Assembly (NCBI GenBank): GCA_964187785.1 | Contig: OZ076409.1 | Location: forward strand, 57,476,001 to 57,540,000 | From: Amphiscolops sp. MND2022 | Lineage: Eukaryota | Direction of reading: 5' to 3' | DNA length: 64,000 nt | In this document: positions 1 to 64,000 of the stretch, one piece after another | Position numbering within the stretch: the stretch's first letter is position 1 | Layout of the letters: each line of letters starts with the position of its first letter | Notes under the pieces: model-generated | What the model saw: only the letters and a program-made list of their open reading frames with translations | Database searches by the model: none | Told to the model about the DNA's origin: nothing | Program-made: the position numbers and the translations under genes

Positions 1-239
1 TGGTATTTCAGATGATTGATAACAAAAACAGAAAACATGATGCAAAATTCTGAGATTGATGAGATTTCTATTTTTTTTTCAGAAACTGCCTGGGGTAAAC
101 ATGATTTTATAATTTGCGACGACGAAATTTCTGGTTATCAGTTTTAACTGATTTAGGTGGGTTTGGACTCGTCTCTAATCAATTTTTGTTTTTAGAAGTT
201 TTGCATGCAATGAAACGTTAAAGTACAGTTAAAATACGA

Positions 240-329
240 GAAAGTACCACCAGCTTGAAGGTTCGCAAAAGCGAATGACTGTTGAATCAACAGTCATACG
301 TTTTTGCGAACATTCAAGCTGGTACTTTC
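240..329. repeat. ~90-bp near-perfect palindrome (fold-back)
   Basis: GAAAGTACC-ACCAGCTTGAA-G-GTTCGCAAAA-GCGA-ATGACTGTTGA-A-TCAACAGTCAT-ACGT-TTTTGCGAAC-A-TTCAAGCTGGT-ACTTTC; the arms are reverse complements with few mismatches. Confidence 0.85.
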
Positions 330-1235
330 CTGTTATAAACAGATTTTGGGGTCTAAACGATCACTTCTTCACTAACGGGCGAGCTGTTATGGCATCATCT
401 TTCGCAGTTCATGCAAAGCTGCTTCAGCAACGACGATCATAAATTTTAATTCATATCCTATAATGTCGACATCTCAGAGCTTGCGAAAGCACACTTACCA
501 CCCCCGCGTAGTGAAAATATCATGTGGAGGTATTGGTTTCTAAATTAAATGCTTTTTATTTAAAGCCTCATTTAAAGGTTGTCGGCCTAATGCGCGCGTT
601 TCAATTTTTTGCATCATAATGCTATTACTTCGGCACAATGGTGCATGAATCACAAAAACAATGACCATTCCTATTTCAGTTCAGAAGTTAACTTTTTCGA
701 TCAAAGTTTTTTCTCGTAAATTCACCCGTCCATGCTCCATTGTAAGACATTTCCAACTTTAGTGCTAGGTGAAGGAAAACGGAATTGGTCAAGAAAAAAT
801 TCCACCTTTAGAGAGCTGCATTATTTGTAAACAAGATGCATGTACTAAAAGTGATCAAACGTTCAAGTTGACAAGGATTCTGTCAATCATTCAAGGTGGA
901 CTTCGCACTGCCTAACAACTTTGAATGGCTGAATGAAAATACGCGGCTGCAGCATTTCGTTCTCACTTCAGATCTGTGAATGTCGTTGATTAAATTTCAA
1001 GATAAGCAACCTTTTCAAAGCTGAGGTGCAAGGTTTTATGCTGTTTCGAAACAGTTGTTGACAAATAAGGAAAAAATTGAGAAATCAAACATTTCTTCGT
1101 TCCATTTTGATGCACCAAAGACTGAAAAAATTTCATGTTGGTCATTTAAGTAAGTGTGATATTTTGGTATTGAAAACATTGACGTTTTGATGTTTTCGCT
1201 TATATAGTGGTGTCATAAATTGAGACCAAACTCAC

Positions 1236-1708
1236 CTGTAATTCTGGACAATAGCCGGTTGTCTGGAAGCGATGATGCAGATAATGTTGGGTTGTCCTTG
1301 AGGCGTAATGGGAGCAGTGAGAAGTTTAGCCAGCTGGGGGAACAGGGGAACAGTTTTGAGTAATTGTACGGGTGCCGGAGGCGTCACGCAATTCTGTGAG
1401 TCTTCGCTTGACACGGCGGGTTCTTCTGGGTTCTGATTGCACTGTATTGGGCTGCCGATGGACTGAGAATCTTCTGAGGAATAGTCTACAGATCGATCTG
1501 AGTCCGATTGTTCGGAAAAACTGGATTCCAACAAGGAACTCTCGTTCAAATACTTGTGCATTTTAGCCAATTGAGGGGAAACATTTAGGGAAATGGTCTC
1601 TATTTCCAGAGCTTCCAGGGAAAGTTTCCTTTTTTTCAGAGGCAGCATTTTCTGGTCGAAAACAGTACTGCACGTTCGTTTGAGATTCATAGTTTCCACA
1701 ATCACCAT
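1236..1708 (-). CDS. First coding exon of an unidentified Ser/Pro-rich, probably nuclear protein; gene continues leftwards
   Basis: 158-aa ORF from ATG at 1708. Its apparent stop lies inside a consensus donor (CAG|GTGAGT, intron from 1235, phase 2). Contains a basic NLS-like PLKKRK, an acidic/Ser-rich tract and LAKLL. A possible next 41-nt exon at 499-539 (TTTAG|...|GTAAGT) stays open in phase. Confidence 0.65.
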
Positions 1709-2465
1709 TTTTACTGGTTAAATTTCTAACTTCACGTCAAGATTATTTTGCCGTTGATTTTAGGTCACCGATCAGGTCGATGGAAAGTTTATTAAATGAT
1801 TTCGCTTTGAATTATCTTTGTATGAAATATTCGGCTGCTTTTTCCTTGAACAAAGGCTGCTTTGCTTTGATACTTGACGTCAAAATTGGTATGATCGGTT
1901 ATGGTTGTATTGGTATATTACCATCGAATCAGCGGCATGAACAATGTTTTTACAAACGGCGTGAACGAATTCTCAACCGGCGTGGACTGCTATCAACCAT
2001 TCAGAAGGCGACCGACGGCGTGAACAAATTTTGAACCACCATGATGACATGTGTCGGTTGCGTTCAACAGTCGTTCATAGTAAATTCTCATGACGACACC
2101 GAGTCGCCAGCCAGTAAAAATCAGGAATTAACAATTCGATTACGTCTCATAGAGAAATGTGATTTTCGTCGAACATACCAACTTAAGTTGGTGGCCTATA
2201 AAAAGATTTCACGTCGCTTTCATACAAAGAGACACGGGGACACGTGTGAACAAATATTAACCACGTGAACAAACTGTTGTAGCTTGCTATTCATGATTCA
2301 TGAATTATGAAAATAAATTTGTTCACGAGGAAGACGCGTCGTTGAAGACGATTGCGTGAACTTGCTTCACCACAGTTGATGACCGCCAAAAAAGACCACC
2401 TCGATACCGCGAATGATGATAGCCGCGTTCAGAGACGTGGTCTCGAAGAGAAGGAGGAAAGGTTG

Positions 2466-2835
2466 AACAAGCCGGGAACGGCCCAAGTCGGCGCCATATC
2501 TAAGGCTCAAAAATAGCAAAAGGACTTCAAAGTGTCAAGTATTCTCTTCTACAGTACCCGCATGAGGAAAAAATTGAAAAAAATCCCATTTTTTTCGAAG
2601 TTTTTTTTCAAATTTTTTTTGGTCTCCGATAAGTCGCAAAGTGCCGAAAAATGTAAAAGAGACCTCAAAAAAGCCTAAATATCCTCTATCTCAAGTGCCA
2701 GTAGAAGTAGTGTGGCATTTAGTGTTAGTTCAAGTCAGCTTAAAAAGCTTATAAAATCTGTCAGTTCGTTGGTCTTAAAAAAAAGAAGTCACTACTATAG
2801 TCTGCGTTTTTCTACGAAAAGCGCCGAATAAAAAA
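2466..2835 (-). mobile_element. Helentron-like non-autonomous element, family A
   Basis: Starts AACAAGCCGGGAACGGCCCAAGTCGGCGCC (hairpin + subTIR) and ends GCGCCGAATAAAAA; same termini as many other copies in the window. Confidence 0.75.
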
Positions 2836-2892
2836 TGGAGCCTCGAAGTCACTAGTGGGCAAAATCACTGGCTGCAACCACGCCTATGAATG

Positions 2893-3376
2893 AACAAGCC
2901 GGAAACGGCCCAAGTCGGCGCCATATCTAGAGCTCAAAAATAGCAAAAAGGCTCTAAAGCATCAAGTATTCTTTTCTTCAGTACACGAATGAGGAAAAAA
3001 GTTTTTTGAAGTCTCCGGTAAGTCGTACAGTGCCGAAAATGTAAAAAGGGGGCCTTTGGGATTTTTTGGACATCCATTCTGTTGGAAAATATAAAAAATT
3101 GAAGGGGACCCTTTGAGACATAAAAAAAAATGTGCGAAAAAAGTCACAAAGCCGAAATATCATGCTCAGAAAATTTTGGTCAAGGGCGAGACTCACCCCA
3201 CATCCTTCTGCTTGACAGACCTCAAAAAAATCATAATTAACCTCTATGCAAGTGGCAGTAGAAGTTACATTAGTGTGCCAGCTTATAAAGCTTATAAAAT
3301 CTGTCACTTTGTTGGTCCTTAAAGAAAAAAAGTCACTGCAATGGTCTGCGTTTTTCTACGAAAAGCGCCGATTAAA
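2893..3376 (-). mobile_element. Helentron-like family A copy with degenerate tRNA-like cassette (~3180-3258, -)
   Basis: Family A termini; interior is the reverse complement of the 63271-63813 copy, including the tRNA-like part. Confidence 0.75.
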
Positions 3377-3801
3377 CAAAAATGGCAACATAACGTCTAA
3401 ACTTAAGGAAAAAGTACGTAGTAGGAAAAATACTACTTTACGTAGTAGGAAAAATACTACAGAACGATCTCTTCCAGTTTTCTATTATGACGTCATTTCT
3501 AGCTGGAGCAGTTGTTCGCCAGTCGAACTTCCATGCATTTCCTGCAAGAATCTGTTAAATTTCATTTCTAAGATATTAGAAGACAATGCATTATTCTTGC
3601 AGGTATCTTGGAAGATCTTGGAAGAAAAGATCTGATCTTGGAAGTAACTTGGAAGAAAAGTCCTGAATCTTAGACGTAACTTGCACGAAAATGCTTAAAG
3701 GTAAATTGGAAGAAAATGCCTGAACCTTGGAGGTAACTTGGAAAATGAGTTTGAAACATTTCTAGTCGAATATTTTTAAAGCATCAGCAAAACAAATATA
3801 G

Positions 3802-4092
3802 ACACAGAGACGAAGCGGTGCTTCGCAACACATGACGAAGACATAGATTATTTTAATATGCGTATATATATTATTTTAATCGCATGCGTATATATTCAAC
3901 AGTTCAACTTTGTTCAATAACGTCCCTGTGGCACAGTGGTCAACACTTATGCCGTGCAATCGGGAGGCTGCAGGTTCGAATCTCTCTGGGGTTTTGGCTT
4001 TATTCTAAAAAGCGCTCATTATGAAGTTGACTATTGTGGAAAAAAATCTTTCTTAACTGGACTGCAATGCACATTGACTTCGTCATGTGCAA
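3802..4092 (-). mobile_element. Helentron-like family B (~290 bp) with tRNA-like core
   Basis: Hairpin CGAAGC-GGT-GCTTCG, then 12-bp subTIR CACATGACGAAG (3829-3840) whose exact inverse CTTCGTCATGTG is at 4078-4089. Near-identical copies at ~50707-50995, ~52840-53128 and ~54973-55261. Confidence 0.75.
3922..3993 (+). pseudogene. tRNA-derived cassette (A box TGGCACAGTGG, B box GGTTCGAATC); positional anticodon TGC
   Basis: Canonical A/B box spacing, but the stems do not pair, so not a functional tRNA. Copies at 50825, 52958 and 55091. Confidence 0.6.
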
Positions 4093-5438
4093 TATAGATG
4101 AATGTGAATATGTACACGTATTTGAATATTACTGCATAAGAGTTCGACATATGAGATTCAAGTTTGTTGAGGTCAAGTGGACAGTAGCTGTTTACTTGAG
4201 TAGTTCCTTCATCACGATCTTCGCAAGTAAAGGCGCGGCTCAGCGGGCTGCCATAGGTCACCATCGTGGCAAACGTGCAGGTCCCAAAAACGGTAGCTTT
4301 GAAATATCCATTTTATCTTGCAAGAACTTCAGTCACATTTAAATCCCCGCGACTAAATAAAACAGACAACATGGAAGCAACCATTATACTACAAGCAATT
4401 GAGCCTTGTTCTGCATTTGCATTAAGTTTTACTATATTCATTTTTAACATATTCTTGGTTTAAAATTGTAAAAACAAGCTCGACATTTTCCGTACAATTC
4501 AGATATTTTCTTGCAGAATTTCATTCAATTTAGAGACATTGTCGTGCCGGATTCTTGGAAGACCTTGAAAGAATCTTGCAAGAAACGTCTGACCAGCCAG
4601 AATCTGGCAGGTTTGTCTGGAATGTGAGATACTTGGAAGCGTCGTGCAGATAATGTCTGATATCTTCCACTTCTGCCAGATTCTTGCAAGAAATGTATAG
4701 GAGTTCGACCAAGATATCTCTAAGCCATCGGATTAACTGCTGATTTTTCTAAACTGGTTCTATAACCCAATCTGCGGCTTTTGAATGAAATTTTTACCGA
4801 ATTTTTGGAAGTTTTTCATGAACGCTTTTTCATCTGAAAAACACTTTTGTTGATCTGTTATTCTTTGGCAGTTGACCTTTTTTTGGCATTTTAACATTAT
4901 TAATGGCACCATGATTGCCTTGTTGCAAATCTTCAACTTTTGAAGTAATGAAATACATAGAAATGAAATATTCATTGTCTTCTCATTCTTCTGTCATCCC
5001 TGTAATTTGCCGCGTACTGCTTTTCCGTGACAGAATTTGAGAAAGTTTGATCAATTGGCTCTTTAAACAATGCACTCTAGCAAATGTTTACTCAAATACA
5101 AATTGAAACTTGAAAAATTTAATCCCAGTTTGTCTAGCTAGTGCTGGGAATGCGAGGCTCCGAACTCGAAAGTCCGGGATCAATTCCCGGTCTTGGCAAA
5201 TTTTTCCTTTTCATTTGCCAATTTGCATAAGATTTCCAGGACTGCATCTCCTTTGGTATCCTTGGAAGTTCTGGATTTCACAAAATTATATATACAACGT
5301 GCTGTGCTCGCTTGCTTACTTACTTCACTTCATTTTGCTTCTGTTGTTTCATTTCAGTTTTTGCAGTTTTATTGGACGAACCACGATCATGATAAGCACT
5401 TGCTTGACTCTAGCGCAAAGAAAATGCCAGTTCCTTTA

Positions 5439-5980
5439 TTTTTAGTCGGCGCTTCATGAAGTGAAACGCGACTAATATAGTGACTTTTTTCAATCCAGAC
5501 GAACTGACCAAAATGGTTCTTAGAAGTTCTACAAATCTTTATGGTCCCAAATTGAATCATTTTGCCTAGCGAACTGAACGAAAAAGGTTTTTCTTCTTTT
5601 TCCGCGTAACATACCATACCGCGAGAGACTAAGGAGTCCCGCTTCAATTTTTTGATGTTTTTTGACAGACTGGATGTTGAAAAATCCCAACGGGTCCCCC
5701 CATTCGGTTTTTTTTGGCATTGTGAGACTTTTTTCGGATTTTTTTCCACCAAAGGGTCCCCCCTTCAATTTCTTTGATGTTTTGCAACAATGGATGTTAA
5801 AAAATGCGAAAGGATCCCCCTTTAGCGCGACAGGGGCCCGCGCTAGCGGGTACCTGGCGCGCCAGTTCCCTGTTTGAGTTTCTCGTGAGTTTCATACTTT
5901 GAGTTTTTTGACACTTTCATGTCCTTTTGCTATTTTTGAGCCTTAGATATGGCGCCGACTTATGCCGTTCCCGGCTTGTT
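5439..5980 (+). mobile_element. Helentron-like family A copy
   Basis: TTTTTAGTCGGCGC...GGCGCCGACTTATGCCGTTCCCGGCTTGTT with GGGTCCCC internal repeats. Confidence 0.75.
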
Positions 5981-6163
5981 TCTGATACCAAGTGGTATTT
6001 CAAGTTTCAGTGTTCGGTCTAATTCTTAAATTTGAGGATTCCATGGACAGTTTCAAGTTGCACAAAAATGTTTCTCCTTGAACGTTTACATGTACAGTTT
6101 TGCCAAATGTTACATCAGGAAGCTTACGTCACATTTTTGATTCGCACACATTGTTGAAAAATT

Positions 6164-6262
6164 TCTACGAACAAAAATTGTTCAGCGAACGAAAAGTGTC
6201 TACGAACGAAAAACGTCTGCGAACGAAAAATATCTGCGAACGAAAAATGTCTTCGAACGAAA
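6164..6262. repeat. ~17-bp minisatellite (TCTRCGAACGAAAAAYR), ~6 units
   Basis: Directly visible tandem units. Confidence 0.8.
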
Positions 6263-6935
6263 CGGACCGCTTCAACTATATGGTTCAAAATTATTAAACT
6301 AACTGCATGCAGAAAAGCGATTGCAAATAAAACTTGAAGTCCATTTTCTCTAGCTAGTTTGTGTTGCTTACAAAGTCACCTCAGAAAACACCAAATGCTG
6401 TTTAAGACATTTCGAAATAGTGCATCGAATGCAACGAAATGGAACTGGAATTCAGTATATTCTGTATATTCTGAAAACGTAAGCCCTAAAACAAGCAGGT
6501 ATTTAAAGCTGGAATAAGGTCATTGGACTCCTTGTAACGTTCGATCCCAAACGTTTGACCTTACGGACCAGTGGTTTACATTTAGAAAGATTTAAATGCC
6601 GTGAAATGAAAATTGGGGCAGAGGACATTCACGAAGCTACAGTTCGTTCAATTTTATAAATTAATATGTGCTCAATTTTTTTACTGACTAAAGAACTTTG
6701 AGCTCATTCAAGTTTTCAACCATTCACCTTAATCCTTTTTAATTATGGAATAGAGAATTGGCCAGCATGTATCCCTTCATAACCGCGGTAAATGGTCGTG
6801 CTTTTGATGAAACATACTCTCATTCCTCATTTCAGTGACCAGAATTTCAGTGAAAAGAATAGAACGAATAACAACGAAACTACAAAAGCCATTACCGCGC
6901 AACCTCAAGAAAACGTTCCATTTGAAGCCGATGAT

Positions 6936-8295
6936 CCCTGGTTGGCCATCATGGCTAATCCATGGATATTCATCCATGATCATGGATTGTTCAACACATT
7001 ACATACTTATTCATGGAAAAACATCGATGATTCATGGGAGAGTGACGCTTCATGGATTTTCATCCATGATTTTCATCCATGACTTCATCCATGACTTCAT
7101 CCATGATTGTCATCCATGATTCATCTATGATTTGCCATGTTAAAAAATTCGTTCAAAGTAGGCAAAATTTTCTGTGCGTGTCTCTTCCCATAAAATGGAG
7201 GTTTTTTTGTTGTTTATTGTCGTTTTTGCTATTATTGGAATTTCAGGTTTACCTTTATGATAAAGAAGGATAGGTAGGACTTCAGGCCGCGAGATAGGCA
7301 GAGAACCTAGAAAGTCCGACATCTTGGAACATAATTTCTCAATTTCAGGTAATTTTGTTATGGGAATTATTCTTTGAAGGGATCTCGAATCCCATGATAT
7401 CCGCTTAATTTATGCTCTTTTTAGGTGTTTTGATCATTTTTGAGGGTATTTTCGTAATTTATCAATGCAAAAACTGGATTTTTTGGTATTACTCTTTTCA
7501 TAATTCATCGAATCTAGTGTATTCAGTTTAACGGCCAGTTCAAGAACTGCCCTGGTTGGAACTGCTTGAACTTTTTACATGTTTGTGTAGGTTACCAAGC
7601 TAAATTTCCATGATTTTATAAAATTCTCAAAGAAATGTCCATGCATTAGATTTCACTGATTCGATTTAATTTTATCAAGCTGCCTATAAACTGCATCTTA
7701 AATTTGGCGGCAATTCTGCGCCGCGACATTTTGCAGGTTTCATAAAGACGCCGTTCTAATTTTGAAAGCAGCTGAGACCTTAATCAATTTTACCGCGCTT
7801 TCAATGCAAACAAATTTCAGTCACATTATAAGTTTCAAAGTAGCGTCATATTCAGCGTGCTATTTGACTAATGGTGTTTACACAAGGTAGTTGCTTGAGA
7901 AACTTACGCGTGAAAACAAAGTGATCGCTGCGGCGAAGAAGTGGAATTGTTTTAAGTTTTTATTCAAATAGTGAAGGCTGCATTGTAATCCTACAAAATG
8001 TTTCCATGCACGGTCCCGGAATTTTCCATGTTTTATAAAAATTTAGCCTGCATGTTTCCATGCAGCATGTAAAAAATTCAAGCAATCTCGACGAGGGTGG
8101 CCCTTCTCATTAATTTGCATTGACGATCATCCTCGGCTCATTTTCATCCATGGTTCATGGGTTTCTATCCATGAATCATCCATGAATCATGGATATCTTT
8201 CCAAGATCATGGAATGATTCATGGCATGGCGATCCATGAATCATGGATGAATCATGGATGAATATCCATGAAATAGCCATGATGGTTAACCTGGG
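6936..8295. mobile_element. CCC...GGG MITE (CMC/EnSpm-like), 2-bp TSD AT, CATCCATGA subterminal repeats
   Basis: AT|CCCTGGTTGGCCATCATGGCTAATCCATGGATATTCATCCATGAT ... ATCATGGATGAATATCCATGAAATAGCCATGATGGTTAACCTGGG|AT. Confidence 0.75.
7550..8097. mobile_element. Second CCC...GGG MITE nested in the first, 2-bp TSD TG
   Basis: TG|CCCTGGTTGGAACTGCTTGAA ... TTCAAGCAATCTCGACGAGGG|TG; inverted partial copies at ~20099-20577 and ~20981-21152. Confidence 0.75.
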
Positions 8296-9415
8296 ATATC
8301 TGTGACTTCAAAAGTGCATCCGGTAAGCAAGTAATAGGAGACAAGGTGGATTGTAGATACCATTGAAGGCCAGCCCTCAAAAAACCAAAAGAAAGTGGAA
8401 TCGTTTCTGTTGAAAAGTTTTTTTCCTTCGTACTAAATTCTACAGACTCGTTGACCAGTCTGGTTCTCAAAAACAGTCAGGCTCCTCAATCACCCAGATA
8501 TATTTCAAAATAAAAAAATCAGTGTCTGTTTATGGAACTACAGACAAGAGAGTACTGTGATTACGACGGTGATTACGATCATCCCCGTATGATGTTCTCA
8601 GCTAATTAACATGGATTATTTGTTCTCACTTTCAGTTTTGATGAGGGCATCAAGTGAAATTCATGTAAATTGAAGAAATTTTATCTTTTGAGCCTCATAT
8701 TTTGGTAACGGTTGATCATTTTTGAGATAAAAAAAAATCCATGGATTCCGTAGAGTTAATTGAGCAAAATACTTGCCGAAAGAACTGTGGATGAAGCGGT
8801 CAGAAAGTTGAAAAACGCCAAAAAGCTTCAGTTTTGCTCAAAATCGGTTCTTTGAAATTTTCTTATTTTGTCTATAGAAATTTTAAAAAAACACTAGTGT
8901 AAACTAAATGAAACGTTTAGTTCTAAAGGTTTTCAAAATTTTCCACCGTTTTAGAAACAATCGAGCCTTAAATCTCCCGGGGATGATTTCTGAATCATAG
9001 TACTGTAGTTTAACTATTTGAAGATGAATCAGCATCTCCGCCCGAATAAGAAGAGGATCAAAAGTTAACACTGTGCCTCAAGGATTTCCTAAGACTTCCG
9101 GAACAGGATGAGTGAAAGAAATTCTTGTTCCAAATTCGAATTGGTTTGTTTATTTTTGGGCCCCTCGCTGAGGTTTCCGACAGTGGGCAACATTTTTGGA
9201 AAATAGGGTTTCTTCTCACCAATTTGTTTTGTTTTGCTTTTCAGTCAGTGAAATGCGTTTTTCGAAGCCACAGGGCACATTTTCTTTGTATATATGAGAA
9301 TCAATTCCAAGCAACTTTCCAAGCAGATCATTAAGACTTTGCACCTTTTGAGTCTTAAACAAGGCGCCGACGTGAGACGTTCTCGTCTTGTTTCACTGTC
9401 AGTTGCCAAAAATGG

Positions 9416-12065
9416 TGTCACGACCCGCTCCCGGTAGATGTTTCACTTACCATGCTGGAATTCACCGGGACGGGAGAGGATTCGGATATGGGTATGGAAA
9501 GAATTTCTGACAAGTTAGTTAATCTTTCTTACTTACAGCACAGCTAAGTAAACTGAAGGAATCCTCCGGTTCATAAAAGTTAACGTAAGGGAAACGCAAT
9601 ATTTCCGAGAATGATTTTTGCTCTAGCTAAAACTTCCGGTTCAACATTTATGCGCGTGATCATTTCTTCACTTCCTGTCACTTACACTTTTCATACCGAT
9701 CTAAATATCAAAAAGAAATAACAAGAACATAGAAAGATAGAAATAAGAGAGGAAAATAAGAGAGAGATAGAAATAAAAGGAAAACTTTAGGAGGAAACGT
9801 TTAAGCCTGTTATTTTAACGGATAGCATACGAACTAAAATTGAAAACAAATTACCAAAACAGTACCGAGAATGCGAAGGAGTTGTCAGAATTTGCTGAGA
9901 CCACTAGCAAATGATTTAAGCAAACAATCACAACATAATGCCCGCGTCCCTCAGAAACGCTAGTAGTCTAAGCTGTCCACCTAATGGACCAATAATATTG
10001 CTAGGTGGTCAATTTATTAGCGCTCGAAGTGAAAAAAACGACTCAGTGATGTCACAACTGAATCTTTCGGAATGATTTTTACCAGTGCCTGACATAGCGA
10101 TCACGTCACACCGCTAGTCAGCTATAGCTAATCTTAATACGTACGTCACTACTACGTTTGAAGGTTGCAATTGCGGATAGATTTGGGATCACTTTCATTT
10201 TTCGACTTAGACCCCAGCTTCCCTAACCCGGTTATTCATGATAAAACTACATCGGAGTTGTAGAAAATCTATCTTTTGAAAAAGAGAGAAAAACATCTTA
10301 CTTCTCTAACCCGGGAACCCAATTCGGTTGCGAAGGATTTGTCAGAATTTGCTGAGACCACTAGCAAATGATTTAGGCAAACAATCACAACATAATGCCC
10401 GCCTCCCTCAGCAACGCTAGTAGTCTAAGCTGTCCACCTGATGGACCAATAATATTGCTAGGTGGTCAATTTATTAGCGCTCGAAGTGAAAAAAACGACT
10501 CAGTGATGTCACAACTGAATCTTTTGGAATGATTTTTACTAGTGCCTGACATAGCTATCACGTCACACTGCTAGTCAGCTAAAGCTAATCTTGAAACGTA
10601 CGTCACTACTACGTTTGAAAGTTGCAAATAGGTTGCAATTGCAACTTCCCTAACCCAACTCCTTCGCAACCGTAAGATGTTTTTCCCTCTTATTCAAAAA
10701 TGGATTTTCTACAAATCTGATGTAGTTTCATCATCGGGAATAACCGGGTTAGGGAAGCTGGGCACTAAGTCGAAAAATGAAAGTAATCCCAAATCCATCC
10801 GTGCTTTGTGATACTCAATTGTATCATAGAAAGATACCGGAAATTTTTAGAGATTGCGTTGAACGAAACGTCACATCAACACCTTACCTGAAATACATGT
10901 TTTCTACCTTGTATGTTAACGCTAGAGTCAAAGCTATACTCTACTGGATGAAGTGATTAAAAATAGAATTGTTTCAATGAAGTCACACTTGATGAAGTTG
11001 TTTCCTGTGTATTACGTATTTGTGCCTTTTAGTACAATGAAAGTGCACTAATTTGTGTTGTTGGAAGTTTAGTACTTTTATAATAATGTCCTCATAGTTT
11101 AATTGTACGTATAATCTCCGTCATGTATTAAAAAGAATTAAGTTTAAATCATGTACTTGCATATTTGTATTCGATATTGTGTTCATCGATAAACCTCTCA
11201 GCAACATAGTTCCTCCATATTTTGACAAACCAATTTTTTCGTTCTAGTCAAGTGATATTTTTTTGACTGTCATACTTTTGTCTATTTTTTTAAAATTTCA
11301 AACTAGGAAAGTTGAGTTATTTGTTTACGCCAGCGTGCTTTCGCCGTCAAGATTTTAATTAGATTTTATTTTACCGCGATTTCAACTCTCGAACAGCAAA
11401 TGCCTTGGTTTGAACAAGAATGTTTTCAACAATAGTGCCGTACATGCGACGCAACTAGGATTTTCAATAACTGATTTGGGCACGCAGGACCAAAATAATA
11501 CGAATCAACAAAGCTTTTTAGTGAGCAAAACCGATTTTTACGATACCTAAGAACTTTTAGGTGAGAAGCAAATGATGCTAAGAAGGTATAAATAAGTAGA
11601 ACCAAGCAATGTTTGCAGTTATTTGTTGAGCCTTTTTACCTATCGCTTTCTAAACGTTGAAATAAAAACACGTTTTCTTTGAAGATTTCAATCTTACGAA
11701 AGATCAATCTTTCACTTGAAAACTGACAACTACAAGCCAAAAGAGAAAAGCAGTTGAAGAGTTAGTTTCAGGAGACTTCGAAACCGCTATACCTGAAAAC
11801 AATCAATCCGAGAGCAGGACCAAGTAAATCACCTAGAATTCACCCTGAAAATCTAGACAAACTAAAGACATCTCTCAGAAAGGAAGGTTTGTCTGATCTC
11901 AATAAGATCCTAGCTGAAAACCAAAAGGAGATGTTAAAACTGATAATGCCAACTACTAAAAAGACTCTGATTCTGAAACGGAAAATGTTCTTCCTACAAC
12001 TAAATTTACACTAATAAAACCCAAAACGACTATTCATGAAAACACCCCGAAAACTAGTCGTAACA
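9416..12065 (+). mobile_element. Solo LTR of an LTR retrotransposon (2650 bp including nested insertions)
   Basis: TGTCACGAC...GTCGTAACA inverted termini flanked by a perfect 5-bp TSD AATGG (9411-9415, 12066-12070). A decayed ORF (SQKRKAVEELVSGDFE...KILAENQKEMLKL) runs up to the 3' end. Confidence 0.85.
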
Positions 12066-12789
12066 AATGGACCCCTGTTGTCTCAAAAAAGTTGAAATAA
12101 TTTAGTTTCAGACTCCAAATTTTTCCTGCTTTCCCTCTATAGTTTCTGGCATACTTGCATAACTTCCCTTCCACCTAATTCATATGCTGGTTCTTGGCAG
12201 GGTTTGAATCGATTGTCGGTACCAGGTGATTGTGTTCATCTGAGTGTACGTGTGTTCGGTTCCCGCATCAAACTAAGTTTATTTATGGTTCCAAAAAAAC
12301 CTTCCTTTCGGTTTTGTTTCGCAACGATGCGACTTTTTGATACTTTTAAACTGAAGGCACCCTGCTTAGATTTTCAACAGAAACAAAGAGTTTTGCAATT
12401 AGAGAGCGTATAGTCCAACTTAGGGTTTCGTCACTGTGCCCCTTACTAACAAAATGTTTTAAAAACAAACCTGAATTTTGAGAAAATTTTTTCACCCATT
12501 TTTTCAGTTTTCTTGAAGGTTTTTGTGAAAAAGTTCGTTTTCCGACTTCTAAGGGTGTCCTCGTTGATTAAAGGTGACAACTGTGGAACTGTTAATAAAC
12601 GTTTTTTGACTCTGTGCGACTCTTTCAGAAAATTGCTTTGGAACAGAATTTTTTAGGAACAGAAAATTTTAGTAATATTTTCAGTTTTCCAGACAAAATA
12701 TTTTGTTACTCAGACATCACGCTGCCATTATTTCTACATCTTTCAAGTTTGACTTTGCTAGCATTGAGTTGTCAGTTATTGCGCAAATC

Positions 12790-15700
12790 TGTCCTGGTGG
12801 TTGGTGATTCCCCCTGAGCGTCTCCGTCGAGATACGTCGGTATTTTCGGCTTCATAGGTGCTGAAATGGACAATTCTGACCAATCTGATAAAAAACAGAT
12901 TTTCCGTCGTTTATTATATTTGTAAAGTCCGTTCTCGTTTTTTTGCGTTGATGTTATTCGAACGGCGTTTTCTTCAATCCGGTGTGTTTTGTGAATCGCA
13001 TTACTCTTATTGCTCGGTTTACGCTTTCGGTTAAACTATTACCGCCTTCCATGTTTGCCATTAAAAAGTTTTCTATTGTTTGCGTTGCTTCTTCAAGTGT
13101 TACGTTTCGGTATGCATTCGGGGTGGGTAGTGTTGAAATTCTATATTTTGGGATTGACACAATTGATTATACTCGGACGAAATAAATGCCCCTTCTATCG
13201 GATTGTACTTTCTTTGAGATTCCGTATGAAATAGGATGGCTTGTTAGAAAAATTATAACTTCTTTCGCCTCGACTGTTTTGAAAGTTTTTGCCGTCGGCC
13301 ATTTACTGAACCGGTCTATGGCGATTAGTATTTGAGGTTCTCCGTATATATTCTTGTTATGTAATTTTCCGGTGAAATCCATTTGTAAATCTTGTCGGGA
13401 TCGCTTAGTTTTTCTTGTTTCCTGTACAGATTGATTTTTTGGAGTTTGGTATTCAAGATTCTTACCTATGACAAGACAGGCGGTGCAAGGCGAAGTGTAA
13501 GATGTCGATTTGTGTTCTTCTGAGGTGGATTGAGAAAGCTATTTGGTCGTCTACGAAGACTAAAACCCCGTCGACTAGCTTTTCTCTCTTCCCTACGCAT
13601 GCTTGCTCGGACTCGTGTCATTGCTGGTTGATTGCGTTTTCAAGATGAGGGTCTTTAGGTCCAACATTCTAAGTCAACATTCTTTGAATTCAACCTTCTT
13701 TATGTTGTCTTCTGTCAACGTTTTGTTCTCCGACTGTTTGCGCACTCTTTGGTCTATCTGTAGGTAGTGAGCCTATTTTCCTTCGGTGTGATATTTGCTG
13801 ATGTCGACGATCTGTAGGTTGTCACTCGCATAACGCCACTGTCCTTTTTGGTATCAACCGTATTTTGATCGTCCTGCAATTCTCAGTCTTCAGGAGTTTC
13901 CGGTTTTTTTTCTTCGTCCAGTTGTATTGGTTTTAACTACCGCCCAACCGTTTTGCTCTCTAGGTTAGTTCCTGCGTCTATTGCCGCAATTTCTTCCCGG
14001 CTTCTTTTATTTAGCCTTGACAGTGCGAAAATTGTTCATTGTGATTGCTGGTCGTATCTCCTCCGCCCTCTTCCGGTTCTAGCTAGCGTTTCTTTTCTCT
14101 CGACTAATCTTCTTGTTTCCGGGCTTTTGTTTCTTCTTCTTCAATTTATCTCCACAAATTCACAGGTGGCTCCCCAGTGGTATAAATTTTCTCGATTTAT
14201 TTCCGATTTGGTAGCAAAAGCTTCTTTCAAATTTCAACTGTTCTTTGCGGTGCTAATATCGGACTGACTGGATATAGTTTTTTTCGTTTGCGTTGAGTTT
14301 GTTTACGTGGTTTTTGTTCTGTAGTATTCTTTTTGTCTTTCATTGGTTTGCTCAACTCATTTCAGTTCCGGTTTTGTTTCTTTTCGGTTTCTTCATTTCG
14401 ATAGGCTGTCGAATAACAAACCATACATTGCGTTCAATTCTACGTGTTCGGTTAAGATAATCAGTACGTCTTCTTCGTCGTATTTGTCTTGTATCGGGGC
14501 TCCCTCTACCGGATTTCTGCTAAGATAATCGGTGGATTTTAGATTACTGTCGGCGATATGTTGAACTGCAATATCAAAGTGCGCTAACCGGTCTAGCCGC
14601 CAAGTTAATCTTGCGCTAAATTGAGGGTTACTACGGTTTCTTTTAGTGGTTCAAATATTTGATGATCCGTGTATAGGTGTATTTTCTTCCTTTTTATGTA
14701 AAATTGAAAACATCCAATCCCCAGACTATTGCCAGTAATTCGAGTTCACCAATGGAGTAATTGTTTTGGTATCGTTCAAATACCTACTACCGAATGCAAT
14801 CCGTTCAAAAGCTCCATAGTCGTGTTTCTGCCATAGTAAAATTCCAAGGCCGGTCTTGCTTGCGTCCCTTGTAACCTGTTTTTCTTACCGTTTGGGTAAT
14901 GAGTTAAGCATGGGTTTTCAGTTAACATCCGTTTTAATTGCATGAAGTCTTCTTCCTGCTCATTTTTCTATTTCCATTGATCGTTTTTCATCAAAAGTTT
15001 CTTGCGCCTGTCCGAATTCTCCACAAGTTTCGGTAGAATGTTCGCAAATATTGTATTCTCCCGAGGAATAATTTAAATTCCTTTGCGTTGTTGGGTGATT
15101 TCAGTTTCAATATTGCTTCCACTTTTTGTTCGTTCGGTTTTCTTATGTTTTCATCTATCTCAAGTCTAACCACTTCGTTCGTAGCATAAAGAATTCTGAC
15201 TTTCTTTTGCTCGCTCGAAACCCGATTTTTTAGTCGGCGCTTTTCGAAGAAAAACGCAGACTATAGTATTGACTTTTTTTAAGACCAACGAACTGACAGA
15301 TTTTATAATATTTATAAGTTGACCGACTAACACTAAACTGCCACTACTGCCACACTACTTCACTGCCACACTACTTCACTGCCACTTGGCATAGAGGTTA
15401 CGGCTTTTTTAAGGTCTGCCAAGCAGAAGGACATGGGTTCGAGTCCCGCCCTTGATCAAAATTTTTTGTACAAATTTTTTTCGGCTTTGTGAGACTTTTT
15501 TTCGCAATTATCTCCTAAGGGTCCACCCGTCATTAATTTGTCTATTTTGCAAAAAATGGATGTTCAAAGACTCCCAGAGTGCCCCCTTTTACATGTTTCG
15601 GCACTATGCGACTTACCGGAAACCAAAAAAATTCGAAAAAAAATTAAAAGAGTTCGGAATTTTTTCCAATTTTTCCTCAAGCGGGTACTCTAGAAGAGAA

Positions 15701-16440
15701 TACTTGACACTTTGAAGTGCTTTTGCTATTTTTGAGCCTTAGATATGGCGCCGACTTGGGCCGGTCTCGGCTTGTTCTAGTTTGTTTTGGACGACAAAAC
15801 GTTTCTTCTCATGTTCTTGTTTATTTCCGCGTATTACTACTATTATATCGACCAGTCATGCCGGTGTAGAGTTTTCTAACGTTCGGTCGATTTTTTTCCT
15901 AAATTATTGTGAGTATGTCGGACAAACCGTAAACTGCTTTTTGAATTCATAATATCCGCTAAACATGCCCCGGAGATTGCGGGTACTTATTGGCGACTGT
16001 TTTCTTTCGATAATTTCATTTTTCTATATTCGTAATCTAAGTCAATCTTCGAAGTGAATAAATGAGTTGTCCGATGACTATTTTCTCCCGATATTTGGTT
16101 TTATAATTCTTCCATGTTCAGCATGTTTTGTGTCCTCTATCTCTTCGTCGGTAAGTTTTCTAACTTTTCGGTTGATGTTTGATCTCATCTGACACGCGCT
16201 TGCGTAGTGTCCCTTCTTCTCGCAGTTGTTACAATTGGATTCCAGTGCGGGGTATTTGTGTATCGGGCTTCAGTTTGGTGCATTGCAAAATCTACTCGGC
16301 CGGGTTGAGGTAAATTTTCTTTTCGGTCTGGTACCAAATTTTTCCTTTCTTTGTTTTGGTTCTTCTTTGATGATTGGTTTTCTTCCTGTAATCAGGGCTT
16401 CTGGTATCCTGTTTTTTTTGTTCTTCTTTTCATTTATCAT
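12790..16440 (-). mobile_element. Decayed Ty3/Gypsy gag-pol (zinc knuckle, RT, RNase H, integrase)
   Basis: On the minus strand: CNNCEKKGHYASAC knuckle (~16195-16235); RT with PA*LVDII in place of the YxDD motif (~15840-15870) and EQKVEAILKLKSP...FLG; RNase H DASKTGLG...ELELLAIVWG...YTDHQ (~14500-14870); integrase MDFTGK...IAIDRFSKWP...SDR...TGLKKTPFE (~12950-13400). Order is RT-RH-IN; many stops, frameshifts and deletions. Confidence 0.9.
15226..15776 (+). mobile_element. Helentron-like family A copy inserted into the Gypsy RT, with tRNA-Gly(GCC)-like cassette (~15381-15453)
   Basis: Full family A termini; removing it rejoins RT-like LEKSG/FRASKRKSEF at a T-run with no TSD. Confidence 0.8.
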
Positions 16441-16659
16441 TTTTTTTCATTGAATCTGTGGAACTGTTAAGAAACCTTTTTTGACGCTATGCGACTCTTT
16501 CAGAAATTTGTTTTGGAACAGAATTGTTTAGGAACAGAATATTTTAGTAAGATTTTCAGTTTTTCAGACAAAATACTTTGTTTCTCAGACATCACCCTGC
16601 CATTTCTACATCTTTTAAGTTTGACGTTGCTAGCATTGAGTTGTCAGTTATTGCGCAAT

Positions 16660-17570
16660 AATGTCCTTTGATTGTTTGATTGATATTATTGTTTCTTCAG
16701 TTATGTCTGGCTTCTCATTGAAATTCTCATGTTATTGTACACCCTCTTCTAAAAGTTTTATATCAATTGTTCTTGTTCGTAAACATAACTAGTATGTCTA
16801 CGACTAAACTTAGTAGAGGTTAACTGTTGACTCCGGTGATTGACGGATGAAGCGTAGAACATGTCCACTTCTCTCTCGGGCTTCTTTAATACTGCGATGA
16901 GGGACCGGGTGGCGTCATGTCGCGCGGCAGAAAGTCTTGCGGCTTTTGTACCATTTCCGACAATGGCTGAGGAGTGCATTTTGTACGGCTCCAGACTTGT
17001 CCTGTAACAAAAACAAGTTGGTCACATCCAAAAGTTTCCCCGATATGGGATGCTACCGTACCAATTCAGTTTATTAACATTCCGGTTGGACCGCCTAATA
17101 TTCAATTTGAAATTTTCACCCTGAAGTAATTCTCCGTCAGTTTGGATCTGTATTGAGTCATTTTCGGGATCGGTCCGGATTGGTTCATATCTTCCGCCTC
17201 TCCCCGATGTGTCAATAACTCTTCCGGCTTCTTCCAGTCTTTCTTCTTTTTAAATCATCATCATCGTCGTCCTCTTCCGATTCAGTCTCGGCTCGCTTCT
17301 TGTTTTGTACAGCTTGTACAGCATCCCGTTCAGGATGTCTCTTAAGATTTCATCCCATTTCCCGTATTTGCCGTCTATTCCAGCGTAATCTGTTTTTACG
17401 GTATTCTCAGTTCTTCTCATTGCGGTTTGTTTTTTTTGATTGAAACCTTCCTCGTAAGGATTTTCGGTTGTGTCTTTTTCAACAACAAAGTTGAATGGAT
17501 ATCTAACCGATGTTTTCTTCTTCGGTGAGTTTAGGCTTTCTAGTTCTTCTGTTGTTAATACCAAGTCTGA
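16660..17570 (-). mobile_element. Further decayed retroelement coding fragment, probably the post-integrase tail of the Gypsy
   Basis: Coding-like minus-strand segments (SPKKKTSVRYPFNFVVEK..., DGKYGKWDEILRDILNG) with the same A-rich bias as the adjacent Gypsy. Confidence 0.5.
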
Positions 17571-18509
17571 AAAAGTGCGAATGAGTTTCACCACCTGATT
17601 CTCACAGTTTGGAAATAGGAGGAAAACAATTTCAAGAGAACTTTTGGTGGAGTGGCCTTTTCTCGATGATTTTCGGGCAGGTTCTGCAGTGAAGTTTGAA
17701 AAAAAAATAAACTTCTAATTTTTCCGTCGTTCAATTTTGTTTTCCGTCGTTCAATTTCGTTTTCCCGACAAAAAAGCTGCAATAGTATTATGAAAAATTT
17801 GAGAAAAAAATGACCACGAAGCCCTAACTTTAGTCGACGGTTTTCATAGAAAACGCAGGTTATAGTAGTGACTTTTTCAAAACTAGCGAACTGACACATT
17901 TCTCTAAATTTTATAACTTGCTAACTTGCTCCCACTTTTTGCTCTAATTTTTAACGCGGATTTTTGGGCCTGGTCACGGGGGCTGAAAAACAGTAGTACG
18001 TCGGTTACAGTCCCGCGCTAATCCAAGTTTTCTATGCTTTGAAAGATAGAGGAAAGACCATAGGATCCCTTTGGGGTTTTACCGACAATGTGCACCATTT
18101 TTCCTGAAGTGTTTTCACCAAAGCCGCCGTTCGATTTTTGGCAGAAACAAAGCGTTTCCCTAGCATACCGGCCCCTTTAGGTTTTTCTTTTAATTAAAAA
18201 TTAAGGTTTTTGAACAAAATAATTTTGGTGTTTTGAAGTTTTTTGTTAATGAAAACAGTTTTTCGAGTCCTTAGGGTGGCCTATTTGGTTATTTTTTGGC
18301 TGTGGGTTAGCGCGAACTTTCTCTATTATTGTGGAAAAGATCTACAGATTCCATCATCATTTAAAAAAAAATGGTTCGGAAAAAACGTTCAACAAATAAA
18401 AAGGACATTTTTTAGTTTTTCGGCACTCTGAGTCTTTCCAAAAAATTTTCAAAAATTGATTTTTGATGTATCGAGTTTGGAAAAACAGTCTTTAAATCCT
18501 ATGGGTATC

Positions 18510-18592
18510 GCCAGGTTGATGCATTGACTTGCAAGATCTTGCAAAAATGTCTGCCAGTTTCTTGCAAGATATGCATTTTCTTTCAACCAGGG
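18510..18592. mobile_element. Tiny degenerate CCAGGTTGA...TCAACCAGGG MITE with CTTGCAAG repeats
   Basis: Inverted ends resemble the CCC...GGG family; similar CTTG(C/G)AAG arrays at ~3530-3745 and ~4530-4710. Confidence 0.5.
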
Positions 18593-21500
18593 TATTAAAA
18601 ATCGAAATTTCATGGCAGTAAAAACAATTCCTATGGGTCACCTTGATAGTTTTCGTGTCAAAAGTAGCACTGGACTCTATACCATTACGAGAGGGTCAAT
18701 CGATATACATTATCAGTGCGAGACAAGTCATCCGCTGTTTATGATTCAGTGAGAGTTCGGACATCTTATAAACTTCAAGGTTTACGGGAAAGGCCGGATA
18801 TCTGCAAAAGATTTCACGCCGTCAAACTGGAGTCATGTGAACTACTATTTAGTGATTACATTGCTTGTTTTAAAGATTAACAGAGTCCAAGTTTCCATTC
18901 ATTAAGTTCTAGGCCAAAATAAGTGAAAAAGATGTTACCCAAATATGAGAAATATTCGGTCGACAGATCACAAATGGTTTTCGTGTGACTAATCATCAGA
19001 AGAATCGGCGTGAAAAATATCGTCATCTTTTGGCCAATTAATCAAAGTTGCAACACAAAAGAAGCTAAATCGGTTTTGAAATTCAAGCCCAGTTCGTTGA
19101 TAGGATTTTTCCCTGCACTTGCCACGTTTTGTGCAAATGCTAAAAAATAATGATAAAGTAAGAGTTAATTCAGCGAATTTATGTGATCTAAATGGAAATT
19201 AGAGGAAGAATTGTTAATTGAATTATCAAACAATTTAAAATGAATTTATTAGAGTATAGCTTACTTATTAAACGTCTGTGAGGAGAGGGAAGTTCGAGGA
19301 AAAAGATCTCGTTGGTTAATAGGGAGCTCTTTTCCGGAGTGGCTGATTGTTCTTAAAATTGTAATTGTTTGGATGTCAAGGACATATTTCTAGGTCGCAA
19401 GTTGACACTAGCAGACTCAATCATTTATAAAAAGCGCCTGGGTGCTTTGTTTTTTTTTTTGAAATTAATAAACCCTTTCCTACACCCCCATTTGATAACA
19501 GAGAGTTGATCAAACATTGATTATTATTCTATTTGAAACTTCATTTTGATCTTTACCTCCTTCAAACAATTCTTTCGATGTCTCAACATGGAGATTTAAC
19601 TTCTCCCAACAGTTTCGGCAATTTTTTAAAAATCAGATTAATCGCTTTCCGAAGCAGTTTGGGCGGAAAATTTGATCACAGGAAGAAAACATGAATCGCC
19701 TTGCTTTACCTTAGCTCGTTATCAGTCGGATGTTAAGCGGAAATTTGTTTAATTGGGGCTTTTTGTTAAAAATATCCCCGTCTTTTCAGTGGCAATTTTT
19801 TGTAACCATTTTTACCATCTTCTAGCCTAAGAACTAGAGTACACAAGAACAATAGAGTACACACACATCTCTTTTACACAACTTACAGAACAGAACAAGT
19901 ACAAAAATCCCCGTTTGGTCTTTTTCCGCACTGTACGACTTCTTTCGAAAACACTTTTGGTCCCCCCGTTTTGGTTTTCTCTCGTTTTAACTTCGGAAAG
20001 TACGTTTTCTGATGTTTAAAATCTTTTTCTCAAATTTCTCGTATTATTTAGTGCCGGTCAAAGGACCCCAATCGAGATAGCTTCTTGAACTCTTTAACTG
20101 CTGCATGGAAACATTTTAGAAAACATGGAAAATCCACAAGCAGGTATGGGAAAATTTTGTAGGATTACAATGCAGCTTTTCTACAATTTCAATTGAAAGT
20201 CAAAACACTTCCATTTCTTCACCGTCGCAATCACTTTGTTTCACGCTTAGGTTTCTCAATTAAGTAACTTATGTAATCACCCTTAGTCAATAAGCACGCT
20301 GAATATGACGCTACTTCGAAATTTATAATGTTAATGAACTTTGCATTGAAATCGCGGCAAAATTGGTGAAGTCTCAGCTTCTTTCAAAATCGGAACAGCT
20401 TCTCAAAGGCTGCAAAACTTCACGGCTCGGAATTCCGCCAAATTTAGGATGCATCTTAAAAGCAGTTTGATAAAACTAAATCGAATCAGTGAAAATTTAA
20501 TGCATGGAAGTTTCCTTGGGAATTTTGTAAAATCATGAAAACTTAGCTTGCTGACATTCAAGCAGTTTCAGCTGGAGTATCTTTAGTATACATTTTCTCT
20601 GTAACCCTAGGGCTCAATTAAAATTCAATGCTAAAATTTTCATACTATCGATTAAAGGAAAGGAGTACATAATATATGCCTTCTCTAAGAGTAAGTTGGA
20701 TTGGTTTGGAGAATTTACTTGAAGCTGAGAAATGTTCCAAGCCATATTTTGTTTCGTTAAAAGGAGTTCCGAAACTTGGAAATTGGCAATGGTGGTGTAT
20801 TAAGAGTAAACAAGTCGGCGCACCGCTCAAGGTTCAAAAAGAGCAAAGTGTTTGAAATATCCAGGGATCAACTATTGAAACTTTTCGATTATCAAAGTGC
20901 CAAAAAATACCCGAAAAGGTACCCTTGAGACTCAAAAATATATTTTTTCTGAACTGATAACGGCAGAAAAACCTATAGATTGGATTTGCCGCCAAATTTA
21001 AGATGCATCTTATAGGCAGCTTTGTAAAATTTATTTGAATCAATGAAATTTTATTGCATAGGAAGTTTCCTTGGGCGTTTTATAAAATCATAAAAAGTTA
21101 GCTTGGTAACCTAGAAAAACGTGTAAAAATTTCAAGCAGTTTCAACCAGAGGAGCCATTGTTCCAGAAAAATTGTATTAATTTCCAATCTAATTGCGCGA
21201 CTGAGTTCAAAAACAGTTCTCTGACCGTTCCCGGCTTGTTTATTGTTCTCTTAAGGAAGTTAAAATAACATTTTTGGAAACTTTTTCTCATCAATTAGCG
21301 TAGTGCTATGTTGCCAGTTAGAGAAAAGTTTTTTCGAGCGCGAAAGACTCTACTTTGGTGTTTTCCCGTACCTTTATCTGTTATATTTTCTATTGAAACG
21401 CCCTCACCACTTTCAAAAAACTTTATGCTGTTTGAGCCTTAGGCAGGGAGCCGACTTTAGACGTCTCGCTTTGTTATTTCCAGTCAACGCTTTATGAAAT

Positions 21501-24500
21501 TAAAAGGTTTTTCCTCGGTTACTGGCGTTTTCTGTCTTGTTCGTTTTCTTGGGAAAATATCTAGTTTTCGGCGCGGTTCTCTTTTCAAGTTATTATCAAC
21601 AATTTCACCTTGAAAGCCGACAAGAAAATGACCATGACGTCCACTTGGCGTAGTCGTTAGGGTGCGTGATTTTGAAGCAAGAGTAGGCGAATCCGAATCC
21701 CCTGCATAAGTAAAATTAATCAAGTTCGAGGAGCTACACCAGACCAATAAAGTAGCCCTAAAAAAGAAAACACATTTTATCCGATGTTTTGACCCTATGT
21801 CCCAATGTTTTTACTCCTTATCAGGAAACAGGATAGAAATTGAACATAATATATGGATAATAATATATAATATGTAACGTGATATAATGTTTTTTTAGCT
21901 GCGCCCCAGCTTGTAGCTGAGTGGTCTACCAGATTTATGCGTGCTTCGATGTATTTGCACTGTTTTTAGCTGTCTTTGCCAACCCGAGAGCTAGTTTGTT
22001 GCAATTTTAGATACTATTCTGATATCACCCTGGAACTGGAAATTTACCTAATTCTTGGCATTGTTTTTATGTGCTAGGTAAGCGGTGGTCTTCAGCGAGT
22101 CAGGAAGATGCCCGTTACTGTTAGCAATCAAAGACCTCTTTCATTTTTTTCTTAAAGTAACATACAAAACGGAAAGAGAGTAGATGCTCCCTTTCAGTTT
22201 TGTTCAACGTTGAGACTTTTTTCAAAAATTGTTTAATGTCTTCAAAGGGCCCCCTAAATTTTGAGCATATTTTGAAAATTTTAAGCCTTAGGTATAGCGC
22301 CGACTTGAGACGTTTCCGTCTTCTTTAATGTTTTGCAGTCGGCAATTTCAAGCCGTGAATTTCTGCAGATTTCATTATGCATCAGTCGTCTTCAAAGTTC
22401 AACGTGCTATTTAAAAAGCTGTGATTACATCAGATGATTGGTTGAGAAATTGAAGTGTGAATACAAAAGAATAGTGTCGGTAACGAGGTGTAAAACTTTT
22501 TCAATTTCATTTGGAATAGTGTGAGCTGCAGTGTAGTTCTACAAGTTTTAACGCCGAACCTTGATAAATGTTCTAACTTTTATTTGAAAATACTCTACAA
22601 GCATCACACTTCATGTTACACTTTTTCAGACTTTAAGCGTGTTCTTAACAGTACCCAAGGAGTCCAAAATTACTGCCTATGAGTAATTCAGTTTTATCAT
22701 ATCCTCTAGACTTAATGGAACTGAAGCGTCCCTCTCAGTGTTTGTGTTTTTTGGCACCGTGCGACCTTGTTAAAATTTGATTGTCACGTTTGTCTTTTGA
22801 TGTTTTCAGTCAGCGACAAGCTTTTTACGATCACGAATGGCTCCCGCTGGGTCTTTCATGCATTCGTATATTTTGAGGTTTTTCTTGAGAAGACATATTT
22901 TTCAAAGTTTGCGCTTTTTGAGCCCCAAGCGGGCGCCGATTTGAGACCTTCCCGTCTTTAATTCTTTTTTAATCAGAAAGCATAAAACGAATTTTCCAGG
23001 TCTCGTGGGACGCTCTCGCATCTCTTACGAGAAGCATCCTCTTTGTAAGCTTTTCTCATTTTAGTTTTCACAAAGACTGGAGATCTTGTAAAATCCTGCA
23101 TAAATAATTTTCTTGGCACTGTTCTCTTACAAACTCGGGTATAAATTTCATCCTATATTGTTTCAATACAACTTCATTTATTCGATCTTTCCTGAGTACA
23201 TACTCGATTATTTTTTCTACATTCTTTATAATCAGCTCAAAGATTAGAATTTTCGAAATGATGAACGTTTTCATGATTATCTCAAACTTTTGAGCTATAG
23301 ATTCAAGTGTCTGAAATTTTCTTTCATGACATTTAGGTTGTAGACACTGATAGAAATCAGGCATTGAACTTGAATTGAAATGATGCCATGTTTCGGGTTA
23401 TTGCCTTATTTTCAGTTTTTGAACTTCGACCTGAAAAAGTTGCTTTGACAAAGGTCGCGTGTTGAACTGTAAAAACACGAACAATTTATTGTGGGGTGCA
23501 AAGTTCACTTTCATCAAACATGACCGCGCATCTATATACACAGAAATGCTGTGCCTCGATTTCGACCAGTGGTGTGACTAATAAGGTCAAGATCGGAAGT
23601 CGAAAGGCATCATCATTCGATATGCCACAGAATTGGAAGTAAAGTCCGCCAGTGAAAATTGAAAATTGGACGTTTCTTCATCGTTTTTCAACATTTAAAG
23701 ACAAAATTTAATATGAATCAAACAAAGATTGCAAAAATTCTTTCAAACAGCCTCCTCGACATGAAAACCATGAAGGGATGAATCATATGATAGTTAACTC
23801 AAAGTGATTCTTAGCCAATCTTCTTCAACACTGACAAAAAACTCTTGAAATAAGACTTTTTCAGCGAAAGCTACTGCTCCAACACTAATTTAGCTGACGT
23901 CTAGTTGTATGAAATACCGTTTTCCAACAAACGTTATTTCTCGCGAATGCTGAACAAAACTTTTCAGTGACTTTGCGATAGATTCAATTCCTCAGGAAAC
24001 CTTCATGAACGACTCACAAATGAACAGTTTGCCCGAAGCAGGTCGAAACTTTAATATTCAAAGTTTAATCTCTTTGTATGGCTGAAGAAAATCGTTTCCA
24101 AACATTTCAAATCATCTGCGAATATGAAGAATAAATTTAGTCGACGCTTTTTTAAGAAAAGAGTCGACTATAGTTGTTACGACTACCTAACGGAGTGATA
24201 TTTTGGGTAGTCGTTTTAGTTTTTTATAGGGGTTGATGTAGGTACAATGATTGTATTTTCTGAAGTCGAGTTGTCATTTCTGATAAGAACCAATATGTTT
24301 CAAGAGTTTTGAATTTTTCAAGAAGAATTGCTGTTTTAGTAACGTAACAAACAGTGTAAGAACGATCAATAATAACCATCTGATTTAATTTACCAAACCA
24401 ACACATTTATACTTTCCTATCATCATTTGTTCCTCACCTAAAAAGTCCTAGGTACCATAAAATTGGGTTTCTTCACACAGAAACTCAGTTGATTCATATT

Positions 24501-24504
24501 ATTT

Positions 24505-24630
24505 CAGTCCCGCGTCACAAAATCAGGTATCGAAATTCCTAATCGCGTCACGTCACCCTTCCGTAACATTCGTTGAAATCATTTTTGTTCAGGCAATTTC
24601 ATTTTATGTTTGAACTTCAAAATGGCGGCA
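24505..24630 (+). promoter_or_regulatory. Possible promoter cluster: CGCGTCAC x2, CGTCACGTCAC, YY1-type AAAATGGCGGC (24619-24629)
   Basis: Motifs visible in a locally CpG-richer, non-repeat stretch; no transcript evidence. Confidence 0.3.
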
Positions 24631-26644
24631 GAATAAAAGTCTACTCAATTTTTTCATCGACGGAAGCACGCAGGCAAGAACAATTAGTCAATATCCAAGT
24701 TGGGAGTTCAATTGCTCAAGACAAAAGTATGACTAGCAAAAATGACAACGTAACTAAAACGGAATGAAATTGATCGAGGGTGAAGGAAAAACTGAGATGA
24801 GTGAAAGGGAACAAATGATGCTAAATGTTACATGTTCCAGTGTCTACTGGAAATTAAAAATGCATTCAATGTGAAAAAATTGGCAGAACTCATTTATAAC
24901 AACTATATAACTCAGCAACAAAACGCTAAATCAAACGGAAACCTTACAGGAGACAAAAATTCACTTCGTAATAAATGCGTATAAAACATCAAACAACGAA
25001 TAGTTAAAAAGGCATATTGTCACCCTGTGTGCGACAGTTACGATGTTATGAGATTCAGCAATAGCACTGGATATGAAAATAATTTGCTTGGGAGAGAAAC
25101 GAGTATATTAATCAAAGTCACCGGTACGTTAAGTTGGGGATTCTCCGTTAAATTGGGAACCATAGTTATGGTGAAACATTCAAAATTGATTCAGGAGAAC
25201 AGTCGTATGTTACGTAAGTTGAACGCGATTCCATGATAAGTATTTCAGTATAAATCCAAAACATTAATATTATAAACACAGTTTCACAATTTTTCCTTAC
25301 AGTACAGCATTCGTCATATAAAATTCTAGTTCTGAAGATCTCTTAATGCACCGCATCGTTTCCTGAAGAAATTCCTTTCAAAACTAACTGAAAATAGCAT
25401 CTTGATGCTACACTCTTATAATTCGCTCCGCAACGTCTCTGTATGTATTTAGATTAGGTCTAGCTGAAGAGCGGTTTGACGGAGACGTTATGTTGAGCTT
25501 TAGAAAATCATTCCAATTCTCCAATTAGTGACGTCACAAGATCTTTCCGAATAATAACGTAATGCTAGCATAGCTGTCGCGATGACATCACAAAAATCAT
25601 ACCAATTAGTTCACAACAGTACATTTAACCGAAGCAATCGCGTTTAAAGTAATAACAACCGGAAGCTGGGCGTGAAACAATAGTCAGGGTTTTTCGTCAG
25701 TTTTTTCTCTTTTTTGATACACCTGTACTGTCCAAAATAGTTCTACCAAAAGTTGCTCAAATGTCCTTTTTGGCAATCTATGTATTATATTTGAGCTGTA
25801 AAAAGTGTTAAGGAGTCCCCTTCGACAATAACACAACCCATACCGAATTAAACGCGAACCAGATATAACGAATTCCGGATATAACGTTTCTTGGAGAAGT
25901 TTTCATTGATACAAAAGGGTCCCTTTCGATTTTTAGGATATTTTAAGACCTTAATCTTTTTCAACCTAACCGAACAGCTGTTTTATTCTCAATACTCTAT
26001 CATTCTTTGTTAGAGCTTTTTTTAGGCTCTGAGCGTTTTTTTCGAAATCTACATTTGGTCAAAGGGTACCCTCCTGCTTTCATAGCGGATTTCGGCGGCT
26101 GGAGGAAAATGAGTTTTTTGATCTGAAGGTTCGTTTTCCGGCACTATGACACCTTTCCGAAAAAAGTCGAATTTTTATTCAAGAAAATTTTTTGTTTCCA
26201 GTTGGGGGAAATGCGGTTTCCGAGTCTCATGCGTATCCTTTGGGGTATTTTTCGGGACTGAGAAAATGATTTAAAAATTTAAAACAGTGCCCTCTGCCGA
26301 TTCAAGAAACTTGAGCGGGGCACCGACTTGGGCCTGTCCCGGCTTGTTAATATAAAGACTGGCGCTTTTCGGAAAAAAGTGGAAGACTACTGCAGTGACT
26401 TGAAGATTTTTTACTGAGAGGTCCGATTTATGTAACTTTTGAAAAATTTACTGGATTATTTCCATGAAAAACTCGATGGCTTTTGGGTTACAGCACTGAC
26501 TTCTGGAGTGGAAGAAAGTGGGGTTCGAATCCCGTTGAAGTTTAATTTTAATTCTATTTTTCTAATTCAAATATGCACCTAGCATTGTCTGATATAAAAA
26601 CATATAATAAAAAAGAATTCGCGCATAGAACATTATAATGGGTA

Positions 26645-26711
26645 TAGAGCACATTTGCGATGTCTTTTGTATGTATTTATACATACAAAAAGACATCGCA
26701 AATGCGCTCTA
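26645..26711. repeat. 67-bp near-perfect palindrome
   Basis: TAGAGCACATTTGCGATGTCTTTTGTATGTAT-TT-ATACATACAAAAAGACATCGCAAATGCGCTCTA. Confidence 0.85.
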
Positions 26712-27108
26712 ATTTTGAAAAAGATTAAATTGAATTTTGACTGAATTGGACTTGACTGATGGCGTTTCCTGATTTAGCCAAAATAACAGCAAACTGATTA
26801 TATGGTTTATAACCATTACCTGAGAAAATTGGATAGACGTTCATCAACTCCAATTCAAATTCTCGAAATCATCGGAAGAGCCTAACTGGCTAATTGAGTG
26901 ATCCTTTTCTTACGAGACTGAAGGACAAACTGATTGCAATTTTTAGTTTTCTTCGGCATTATTTTTCTCAAAATTCTGCACTTGAAAAGAGTTCCTTTTC
27001 CAACGGTTTGAGATTCTGCAACCTCCTGAAAAATCAGTCTAAAGGTATATCTTCACGATTTGTTCAGCACTGTGAGACCCAAAGAGGTAAATAAAAAAGT
27101 TTGTAAAA

Positions 27109-27623
27109 AACCAGAGCCGCATATGCGGTAAAGGAGTCGGCTTAAGTCTTTTTCCTTCTGACTCGCTTTCGTTCGAATCGTATGAACAGTTTTTGAGAGA
27201 ATCGAAAAAAAAATCGAAAAATGACTGTTTTTTGGCCATTTTTGGGCTAATTTTGGCTATGTTTCTCACATCCCAGCCATACGATTTTGGTGCCATTGCA
27301 CATATAGGACTCTAATATGGTGTAGAATAACTGTAGAAAATTTCGTTCGAATCGTATGGACAGTTTTTGAGGAAATCGAAAAAAGTCCAAAAATGGCTGC
27401 TTTTTGGTCATTTTTGGGCTATTTTGACTGTTTCTCACATCCCAGTCATAAGATTTTGATGCCATTGTGCACGCAGGAGCACTTTGGGTGTAGAATGACT
27501 GTGCAAAATTTCGTGAAAATCGTATGGACAGTTTTTGAGAAATTTGAAATTTTCATGAAAAGGTCGGCAGAAAAAAAAACAGCACGATTGCATAAGTAGT
27601 CGAAAATTTCTTCGGACTCCTAA
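27109..27623 (-). mobile_element. Helentron-like family D with ~170-bp internal tandem repeats
   Basis: Hairpin CCGCA-TA-TGCGG (27117-27128) beside AGGAGTC, inverse GACTCCT at 27615-27621 with local fold-back AGTCGAA...TTCGGACT. Repeat units start at 27168, 27342 and 27510. Confidence 0.55.
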
Positions 27624-28399
27624 CTAGAAAATAGGTTTGTAAATAAAAGATATTTTTGGTTCATTTGAAAGACTTTGCGCTTCTGAAGCTTTAACGGGAA
27701 GCCAATTTGGGCCGTTCTCAGTTTGTATCGATTTTGAAGGGAGCGAAGTAATGCAAGTAACATTGCTTATCATAAATGGTACAAACCAACAGGTGATAGA
27801 AAATGTAAATTTTTCTCAAAAAATCCGGAATTTCCAGACTCTACGTTTTACTCAAGGCTCAAAATTTTTTTTCAGAATTCAAAAGCTCAATGGCTTTTGC
27901 TCCCCCCAAAAATACAGAATTTCATTTAGGCTCCTAGCCGTTTTAAGTTACTTTTAGACTCGAATTTTTGACCTCAACTACAATTAAACTCATAACAAGT
28001 CTCCCGCTGAACAGCTGATTATATTTTAGCCAAACTTTTCTTCATTCAACTCAGTAAATATTCATATCATCAAAAAATGTGAAGATTATCCAAAAAAGTG
28101 AAACGTTTGGAAAACTTTTGGCACTCAGTCTGACAATTTTTGTGTCATAAAAACAGCTTCAGTTTTTGCTTCTTGCAGAAAATGCTAGGGAGGAAAAGAT
28201 ATGTCTTCAAGCAATATGTCGATACAAATGCACCATAAAATCCAAAAAAGGTTGAAAAATGTATGGAATGTTGATTCGTTCATCGTTGCAATAGCTGAAA
28301 ACTGTACAAAAACTGCCAATAAAATGTTAAAAATTGGAAATTACGAGCCTCGGGATTTTGATGAAAATATAGAAATTCATTCAATTTTTCTAAATCAGG

Positions 28400-29560
28400 A
28401 AGTTCATTAGGTTGCTGATGATTGTTTCTCTGACTCTTTAAATTCATTTATATTGCTGGTGTGGTGGAATTTACGCCAAGCTTTCTGAAGTTATCTTCTT
28501 TCTTAGCTTCACGAATCATGGAAGAAACTTTGTTTCCAAACGATTTTAATCATCATGATTACTTTTTGATGGCTTTTCAACCCAAGTCTGGAACAGTTTG
28601 TTACGTTTTGTGATTGCATTTTTGATTTTGTTAGTTATCCAATGATTGGATGACTCTTTAACCGAACAGAATCGCAGCGGTGAAAATTTATCTACACATT
28701 CTCTGACAGAGTTAACAATGAATTGCACATGATATTCAGCCGATGTTTTTTCGTCATTATGCTTCAATTGTTGATCTAATAAGAAAAAAATCAATGCGTT
28801 GTGTCCCTTCAGATTTTCTGTGTTCCTAGTCCTTGTCTGGTTCGAAGCTGTTTTTCTATCGAAGTAAAATTTCTTAGTAAAATGAAGCAAAACAGTAAAA
28901 TGATCACTAATGGTGGTCGGTAGAGTTTCAGTGCAAACTACATTTTGGGTTATCATGTGATCAATGCAACTCTTGAAAGTAGGCGTGACCCTTGTCGGTA
29001 ATTTATTTTGTATCTCAAAATCATACGCTTCCAAGAGAGCCACAAACTTTTTAAATCCAAATCATCTTTTAATGTATCATTTTTAAGTCACCAAAAAGCA
29101 AGGTTTCACCGAGCAAACCCTTCAAAAAATACAACAAAGTTCCTAGATAGCCCATGAATTTGTTGATTTTAACAGTCTCTGGTCGATATAATGAACATAT
29201 ACCGGACAATGTTTTGTTTTCTCTACTTATTTTGATGATTAATTATTCTATATCAGTTTTGAAGGAAACAACTTGAAAAGATAATCCATTTTTCACATAA
29301 AAATCTACACCACCGGATCGTCTCTCAGCATTTTGTCATGCTTTGAATTCAATTGGTTGAGAACCCACTATGTCCAAGTCAACTAGTGAGTGATCTGCCG
29401 TCATCCAGGTGTCAGTAAGTGCCAGTACTTCATGTTTTTTGTCCAAGATTTCTAGAAGGACACGAAGTTCATTTATATGATATTCGAGAGATTTTATATT
29501 GAGACCTAAAACAGTGAATGTTATCATATTGCATTTCCCTAAATTTTCAATATTGTGAAA
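28400..29560 (-). mobile_element. Decayed non-LTR retrotransposon (CR1/L2-like) AP endonuclease region
   Basis: LNIKSL...ALTDTW, RSGGVDFYVK, FGDL, PTRVT...SCIDH...ISDH and WITNKIKNAITKRNKL motifs, with frameshifts. Confidence 0.85.
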
Positions 29561-30973
29561 AGACGGATGTTCGGGTGCTTAAGCATTAGTTCTTCGTTGT
29601 TCCTTATTTTGGTTCTCCAAATTAAAAAAAAAACGAAATAACAAAATGAAAAACCATATCAAGTTGGTAATCAGTTGTTTTATACCGGATGATTGAGCGT
29701 TACACTCAATAAAATTTGGTATTAGTAAGGCGAAAAGAAATCAAAGCCAAAAAAAAGCTCCAAGCGCATAACTCCAGAAAAATACTGCAGTTCAAAAGTT
29801 GATTAAAAAAATTATTATAACTTTCATTTTTTCCTAATACTGAAAAGTGTCTTCTTCAACTATTTTCAAAAGCAATTCGAGATTTAAATATCGGGATAAG
29901 AAAGAAGTGCAACGCTCAGTTTATTTCAGATTCCATTGATTTATCATTCTTCGTTGGCGTTGCAGCAATTTCAAAACGTTTTTCATTTGGGTTCTCTGGA
30001 GTAGAAACAGGCACATCTTTTTCACGGGTGGATTTTTTTGCGTTTTGCTTTTTGTGTTTTTAAGATACTCCAGTTTTGAAATTTGTGTATTATCGACCAA
30101 AAATCCATAAGTTTGACTACACTTGCTCGATATGTTTTGATTCAAGAAGTGTGAGACCATTGAAAAAGACAAAACGTTTCCGTTCCGGACAAAAATTTGA
30201 AAAATTCTGCTTACAAGCACTAAGCGCACTGATTCAGACAAAATGTTTGATTTACCATTATCATTTTTTTGCTAATGGCAGTTAAACTCACATGCTAATT
30301 CTCAAGAATTAGAAGATGGAAATCTTCTGTACTCTATTATTAAATTCAGTAAGAGAAATTCATACGAGCAATTGGAAAGCAAAGCTCTAAAATGATTTTT
30401 TAAATAGTTTCATCTATCATAGAATTTGACATATGATCTTTAAGCTATTCAGATCTAAAGCAAGCTAAAGCATTTTCATTTTATGACAGTCAAGAATACG
30501 ATGTTGTTTTTTTTTTACAAAAGTCAAATCTCTCATTTAAAAAATGTCAGAAATGAAAACTAGAGTCCTAGAGTGACAAACAGTGATACTTCATGTGCTC
30601 TAGACAAGCGTTTGAGATCAAAAAGAGCTGTGAAACTATAATTTCTTTTTGTTACCTTATCTCGAGACGTCTTACCATGGTTCAAAGATGCACACGAGCT
30701 ATAATTTTATTGCTCACATGAAAGTATCATTTTAACAGATGGCGTGACTAGAAAAGTTTTCATGTGCAACCAAATCTTGACGACCACGGTTTTTAATTTC
30801 TACCAAGATGAGTTTTCAGATAGTAATGATTAAAAGTAAAGTGGTTTGGAGTCAATATCGCACGCTTTCATTTTTTGCTTCAACATTTTGTAGATTGAAG
30901 TCCAATTTTTGGCCGTGTGTGGTTTTTGAAAGGTTTGATTATAATTACAACTAGAGCAAGACCGCATAGAGCG

Positions 30974-33900
30974 ATGGCTGACAAAGACCATTCTTACGAC
31001 TCCGAATTCACCGAGGAAGAACGCGATATAATTGGTAAGTTTTGGCACAATAATTCCATAAAAATGACATTGCATCTTTTTTCCCTTAAACCTGTAGTTA
31101 GCCTGGCGGTTTTGTGAAATTTGCACATTATGTACATATGGATAATAGCAAAAATGAATATACGAGCTCTACAATGCAAGGAATTTTAGTGAACCGTCAT
31201 AAAACTGCCGACGAAAAGAAGAAAAAGGATAAACTTTCTCCAGGTAAGCTATGAATTCTGTTGATATTTAAAAAAATGAATAGGCCACGGTTATTTCACA
31301 TCGCACACTCATTTTACCCTATCTGTATCTACATGACTTCACAGTCAATTATGCACTGAGATTCTTGAATTGTTTTCAACATGTTCTGACTTTCAATAAA
31401 AGCAATGTTTCGGATTCTTCGAAATGCAAGTTGTAGTTGAAAAACACATAAAAATGTAAGCATTTTTCTGATTCAACATTGAGAACGCAAGATCGCGCCC
31501 GCTTCCACCCAGTCTCTTTCATCAAAAGGATTCATAGTTCCATTCATCATCAAAAAGGTTTTAAAAAAGCTTACAGAAAGGAAAAATATAATTAAAAATG
31601 TTTGTCTTTATTATGGTTGCGGGCTCTGTTTAATCAGCGCGAGTACTCTGTTTGTGAACAAAAAGTACAGGACTATCAAAGTAACAATTTTTCTTCTTTC
31701 TCCTGGGCGTTTTTCAGCTCTGGGAGATTCGGCTGAATTTTTCTTTTAAAAAGTAGCTTTCTGAAAAAATTCATTGCGTCTTTTGAGCTTTAAGTTGTTA
31801 ATGAATGCTTTGAGAAGGCATGTCTTCGGAACGTATGACGATAAGTCTGATGAGTGTCACCAAATTGTCCAGTGTTTCCATATATCATTAAAAACGTTTT
31901 ATGAATTATTCTTTAAATAGAAATTACATTCTCTTTTTTAAGATGTACTTTTTGGTATGAAATTTGAGGAGACATAACTTGCAAAGCAATGAAAGATACA
32001 TTTGATCATTCCCTTCAATTTTTTTCAGAAAGCTAGTTTTAATCTTTCTTGAAGAAGAATTCTTAGAAAAAATTTCCCTGAAGATTACCTTTTTTTGTAA
32101 GTTCGCTCAAACATTGTTTGAATTAAACAGCATGAAAACTCAAAAGCACTGAACGTCGTTGAAAATGAGCTAGACAAAAGATTCTTGACACTTCATGTAG
32201 TTTACAATGATGTTTGTTTGAAATTTCTATCTCCAAACAACTTTTTTGAAATTTTGATTCTACATGTATTTATATTGTAATTGTGTTTGATTGAGGTCTC
32301 AACTGTTGACAATTTAAGTGCTTCGACTTGATGTAATATTTGCTTTTATTATGCCTAAAAGATGTCTATCATCCACTCACCACTCATCGCATAATTCAAA
32401 ATGTCTCTCGAACGAACTTTTCAGAGAAACAAACAAATTTTGGAGAATTTCTGTACCTAAAAGAATACATGTAGACAGAATCGATTCTCCGCAAAGGTAA
32501 AATTTTCACTCATTGTCAACATTAGGAAAGTGAAACTCTTTTCACCAACCAAAACAAAACAAAACAAAACTATCTAGTCGTTTCAAAAATGATTGAAAAA
32601 TGAACAAATTTTCAGTTTCAGACTATTTTGACACCAAATGTGGTGATCTGAAAGACAACTCCTCATATTTATAGAAATGAAAATGCAAATTCCAAACTTC
32701 ATTGTTATTGTCTACCGAAGCGTCAAACAAACTTTGAAAACTTCTGAAAAGTATATGAAATTTTAAACATTCGTTTTCACGAGGAAACGGCTATTCTAAG
32801 TCTTTTTTGAGCATTTTCCACTTAAAGTTTTTCTCATATTCCATTTTTTTTTGTTTTCACAGCACTGCAATACCTTTGGTACATCAGCGTTACAATATAT
32901 CGCAACTCCATTGCGTAACATGGAAAGTTCAAAGCAAAATATCTCGGAAACTGTTACATACAACAAGACGGAAACGTCTCAAGTCGATGCTCCATTTGAA
33001 GCTCGAAAAGCTCAGAGATTCAAAAAATGCTAAGGACTTTTTTAAATTTGAAACTCACAAAACTTTTTTTAATGGTGCCTTTCACGTCGTAAAACGCTTC
33101 AAACGTTCAGAAATAGCGTGATGGGGCAGACGGAAGCGTTTGTTTTTGAACCTCTGCCTCCTCCGAAGTAAAACCGTAATATAGTTTGGATAAACGTAAA
33201 AAAAAACAAAAATAGCGCGATGTTTTCGAGCCCCCGCATACCCCTCAGTGAAACACTACTTACTGTAAATAAAAAAACGTCACAAATTCGGATAGTGTTG
33301 AAGAAAACTATTGGTGAATATATATTGAGAAAATGTTGAGAAAATATTGGCACGAAAAATGAATTTTGAAACAGTCTCATAGTGCCGAAAAATCTAAAAA
33401 GGGGACACTTTGGGCTTTTTAACACCTAATTTGTTAAAAAAAGTCGAACAAAACGAAGGGGACCCCTTGGATACATGAAAAAATTTTCGGAAAAAGTTTC
33501 ACAGTGCCGAAAAAAATTGTAAGGGGGACCCTTTAGCCTCGTCCGGCTTTATATGCTACGTTAAAAAAAAGGAAAAATGAAAGGGGGACCTTTTGCACTT
33601 ACCTAAGTACGTTTCTGAGGCATTCGTTTAGTTGAACAAACTGAACAAAAATTTGTCGCATTCGAATCGAAGCTGTTCAGACGAAAAAGAAACAAGCCGA
33701 GAACGGCCAAAGTCGGCGCTATATCTAAGGCTCAAAATTGTAAAAGGGGGGACTCTTTGGGTTTTGTGAAACTCCAGCTGGTGGCAAAATACGAAAAAAA
33801 ATGAAGGGGGGACCCTTTAAGGACTTTTAAAAAATGCCCAAAAAAATTTTAAAATGTGATTTTTGAACAGTGTCGCAGTGCCGAAAAATGTAAAAGGGGG

Positions 33901-36900
33901 GACCCTTTGGAATTTACTGACATCCATTGTGTTTTAAAATATCGAAACAAATAAAGGGGGGACCTTTTGGTGCAATCCAAAAAGTTTCAAAAAAAGTCGC
34001 ATAGTGCCGAAAAAAAGTGAGGGGGGGGGAGGCTTAGGGGAGATCCTTAGTGTGTTGTCGAGGTTCTGTTTGTTTTGTTTTCTTTTTCGTTTTGGACGCG
34101 CTTCTTAGGTTCGCCAAGTTGTTGAAGAATTGATCTGAACAAAAAGAAAAGAAACGGAAAGAAAAGTGGACCTTTCGTGTCTAAAAAAAACTACCCACTG
34201 TAAGAGTCGGGCACATTTTCTACTAAAATGCGCCGACTAAAAACGAGTGTCAGTAGTCGTCGGGCTCTTTTATTCTAAAAGCGCTGAGTAAAAATGTCGG
34301 CTACAAAAAAGTTTGAGATGATTTTTCATTTGGTTTACAAAAAAATGCTTGTTTGAATTTTCCACAACCCGAATTGTAAGTTAAAAATAGTAAATTGCAA
34401 TTTAAATTCGAGTTTTTCGAATTTTCAGTGGCTTGGAATCATTTTTCGGTATTTTTGGTTCAAAGACTCCTTATATTGTTTTGAACCTACTGAATACTAT
34501 AAGACCCGGGTTGACCCTCCATGGATATCTTAATAAGATCTTGGCAAGATCTTGGAACAATCTTGGCTGAGATCGTGTCAAGATCTTGCCATAGTATTCA
34601 TTTTGTCATCATAAGATTTTGGTAAGATCTTATCAAGAGAGCCATGTTCTGGGCGTTTTTCAGCTCTGGGAGATTCTGTTGAATTTTTCTTTTAAAAAGT
34701 AGCTTTCTGAAAAAATTCATTGCGTCTTTTCAGCTTTAAGTTGTTAATGAATGCTTTGAAAAAGCATGTCTTCGGAACGTATGACGATAAGTCTGATGAG
34801 TGTTACCAAATTGTCCAGTGTTTCCATATATCATCAAAAACGTTTTATGAATTATTCTTTAAATAGAAATTACATTCTCCTTTTTAAGATGTACTTTTTG
34901 GTATGAAATTTGAGGAGACATAACTTGCAATGCAATGAAAGATACATTTGATCATTCCCTTCAATTTTTTTCAGAAAGCTAGTTTTAATCTTTCTTGAAG
35001 AAGAATTCTTAGAAAAAATATCCCTGAAGATTACCTTTTTTTGTAAGTTCGCTCAAACATTGTTTGAATTAAACAGCATGAAAACTCAAAAGCACTGAAC
35101 GTCGTTGAAAATGAGCTAGACAAAAGATTCTTGACACTTCATGTAGTTTACAATGATGTTTGTTTGAAATTTCTTTCTCCAAACAACTTTTTTGAAATTT
35201 TTATTCTACATGTATTTATATTGTAATTGTGTTTGATTGAGGTCTCAACTGTTGACAATTTAAGTGCTTCGACTTGATGTAATATTTGCTTTTATTATGC
35301 CTAAAAGATGTCTATCATCCACTCACCACTCATCGCATAATTCAAAATGTCTCTCGAACGAACTTTTCAGAGAAACAAACAAATTTTGGAGAATTTTTGT
35401 ACCTAAAAGAATACATGTAGACAGAATCGATTCTCCGCAAAGGTAAAATTTTCACTCATTGTCAACATTAGGAAAGTGAAACTCTTTTCACCAACCAAAA
35501 CAAAACAAAACAAAACTATCTAGTCGTTTCAAAAATGATTGAAAAATGAACAAATTTTCAGTTTCAGACTATTTTGACACCAAATGTGGTGATCTGAAAG
35601 ACAACTCCTCATATTTATAGAAATGAAAATGCAAATTCCAAACTTCATTGTTATTGTCTGCCGAAGCGTCAAAAAACTTTGAAAACTTCTGAAAAATATA
35701 TGAAATTTTAAACATTCGTTTTCATGAAGAAACGGCTATTCTAAATCTTTTTTGACCATTTTCCACTTAAAGTTTTTCTCATATTCCATTTTTTTTTTGT
35801 TTTCACAGCACTGCAATACCTTTGGTACATCAGCGTTACAATATATCGCAACTCCATTGCGTAACATGGAAAGTTCAAAGCAAAATATCTCGGAAACTGT
35901 TACATACAACAAGACGGAAACGTCTCAAGTCGCTGCTCCATTTGAAGGTCGAAAAGCTCAGAGATTCAAAAAATGCTAAGGACTTTTTTAAATTTGAAAC
36001 TCACAAAACTTTTTTTAATGGTGCCTTTCACGTCGTAAAACGCTTCAAACGTTCAGAAATAGCGTGATGGGGCAGAGGGAAGCGTTTGTTTTTGAACCTC
36101 TGCCTCCTCCGAAGTAAAACCGTAATATAGTTTGGATAAACGTAAAAAAAAACAAAAATAGCGCGATGTTTTCGAGCCCCCGCATACCCCTCAGTGAAAC
36201 ACTACTTACTGTAAATAGTAAAACGTCACAAATTCGGATAGAGTTGAAGAAAACTATTGGTGAATATATATTGAGAAAATGTTGAGAAAATATTGACACG
36301 AAAAATGAATTTTGAAACAGTCTCATAGTGCCGAAAAATCTAAAAAGGGGACACTTTGGGCTTTTTAACACCTAATTTGTTAAAAAAAGTCGAACAAAAC
36401 GAAGGGGACCCCTTGGATACATGAAAAAATTTTCGGAAAAAGTTTCACAGTGCCGAAAAAAATTGTAAGGGGGACCCTTTAGCCTCGTCCGGCTTTATAT
36501 GCTACGTTAAAAAAAGGAAAAATGAAAGGGGGACCTTTTGCACTTACCTAAGTACGTTTCTGAGGCATTCGTTTAGTTGAACAAACTGAACAAAAATTTG
36601 TCGCATTCGAATCGAAGCTGTTCAGACGAAAAAGAAACAAGCCGAGAACGGCCAAAGTCGGCGCTATATCTAAGGTTCAAAATTGTAAAAGGGGGGACTC
36701 TTTGGGTTTTGTGAAACTCCAGCTGGTGGCAAAATACGAAAAAAATTGAAGGGGGGACCCTTTAAGGACTTCAAAAAATTGCCCAAAAAAATTTTAAAAT
36801 GTGATTTTTGAACAGTGTCACAGTGCCGAAAAATGTAAAAGAGGGGACCCTTTGGAATTTTCTGACATCCATTGTGTTTTAAAATATCGAAACAAATAAA

Positions 36901-39900
36901 GGGGCGACCCTTTGGTGCAATCCAAAAAGTTTCAAAAAAAGTCGCATAGGGCCGAAAAAAAGTGAAGGGGGAGGCTTAGGGGAGATCCTTAGTGTGTTGT
37001 CGAGGTTCTGTTTGTTTTGTTTTCTTTTTCGTTTTGGACGCGCTTCTTAGGTTCGCCAAGATGTTGAAGAATTGATCTGAACAAAAAGAAAAGAAACAGA
37101 AAGAAAAGTAGACCTTTCGTGTCTAAAAAAAACTACCCACTGTAAGAGTCGGGCACATTTTTTACTAAAATGCGCCGACTAAAAACGAGTGTCAGTAGTC
37201 GTCGGGCTCTTTTATTCTAAAAGCGCCGACTAAAAATGTCGGCTACAAAAAAGTTTGAGATGATTTTTCATTTGGTTTACAAAAAAAATGCTTGTTTGAA
37301 TTTTCCACAACCCGAATTGTAAGTTAAAAATAGTAAATTGCAATTTAAATTCGAGTTTTTCGAATTTTCAGTGGCTTGGAATCATTTTTCGGTATTTTTG
37401 GTTCAAAGACTCCTTATATTGTTTTGAACCTACTGAATACTATAAGACCCGGGTTGACCCTCCATGGATATCTTAATAAGATCTTGGCAAGATCTTGGAA
37501 CAATCTTGGCTGAGATCGTGTCAAGATCTTGCCATAGTATTCATTTTGTCATCATAAGATTTTGGTAAGATCTTATCAAGAGAGCCATGTTCCCAAGAAA
37601 AATTTTAGTGTAAAATCCTATTTGGCAAGAAAAAACATGGAAGGAAGTCAACAAAATCAACATCTATGCAGATTTACATTGTTAGACATTAAAATTTTCT
37701 TTCAGCAAGGTATAAAATTTGATTGAAGAGTCCTTATGCTGTTTATTTAGGGATGACTGATTAAATTGTTCTGTCAATAGCAAAACCGTCGTCAACGGCG
37801 TCAGAAAAGAATCGAGCTGAATCATTACCCAAACCGGGACAATGACCACCATTTCCAGCAGTAATACGGCTGCTGAATCAGGCTCAAAGAAAGACAATGA
37901 TATGAATTTACTAGAAATTTCCGGATTTCTTAGTGTTCTCTGTGTAACTTTCCGATTTCAAATTTTGATTGAAGACATACTGTTTATTTAGAGGAAGGCT
38001 ATGGTTAAATTGTTTTTTCAATTGCAAAACTGTCGCCAACGGCGTCAGATAAGCCTCGAGCTGCAGCATTGCCCACACTGGGGCAATGACCGCCGTTTCT
38101 AGCAGTAACAAGGCTGCTGAAACAGACTCAAAGAAAGTCGGAGATATGATATTACAAAAATTTCTGGATGCTAACTTTCCTGTGTAACTTTCTGATCGAG
38201 GCTCTGGACGTTTGAGAACACTTTTCTCCGTCTCTGGAATCGACAGGAATGATAAATAACAAGTTTTGAAAAGCCCCTAAAATGACCTTTCATTTGGTAC
38301 ATTCGCATTTTTCAGTCTTGAACAGGTGAGAAATTATTTGGATTCTCGTCAGAATTTCGGAAGCCAGAATACGTTTCTTTCGCACAATTTTGCATGCAAA
38401 CTTTTTTCAACAGGTTGGAGCATTTTGATTATGTAAACGAGTAAAAATAGTCGTTGTTGGGTGAAATGGGCCTTCAGATTGAGTCTCAGCTGCTTGTACC
38501 GAAGATATAGTGTTTTTTATGATCTTAAAATTTTGTCTATCGTGATAAGATACGATCTTGGAATAATTTATTATCTTAGTAAGATCCTAATAAAAATCTT
38601 GCCATGAGATCCATGGTTGCCAAGATGTAGTAAGAATTTGTCAAGATCTTGCCAAGACAGCCAAGATGCTAGTAAGAGTGTCAACCCGGGTAGTCGGCTC
38701 TATGTTTCATGTAAGTGTCGGCTAAAAAACATTTATATTGAGTCAATTATACTGACATTTAACCTTCGGTTTTTGTTCGCTAAAAAAAATTTTAGGAAGC
38801 TGTCAAAATAAAAATTAAACGCGGAATATTGTCTCCCATGGCACTCTCAAGTATGTAACTTGTATCATCATGCAATGGATGACCAAATTCGAAGCTTGAA
38901 GCTATAAATTAAATATGACGAATACTGCAGCCTCAATAATGATATACAGAAATTTATATATGGTACGCTTTTGAAGTTCACGACGTTCCAGTTTGATCGA
39001 AAGTTCAAATGAAAAAAAAACATATTGGAAGCACATAATTCATTTTATGAGTTATCTTTACAATTTAATTGAAACAAAAAATGGAAAGCCTTTAAAAAGT
39101 AGAAATCCGATTCACATTGTCATGAATTGAGGAATTAGGAAAAAAACAAATGCTGTAAATTCAGGGTTAGCTTTTTGCGAAAAGCTCATTACCTGGAAAA
39201 TGGAAAAATCAAAAGGGCATTTTGGGACAGTTTTGCAGTATAATATTGAGTTTTACAGGCACGCTGGCTGTTAATGTTTGACCAAGTTCCCAAAAGTTCA
39301 TTCAACTGAAATATTTTTCTATCACCAAGTCAGGAAAAGTGATTCTCTCGGTTAACAATTCTTTGTTTCTCATGTCTCTGCCCATATCGCGATAAAACCA
39401 TCCCCGTTTAAATCAACCCAACGAATCTGAAAATGAATATCTTTCTTGACTTACATTTTTGAGTCTCAGTATGTTGCCTCACCTGAATGACCGATAATAT
39501 TTTCCTATAGTATGCAATGCAACTGAAATTTTTAAAAAATGATTAAATATTCGGACAGTTTTTGAACTTTGCTCACGCCAAATTTTACACTTTTACCGTT
39601 TTTGATGACAATTGTAACGAAACTCACTTCAAAATGAAAAAAATGAGCACAATATATTGAAGTTTATATATGCTTCTTTTGACTGAATATGAAGTGAATT
39701 ATTGAATTTACCAAAATCGAGATCAAAACAGAGACTGCAGAAATATTGACAAATGAGATTTTTCAACTTTTCTGTCAAGACAAGTAAAAAGATCCCTGTT
39801 CTGCTTGAAAACTACCTCCAAGCTCTGAGAAAAGTTGAAGTTCCTGTGATGTTTCATGATTATCAATTGAACACTTCCCCGAAATTATGTTTCAAAAAGG

Positions 39901-42339
39901 AATTCTTCAATTTCTATTACAGGCAAGGAGGCTGCCAGGCTGCGCTGGGAGTTCGAAGAAGAAAGGGCTGGAAAGAAGAAGGGGTCAAGCAACACGAACG
40001 AGATCTTTCAAACCGAGGCTTCGCACTCCATGGCTATGTTGGCCGACCTCGACAGGCAAGTGAAAGAAGCGATGACCAAGAAACAAGAATCGCTGAGAGA
40101 GCTGCGTGAACTGCAAAACCAACTCAAGTCCAACAGGGCCGCGCCTGTTGTTCACGCCGAGAGTAACACCAGGGGTGCCTCCCAAACTGGGGATGTATGT
40201 CACTCTGGATCCAGGGCCGGTGCTTCCAGCTCCAAAGGGGCCGTCTATGATTCGACAGACTACCAGCTATTAGAGTACAAGGTTGAAAGTGCAAAACGAG
40301 AGTTGCATAACATTGACGATCAGATTGCGTCAAGGAAGAAGATGTATGAAAACACTCTGGGTGTCAACACTGCTGAGGTTTTGGCAATTATTGAGGAACG
40401 AGACGCACTCAAGAAAAAAATAGCCAGCGGCGAGTATGCGTTTAGCTATGTAGAGAAATTAGAATTGGAAAGACAAGTGAATATTGCGAAGGAGCAGCTG
40501 TTCGCAGAGCAAAAATGTGCCCGCAAAAATGCGGAAAAGATGCAAGAAGAAATAGAAGAGTGTCAAAAAACAATCGAAGACTATCAGAGCACAAATCAAG
40601 AATTAGCCAGCAAAATTGAGTACCTCGAACGTGAAATGCGCGCCAAGTCTGAAGAAGCCGCCCAAAGGGAAGACCAGTTGAAGGCCGAGATTCGAGAACT
40701 CAAAAACGAAATTGAGGATCGAAAAACCGCCGAGCATCGATTGTCTTTGGACGCCGCTGATAAAGAGAAGAACAATCAAGAGCTTCATCTGATAATACTG
40801 GAGAAGGAAAAACAGATTAGTCAAGCATACGAGGCTAAGGCTCAATTGTCTAGAGACAAGCTGGAAGAGATTGGAAATTTGAAAGCTGAGCATGCGGGAA
40901 ACATCAAAGTTTTGACTGCACAATTGGGCAATGATCATAAAGCGGCTTTGAGCGCTCTTGAGAAGAAAAAATGCGACGAAATTAAAGATATGTGTGAAAA
41001 ACACAAAAATGAGGTTTCAGAATTGAAATCCTCACACTGCAAGATCATCGAAAACTACTGTTTCGACATTGAAAGTTTGAAACGCGCTCTTAGCGACGAG
41101 CAACAGAAAAATAGCGAAACGATTCGAAAGATGAAAATCGAATTTGAAGACGAGCTGAAAAGCGCTGTTCATAAAGAACGCGCTTTCAGCGACGAAGAAC
41201 AATCTAGAATCGTGTCAAAGGAGAAACATTTGTATGAGGACGAATTGAAACGAGTTAGCTGCCGACTCAATGACGCGATCGAGTACGAAAAATCCCAGGT
41301 GAGCGAACTGAAACAAGCCAATGAAAAACTGAAGAAGGAGTTTGAACAAACCCTCGAAAAGCACAAGCACAGCGTAGCAGAGCTCTCGTCCAATCACGAA
41401 TCAACAATCGAGGGCTTGAAAAAGCAGCATTTGGTCGAAATTGAGCAACTTCGTCAACGAATGGCGAGCGAGCGCGACAATGAAGTTGGAAAACTGTGCA
41501 AGCAAATCGAAGAAATCGAGATGAAGTTCCGACATCTAGACAAAGACCATGTTGATCTTAACACCAAAGTTGAGTACTTCTTCAGCGTGTTTGATCATCA
41601 TGAGAAAACGATTGTCTGCGAAGTCAATGATCTTTGCAAAATGATCGCTGAAACATTGGAAATTGATGCGAGGAAAGTCACATCTAAAGTTTCACCCATG
41701 AAACCACATCAAATGCTAATGAACCCTGCTCTGCAGAAAACAACGACCCGAAATTGTCTTGCCAACATGCGAGCAACCGTTACTGACCTGGTGAACAACT
41801 ATGGCGAGCTTCAGAAAGTCATCGGCGGTCTGAGACACCAGCTGAAAGACCTTAGAAAAGAAACCGAGCAAAAACTGGTGACCTTGAATGAGCATATGAG
41901 CATCGCAAATGAGAAAGAACGGGAGTCTCTGCGCGAGGAGCTAGAAGCCACCCAAGCCAAAATTGTTCTGGAGCTGCAAAATGTAATCAAATTGCGGGAA
42001 AACGAGAATGATGATTTGAGGAAGAAGCTGAAAATAATGGAAAACGAAGTGGAAGGGTTGCACCGATCGATGAACAAATGGAAAGAAGAAACAACCCAGA
42101 GGTTATCACAGACGTTCGAAAATGAGATGAAGAGTCTGTACCTTAGAAGAATGAGAGAAGAACACGAAGCTAACGAGTTGTTGACAAAGCAGAAGCTGCT
42201 CGTGAAACTTGAAGATCAAGTCAGTCGTCTTAGAGCCGAACAAGCCCTCGGCAAAAGCACAGATCAGAGCACTGTAAAGTTGATCAACCACTTGCAAGAT
42301 CGGATCCGCTCTCTCAAGATCGAAACCGGATCACCTTAG
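30974..42339 (+). CDS. Long coiled-coil protein; exons 30974-31034, 31190-31243, 39923-42339 (~843 aa; upstream exons possible)
   Basis: 769-aa E/K/L/Q-rich heptad ORF extends 5' to acceptor TTTCTATTACAG|39923 in phase 1. Two small exons (MADKDHSYDSEFTEEERDII/VNRHKTADEKKKKDKLSP) end in GTAAG donors in phase 1 and splice in frame. AATAAA at 42516-42521. Family not recognised. Confidence 0.8.
31703..37592. repeat. Tandem segmental duplication, ~2945-bp unit (31703-34648, 34649-37592)
   Basis: Both copies start CTGGGCGTTTTTCAGCTCTGGGAG and end AAGAGAGCCATGTT; scattered substitutions; duplicated ORFs in the track. Confidence 0.95.
33691..34243 (-). mobile_element. Helentron-like family A copy nested near the end of another family A-like element (duplicate at 36636-37185)
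   Basis: AACAAGCCGAGAACGGCCAAAGTCGGCGC...GCGCCGACTAAAA, followed ~50 bp later by a second GCGC(C/T)GA(C/G)TAAAAA end. Confidence 0.7.
37448..38690. mobile_element. CCCGGGTTGAC...GTCAACCCGGG MITE (CMC/EnSpm-like) with AAGATCTT subterminal repeats
   Basis: Perfect 11-bp TIR; flanks GA/TA (imperfect 2-bp TSD); orphan left end at 34505-34648 created by the duplication. Confidence 0.7.
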
Positions 42340-45300
42340 AGCGAACCGCGAGTCTTGATTTTCATATGGGTTGTATTACGTATGTAAAATAATATACATC
42401 TTTTATGTTTAACCTCTATTGAAGATGAACGAAACTCGCTTCTTCCTTTTGTTAGAAAAAAATGAATTGAATCATGTTGTAAAGATGTAAATACCAGTGT
42501 AAAGAAAAAGTTTGTAATAAATTTTATATGGACACATTTATTACAAGCGCTATGCAATGAAAACAGCACATTTGTAACGATCAGGAATTATAATATTGGG
42601 GCAGTGATGTTCGAAGATTAAACTGAGGTTGCCCAGAAGCTAAAATAATGCGAAGAGCTGCAACTTGTGGGGGAAATTTTTCAGCAAAATTCAAATACTT
42701 CAATCTTTTTACTAAAATTATTCATCTAAATATTAGTATTGTGATCAATATAGAAAAAAAACTTACAACGGCCAACAATTGGAGCTGAAATAACGCTGAT
42801 AAATATATTTTTTTCAGATATTGCAGGAGTCTTTTTAATCAAATTATGCAGTTTTTTGCGCAATTCATATTTTGAATAAATATGCGCAAGTTTTTAAAAT
42901 ACGCTGTGGTGGTTGAGTAAATTCGGTGAAAACTCACTTTCCGAAAAACTTAATGTGGGACATTTTCATTTCATTCAGTTCGAAAATGTAAAACAAAATG
43001 ATCAAAGAGGGACCCTTCGGGACTCCGGGATGTCACTAAAAGTGGACCATTCGGTGTGACGTCTGTGTTCAACATAAAACTTGCGACAGGAAGAGTCCGG
43101 CACTTCTTAGAAACTCGCCAACTAATACCAAGCCATTATTGTTTCATGCTCATGGCTGAAAATCTCTAGTTTGTATATCAAAGTTGATCAAATTATTATT
43201 TTCCGCCCATATTCCATATGGGAAAGGAAAATGCATAAATCAGCCACGTTTTTTTTACAAAAATGACAATGTTCGAAATTTATATTCAAAGTGAAGGAGG
43301 TCACCCACAGAAATCACTCAAAAAAATTTAGCTTCGTGCAATATGCATTTGCAGAGATTTTTGAATTTTTTTTAGAGATGACCAAAATGACCCAAAATGA
43401 CCAAAACTCCAAAATTTCCCAATTTTTATGCAATTTTTGTCAAACTTTCGTAGACTACGCAGATTAGAATGTTAAAAATGTTTAAAAAGGAACAATTTCG
43501 TTATCCAATAGTCTTCTGTGAAGCGAGTAGTGCAGTTTTTTTAAAAAATAATTGTCTCAAATTGACACCCATAATGACAAACGCAATTTCATGGGCTAGA
43601 AAGTTTAAAAAAGCCAAAAACGAAGGAACTAGCAGTACGCTTTTTGAAGAGAACGTTGCAGCGTTTTGCTTCAAAAACACTTTAGAATGACTCTTTTCAA
43701 CATCATCACGCTTTTTTGCAACTTATGTGTATTTTTTGAAAAATTTCGTAGTTAAAATGTTGGAAACTTTTAACAACGATTGAACTCGTTATCCAGTAGG
43801 CTTTGTCGAGGACATATTTGCATATTTTTCTTGGATATGCCTGCAAGATATAACTGAAATTTCTCGTTAGAATTGCCCTCAAATGCACACTAAAATCCAA
43901 AACATTGACAGCAAAACACACTCTTTTTTTTGACAATTTTATCCGAAATTTTGTTCAATCCACAACACTTTTTGTGGAATAGAACTTTCATTGAACTGAA
44001 CGTTGAAAAGAAGATATTCAAAACGAAACTTGAGAAAGAACGTGTGCTAAAGTTCTTCAAAATTGATATTAAAAGTGTTAAACTTTTCGACATTTCTGGT
44101 TTTTCGAAAACATAGTCCCAATTTTGGACCTTTTCTGTATTTTTTCTTTTTTGGAAACTATAGGCTCAGGAACGCGTAGCAACCGGTAGTGTTTCTAAAA
44201 GATATCGGATATACTTATATGACAGATATTTTTTGAAAAAACTTTTTGAAATGTTAACTTTTTTCGACGTTTGTAAAAATTATAGCATTCAAACAATTAC
44301 AAGCGAAATAATTGTCTATGGAGTACGCTTTTTTGCAGTTTCGTACAAAGAAAAAAACAACCAAGTGATCCGAAAATCAAAACGTTGTGACGTTTTTATT
44401 CACTTTTTTTGTGAAAGTTCGAACTATTTCGTGGATTAGAACGCTGTAAACATTCAACTACGACTGAACTCGTCTTCAGTAGGCTTTTTAGAGAAGACAT
44501 TTGTCGTTCCTTGCTCAAGAGGTTCCTTAAAATGACCCCAGTTTTGTAGAAAGTAACAAACTTTTCCACATTTTGACGCTTTTGGTGACGTTTTGTGCAC
44601 AAATTTCGTAAGTTAGGTACTGGTATCCACATAGTACAACAACAAAACAAATAGGTATATAGCGTGTTTATTAGTTAGGTGTTTCCTTCAAAATCGGGTT
44701 AAGATGAATGAGAACATTTCCCGCGAGTTTCTTTGAATGTCAAAAGTGCATTGGCTGCACTTGAGCCTCAAATTTAGGTCGTTGTAGAACAGCTCAGGCG
44801 TCTTATTTTTCGTTTTCCTTTGAAACAAAAATGCTTAGTTTCAGAGCAGGAATTTTTCTGGCATTTTCTGCCAATAGCCACTAGGTACACTGGAAGGTAC
44901 TTTCCATTTGGCCCGGAGTCTAACGCAAGTTTATTCTCGTGGCGAGTGATTTTCACTGTGTGAACGTGGGTTAGAATACAGTTTCAGACAAAACGCTTAT
45001 GCTTGCAAAAATATAGAAAAGATCTAAGGGCCACCTTATGTGGTTTTTATTTGATATTGTCCGACTTTTTTTGACAATTTTCACAATTTACATGAGCTCT
45101 TCCCTTTGATTACTTTTGATTTTAGCGACAACAAAGCATCTTATCAGCTTAGAGAGCCTCTTTGGGTTTTTCTACAGTTTGCAACGTTTTTAGAGAAACA
45201 ACTTGTTTCATGTTTTTGGGTGTATTAATAATTTCACGTCAGTTAATTTGTCGTAGTGTAAAACAGATACAAGTCTTCGTAATGTAGGTTTTTGAGCATC

Positions 45301-46125
45301 TTAAAAAAAACTCTGCTCCATATTAACATTGGGAGTGGTCGCCGCTTATTCCCGGGTTGTTTTCAGTTGGGAAATATTCTCTTTGGGCCGGAGGAGGTCG
45401 CCTTTGGACTCCGACATTGTAGGCTTTTTTGCAATTTGACTTTCTGATGATTATCTACTATAACCAAATTTGTGACCTCCTATCCAGTTTTTTTCGAACT
45501 TTAACCTGTATTATTTCAAGTATTGCTAGAAAGAGTGACAAAAGTTTTTTGATTACTTCTTAAAGTTCGTCGTCAGAACCTTCGTCGTCAGGAATCACGT
45601 TCTAAAAAACTTTGTTGCATTTTAGTTTATCTATAAGGAATCGTAATTTCAATATTTTTTATTGAGTCTACTCATAATAATAATTGTTAATTGTGCAATA
45701 TTTGCTATCATTAACGACTCATAAAAAAATTTTGAGAAAAAAGGTTTCAAAAAGGTTTCTAACTATCCATAGAAAACTTTCCATTGCCATCACTCTTTTT
45801 AAAAAATACTTGTATGCAAATTCAAATCTTTTTCGCAGACTTTGAACAATTTTTGAATGTATGTTGGTAAAATAGTTCAGGGCTGAAAACATTCCGTTGC
45901 TTAATGAGTGTCTCGATGAGTTGATTGAATGCAGTTAACTTTTTGCCTCAACGTTGGTATCCAACCAAAGCCTTGTTCTAATTAAATAATTGAAAATATA
46001 AACTAGTATCCCTTCGTGAACGCTGTTAATATTAATTAATCAATGCGGTCAAATTTCTGACGTCGATATTTCTGGATTTGCTAATACGGCGAAATTTTTG
46101 CCTCATGATTCTTAGGGGCAAGTCA

Positions 46126-46520
46126 TTTTTAGTCGGCGTATTTTCGTCACACTGAAAGGTCCACTTTTTACAGAAACTACTAAAACTACAGAGGCTAAGT
46201 CCGACCAGCGGAAACTTAGTGCAAAGGGTCCTCCTTTCAATTTCATGTTTGTTTTTTAATGTTTCTTAAAAACCGGACGAGACTAAAGGGTCCCTTCCAA
46301 TTTTTTTGACGATATGGGACTTTTTTTGTTTCGAAAGGCGTCCCCCCTTCGATTTTATTGAAGTCCCTTCTCGTATTATCCAAAATGAAACGATATATTC
46401 GAACTATATTGCCTTTTTCAAGGAGGAGGCAGAAGTTCGAAAACAGTTTTTCATGAAAACGCCCTACGTATATTTTGAAAACTGCGCTTTTTGAGCCTTA
46501 GATATAGCGCCGTCTTGTTT
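46126..46520 (+). mobile_element. Helentron-like family A copy with deleted 3' hairpin
   Basis: TTTTTAGTCGGCG start; end TTTTGAGCCTTAGATATAGCGCCG^TCTTGTT. Confidence 0.6.
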
Positions 46521-46894
46521 GTTAGACCACAAATCTCAAGGTGGAGGGCCTTGTTTGAACACTTTGTATCCGCCATAATTCGGCCCAGTGTTGGAATACG
46601 CTCTTGCCTAGCAAGATGTCGTGGCTTCGAATCCCGTCCACTGATTTCTTCATAATTGCAAGTTTTGACGGGTTTAAAGGGTCCCGTGTAAAAATCATTT
46701 TGGCACTATGGAACTTTTTTCGAATTTTTTTTTAAAAATAGCGTTCGTTGTTGTTTTCAGTTAGTGAAAAGCGTTATTCGACGCCAGAGGATGTCTTTTT
46801 TGCACTCTTTCATTTTCGATAAATGCCTAAATACATCTAACCATAATTGAGACTTGGTGTTTTTTGAGCTTCAAGCGTGACGCCGTTTTAGACG

Positions 46895-47692
46895 TTTTTA
46901 GTCCGCGCTTCATGAAGTGAAACGCGACTAATATTGTGACTTTTTTTTTCAATCCACACGAACTGACCAAAATAGTTCTCAAAAGTTATACAAAATATTA
47001 TTGCACCAAATTGCACCTATTGGCAGAGCGAACTGAACCAAAAAGGTTTTTCCTGTTTTCCCGCGTAACATACCATACCGGGCGAGACCAAAGGGTCCCC
47101 CCTTTCAATTTTTTTCGGCACTGCAACTTTTTTTCGGAAATTTTTTTCCCCAAAGGGTCCCCCCTTCAATTTTTTGCTGTTTTGCGACAGAATGGATGTT
47201 GAAAAATCCCAAAGGGTCCCCCCTTTCAATTTTTTTCGGCACTGCGAGACTTTTTTCCCGAAAATAAAAATTTCCCACTTCAATTTTTTGATGTTTTGCG
47301 ACAGAATCGATGTTGAAAAACCCTAAAGGGTCCCCCTTTCAGTTTTTCGGCATTGTGAGACTTTTTTTCTAGAAAAATTTTCTCTCCAAAAGGTCCCCCT
47401 TCAATTTCTTTGATATTTTACAACAGATTGGGTGCTTAAAAATCCCAAAAGGTCCCCCTTTCAGTTTTTCGGCATTGTGAGACTTTTTTTCAAAAATTTG
47501 TTTTCTCTCCAAAGGGTCCCCCCTCCAACTGCGACAAAAATGTTGACAATTTCGGAAGTGTCCCCCTTTTAGCGCGCCAGGGGTATTTTTTTGGGTTTCC
47601 GATTTTCGAGTACTGTAAATTGACACTTGGTAGTTCTTTTGCTATTTTTGAGCCTTGGATTTGGCGCCGACTTGGGCCGGTCCCGGCTTGTT
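46895..47692 (+). mobile_element. Helentron-like family A copy with expanded internal GGGTCCCC tandem array
   Basis: Family A termini; repeated AAAGGGTCCCCCCTTTCA units about every 60 bp at ~47090-47525. Confidence 0.75.
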
Positions 47693-48056
47693 TCTTCTAA
47701 TTTCTCCTTTGAAAATGATCCAAAAATTGCAGAGAAGTTTTGGGAAAGTTTTGAAAGTGGATAATTGAAAAGTACGATGGGAGAAACAATGAGATGCTTA
47801 GTGGAGGCTTGTCTTTACAGTTGGTCCTAAATGATTGACTTTCTTGATGCTGATACTGCTTAGTGGCTGGCGGTAGGGAAATGGTTGCTGGAGTTTCTCA
47901 AAAGTTAACAGAACTTCCTTTGCAAAAACAGAACTCAGTCTCCGGATTATCCTCTCGTCATTGTATTCGAGTAACGTTTTTAAACAAAATTTACGTCGTT
48001 TTAAAAAAATGATAAAAGCGGAAAAGAATGAAGAAACCCACAGGAACCAGTAATTT

Positions 48057-49080
48057 ACACAGAGGCGAAGCCGTGCTTCGCAAACACTTGCGAACTTTTG
48101 AAAACCAAATGAAAAATATCTATCATACGTAGAACCAAGGGTAGAAGGACTGTTAAAATTTCATCAATTTTACAGCGCCAAAAATACCCGAAGGGATGGG
48201 CATAAGTCTCGAAAACCATTCTTCCCCAACTGAAAACAGCAAAAAAACTATCTTCCTCAACGGAAAACCTTAAAAAAACAGAAAATTGAAGGAAAAAATT
48301 TTTCGAAATTTTTCCAAAAGATGTTCGAAAAATTTTTTGAAGGTCACCGGCAAATTTTTTGAAGTCGCATAGTGCCGAAAACCTTGACGAGTCCTTTACA
48401 GTCGCAAAACGTTTCATTTTTGGTAAAAATTGAGGGGGGGGACTTCGATAAAAAAATTGAAAAAGTCGCATATAAAAAACACCGGTCTTTAAAAAAAATC
48501 GGATATAGCGTGCTGGGCCTGAGAAAACCTAACTTTAAGACAAAAAGTATTACTTTTGAAAAATCTCACAAGGCCGAAACTTGTGAAAGGGGGGTTCTTT
48601 CAGATTTTTTAATATTCATTCTTTTGCGATATTTCAAAAAAATTGAAGGGGGACCATTTGGAGACTTCGAAAAAATTTCCAAAAATATGCGAATTTTTAA
48701 CAGTCTCATAGTGCCGAAAAATCTGAAAGAAGAGACCTTTGGGAATTTTTTAACGTTCGATTTTTTGCAAAATATCAAAAAAAATGAAGGGAGGACCCTT
48801 TGGGGACATTTAAAAATTTTCGAAAATAAGTCTCAAAAAGCCGAAAAGGGGGGAGTCTCATTGTCGAAAAAAGTGAGAATCTTCTGCTTCGAAAAACTTG
48901 TAAAAAAAACTAGCGCATAGGCACGGGTTCGAACCCGAACCCTTTGGGTTGGTTAAAAAAGCAAGCATCTTACCGCTAGACCAAGAAAGTCTGAATTATG
49001 CGACTTGCGGTCTGAAATGAGAGTTGTCGCGCGGAAAAAAACTCGCATTTTCCCATAACACTTGCTTATCGCAAGTGTAA
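48057..49080 (-). mobile_element. Helentron-like family C with tRNA-Glu-like cassette (~48911-48990, -)
   Basis: Hairpin GCGAAGC-CGT-GCTTCGC, subTIR ACACTTGCGA (48084-48093) / TCGCAAGTGT (49069-49078), fold-back ACACTTGC-TTATC-GCAAGTGT. Further copies at 49682-51375, 51976-53508 and 54109-55677. Confidence 0.75.
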
Positions 49081-52000
49081 TAAGCCCTGTTTCATCATTG
49101 TTAAGTTTCTCAAGTAACAATTCTATACATTTAGGGCACAATTTATCTGACGGTAATTGAGACAAAAAGTGCAGTGGCACTGCGAAGTTTTCCTATACGG
49201 TTACATCAGAACACTTCCAAATGGGACCTTTCAGGTTTTGAAGAAAACCCTTTGACTACTGTTATCACAAAAACACAATACTGTGATTTTGTCAAAAAAT
49301 CGCAAGGCCGAAAATCTCCAAAAGTCTTACAAATTGAAAACTTCAAAAAACCGAAGCAGCGATCCTGTAAAGAAAACAAACCTAACTAGTCGCACACAGT
49401 CGTAAAACAGTAGGTCTTTTCCACAGTTAGTAAGAAAATTCTGAACACTGGACCACAATACAACCTAAGAGGCCACATTCAAGAGTGAGAAACCCAGTTT
49501 TTTGGCAAGCCAGTGTGCAAAAAACCATAGGGAGCTCTCTATACTCGCAAAACACTTTGCTTCTGCTGAAAATCGAGGGGGCCTACGGTTTTAAATATAA
49601 GAAAAATGATGCATAGCGCCGAAAAATTCCGATGTGGGAACCTTTACAACCCATGTACTTCTGCTTCTCCAACCTTTTAAAACAGAGGCGAAGCCGTGCT
49701 TCGCAAACACTCGCGAAAAAAGTTGCGAACTTTCGAAGAGAAAACCAAACAAGCAGCAGCGCTGACCAGCAGGATATTTTCCGTCCGAACTGTTCTAGCA
49801 ATGGCATTTTTGAGGCTCAAGAGTAGCCATTGCCACTATGAACGCATAAAAGTTTGATAAAACAAGTTTTTCTTGGATTTTTTGTCAATTTCGATATGAC
49901 TTTGAGGCATTTTTTTCAAAACAAATTGCATTTATCTCTTCAAAGAAGCCTCTTGGACAACAACTTTTTTCTTTGTTGAACGTTTTTAGCTTTCTAAGCT
50001 TGCAAGTGTATCAAAAATTTGACAAAAATTCCATAAAAACGTTTTAAATCTGATTTTTGGAATTTTTCAAATTCGGTCTCAATTTGAGGCAATTTTAAAT
50101 TAAAAATTTGCATTTATTTCTCCGAAAAAACCTCTTGGATAACAAAATTTTTCCTTCTAAACGTTTCAACATTCTAAGCCACGAAATCTATCGAAAATTT
50201 GACAAAAATTTCATAAAAACGGTAAAGATCGGAAAATTTTTCAGTATTTACTATTTTGGGTCATTCTGGTGCCTTTGGGGTCAAGCAAAAAATTCAAAAA
50301 TCTCTACAAATACATACCGCAAGATACTTATTTTACGTCAGTTGGATTATATGGGTGATACGCTTTAGCTTGGATATAAATTTCGTGCTTGGCAAATTTT
50401 GTAAAAAAACCGTTTGATTTAAATATTTTCCTTTTCCATGAAATATGGACGGAAAATAAGCAGTATCAACCAATGGTAAAAGGGCAACATTGTAAAAATT
50501 TCATCAATTTTACAGCGCTCAAAAATACCCGAAGGGATATGCATAAGACTCGAAAACCATTTTCCCCAACTGGAAACATCAAAAAACCCCATCTTTCTCA
50601 ACCGAAAACCTTTCAAAAAATAACTCTAAAAGGGGGACCCTCTAAGATTTTGTTGGAAAATATCAAAAAATTCAAGGGGCATCCTTTGGAGACTGAAAAA
50701 ATTTCGACACAGAGGCGAAGCGGTGCTTCGCAACACATGACGAAGACATCGATTAGTTTAATATGCGTAAATATTATTTTAATCGCATGCGTATATATTC
50801 AACAGTTCAACTTTGTTCAATAACGTCCCTATGGCCCAGTGGTCAACACTTATGCCGTGCAATCGGGAGGCTGCAGGTTCGAATCTCTCTGGGGTTTTGG
50901 CTTTTATCTAAAAGGCGCTCATTATGAAGTTGACTATAGTGGAAAAAAAAACTTACTTAGCTGGACTGCAATGCACATTGACTTCATCATGTGCAAAAAA
51001 CAAAAAAGGAGAATTTCGAACAGTCTCATAGTGTCGAAAAATCTGAAAGAATGTTTTAACATTCGTTGTTGCAAAATTTCAAAAAAATTTAAGGGAGGAC
51101 CCTTCGGGGACATTGAAAAATTTTCGAAAATAAGTCTCAAAAAGCCGAAAAAGGGGGAGTCTCATTGTCGAAAAAAGTGAGAATCTTCTGCTCCGAAAAA
51201 CTTGAAAAAAAATTAGCGCATAGGCACGGGTTCGAACCCTTTGGGTTGGTTAAAAAAGCAAGCATCTTACCGCTAGACCAAGAAAGTCTGAATTATGCGA
51301 CTTGCGGTCTGAAATGAGTTGTCGCGCGGAAAAAAACTCGCATTTTCCCATAACACTTGCTTATCGCAAGTGTAATAAGCCCTGTTTCATCATTGTTAAG
51401 TTTCTCAAGTAACAATTCTATACATTTAGGGCACAATTTATCTGACGGTAATTGAGACAAAAAGTGCAGTGGCTCTGCGAAGTTTTCCTATACGGTTACA
51501 TCAGAACACTTCCAAATGGGACCTTTCAGGTTTTGAAGAAACCCTTTGACTACTGTTATCACAAAAACACAATACTGTGATTTTGTCAAAAAATCGCAAG
51601 GCCGAAAATCTCCAAAAGTCTTACAAATTGAAAACTTCAAAAAACCGAAGCAGCGATCCTGTAAAGAAAACAAACCTAACTAGTCGCACACAGTCGTAAA
51701 ACAGTAGGTCTTTTCCACAGTTAGTAAGAAAATTCTGAACACTGGACCACAATACAACCTAAGAGGCCACATTCAAGAGTGAGAAACCCAGTTTTTTGGC
51801 AAGCCAGTGTGCAAAAAACCATAGGGAGCTCTCTATACTCGCAAAACGCTTTGCTTCTGCTGAAAATCGAGGGGGCCTACGGTTTTAAATATAAGAAAAA
51901 GGATGCATAGCGCCGAAAAATTCCGATGTGGGAACCTTTACAACCCATGTACTTCTGCTTCTCCAACCTTTTAAAACAGAGGCGAAGCCGTGCTTCGCAA

Positions 52001-55000
52001 ACACTCGCGAAAAAAGTTGCGAACTTTCGAAGAGAAAACCAAACAAGCAGCAGCGCTGACCAGCAGAATATTTTCCGTCCGAACTGTTCTAGCAATGGCA
52101 TTTTTGAGGCTCAAGAGTAGCCATTGCCACTATGAACGCATAGAAGTTTGATAAAACAAGTTTTTCTTGGATTTTTTGTCAATTTCGATATGACTTTGAG
52201 GCATTTTTTTCAAAACAACTTGCATTTATCTCTTCAAAGAAGCCTCTTGGACAACGACTTTTCTCTTTGTTGAACGTTTTTAGCTTTCTAAGCTTGCAAG
52301 TGTATCAAAAATTTAACAAAAATTCCATAAAAACGTTGTAAATCTGATTTGTGGAATTTTTCAAATTCGGTCTCAATTTGAAGAATTTTTGAATTAAAAA
52401 TTTACATTTATTTCTCCGAAAAAACCTCTTGGATAACAAAATTTTTCCTTCTAAACGTTTCAACATTCTAAGCCACGAAATCTATCGAAAATTTGACAAA
52501 ACTTGGATATAAATTTCGTGCTTGGCAAATTTTGTAAAAAAACCGTTTGATTTAAATATTTTCCTTTTCCATGAAATATGGACGGAAAACAAGCAGTATC
52601 AACCAATGGTAAAAGGACAACATTGTAAAAATTTCATCAATTTTACAGCGCTCAAAAATACCCGAAGGGATATGCATAAGACTCGAAAACCATTTTCCCC
52701 AACTGGAAACATCAAAAAACCCCATCTTTCTCAACCGAAAACCTTTCAAAAAATAACTGTAAAAGGGGGACCCTCTAAGATTTTGTTGGAAAATATCAAA
52801 AAATTCAAGGGGCATCCTTTGGAGACTGAAAAAATTTCGACACAGAGGCGAAGCGGTGCTTCGCAACACATGACGAAGACATCGATTATTTTAATATGCG
52901 TATATATTATTTTAATCGCATGCGTATATATTCAACAGTTCAACTTTGTTCAATAACGTCCCTATGGCCCAGTGGTCAACACTTATGCCGTGCAATCGGG
53001 AGGCTGCAGGTTCGAATCTCTCTGGGGTTTTGGCTTTTATCTAAAAGGCGCTCATTATGAAGTTGACTATAGTGGAAAAAAAAACTTACTTAGCTGGACT
53101 GCAATGCACATTGACTTCATCATGTGCAAAAAACAAAAAAGGAGAATTTCGAACAGTCTCATAGTGTCGAAAAATCTGAAAGAATGTTTTAACATTCGTT
53201 GTTGCAAAATTTCAAAAAAATTTAAGGGAGGACCCTTCGGGGACATTGAAAAATTTTCGAAAATAAGTCTCAAAAAGCCGAAAAAGGGGGAGTCTCATTG
53301 TCGAAAAAAGTGAGAATCTTCTGCTCCGAAAAACTTGAAAAAAAATTAGCGCATAGGCACGGGTTCGAACCCTTTGGGTTGGTTAAAAAAGCAAGCATCT
53401 TACCGCTAGACCAAGAAAGTCTGAATTATGCGACTTGCGGTCTGAAATGAGTTGTCGCGCGGAAAAAAACTCGCATTTTCCCATAACACTTGCTTATCGC
53501 AAGTGTAATAAGCCCTGTTTCATCATTGTTAAGTTTCTCAAGTAACAATTCTATACATTTAGGGCACAATTTATCTGACGGTAATTGAGACAAAAAGTGC
53601 AGTGGCTCTGCGAAGTTTTCCTATACGGTTACATCAGAACACTTCCAAATGGGACCTTTCAGGTTTTGAAGAAACCCTTTGACTACTGTTATCACAAAAA
53701 CACAATACTGTGATTTTGTCAAAAAATCGCAAGGCCGAAAATCTCCAAAAGTCTTACAAATTGAAAACTTCAAAAAACCGAAGCAGCGATCCTGTAAAGA
53801 AAACAAACCTAACTAGTCGCACACAGTCGTAAAACAGTAGGTCTTTTCCACAGTTAGTAAGAAAATTCTGAACACTGGACCACAATACAACCTAAGAGGC
53901 CACATTCAAGAGTGAGAAACCCAGTTTTTTGGCAAGCCAGTGTGCAAAAAACCATAGGGAGCTCTCTATACTCGCAAAACGCTTTGCTTCTGCTGAAAAT
54001 CGAGGGGGCCTACGGTTTTAAATATAAGAAAAAGGATGCATAGCGCCGAAAAATTCCGATGTGGGAACCTTTACAACCCATGTACTTCTGCTTCTCCAAC
54101 CTTTTAAAACAGAGGCGAAGCCGTGCTTCGCAAACACTCGCGAAAAAAGTTGCGAACTTTCGAAGAGAAAACCAAACAAGCAGCAGCGCTGACCAGCAGA
54201 ATATTTTCCGTCCGAACTGTTCTAGCAATGGCATTTTTGAGGCTCAAGAGTAGCCATTGCCACTATGAACGCATAGAAGTTTGATAAAACAAGTTTTTCT
54301 TGGATTTTTTGTCAATTTCGATATGACTTTGAGGCATTTTTTTCAAAACAACTTGCATTTATCTCTTCAAAGAAGCCTCTTGGACAACGACTTTTCTCTT
54401 TGTTGAACGTTTTTAGCTTTCTAAGCTTGCAAGTGTATCAAAAATTTAACAAAAATTCCATAAAAACGTTGTAAATCTGATTTGTGGAATTTTTCAAATT
54501 CGGTCTCAATTTGAAGAATTTTTGAATTAAAAATTTACATTTATTTCTCCGAAAAAACCTCTTGGATAACAAAATTTTTCCTTCTAAACGTTTCAACATT
54601 CTAAGCCACGAAATCTATCGAAAATTTGACAAAACTTGGATATAAATTTCGTGCTTGGCAAATTTTGTAAAAAAACCGTTTGATTTAAATATTTTCCTTT
54701 TCCATGAAATATGGACGGAAAACAAGCAGTATCAACCAATGGTAAAAGGACAACATTGTAAAAATTTCATCAATTTTACAGCGCTCAAAAATACCCGAAG
54801 GGATATGCATAAGACTCGAAAACCATTTTCCCCAACTGGAAACATCAAAAAACCCCATCTTTCTCAACCGAAAACCTTTCAAAAAATAACTGTAAAAGGG
54901 GGACCCTCTAAGATTTTGTTGGAAAATATCAAAAAATTCAAGGGGCATCCTTTGGAGACTGAAAAAATTTCGACACAGAGGCGAAGCGGTGCTTCGCAAC

Positions 55001-55396
55001 ACATGACGAAGACATCGATTATTTTAATATGCGTATATATTATTTTAATCGCATGCGTATATATTCAACAGTTCAACTTTGTTCAATAACGTCCCTATGG
55101 CCCAGTGGTCAACACTTATGCCGTGCAATCGGGAGGCTGCAGGTTCGAATCTCTCTGGGGTTTTGGCTTTTATCTAAAAGGCGCTCATTATGAAGTTGAC
55201 TATAGTGGAAAAAAAAACTTACTTAGCTGGACTGCAATGCACATTGACTTCGTCATGTGCAAAAAACAAAAAAGGAGAATTTCGAACAGTCTCATAGTGT
55301 CGAAAAATCTGAAAGAATGTTTTAACATTCGTTGTTGCAAAATATCAAAAAAATTTAAGGGAGGACCCTTCGGGGACATTGAAAAATTTTCGAAAA
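48812..55396. repeat. Tandem triplication, units of 2304, 2133 and 2133 bp
   Basis: Register motif AAAAATTTTCGAAAA at 48812, 51116, 53249 and 55382. Units 2 and 3 are nearly identical; unit 1 has ~160 extra bp near 50208-50368. Confidence 0.95.
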
Positions 55397-55514
55397 AAGC
55401 CTCACAAACCCAAAAAGGGGAAGTCTCATAGTGCCGAAAAAATTTGAAAGGGATGCTTTAGTGTGAATCAGGGACAAGAACACGTGATCTGCTTCGGAAT
55501 GCTTGTAAAAAAAT

Positions 55515-55590
55515 TAGCGCATACGCACCGGTTCGAACACGAACCCTCTGGGTTGAAAAGCAAGCATCTTACCCCTAGACCACGAACGCC
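55515..55590 (-). pseudogene. tRNA-Glu(TTC)-like cassette in family C
   Basis: Minus strand GTGGTCTAGGGGTAAGATGCTTGC-TT-TTC-AA-CCCAG-AGGGT-TCGTG-TTCGAAC resembles eukaryotic tRNA-Glu; stems are broken. Confidence 0.6.
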
Positions 55591-55675
55591 TGAACTGTGC
55601 GAGTTGTGGGCTGAAACAAGTTGTCGCGCGGAAAAGCACCCGCACTTCACCATAACACTTGCTTATCGCAAGTGT

Positions 55676-56040
55676 AACAAGCCGGGAACGGCCCAAGTCG
55701 GCGCCATATCTAAGGCTCAAAAAGACTCAAAAACCACTTTTTCTACAACTGGAGACAACAAAAGCTCTCAAAAACTAAAAATTGAAAAAAAAATTCCGAA
55801 TTTTTTTTTCGAAGTTTCCGATAAGTCGCATAGTGCCGAAAAATGTAAAAGGGGGGACGCTTTTTATCTCATGTTAGACGCTTTGGATGCGTTGAAAATG
55901 AAGTACTAAGTACATATGGTAAAAATTGGTAAATGTGCATTAATTGCCTTAATGCACAAAAAGTGGACGTTACGCGTTGAACTGACGAAAAAAAACTAGC
56001 CACTGTAAGAGTCGGGATTTTCTTCGAAAACGCCGACTAA
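55676..56040 (-). mobile_element. Helentron-like family A copy abutting the family C end
   Basis: GCAAGTGT-AA-CAAGCCGGGAACGGCCCAAGTCGGCGCC...CGCCGACTAA. Confidence 0.75.
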
Positions 56041-56831
56041 CAAGGCCTAAGAAAAAGGTTCATCTCCATGTCAACAGGATGTTAGAGGGAGGATCGACTC
56101 TTGAACTTCCTGGCCAAATTATAGAAGCTAGGCAGGAACTGGGAGGAAAAGAATTTAAATTCCGCGGCTAAAACAATTTTCGTTCAAAGCAGGAAAATTT
56201 CTAGAAGATATTCAAATTAGATGCAAACTTGAGTCTATGAAAATTTATAGGGACAAAAAATTAGGCTATGCAGCAATTGTAGGTTCTGCCCCAGTCCAAT
56301 CAAAACAGAAGTTAGTAGAGAGGTGGATTAGATTTGTATTAATTTTTAAAATTGATTCGCACATTAGATCTAAAGCTTCGCGGCTTTTGAGTCTCAGTGA
56401 TTTGATGTTTGATCTTGAAAAAGTTCCATTAAAGGAAGCACATAAAATATACGACCGTGTTTTTGAAGAAATAAACGAGTCAACTGTTGACTGCAAGTCG
56501 ATTCACTAATTTTGAACATTTGGCTTCATAAAGAAATCTTTTCAAAGAGCGATTTTTGGATTTTGTCTATTAGCAAAAAAGGAAGGTTGCGATACGTGCA
56601 TTATATAGTTTTGAAAGTATTTCGAAAGTTTTTGAATTTGAAGTTCAACAGCCTTTCGAACTTTTAAAACAAGAAAGGGCAAAAACTATCTTGGGGTGTC
56701 AATGGGGCATGTTGGTGTTAATTACCACAACACTGTACAACTTCACAACTAGCAAGTAATGGCTACCGATAGAAATATAGTGAATTGATTTCATCAACAC
56801 AATAAATAATTGAACTGATAATTTATTTTTA

Positions 56832-59302
56832 TCAAGAATATTCCTCAAGTGCAGGTAGAATAGTGACGTCAGATGATACCCTTTCTTCTGAGTCGAATGA
56901 TTGAGTTAAGTTCACAGGAGCGTTTCCTCCTATCCACGGCATCCGCCCAACCACGGAGGGGTACACCGCAACGATGATGATTGTGATGATCGCATACACT
57001 TCGCAGAAGCAGGTTGCTCTGCGTAATCGGTTTAAATGAAACTCTTTTCTGTTTTTGAAGCTCCGAGTTTTGGCGAAAGCACTAAATACTGATTCATGTT
57101 TCGAGGTTTCGAAACTTGAGGTTCGACTTGAAGATCAAGAGTGAAATTCAAGATAAGATGATTCATGTAAAATTTGCTTCATTAATGGATGCGTGCTGGA
57201 AATCAAGCAGTTTTCAACAATGACCACGTTGGTCAGGCGTTGGAATCAATCATGAGATTGGATTTATTGGAAGTTAATAATTTGATCTGCAGTGATCACC
57301 TCGTTTCTCCGGAATCAATTTCTACAGACATTTCGAATTCATTTTTACACGACCAGGAACGGCTCGACTATAAAACGACTAGGCTAGAATGATTCTGTTT
57401 GAAAAATACCAGAGATGAAATTTATTGACCATGACAAGGGAACCTCCGTTTTAGATAAAACGATCAATACGCCAGTCGTGGTTCAATGAGGTTTTGGTTT
57501 CTCCTCGATTGAGTAAGACCTGTGGACTATTTCGACTTCTCTAAAGATGCAAGTCACGCATTATGACGCAGTTAAACCATGGAAAAAAACATTTTCTTGA
57601 TAAAATTGCAATAAGAGACATTGTTTTGAATATGCACTGACACAGCATTGTGTAAATCGAATTTATAATTTACAAAAATACCCGAAGAGATAACCATAGC
57701 ACTCAAAAACCGCTTTTACCCAACTGGAAACATCAAAACAACTTTTTTAATGGAAAAAAGTCTCATAGTGCCGAAAAAGGAGCTTCAACCTCGCTCAACA
57801 CTTTTTACAAGCCGAAACGATTCGCGAAACTCAAGGTACCCTTTGATTGAATTCATTTTTTAGAGTAAAGTCGTCCCTAAATCTAAACATCAAGAAACCC
57901 AATTTTGAAAAATTCGTCGATTTTTTCTTTCCGGGAAAAGTCTGTGCCGAAAAACCCCATAAATTGCACCCATAAAAACCCCACAGAAAATATATTGCAC
58001 TTTAGTACGATGCTACTTTTTGCTTGAACAGCAAGGAATCATACGGATATGCATTCCAAAGCTGGTTATCTCTATCCGGAGCAACCTGTGAGATGGTCTA
58101 TTGAACTCCTGTGTCTATCCTTCTCTGGGTCCACTGATACCATCAACATGTGGAAAAACATTCTCTGGGAGATAGCTGTTAAAATGTACCCTAGCATAAT
58201 GGTAGCATGTTCGTTATTCTCGTTCACCTATAATAATGCCCATTGCTTTAGCTCTGTGAAACTGGTAGTTGGTTCAAACTAGTAACAGTATTTTTCAAAA
58301 TATTGAAAGCCAGAAATATCTAATAAAGTTAATTTGAGCTACGTAATAATATAACTCAGGAAATTTTCTGAATTCTATCCAAAATTCCTTCAAATTAAAG
58401 CAGTGAAAGTTTTATGATAAACACTTGAATACAAACCAGAAACCTTCAATTTCAGTTCATTTACAGTGTGACAATTTGCAATTGAGATATTAAACTTGTT
58501 CACACGGTTTTTCCTTATGAAGTCACTCGTTTTTGATAAAAAAAATTAACAGCTTCCTGTTTTGAGTCACAAAAAACAGTCAATACGAACATAATTATAG
58601 TCAAAATGCGTGAAAAATGTTTTGTTCAAACAAAAAACTATTCCAATAGACGTTAACTTACTGTTATGAAAGGAGGTTTTACTTTCAATTAGGCTAGTCT
58701 GAAATTTCAAAGAAAATTTACTTTCAGCAATTTTGGTGGTGGGGGTATGACAGAAATGAGCCTTTGAAACTTACGGCTTTCAAAAAATTTCTCGCTTTGT
58801 GTTCAGTGATCCACATGTAAAACTATTAAAATAGACAAGAGTGAACGAAAAACTACCTTTGAGAATCTCCCTTGGAAATGGTAAAACCAAGACTTGAGTG
58901 AACCGTCTCGACTATCGCTCTGAAATTTGAGCTTATCACAAACCTCGAAGTTGAAAGCGCTTTACAATCACAAGCTATGTGAACCATATTAGCTGTCAAG
59001 TGAAGAAAAGTATTGCTCGAAATGAAAGAACAACATGCGATCTAAGAACAAATGCCAACAAGACTTATCAAAATTATTTGGAGCAAAAAAGCGTTCATTC
59101 AAGCTTCCATTTCGTTCACTTTAGTTGAAATTTGATGTAGCAAGCTAATCAATTTCTATTGGTTGTTCATTTAACATCTGATATACTTCACTAAACGCGG
59201 AAACTGCATTTTGAGGGGATCACTTCTTACCTGGTCATCGTTATGGTTGTGCATGCGGTTCTGCATGTACATAGGAAAGAAAACTTCCTCGACCATATCC
59301 AT
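56832..59302 (-). CDS. Tentative small single-pass membrane protein; candidate exons 59231-59302, 57300-57367, 56832-57126
   Basis: Open terminal exon containing VYAIITIIIVAVYPSVVG, TGA at 56832 and AATAAA just downstream. Splice phases are compatible (CAG|GTAAG at 59230; TTTTATAG acceptor; weak GTGATC donor). CACGTG and TGACGTCA lie upstream at 59459-59481. Confidence 0.4.
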
Positions 59303-59603
59303 CTTGCCACCCTTGTTTTGGTTGGATTGTTGTTCAGATCTTTCTCATCGATTCTTGGGTCCAAAAACTAACTTTGGTTGATTGGTTGGTTTCATAATTA
59401 GTTGAGATGCAATTAGTAGATAATTAAATTACTTGATAAAGTGGCTTGGATAAAGAGACACGTGCATTTTGAATGACGTCATTTCACGAGTTTTATTTTA
59501 AAGGTCTCAATTCTGGATTTCAGAGGGAGGGCTAACAGAAAAGAGCCACGTTTCGCACTGGGACATTACCTTACTGCTGAGTTGCCTGTGCGCAGGGATG
59601 TTT

Positions 59604-60018
59604 GGCTCTTTTCTGTTCCCCCCCCACCACCAAAATTTTTGAAAATAACTTTCCTTAAAAACTTTAGACTAGCCTAATTAAAAGTCTTCTTTTAACCTTC
59701 TTTCATAACGGGAAGTTAACTTGTATTAGAGTAGTTTTCCGTTTGAACAAAACATTGTTCACACATTTTGACTATAATTATGTTCGTATTAAGTGTTTAT
59801 TGGCGACTCAAAACAGGAAGCTGTTGATTTCTTCATCAAAAATGCGTAACTACATAGGGAAAAAGTGTGAACAAAGTTTGGATCTGAATCCTAAACTATC
59901 ACCATGAGGATAAATTTCAAACTCAAGCTTTCTGGTTTGTTTTCAAGTCTATTTGTTATAAGATTTTCACTAATTTTCCAAAAAAATTTTTGTGGTGGGG
60001 GGAAAACAGAAAAGAGCC
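59604..60018. mobile_element. 415-bp MITE with GG-terminal TIRs and 8-bp TSD (Merlin- or Mutator-like)
   Basis: GGATGTTT|GGCTCTTTTCTGTT..CCCCCACCAC ... GTGGTGGGGGAAAACAGAAAAGAGCC|GGATGTTT; diverged inverted copy at ~58400-58762 and a further end at ~59530-59547. Confidence 0.8.
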
Positions 60019-60865
60019 GGATGTTTTTTGAAAAAAAGACGCCCTGATAACCGGGATACTTTTCGGCCTAAATTATTTTTTAGCAATAACACGATTATAT
60101 GTATTGAGCGTAGCCAATGAACTTATTATTGAACGAATATATTCACAAAATTGCCAAAAAAACTTGCAAAAAACGCAAAAAATGAACTAAATATCATTTC
60201 AGGTATATTCTGAAAACTTCAAAAATTTCGATACATTCGCATGCTGCAAATCTATTTTTTGTACCTAAATTTTGTGAAAAAACATTTCGTCAATAAAATT
60301 ACAGTATGTTAAAATTTGGAGAAAAAACACCGGTTGAGATTAATTTTTCTTCCAAATATAATATGGCGGAAAATAACTTTTCGACATTCGCGGTTCTGTT
60401 ATTTTAGAAGTGCCCAACCGGAGCTATCATACCGATTGAAATTAAAAACTTTCCTGGGGAGGAAAAAGCAGTATTAATATGGATATGCTTGAATCAATTG
60501 GCTCGAAGATGACAAAAAAAATCACATTTAACACTTTATTTCATTCTTTGAATACCAATTAAACATAAATCATTTTTTAGTTCTTTCCTCAAAATTAACC
60601 GTCGTATTACCCCTTTGCTAAACTTAATCTTAATAACGTACATTTTATTTGAACTTACTAAAGATGAATGAACGTGTAGTACTTAATTGAGACCTTTCTG
60701 TAGACGATGAACTACATGCACACTGACGATCAATTGCGAGCGATTCGAGTCACTATGCAAGCAAACTAGAACTGTTGGGGGTAATGTACCAGAGAACTGT
60801 GAGAAAAGAACTGAAACTATTAGCTAACACAATCCATATTCGAATTCAATTTAGGGGCAAATATT

Positions 60866-62950
60866 TTACAAAATGAATGAAGCGTAAATAGCCAACAAAA
60901 ATAGGAGCGTGATTGCGATCAGGGTGAAGGTCGTTGGCGGAGTGAAGAGACATCGATATGAAAATCTGAGGTACCAAAGTACCGAGAGAAATATTGCGAA
61001 TAACAAAAACATCAAATTGCTCAAGTCTATATTGTCTGAATTGAAGTTGTCCAATCTTCCGCCCCCCGATGCATCATTGCCAGCTGCATTTGAAGACCCA
61101 GAAGTAGCACTTTGAGCTAGAATGTGACAGTGGATGACGCAATTGACCAAAACGCCACTCTCCACAAGACTCAAAGTCTCATCTCGAAGTAGACCGCCGG
61201 CAAATATCAACCTCACCTGTCCGCCCCCGGAAATGACGTCACGAAATATGCGGGTTTTGAAGTCGGACAGCTTTTCAGAAGGGTGAACCTCCACTTCACA
61301 TTGAAGGTCGTTCAGAAACTTGAGTTTGATGAAATAACAGTCACACTGTTGGTCTCTCAGGTGTTCGGGCAATTCCAAGTTTAGAGAGGACAAGGAGAAC
61401 TGAGAACTGGAATAAGGAGGTGCATTTGATTGGCTGTCCGATGATGTCTGGTCAGTTTGAGATGTCGTCTGGTCAGCTGCTGTCGTAGCAGCGTTGGTGG
61501 CAGATATTGACTCAGAAGTCGCTGCTGCAACCGAACTTGTATTTCTTCTGCGCAACGTCGAAACAGCAGTTTGATGAACTTGTTCCACGAATGTCCGGAA
61601 GGAGTTTCTAAACAATTAGATATCATTTCTAAACAAAGAAAATTATAGATCGGGGAAACGTAATGGCCTTCGCGGTGTCAAAAATTGAGCAGAATTTCGG
61701 GACTTTTTATTTTTGCATCAGAACATCTGTTTACATGTTGAAACTAACAAAGTATTGTTCGTCGCAGACACCCCTCTGTTTTGAGATGTTCTGCTACCAT
61801 TTCCATTTCCAGAAATGTTGTGCAGATCGTCCTCCACAGAGGCAGACTCGTTCGAACTACTACTTGCCCCGCTTGCCACTGTTCCAGGGCCGTTGTTGTT
61901 CACGCTCTCGCCGCCTGTCCCTGGAGAAGATGCGTTGTAAGAAGTGTCGTTTAGCTCCGACTGAGTGACATCTAGTCCCGACAAGTGCTGTGAAAACAGC
62001 CACTGTTGAATTATCCCATCAAGAGCGTTAACCTTTTTAGAATTTTGGACAACAGTTTCTCAACAATAGAAACATTTTGTCTTCAATTCAATGTTTTCAA
62101 ATCTATTTTTTGTAAGACTTCGCTAGAAATCATGATAGAAAAACACTTTTCAGAAGAAAATGTTTAAACAAGACGGGAACGTCTAAAGTCGGCGCTATAT
62201 CTAAAGCTCAAAAGGCGCAAAGTTTTTAAAATTGTAAAAGGGGGACCCTTTAGACTTTTTCAAATCCAGTTTGCTGCAAAATATCAAAAAACTTGAAGGG
62301 GGGGACCGTTTGGCGACAAAAAAATTCGAAAAAAAGTAGCACAGTGCCGAAAAAAATTCAAAGGGGGGACCCTGTAGTCCCGTCCGGTTTTGTATCTTAG
62401 GTTAAAAATTGAGTACATGAAAGGGGCAACCCTTTGCACTAACTTAGATGCGATTCCGCTTGCCGGTCCAGTACTTTAGTAGTTCTGTAAAAAGTGTCTA
62501 CTACGCATACATTCTGTGGTCTGACGAAAAAAACTTGCCACAGTAATAGTCGGGCTCATTTTGATAAAATGCGCCGACTAAAAACAGTCATACTAAAAGT
62601 ATTTTCATGGGGGACTTTGCCAAGATTACGACCTGAGAGTCGTCTATCAAACTCATGATTTAGACAAACATTCACTCGAGGGACCCCTTTAAACATCGTT
62701 CATGAAGAACAGGATACGAAGAGGCACTATAATTGTCCGGTCTCTCAAGTCTAAGTGAATGGAGCCTGAAGAGTAGACTAACCTGGATGTCACTGTTGTT
62801 AAATGTCTGGTTGCCGCTGGTGAGCTGGAGGTAGAGCAGGGGTCGGTTGGGCACGTAGGTCGAGATCCACACCAGATACAGCAGCACAACCAGCAAGGTG
62901 GCCGCCAACAACAGCGTCACCTCGTCTCCGAAGCCCTCGATCAGTGTCAT
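60866..62950 (-). CDS. TMUB1: Transmembrane and ubiquitin-like domain-containing protein (TMUB1/2 family); exons 62783-62950, 61749-61987, 60866-61607; 382 aa
   Basis: N-terminus MTLIEGFGDEVT...VWIST matches the TMUB1 signature. UBL domain IKLKFLND...QVRLIFAGGLLRD...NCVIHCHI and two C-terminal TM helices. GT-AG junctions join in frame (phases 0 and 2). Confidence 0.93.
62166..62584 (-). mobile_element. Helentron-like family A variant (AGACG-GGAA-CGTCT hairpin) in TMUB intron 1
   Basis: AAACAAGACGGGAACGTCTAAAGTCGGCGC...GCGCCGACTAAAAA. Confidence 0.75.
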
Positions 62951-63270
62951 GTCACATCTGGAAACACGGCACAAGATTCAACAGATGATACATTACGTTC
63001 ACATATTACACATATACAGATCTCCGGATTCAGCAACTAACAATGAGTTAAATGAACATTAACAACCTCTGTTCGAGACACTTCATGAAAATGGTACAAA
63101 ATAAAAATTCGGTCAATTTTCTACGAAACCACCTATTCTTCGTACACGAGCTATAACTCAGCCGAAAAAAAACTTGCATTTCAATAAGTTGGAATGAGCT
63201 AGAGTAACAAGCTCATCATGGGTGAAGATCAAGAAAAAAATGTCCAGAGATAACAGTGAAAATTTTGCAA

Positions 63271-63813
63271 TTTTTTAGTCGGCGCTTTTCGTAGAAAACG
63301 CAGACTATAGCAGTGACTTTTTTTTCAAGACCAACGAAGTGACAGATTTCATAAGCTTTATAAGCTGCGTCCACTAACTGCCACACTTGTAACTTCTACT
63401 GCCACTTGGCATAGAGGTTAATTAGGATAGTTTTTGATGTCTGCCAAGCAGACGGACGTGGGTTCGAGTCCCGCCCATGACAAAAAATTTTTTGTGCAAG
63501 TTTTTTTCGGCTTGGTGAGACTTTTCTCGCAAATTTGTTAAATGTCTCCAAAGGGCCCCCTTCATTTTTTCCCCTATTTTGCAAAAACATGGATGTTCAA
63601 AAACTCCCAAAGGCCCCCTTTTACATTTTTCGGCACTATGCGACTTACCGGAGACAAAAAAAAATATCGAAAAAAATTCAATAAAAATTCGAAATCTTTT
63701 TTCAATTTTTTCCTCACGCGGGTACTGTAGAAGAGAATACTTGACACATTGAAGTCCTTTTGCTATTTTTGAGCCTTAGATATGGCACCGACTTGGGCCG
63801 TTCCCGGCTTGTT
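63271..63813 (+). mobile_element. Helentron-like family A copy with tRNA-Gly(GCC)-like cassette (~63400-63478)
   Basis: TTTTTTAGTCGGCGCTTTTCGTAGAAAACGCAGACT ... TGGCATAGAGG ... CT-GCC-AA ... GGTTCGAGTCCC ... GGCACCGACTTGGGCCGTTCCCGGCTTGTT. Confidence 0.8.
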
Positions 63814-64000
63814 GAATGTTTTCGTGGGTATGAATGTCGCACAGTGCCGAAACAGTAGGTCTTTTCCAGAGGTTTTGCGAAAACTCTCAGCAGTCCCACA
63901 TTAACAGTGAATTGTACACGATACACGATTTTTTGCTTTTTTAATACACGAACCTACACGATAGACGATTTTTTGAAATATACACAAAATTGTCTCAATA

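Follow-up and report, generated by a model that had tools for sequence, protein, structure and literature searches.

The closest described counterparts of the elements reported here are Drosophila DINE-1, a non-autonomous Helentron partner, and the oyster Cg_HINE, which are defined by a shared list of features: a subTIR, a partial inverted repeat and a 3' stem-loop (PMC2374699, PMC4067079, PMC7492417). We analysed a 64,000-nt stretch of acoel DNA, referred to as the window. Its elements share with DINE-1 the 5' subTIR with a nested partial inverted repeat, the 3' subTIR, a short stem-loop behind it that shows compensatory changes, and the combination of conserved ends, a variable, repeat-bearing middle, TT sites and no ORF (PMC2374699, PMC4067079). 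They differ in having shorter subTIRs (7-12 bp vs 13 bp) and stems (4-7 bp vs 7-11 bp), in lacking the GTCY microsatellite of DINE-1 (none is among the 33 tandem-repeat rows of the window), and in the tRNA-like Pol III cassettes inside them, a feature that DINE-1 is reported to lack.

Work on oyster Cg_HINE and bivalve Pearl elements describes the same subTIR, inverted repeat and palindrome layout, central repeats of 120-170 bp, the same sharing of modules between families and T-rich targets (PMC7492417). Those elements have a microsatellite block that ours lack, and the word "tRNA" is absent from the main text of that paper. HINEs of mites and Culex are similar in their variable number of terminal Ts, a 3' palindrome and the presence of several families per genome, but they have known partners and palindromic subTIRs of 12-15 bp that lie 38-60 bp from the 3' end (PMC4067079). 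The ends of the acoel elements do not match those of canonical Helitrons (5' TC, 3' CTRR, insertion between A and T).

Architecture, abundance and family A

A de novo scan of the window for the whole architecture (TT, subTIR and partial inverted repeat, then inverse subTIR and GC-rich hairpin), with criteria fixed only after the elements had been seen, returned 18 matches against a mean of 0.25 (maximum 2) in 40 block shuffles. Fourteen of the 18 belong to the elements that we call A to D, eight to A, four to B and one each to C and D, and the motifs of the layout described in the first-pass annotation were recovered in place. The subTIR measures 9 bp in A, 12 bp in B, 10 bp in C and 7 bp in D, so that A, C and D fall below the 11-15 bp of published HINEs; at the 5' end it lies a few nt from the element boundary. 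The 5' hairpins have fold z-scores of -2.0 to -4.5 in all six copies folded, and the 3' stem-loop, a few nt past the subTIR with a stem of 4-7 bp, is by itself weak for D (z -0.8) and for one A end (z -1.5). Pfam and tblastn scans of the window found no coding capacity in any of the elements. They occupy 20.8-25.6% of its bases, within a total of 36.5% repeated DNA, which is what their claimed dominance of the window amounts to; the "at least four families" of the same account reduce to A, a B/C pair and one D copy.

The A material is distributed as follows.

2466-2829, minus strand: A copy, cassette deleted
2893-3373, minus: A copy, degenerate tRNA-like cassette at 3172-3250
5444-5980, plus: A copy without cassette
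9337-9392, plus: orphan A-type 3' end
15232-15776, plus: A copy, cassette at 15385-15464, within a decayed LTR-retrotransposon-like region
17829-18520, plus: A-type 5' end and interior, no 3' end found
20811-22958: five orphan A-type 3' ends, at 20811 (minus, hairpin missing) and at 21223, 21421, 22270 and 22908 (plus)
24139-26348, plus: A-type 5' and 3' ends 2.2 kb apart, tentatively paired
26357-27727, plus: tentative diverged A-like element, own tRNA-like cassette at 26470-26543, D nested within
32962-34289, minus: outer A copy enclosing an inner A copy (33691-34238)
35908-37231, minus: duplicate of this nested pair, inner copy at 36636-37180, from the tandem duplication 31703-37592
46136-46517, plus: A copy without 3' hairpin
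46520-46894, plus: interior and 3' region of an older A-type element, including the fifth tRNA-like piece (46581-46634); the next A copy interrupts its hairpin
46900-47692, plus: A copy containing roughly four units of a core repeat of ~120 bp
55676-56038, minus: A copy, its 3' end directly next to the 5' end of the C copy C1
62167-62579, minus: A copy, probably in an intron, flanked by two open frames of a ubiquitin-like/transmembrane gene
63277-63813, plus: A copy, cassette at 63405-63489; a paralogue of its joined flanks, without interruption, lies at 50169-50213

The claim of 12 or more near-complete A copies holds, with 13 paired copies (11 independent), one of which (46136-46517) is without its hairpin, plus two tentative pairings and seven orphan ends; two of the other 12 stem from a 2.9-kb tandem duplication. 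Nine A copies compared with each other average an identity of 0.75 at the 5' end and 0.91 at the 3' end vs 0.49 in the interior. The ~120-bp core repeat is common to element interiors, which are mosaic in contrast to the conserved ends, and copies often lie inside or beside each other. In the 3' stem of A, C-G occurs in nine and A-T in five of 15 distinct copies, a compensatory swap; 93% of cells are paired, a score reached by none of 500 shuffles, although related copies inflate this value.

Families B, C and D and the tandem array

The remaining elements comprise the following features.

3801-4090, minus strand: B copy (B3801), exact 8-bp direct repeat abutting both ends, antisense tRNA-like cassette at 3919-4001
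27106-27621, minus: D, single copy, with 7-bp subTIR, 5' partial inverted repeat, 2.2 units of a 168-bp central repeat and 3' hairpin
48057-49078, minus: C copy C4, no nested B, cassette at 48905-48992
49681-51373 and 51975-53506, minus: two chimeric C copies, 5' part of C4 type and the rest of C1 type, with nested B at 50706-50993 and 52839-53126
54108-55675, minus: C copy C1, nested B at 54972-55259

B and C, which had been listed as separate families, have four copies each, but these represent only two independent insertions each, and both have a common 3' hairpin and tail; we therefore regard them as sister subfamilies. Their 3' tail is a degenerate inverse of the 5' end. A single tandem array yielded three of the four B copies and two of the four C copies. 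In its chimeric C copies, 41 of 44 sites agree with C4, and past these all 10 of 10 agree with C1. The array arose later than the elements themselves, by unequal crossing-over of C1 with C4, and a rolling-circle concatemer was rejected because the units are C4/C1 chimeras. This recombination origin, like the tRNA-like cassettes, was not part of the first-pass annotation.

D is present as the single copy at 27106-27621, to which only two of the nine AGGAGTC matches in the window belong. The other seven were rejected as D copies; about five matches are expected by chance (a hand estimate from base composition).

Insertion sites and the search for an autonomous partner

Insertion into TT sites after a 5' T-run had been proposed. 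At least TT precedes the subTIR in 22 of the 23 catalogued copies, and these flanks are compatible with either no duplication or a 2-bp duplication; a run of 5-6 T is present in 13 copies, but nine have only 2-3 T and one has none. Consistent target-site duplications or poly(A) tails at polymorphic sites had been named as what would refute the HINE interpretation. An A-tail is absent from all 23 3' flanks, and duplication does not appear to be general: the longest end repeat averages 3.2 nt in a copy's own pair of ends (n=17) vs 3.5 nt in cross pairs (n=272). However, the exact 8-bp direct repeat of B3801, found in one of 17 copies (~0.5% by chance over all copies), marks one of the four independent B/C insertions and so bears on that refuting condition; the other three, among them a B copy that shares 95.5% identity with B3801, are without it. 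Paralogous empty sites, for the A copy at 63277 and for the nested B, are T-rich and have no long duplication, at an identity of only 75-82% between paralogues. DINE-1/HINE-type anatomy is supported, with TT flanks, no poly(A) and an apparently general absence of target-site duplication.

These flanks also bear on whether the elements are MITEs moved in cut-and-paste fashion by a DDE transposase, which would leave a TT duplication in A or a 7-8-bp, hAT-like one in B/C, and with the 3' tail a decayed true terminal repeat. Such an origin would account for the repeat at B3801, for TT at both ends of most A copies and for the resemblance of the extreme 3' end of B to the inverse of its own 5' end, and DINE-1 was once read likewise (PMC2374699). 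We nevertheless consider it very unlikely, given that the 8-bp repeat is confined to one insertion even among near-identical B copies, that the perfect inverse repeat is subterminal, 20-27 nt inside the end, that the A hairpin is kept through covariation, and that the 158 stretches scanned contain no transposase.

As the first-pass annotation had stated, the window contains no autonomous Rep-helicase, both by Pfam scan of 158 of its 176 stop-free stretches of at least 68 aa (the 18 left out lie within duplicated units) and by tblastn with 13 and 120 Helentron-type proteins, which matched only a LINE endonuclease remnant. This remnant, near 29.1-29.6 kb, was rejected as a Helentron piece, as six of its ten relatives carry a reverse transcriptase and none a Helitron domain. 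Patterns built on the A 3' end had no matches in metagenome or viral contigs. Rep-motif patterns matched nothing in viral contigs and 34 loci in genome contigs, none of which shares DNA with the window; these loci served only as Helentron-type control proteins. No acoel is named among the 120 listed of 475 Helentron-type proteins. With no partner found, HINE membership is unproven, and rolling-circle movement by a Helentron is inferred from published work (PMC4067079, PMC2374699).

The partner might instead be of the Helitron2 or proto-Helentron type, without endonuclease, in which case the elements would move by rolling circle but would not be strict HINEs. Their subTIRs are below HINE norms, and Helitron2 is described with asymmetric inverted repeats, palindromes at both ends and no endonuclease (PMC4067079). 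Against this highly improbable reading, the targets are TT rather than AT, and the subTIR and partial inverted repeat layout matches DINE-1 and Helentrons (PMC4067079, PMC5443660).

Overall, this acoel genome most probably harbours rolling-circle DNA elements that are non-autonomous and of the DINE-1/HINE type. By analogy with Helentron work, a Rep-helicase(-endonuclease) encoded elsewhere would bind the subTIR motif, nick at the 5' hairpin and displace one strand, then stop past the 3' stem-loop, after which the strand would be joined into a TT site. Interiors would collect passengers, such as the ~120-bp core repeat and tRNA-derived cassettes, because only the ends are read.

tRNA-like cassettes and implications for acoel genomes

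Several unrelated tRNA-like cassettes of the A-box/B-box/oligo-T kind are present in copies of A, B and C, beginning 83-153 bp inside the 5' boundary. Four types, mutually 50-59% alike, occupy similar offsets, and a fifth lies in the older A-type interior. All strong cassette matches are inside elements, at fixed offsets; one tRNA-like piece (5132-5198) is outside any. The best kept is the following.

55518-55589, minus strand: tRNA-like cassette scoring 23.2 bits (E 0.005) with the Rfam tRNA model, whose cut-off of 29 bits it does not reach, and followed by a run of seven Ts

Local Rfam scans gave a tRNA match in three of five pieces tested and none for the B cassette or the 46581 piece. The whole-window Rfam scan had no tRNA match, only a weak match to the tmRNA model at 63425-63480, and ARAGORN called no tRNA in the window at default settings, low thresholds being noisy (31 and 200 calls). 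Cassettes are less changed than their flanks in five of five comparisons, with p < 0.02 in two and three not significant.

Such cassettes are unexpected, because the lack of such signals had argued against DINE-1 being a SINE. No published HINE with tRNA cassettes was found in the literature searched, partly as excerpts and excluding Repbase, Dfam and subscription journals. The A box, B box and tRNA-like fold are those of tRNA-derived SINEs, whereas the cassette here is internal, sense or antisense, dispensable, and without tail or general duplication. We give hardly any credence to the elements being SINEs of tRNA origin, or SINE-HINE hybrids, that a LINE copies at least on occasion. Several families do have an A box, B box and oligo-T that are all complete, a LINE endonuclease remnant lies in the window and one insertion has the 8-bp repeat. 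Against this, a Pol III transcript starting 83-153 bp inside the 5' boundary would omit the 5' end, the B cassette is antisense, the T-run right after each cassette would terminate transcription, nine of 12 paired A copies keep both ends yet have no cassette, tails are missing and duplication does not appear to be general.

Within elements of the rolling-circle type, the likeliest origin of the cassettes is the capture of tRNA pseudogenes or of SINE heads. It is conceivable, though unlikely, that acoel rolling-circle elements repeatedly and independently gained tRNA-derived Pol III promoters just inside the 5' hairpin and kept them as helpful to the element, either because chromatin at the nick site would be open and bound by Pol III/TFIIIC or because the element would escape silencing. 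The similar offsets of the four unlike cassette types, the fifth piece in the older A-type interior and the smaller change in cassettes than in their flanks speak for this; the many A copies without a cassette, the three non-significant comparisons and the piece outside any element speak against it. If this were true, they would represent a DNA-transposon class with SINE-like promoters, and B might be mobile by a second, duplication-making route.

HINE-type elements are common in invertebrates, so that finding them is in itself nothing unusual. Helitrons go unmentioned in the S. roscoffensis genome paper, whose repeat table is without a rolling-circle class; HINE-type elements look under-annotated in acoels, yet they make up a fifth to a quarter of this gene-bearing window. 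The array shows element copies seeding tandem duplications through unequal crossing-over. The cassettes, even as passengers, would spread potential Pol III/TFIIIC sites to the neighbourhood of genes and would mislead SINE and tRNA annotation.

Catalogue of the elements and their surroundings

Profile searches of the termini, followed by pairing of 5′ and 3′ ends, yielded 12 copies of family A with both ends (363-793 bp, or ~1.3 kb if nested), two further tentative pairings, and a thirteenth copy without its 3′ hairpin, in agreement with the 12 or more near-complete A copies counted in the first-pass annotation. Family B has four copies of 288 bp each, C has four of 1.0-1.7 kb, and D has one of 516 bp; together the catalogue covers 20.8% of the window bases, rising to 25.6% once the long tentative pairings are counted. 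When the window was scanned for the complete layout irrespective of motif, by criteria set only after the elements had been inspected, 18 matches emerged, whereas 40 shuffles averaged 0.25. Fourteen of the 18 are A-D copies; of the rest, two fall within a palindromic repeat around 7-8 kb and two within the array described below. The Helentron/DINE-1 layout proposed for at least four families is therefore upheld, but not their number as separate families, as D is a single copy, and B and C differ in subTIR while having the 3′ hairpin and tail in common. D passes the scan, yet one match against 0.25 expected is weak evidence.

In the array at 48-56 kb, the two middle C copies are, in their 5′ part, of the type of C4 (C copy 48057-49078, −) at 41 of 44 informative sites, the others being C1-type (two) or neither (one), and thereafter of the type of C1 (C copy 54108-55675, −) at 10/10 sites. 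Such a switch is what C1 and C4 leave behind when they cross over unequally. The A copies 35908 and 36636 are repeats of 32962 and 33691, arising via a 2.9-kb tandem duplication (98% identical), perhaps recent, perhaps an artefact of assembly. Given the B/C array and this duplication, the independent insertions number only about 11 for A, two each for B and C, and one for D.

The window is eukaryotic DNA with a GC content of 37%, and 36.5% of it is repeated (self-BLAST). Besides the catalogued elements, it contains the following features:

6921-8312: inverted blocks of 12-13-bp CATGGAT-type repeats flanking 1.3 kb
9872-10801: interleaved direct (299 bp, 96%) and inverted (130 bp) repeats
12900-17700 (−): decayed LTR-retrotransposon-like remnant with many stops
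26644-26712: near-perfect hairpin with 33-bp arms, inside the A-like element
28300-29600 (−): truncated, broken LINE endonuclease remnant, relatives 40-82% identical
31703-37592: tandem duplication, 2.95-kb unit, 98% identical, with nested A pair (self-BLAST)
39871-42339 (+): 822-aa open frame, no Pfam match
43196-44800: diverged repeats related to an extra segment of C1
58402-58762 / 59604-59971: inverted repeats of 360 bp, 78% identical, 840 bp apart
60866-62977 (−): ubiquitin-like domain and hydrophobic segments over two open frames (Pfam scan)

The LTR-like remnant includes a weak integrase-core match (13170-13538, E 0.0016), and most of it lies between direct repeats (12581-12795 / 16456-16667, 90% identical). 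The region 6921-8312, one repeat of whose inner 1.3 kb recurs at 20072-20550 and 20983-21149, is possibly a foldback or MITE-like element. The hairpin at 26644-26712 matched several miRNA models, all below cut-off. The 822-aa frame, apparently a coiled-coil, FAM184-like protein, has five relatives (70-90% identical), one of which (71%) is named from Symsagittifera roscoffensis; on this ground we place the host among the acoels, as a relative of that species. The ubiquitin-like gene, which we take to be TMUB-like, has one A copy between its frames and another ~300 bp upstream.

Ends and insertion sites

Mean identity among A copies (36 pairs) is 0.75 at the 5′ end, 0.91 at the 3′ end, and 0.49 in the interior; judged by these alignments, A elements are conserved at their ends and mosaic inside. 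A ~120-bp core is present in A and C, with 23 of its 24 matches within catalogued copies, all element-sense. All of the 5′ ends that we folded (6/6) turn back on the subTIR. In the A 3′ stem, 93% of cells are paired across 15 distinct copies, nine having a C-G pair and five an A-T pair; kinship among copies inflates the shuffle test of this stem, so the swap may reflect one or few events. As we read the ends, each 3′ hairpin has a distal arm similar to the core of the 3′ subTIR, which suggests that one binding motif is used several times. Two A 3′ ends (46483-46517 and 20811-20850) have no hairpin, as if it had been deleted between short CTTG repeats.

At least TT precedes the subTIR in 22/23 copies. 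With six duplicated copies excluded, direct repeats flanking the ends have a mean length of 3.2 nt in own pairs (n = 17) and of 3.5 nt in cross pairs (n = 272). The joined flanks of A63277 (A copy 63277-63813, +) match an uninterrupted paralogue (78%, E 5e-4), and the junction has no added bases; nested B matches empty core units, of which one gives no sign of a long duplication where the flanks meet and another differs by six T-rich bases. The A copy 46900-47692 (+) was apparently inserted into an older A-type 3′ end (46880-46900), at the TT of its hairpin loop. The eight bases 5′ of the subTIR are nearly equal (7/8) in both independent C copies (49079-49086 and 55676-55683), through either target preference or chance; in C1 they form the 3′ terminus of an A copy.

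An exact 8-bp direct repeat directly flanks B3801 (B copy 3801-4090, −), with a probability of ~0.5% by chance over all copies, and counts against a rolling-circle reading; no such repeat was found at the other three independent B/C insertions. That the elements are MITEs moved by a DDE transposase is improbable.

Search for a mobilising partner

The first-pass annotation saw no autonomous Rep-helicase in the window, and our searches bear this out: in the 158 of 176 stop-free stretches scanned with Pfam, domains of Helitron, PIF1, or transposase type were absent, and Helentron-type control proteins (with Helitron_like_N, PIF1, endonuclease, and OTU confirmed) matched only 29078-29560. We rejected this match as a Helentron piece and assign it to the LINE remnant, because, of ten proteins related to the adjacent frame, six have RT and none has a Helitron domain. 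No acoel origin was seen among the named Helentron-type proteins in 120 of 475 listed, which carries little weight as most are unnamed. Long eukaryote-type Helentron proteins also lie on short contigs of bacterial bins (L004, L005, L007-L009, L014, L016, L020, L024, L029, and L032-L034), probably as host contamination.

In the available text, HINEs are defined through an autonomous Helentron partner (PMC4067079), and the DINE-1 feature list comes with a note of TT ambiguity (PMC2374699). The likeness drawn here is one of ends and sites, the partner being the HINE criterion, and on that footing the elements quite probably work like DINE-1/HINE elements. By analogy with the Helentron literature, from which the enzyme and its steps are taken, a Rep-helicase encoded at another locus and reading the ends only would be the likely agent of copying, by rolling circle. 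That the partner is instead a Helitron2-type element is less probable still than a DDE transposase.

Internal tRNA-like cassettes

Internal tRNA-like cassettes (A-box, B-box, and oligo-T) are a feature absent from the first-pass annotation. A strict B-box consensus pattern gave 13 matches against 0.8 expected, all within A, A-like, B, or C copies; allowing for palindromes and duplications, these represent 10 sites and six independent insertions. A combined A-box and B-box scan gave 10 matches against 1.3, nine within the catalogue and the tenth in an older A-type interior. The C1 cassette (55518-55589, −), directly followed by a T7 run, aligns end to end with the Rfam tRNA model (23.2 bits, E 0.005, below the 29-bit cut-off), and that of the A-like element (a diverged, tentative copy at 26357-27727, +, with D nested at 27106-27621, −) scores 15.7 bits, while local Rfam scans found no tRNA match in the B cassette or the piece at 46581. 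The four cassette types are mutually just 50-59% alike and sit 83-153 bp in from the 5′ end, in sense orientation in A and C but reversed (antisense) in B; only 3/12 paired A copies carry one. A tRNA-like piece outside any element (5132-5198, +; 15.5 bits, E 0.58) has no second copy within the window, and 4/6 tRNA-like types fall within the strict catalogue (p = 0.04). Cassettes are less changed than their flanks in 5/5 comparisons (p = 0.014, 0.018, 0.14, 0.16, and 0.22), a weak hint of possible sequence constraint; a functional Pol III promoter seems unlikely.

The S. roscoffensis genome paper, in its available text and a search of its supplement, gives SINEs as 0.02% and does not mention Helitrons (PMC9911081). 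No A-tail was found in the 3′ flanks of the 23 copies in the window, and a SINE or hybrid is the least probable reading. If, as we favour, a Rep-helicase reads the ends alone, interiors would be free to collect core repeats and tRNA-derived pieces. Oyster HINEs carry central repeats, according to the available text of PMC7492417, and our literature search, as distinct from Repbase and Dfam, found no published report of tRNA cassettes in HINEs. In contrast to DINE-1, which in the available text is stated to have neither Pol III signals nor tRNA similarity (PMC2374699), the elements here carry recurring internal tRNA-like cassettes, and these make them a variant of the DINE-1/HINE type.

Follow-up and report, generated by a model that had tools for sequence, protein, structure and literature searches.

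Decayed tRNA-derived cassettes inside Helentron families of Amphiscolops sp. MND2022

Helentrons and tRNA-like cassettes in the window

We analysed a window of 64,000 bp (contig OZ076409.1, positions 57,476,001 to 57,540,000) from Amphiscolops sp. MND2022. Near its right-hand end lies a family A non-autonomous Helentron of ~540 bp (63272..63813, + strand), in which a 5' subterminal repeat with a partial inverted repeat is followed by a tRNA-derived cassette, by shared core repeats and by a 3' subterminal repeat with a hairpin, and which has T-rich flanks. The cassette (63400..63478, +) has an A box at ~63407-63418, a B box at 63461-63471, a shortened anticodon loop and a T run ~9 nt downstream. 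The second copy of the family (15227..15778, +) carries its cassette at 15381..15453 (+; B box at 15436), and two more copies lie on the - strand: one at 2892..3379, absent from an earlier sequence-only reading of this DNA, in which the B box of the cassette (~3180-3260) is damaged, and one at 2463..2835, in which a deletion has removed the 3' half of the cassette.

A full-length family C non-autonomous Helentron of ~1020 bp occupies 48058..49080 (-), and its cassette (48911..48990, -) is followed directly by a T run. More copies of this cassette lie near 51215-51285 and 53348-53418, and the best-preserved cassette of the window, at 55515..55590 (-), belongs to an element whose 5' end is at 55675. 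Family B is shorter (~290 bp): the element at 3801..4092 (-) has 15-nt subterminal inverted repeats (3829-3843 and 4075-4089), shares its 3' hairpin with family C and carries its cassette (3922..3993, +) antisense. A further family B copy sits inside a family C element at 50706..50996 (-) and is repeated at 52839-53129 and 54972-55262. The three additional B copies reported earlier are therefore present, but as one 2133-bp tandem triplication, which accounts for the repeats at 50.7, 52.8 and 55.0 kb, rather than as separate insertions.

Other cassettes are decayed. The single-copy one at 46574..46643 (+) sits upstream of a decayed A-type 3' end (46841-46895, E 0.006), and the A-type element that holds it, likewise decayed, is truncated at its 5' end and stops near 46895; its earlier assignment to family A failed, with scores of 36-42 against A and itself as its sole match in the genome. 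The cassette at 26470..26542 (+) is placed ~110 nt inward of the decayed 5' end of an A-type element (26361-26412, E 2e-7). The stretch at 21638..21710 (+) is tRNA-like, as had been claimed, but its B box is broken, and it is a candidate element member whose place in an element is unproven because no element 5' end was detectable around it. For the last two, and for four relaxed ARAGORN matches, a look for relatives among the local loci gave either no match or one weak match.

A scan for B boxes preceded by an A box at a distance of 22-75 nt found nine pairs in the window, against a mean of 0.09 and a maximum of one in 100 shuffles; B-box matches numbered 17, against a mean of 2.0 over 100 shuffles. 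tRNA-like cassettes were found at all eight places listed by the sequence-only reading. Best scores against host tRNAs exceeded the best of 200 shuffles, in which the B box was kept fixed where present, for families A, B and C and for the cassettes at 46574, 26470 and 21638; the margins were thin at 46574 (52 vs 47), at 26470 (52 vs 48) and for the copy at 15381 (59 vs 54). As stated earlier, the stems have decayed, since ARAGORN at default settings detected no tRNA gene in the window and the top Rfam tRNA score, 23.2 bits at 55518-55589, lies below the cut-off of 29. With a cloverleaf below cut-off and 44-50 matches of ~72 to the closest host tRNAs, the cassettes do not qualify as functional tRNA genes. 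Rfam miRNA matches in the window were set aside as hairpins with scores under the cut-offs.

The cassettes are internal rather than at the element 5' ends, and are sense to the element in A and C and antisense in B, both as originally described. They start ~100-130 nt inside the element in A and C, and the B box lies 132-225 nt from the 5' end, at similar distances across end classes. A fourth end class, D, also carries a tRNA-like cassette, the best copy of which reaches 28.1 Rfam bits (cut-off 29); A and B boxes at tRNA-like spacing are found in families A, B and C and in six of 30 D copies. Most families were detected through the B-box scan, and their recurrence therefore looks inflated.

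Helentron ends, insertion sites and autonomous partners

The carriers are non-autonomous Helentrons of the HINE/DINE-1 type (HLE2), so that the rolling-circle assignment stands, with Helentrons tied to autonomous partners as the type concerned. Subterminal inverted repeats are 15 nt long and 93% complementary in B, and 9-11 nt in A and C, where they were read from copy ends, are not among the longest pairs of the repeat finder and fall short of the 12-15 nt described in mite HINEs. Just past the 3' subterminal repeat stands a hairpin, of 6-7 bp in B and C (z -2.0 and -2.4) and weak in A (predicted stem 4 bp, z -0.85), where its position is conserved. The flanks of 134 full-length copies (37 A, 39 B, 40 C and 18 D) are T-rich. 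Flanking repeats of at least 5 nt occurred in 3/37 A, 1/39 B, 1/40 C and 2/18 D copies and were no commoner than expected from permuted pairs (0.087, 0.029, 0.034 and 0.117, respectively), and empty-site alignments for 12 of the 39 B copies showed extra T's only. Insertion is between T and T, without target duplication; neither a tRNA head at the 5' end nor a 3' tail, as would mark a SINE, was found. Membership of this family implies that transposition would proceed through single-stranded or circular DNA.

Inspection of 10 + 13 loci out of 152 Helitron_like_N matches yielded autonomous partners with the same ends, both for C ends (the 3' hairpin being shared with B) and for A-type ends; at five of the first ten autonomous loci (211, 217, 221, 223 and 229; also 219) the ends of A, B and C had no match. 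The autonomous Helentron with C ends is 11.8 kb long and encodes Rep, Pif1 and an endonuclease. Its loci L225/L226 match Helitron_like_N, DUF6570, PIF1 and UCH; the Exo_endo_phos match is weak (E 7e-4, under the cut-off) and the reading frame is split by a stop. Searching proteins with the endonuclease frame returned 15 unnamed matches. To this autonomous element the family C copy at 48058..49080 is 88.5% identical over the first 190 nt and 97% over the last 39 nt. The autonomous C family is young (copies ~99% identical), and the family C cassette lies ~105 bp inside its 5' end in all four copies for which that end was seen, with the B-box half doubled. The A-type autonomous loci L215/L216 hold a single 2304-aa frame, and three autonomous A-type families have no B box near the 5' end. 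Overall, cassettes are carried near one end by several Helentron families, including one full-length parent family. Chimeras also occur: two of 29 elements with a C 5' end (L263 and L278) hold an A cassette, one cassette having been swapped for another at the same place.

Relation of the cassettes to host tRNAs, SINEs and one another

The earlier reading had listed an anticodon for each type of cassette and proposed repeated capture of tRNAs. We compared the cassettes with 17 host tRNA sequences, covering ten amino acids plus one unplaced tRNA-like sequence; the set lacked Asp, Asn, Cys, Ile, Leu, Ser, Thr, Trp, Tyr and a confirmed Phe, and one Gly search pattern gave no match. Best scores of the cassettes (48-66) fell inside the range seen between one isotype and another (47.5-80), and the anticodon labels do not reveal the donors. 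Family B, labelled TGC (Ala), was nearest to Arg among the tRNAs tested, Ala being outside the six best; the family C (TTC) consensus scored highest with Pro (66), and the autonomous copy about equally with Pro (62) and Glu (60); the best scores of A were split between Gly-GCC and Glu. None of the cassettes can be assigned a donor tRNA, so that the listed anticodons lack support, as does the capture of named isotypes. Donors assigned by eye (C=Glu, A/D=Val, later A=Gly-TCC) were rejected, the scores disagreeing (Gly-TCC 42-43 for A). Dispersed Gly, Val and Ala genes, inspected by eye, had no common flanks and no element ends.

No single clade of cassettes is recognisable, in line with the independent captures first proposed: the pairs A-B, A-C and B-C score 22-38, at shuffle level (null ~30), and A, B and C appear unrelated, at a detectable level, beyond generic tRNA likeness. 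Among A, D and the L243 and CL5 types the mutual scores are 38-62. Secondary insertion of each cassette with its own duplication or tail found no support either, as no own tail, SINE body or flanking duplication was seen at any cassette, and all 30 best genome matches of cassette A extend past the cassette into the element on one side or both. A T run stands closely downstream of the cassettes, as after host tRNA genes. The tRNA-headed SINE of this genome (L398-L411) has a 5' head, a simple-repeat tail and, in some copies, flanking duplications. The proposed SINE/Helentron hybrid is unsupported in a mechanistic sense, because mobility is that of the Helentron and the true tRNA-headed SINE is a separate family.

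Box conservation and the weighing of explanations

Boxes no better conserved than the sequence around them had been named in the earlier reading as a result that would refute it, and at the level of copies this is what was observed. With copies picked by the 5' end alone (25/29 used per family), substitutions in C numbered 29/561 in boxes and 77/1260 in the rest of the cassette (p 0.25), and in A 31/570 and 57/1404 (p 0.93). When C boxes were compared with all non-box positions including flanks, Fisher p was 0.019 and column permutation p 0.073. In a test chosen post hoc and with CpG transitions excluded, shared variants numbered 7 in boxes and 65 outside and rare variants 124 and 627 (pooled p 0.086), and the 7-position B-box core held no shared variant in any of the four families. 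Among the 30 D copies, picked by 3' end alone and with boxes read by eye, six have both boxes, 16 the A box only, seven a doubled B box (four of them without an A box) and one neither; 17 of the 30 lack a B box, the A-only type being the commonest D subfamily. A sense B box is likewise absent from eight of eleven A-type 5'-end clusters with at least two members, and from all 21 members of the largest. The B box is dispensable for spread, cassette-less sister subfamilies having spread well.

Taking the parts together, we consider it probable that the cassettes are decayed copies of tRNA genes lying in a variable stretch just inside the Helentron 5' end: the genes would likely have been captured as DNA, terminator included, on at least three occasions, long ago; the cassettes would likely have been exchanged between element types through recombination; and the Helentron transposase would likely spread them as passengers, jumping without need of them, the cassettes themselves presumably being without function. 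Some observations run counter to a passenger role: four end classes contain tRNA-like modules, at a similar distance from the 5' end, the autonomous C family and 7/30 D copies have a doubled B-box half, a cassette was replaced at the same place in two C-type elements, shared variants somewhat avoid boxes, and C boxes differ from the non-box positions with flanks by Fisher's test, less so by permutation. A rather unlikely explanation is that the B box is a selected cis-element, through which TFIIIC would keep the end nucleosome-free or shield the donor, the fold being irrelevant and free to decay. The recurrence at similar distance would suit it, as would the presence of the box, its half doubled, at all four 5' ends of the young autonomous C family, the invariant core with the pooled trend, and the left end of the related Helitron Helraiser, essential for transposition (PMC4778049); but copies show no excess box conservation, the box is lost in the commonest D subfamily (16/30) and missing from the largest A-type cluster and from three autonomous families of A type, its orientation differs in B, and B-box scanning inflates the apparent recurrence. 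Transposase mRNA could not come from Pol III, since transcription is predicted to end at the T run immediately behind the cassette and the first long ORF starts ~3 kb downstream. For the C cassette no RNA entry was listed, which speaks neither for nor against transcription. That Helentrons repeatedly recruited B boxes, TFIIIC at the 5' end opening or shielding the donor and raising rolling-circle transposition, is unlikely, by a shade more; if true, these elements would be a DNA-transposon counterpart of the Pol III-bearing TRIMs and a vehicle that has scattered potential TFIIIC sites in the tens of thousands.

It is improbable that the cassettes are old SINE heads retrotransposed into Helentrons, with body and tail later lost, a route proposed for tRNA-bearing TRIMs (PMC10886601). 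The genome does contain an abundant tRNA-headed SINE (3203 first-look candidates), against whose head cassette B scores 60 (best host score 66), and the low identity to every tested host tRNA and the antisense orientation of B would fit a SINE intermediate and an insertion, respectively; no cassette, however, has a SINE body, tail or flanking duplication, the SINE head lacks the T run that closely follows the cassettes, and the best matches of cassette A extend into element sequence. Very improbable, finally, is one ancient capture, diverged beyond recognition and reshuffled among end classes: the mutual scores of A, the L243 and CL5 types and D lie partly above the null and A moves into C ends, but A, B and C score with one another at shuffle level, and each is nearer to some host tRNA than to the others.

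Among known systems, tRNA-derived SINEs are likewise dispersed repeats with A and B boxes of tRNA origin, but have a 5' head and a tail, whereas the cassettes here lie within the element, have no tail and precede a T run. A tRNA-bearing repeat is reportedly described in the C. briggsae genome paper. Papers on Helentrons, HINE and DINE-1 (PMC4067079, PMC2374699, PMC11417382) describe what is seen here, namely subterminal and partial 5' inverted repeats, a 3' hairpin, a T-rich target without duplication, central repeats and an autonomous partner with Rep, Pif1 helicase, endonuclease and DUF6570; unlike those, the present elements have internal tRNA-derived A/B-box cassettes. DINE-1 has no Pol III promoter or tRNA similarity according to Yang and Barbash 2008 (PMC2374699), and the word tRNA does not occur in the main text of PMC4067079 (Thomas et al. 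2014) or PMC11417382 (HELIANO). The TRIMp3 elements Helenus, Ajax and Cassandra, as presented in Kojima 2024 (PMC10886601), are also non-SINE elements with a decayed tRNA, recognisable boxes and disagreeing isotype and anticodon; they are LTR retroelements with a Pol III transcript as template, whereas a promoter role for copying is inapplicable here, since a Helentron is mobilised as DNA and its cassette is followed by a T run. The bat Helitrons HelibatN3/NUBPL (PMC4778049) capture and multiply a host promoter, but these are Pol II promoters in canonical HLE1 with transcripts shown, against Pol III-type boxes in HLE2, read from sequence alone. An Arabidopsis tRNA-Cys cluster overlaps annotated Helitrons (PMC10701932) and is one local array of intact genes whose Helitron ends three programs did not confirm, whereas the copies here number in the thousands, are dispersed and have clear ends and an autonomous partner; that 2023 paper calls such capture unrecorded. 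In the main texts of the open-access literature we found no description of tRNA cassettes in Helentrons, although element libraries such as Repbase and Dfam may already contain them, and term look-ups within PMC7492417, PMC5139131, 10.1101/596502 and PMC8010984 gave nothing relevant.

Even as passengers, the cassettes break the annotation rule that a tRNA-like stretch means a SINE, a mark used by the REPCLASS classifier (PMC2817418), and rolling-circle elements are seen multiplying relics of non-coding RNA genes. The natural sister subfamilies (A+B, A only, B only, none), together with the young autonomous family, make a benefit from TFIIIC, or insulator-like action of the copies, testable. 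Evenly spaced genome samples totalling 570 kb held ~16 cassette copies, and therefore roughly 30,000, a rough figure, would be expected genome-wide.

Likeness of the cassettes to tRNA genes

Cassettes, defined as a B box preceded at 22-75 nt by an A box, were sought in the window (contig C1, 57476001-57540000) and in samples of the 1.07-Gb genome (1929 contigs), which its size, tandem tRNA arrays and a short coding exon (window 62700-62950) suggest to be that of an animal; the window count was compared with 100 shuffles. The window contained 17 B-box matches, 9 of them paired with an A box against a shuffle mean of 0.09 pairs (maximum 1), which bears out the sequence-only reading that tRNA-like cassettes are present; 57 evenly spaced 10-kb genome samples yielded 39 pairs, compared with 1.3 expected, and up to 28 of the 39 come from one host tRNA-Arg array. 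When likeness to host tRNAs was assessed with 200 shuffles per cassette (the B box being kept fixed where present), the cassettes of families A, B and C and three single cassettes (window 46574, 26470 and 21638) beat every shuffle, some by a thin margin. ARAGORN detected no tRNA gene in the window, and Rfam tRNA scores reached 23.2 bits at window 55518-55589 and 28.1 bits in the best of the copies seen elsewhere, below the cut-off of 29; judged by sequence, no cassette is a working tRNA.

The best matches of cassettes A, B, C and D in a comparison set of 17 host tRNA sequences (about ten isotypes lie outside it) covered 44-50 of ~72 positions and scored 48-66. Since host isotypes reach 47.5-80 when each is scored against its closest other isotype, the donor tRNAs cannot be named, and the identities earlier read from anticodons are not supported: in this set cassette B comes closest to an Arg rather than an Ala tRNA, and for cassette C Pro ranks first, alone or level with Glu. 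By eye, the anticodon loop of cassette A seems shortened, so that the triplet counted there need not be an anticodon. Host tRNA genes form isotype-specific tandem arrays with units of ~170-310 bp, and in some of these arrays the units number in the hundreds and differ widely in anticodon (loci L031-L060, L168, L185, L231-L240, L244, L251, L326, L331 and L346). Window 5105-5210 (plus strand) holds a decayed, dispersed tRNA-Glu copy matching the host Glu array unit at ~70%, both flanks included, which points to DNA-level duplication outside any recognised element. A further tRNA-like repeat family occurs at loci L161 and L225 (cluster 9), with a long fold-back in L225.

Carrier elements and autonomous partners

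The end classes A, B and C of the window were defined from genome copies. Family A (~530 bp) combines a subterminal repeat of 9-11 nt with a weak hairpin at the 3' end; in family B (~290 bp) the subterminal repeat is 15 nt long, and family C (~900 bp) has a subterminal repeat of its own and a 3' hairpin in common with B; a fourth end class, D, lies outside the window and has 1042 exact 3' ends genome-wide. Each arm of the B/C hairpin (window 48058-48081 and 3803-3826) is a 7-nt word of the kind known from phage origins as an unusually stable DNA mini-hairpin. Full-length copies (37 A, 39 B, 40 C and 18 D) had T-rich flanks, and flanking direct repeats of at least 5 nt were no commoner among them than in permuted pairs. 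Alignments to empty sites, some of which are neighbouring elements rather than true empty sites, were obtained for 12/39 B, 6/37 A, 8/40 C and 3/18 D copies and displayed extra T's without duplication. These end, flank and target features match those described for HINE/DINE-1 (PMC4067079, PMC2374699). By every feature tested the carriers are Helentrons/HINEs, in agreement with their earlier description as rolling-circle-type. Two tandem structures were also seen, at window 50369-55683 (unit 2133 bp, ~2.5 repeats, 97% identity, with nested C, B and other repeats) and at window 31703-37592 (a duplication, unit 2946 bp, 98%).

Helitron_like_N gave 152 matches in the genome, of which 10 and then 13 loci were examined. 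An 11.8-kb element on contig C4 starts with a C end, finishes with the B/C hairpin, carries the C cassette ~105 bp inside its 5' end together with a second copy of the cassette's 3' half, and codes in a split frame for UCH, DUF6570, Helitron_like_N, PIF1 and a weak endonuclease match. Six copies in this autonomous C family share ~99% identity, and the cassette is present in 4/4 copies with the 5' end seen; of the other two, one shows no C 5' end and one extends past the stretch covered. The window's C element matches the autonomous one at both ends. Near the 5' end of three autonomous families with A-type termini, one of which has a continuous 2304-aa frame, no B box was found. The ubiquitin-protease-like domains differ: the C family (L225/L226) matches UCH (E 6e-23), whereas an A-type family (L215/L216) matches JAB weakly (E 2e-4). 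Many Helitron-like frames of ~2350-2600 aa cluster on contig C1 (73.4-76.5 Mb) and elsewhere, L217/L218 and L219-L224 among them; those examined match no A, B or C end and sit in ~1.3-1.5-kb tandem repeats.

The elements are of a known Helentron/HINE kind, the internal tRNA cassettes being the part for which no description in such elements was found in the open-access literature searched. DINE-1 is stated to be without them (PMC2374699); the nearest cases were TRIMp3 retroelements (PMC10886601) and an unconfirmed Arabidopsis case (PMC10701932).

Role and origin of the cassettes

It is established for the family that Helentron transposase copies whatever stands between the two ends; in Helraiser the left end is essential (PMC4778049). 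The cassettes are probably passengers copied along with the elements. tRNA genes, arrayed here by hundreds, would likely have been taken into a variable slot behind the 5' end, to decay there and then be reshuffled and multiplied with the element. Pol III, if starting, would halt at the T run and yield an ~80-90-nt RNA, neither template nor mRNA.

That the cassette is instead a selected TFIIIC site is possible but rather unlikely. Among copies chosen by 5' end only (25/29 per family kept, truncated or chimeric rows dropped), no excess conservation of the boxes emerged: in C, substitutions stood at 29/561 box positions and 77/1260 in the rest of the cassette (p 0.25), and in A the figures were 31/570 and 57/1404 (p 0.93). 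When the C boxes were set against every other position with the flanks counted in, Fisher's test gave p 0.019 and column permutation p 0.073. When variants common to several copies were taken to reflect source lineages (70, 68, 31 and 12 full-length rows), 7 shared variants fell in boxes and 65 outside, compared with 124 and 627 rare ones (p 0.086); the B core, which was singled out post hoc, contained no shared variant. The sense B box is missing in 8/11 A-type clusters. Both boxes are present in 6 of 30 D copies, while 16 have the A box only, in 7 the B box is doubled and 1 has no box at all, from which it follows that the cassette is dispensable. Still less probable is that the cassettes are SINE remnants: a SINE head is possible for family B, which scores 60 against it and 66 against its best host tRNA, but at no cassette was a SINE body, tail or own flanking duplication found. 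Moreover, a run of at least five T's lies within ~16 nt of the cassette in 6/7 cassette types (by eye; B has four T's), as near host tRNA genes, but is missing from the genome's true tRNA-headed SINE; such a run is expected by chance at 0.08 genome-wide and at 0.19 within element bodies, related cassette types not being independent. This favours uptake as DNA of a tRNA gene plus terminator. A single origin of all cassettes seems very improbable, as the scores among A, B and C (22-38) stay around the ~30 that shuffles give. At least three separate sources are therefore likely; of the repeated independent capture proposed earlier, this part is supported and the named donors are not. Cassettes A and D and two further A-type cassettes (mutual scores 38-62) may share an origin.

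Cassettes also move between end classes, since the A cassette occupies the same slot in 2/29 elements chosen by their C 5' end, on different chromosomes. The abundant SINE (L398-L411, e.g. L400; ~330 bp, tRNA head, simple-repeat tail) contains within its body ~15 nt that are almost the same as the A-type Helentron end read in reverse, which may reflect chance or shared history. In C and D cassettes (window 48911-48940, L370 and L159) the T arm looks, by eye, like a 12-18-nt palindrome, perfect or nearly so, that could favour duplications of the B half. Separately, window 62700-62950 (minus strand) holds a short coding exon, its start encoding a hydrophobic N-terminus that presumably resembles those of TMUB-type proteins.
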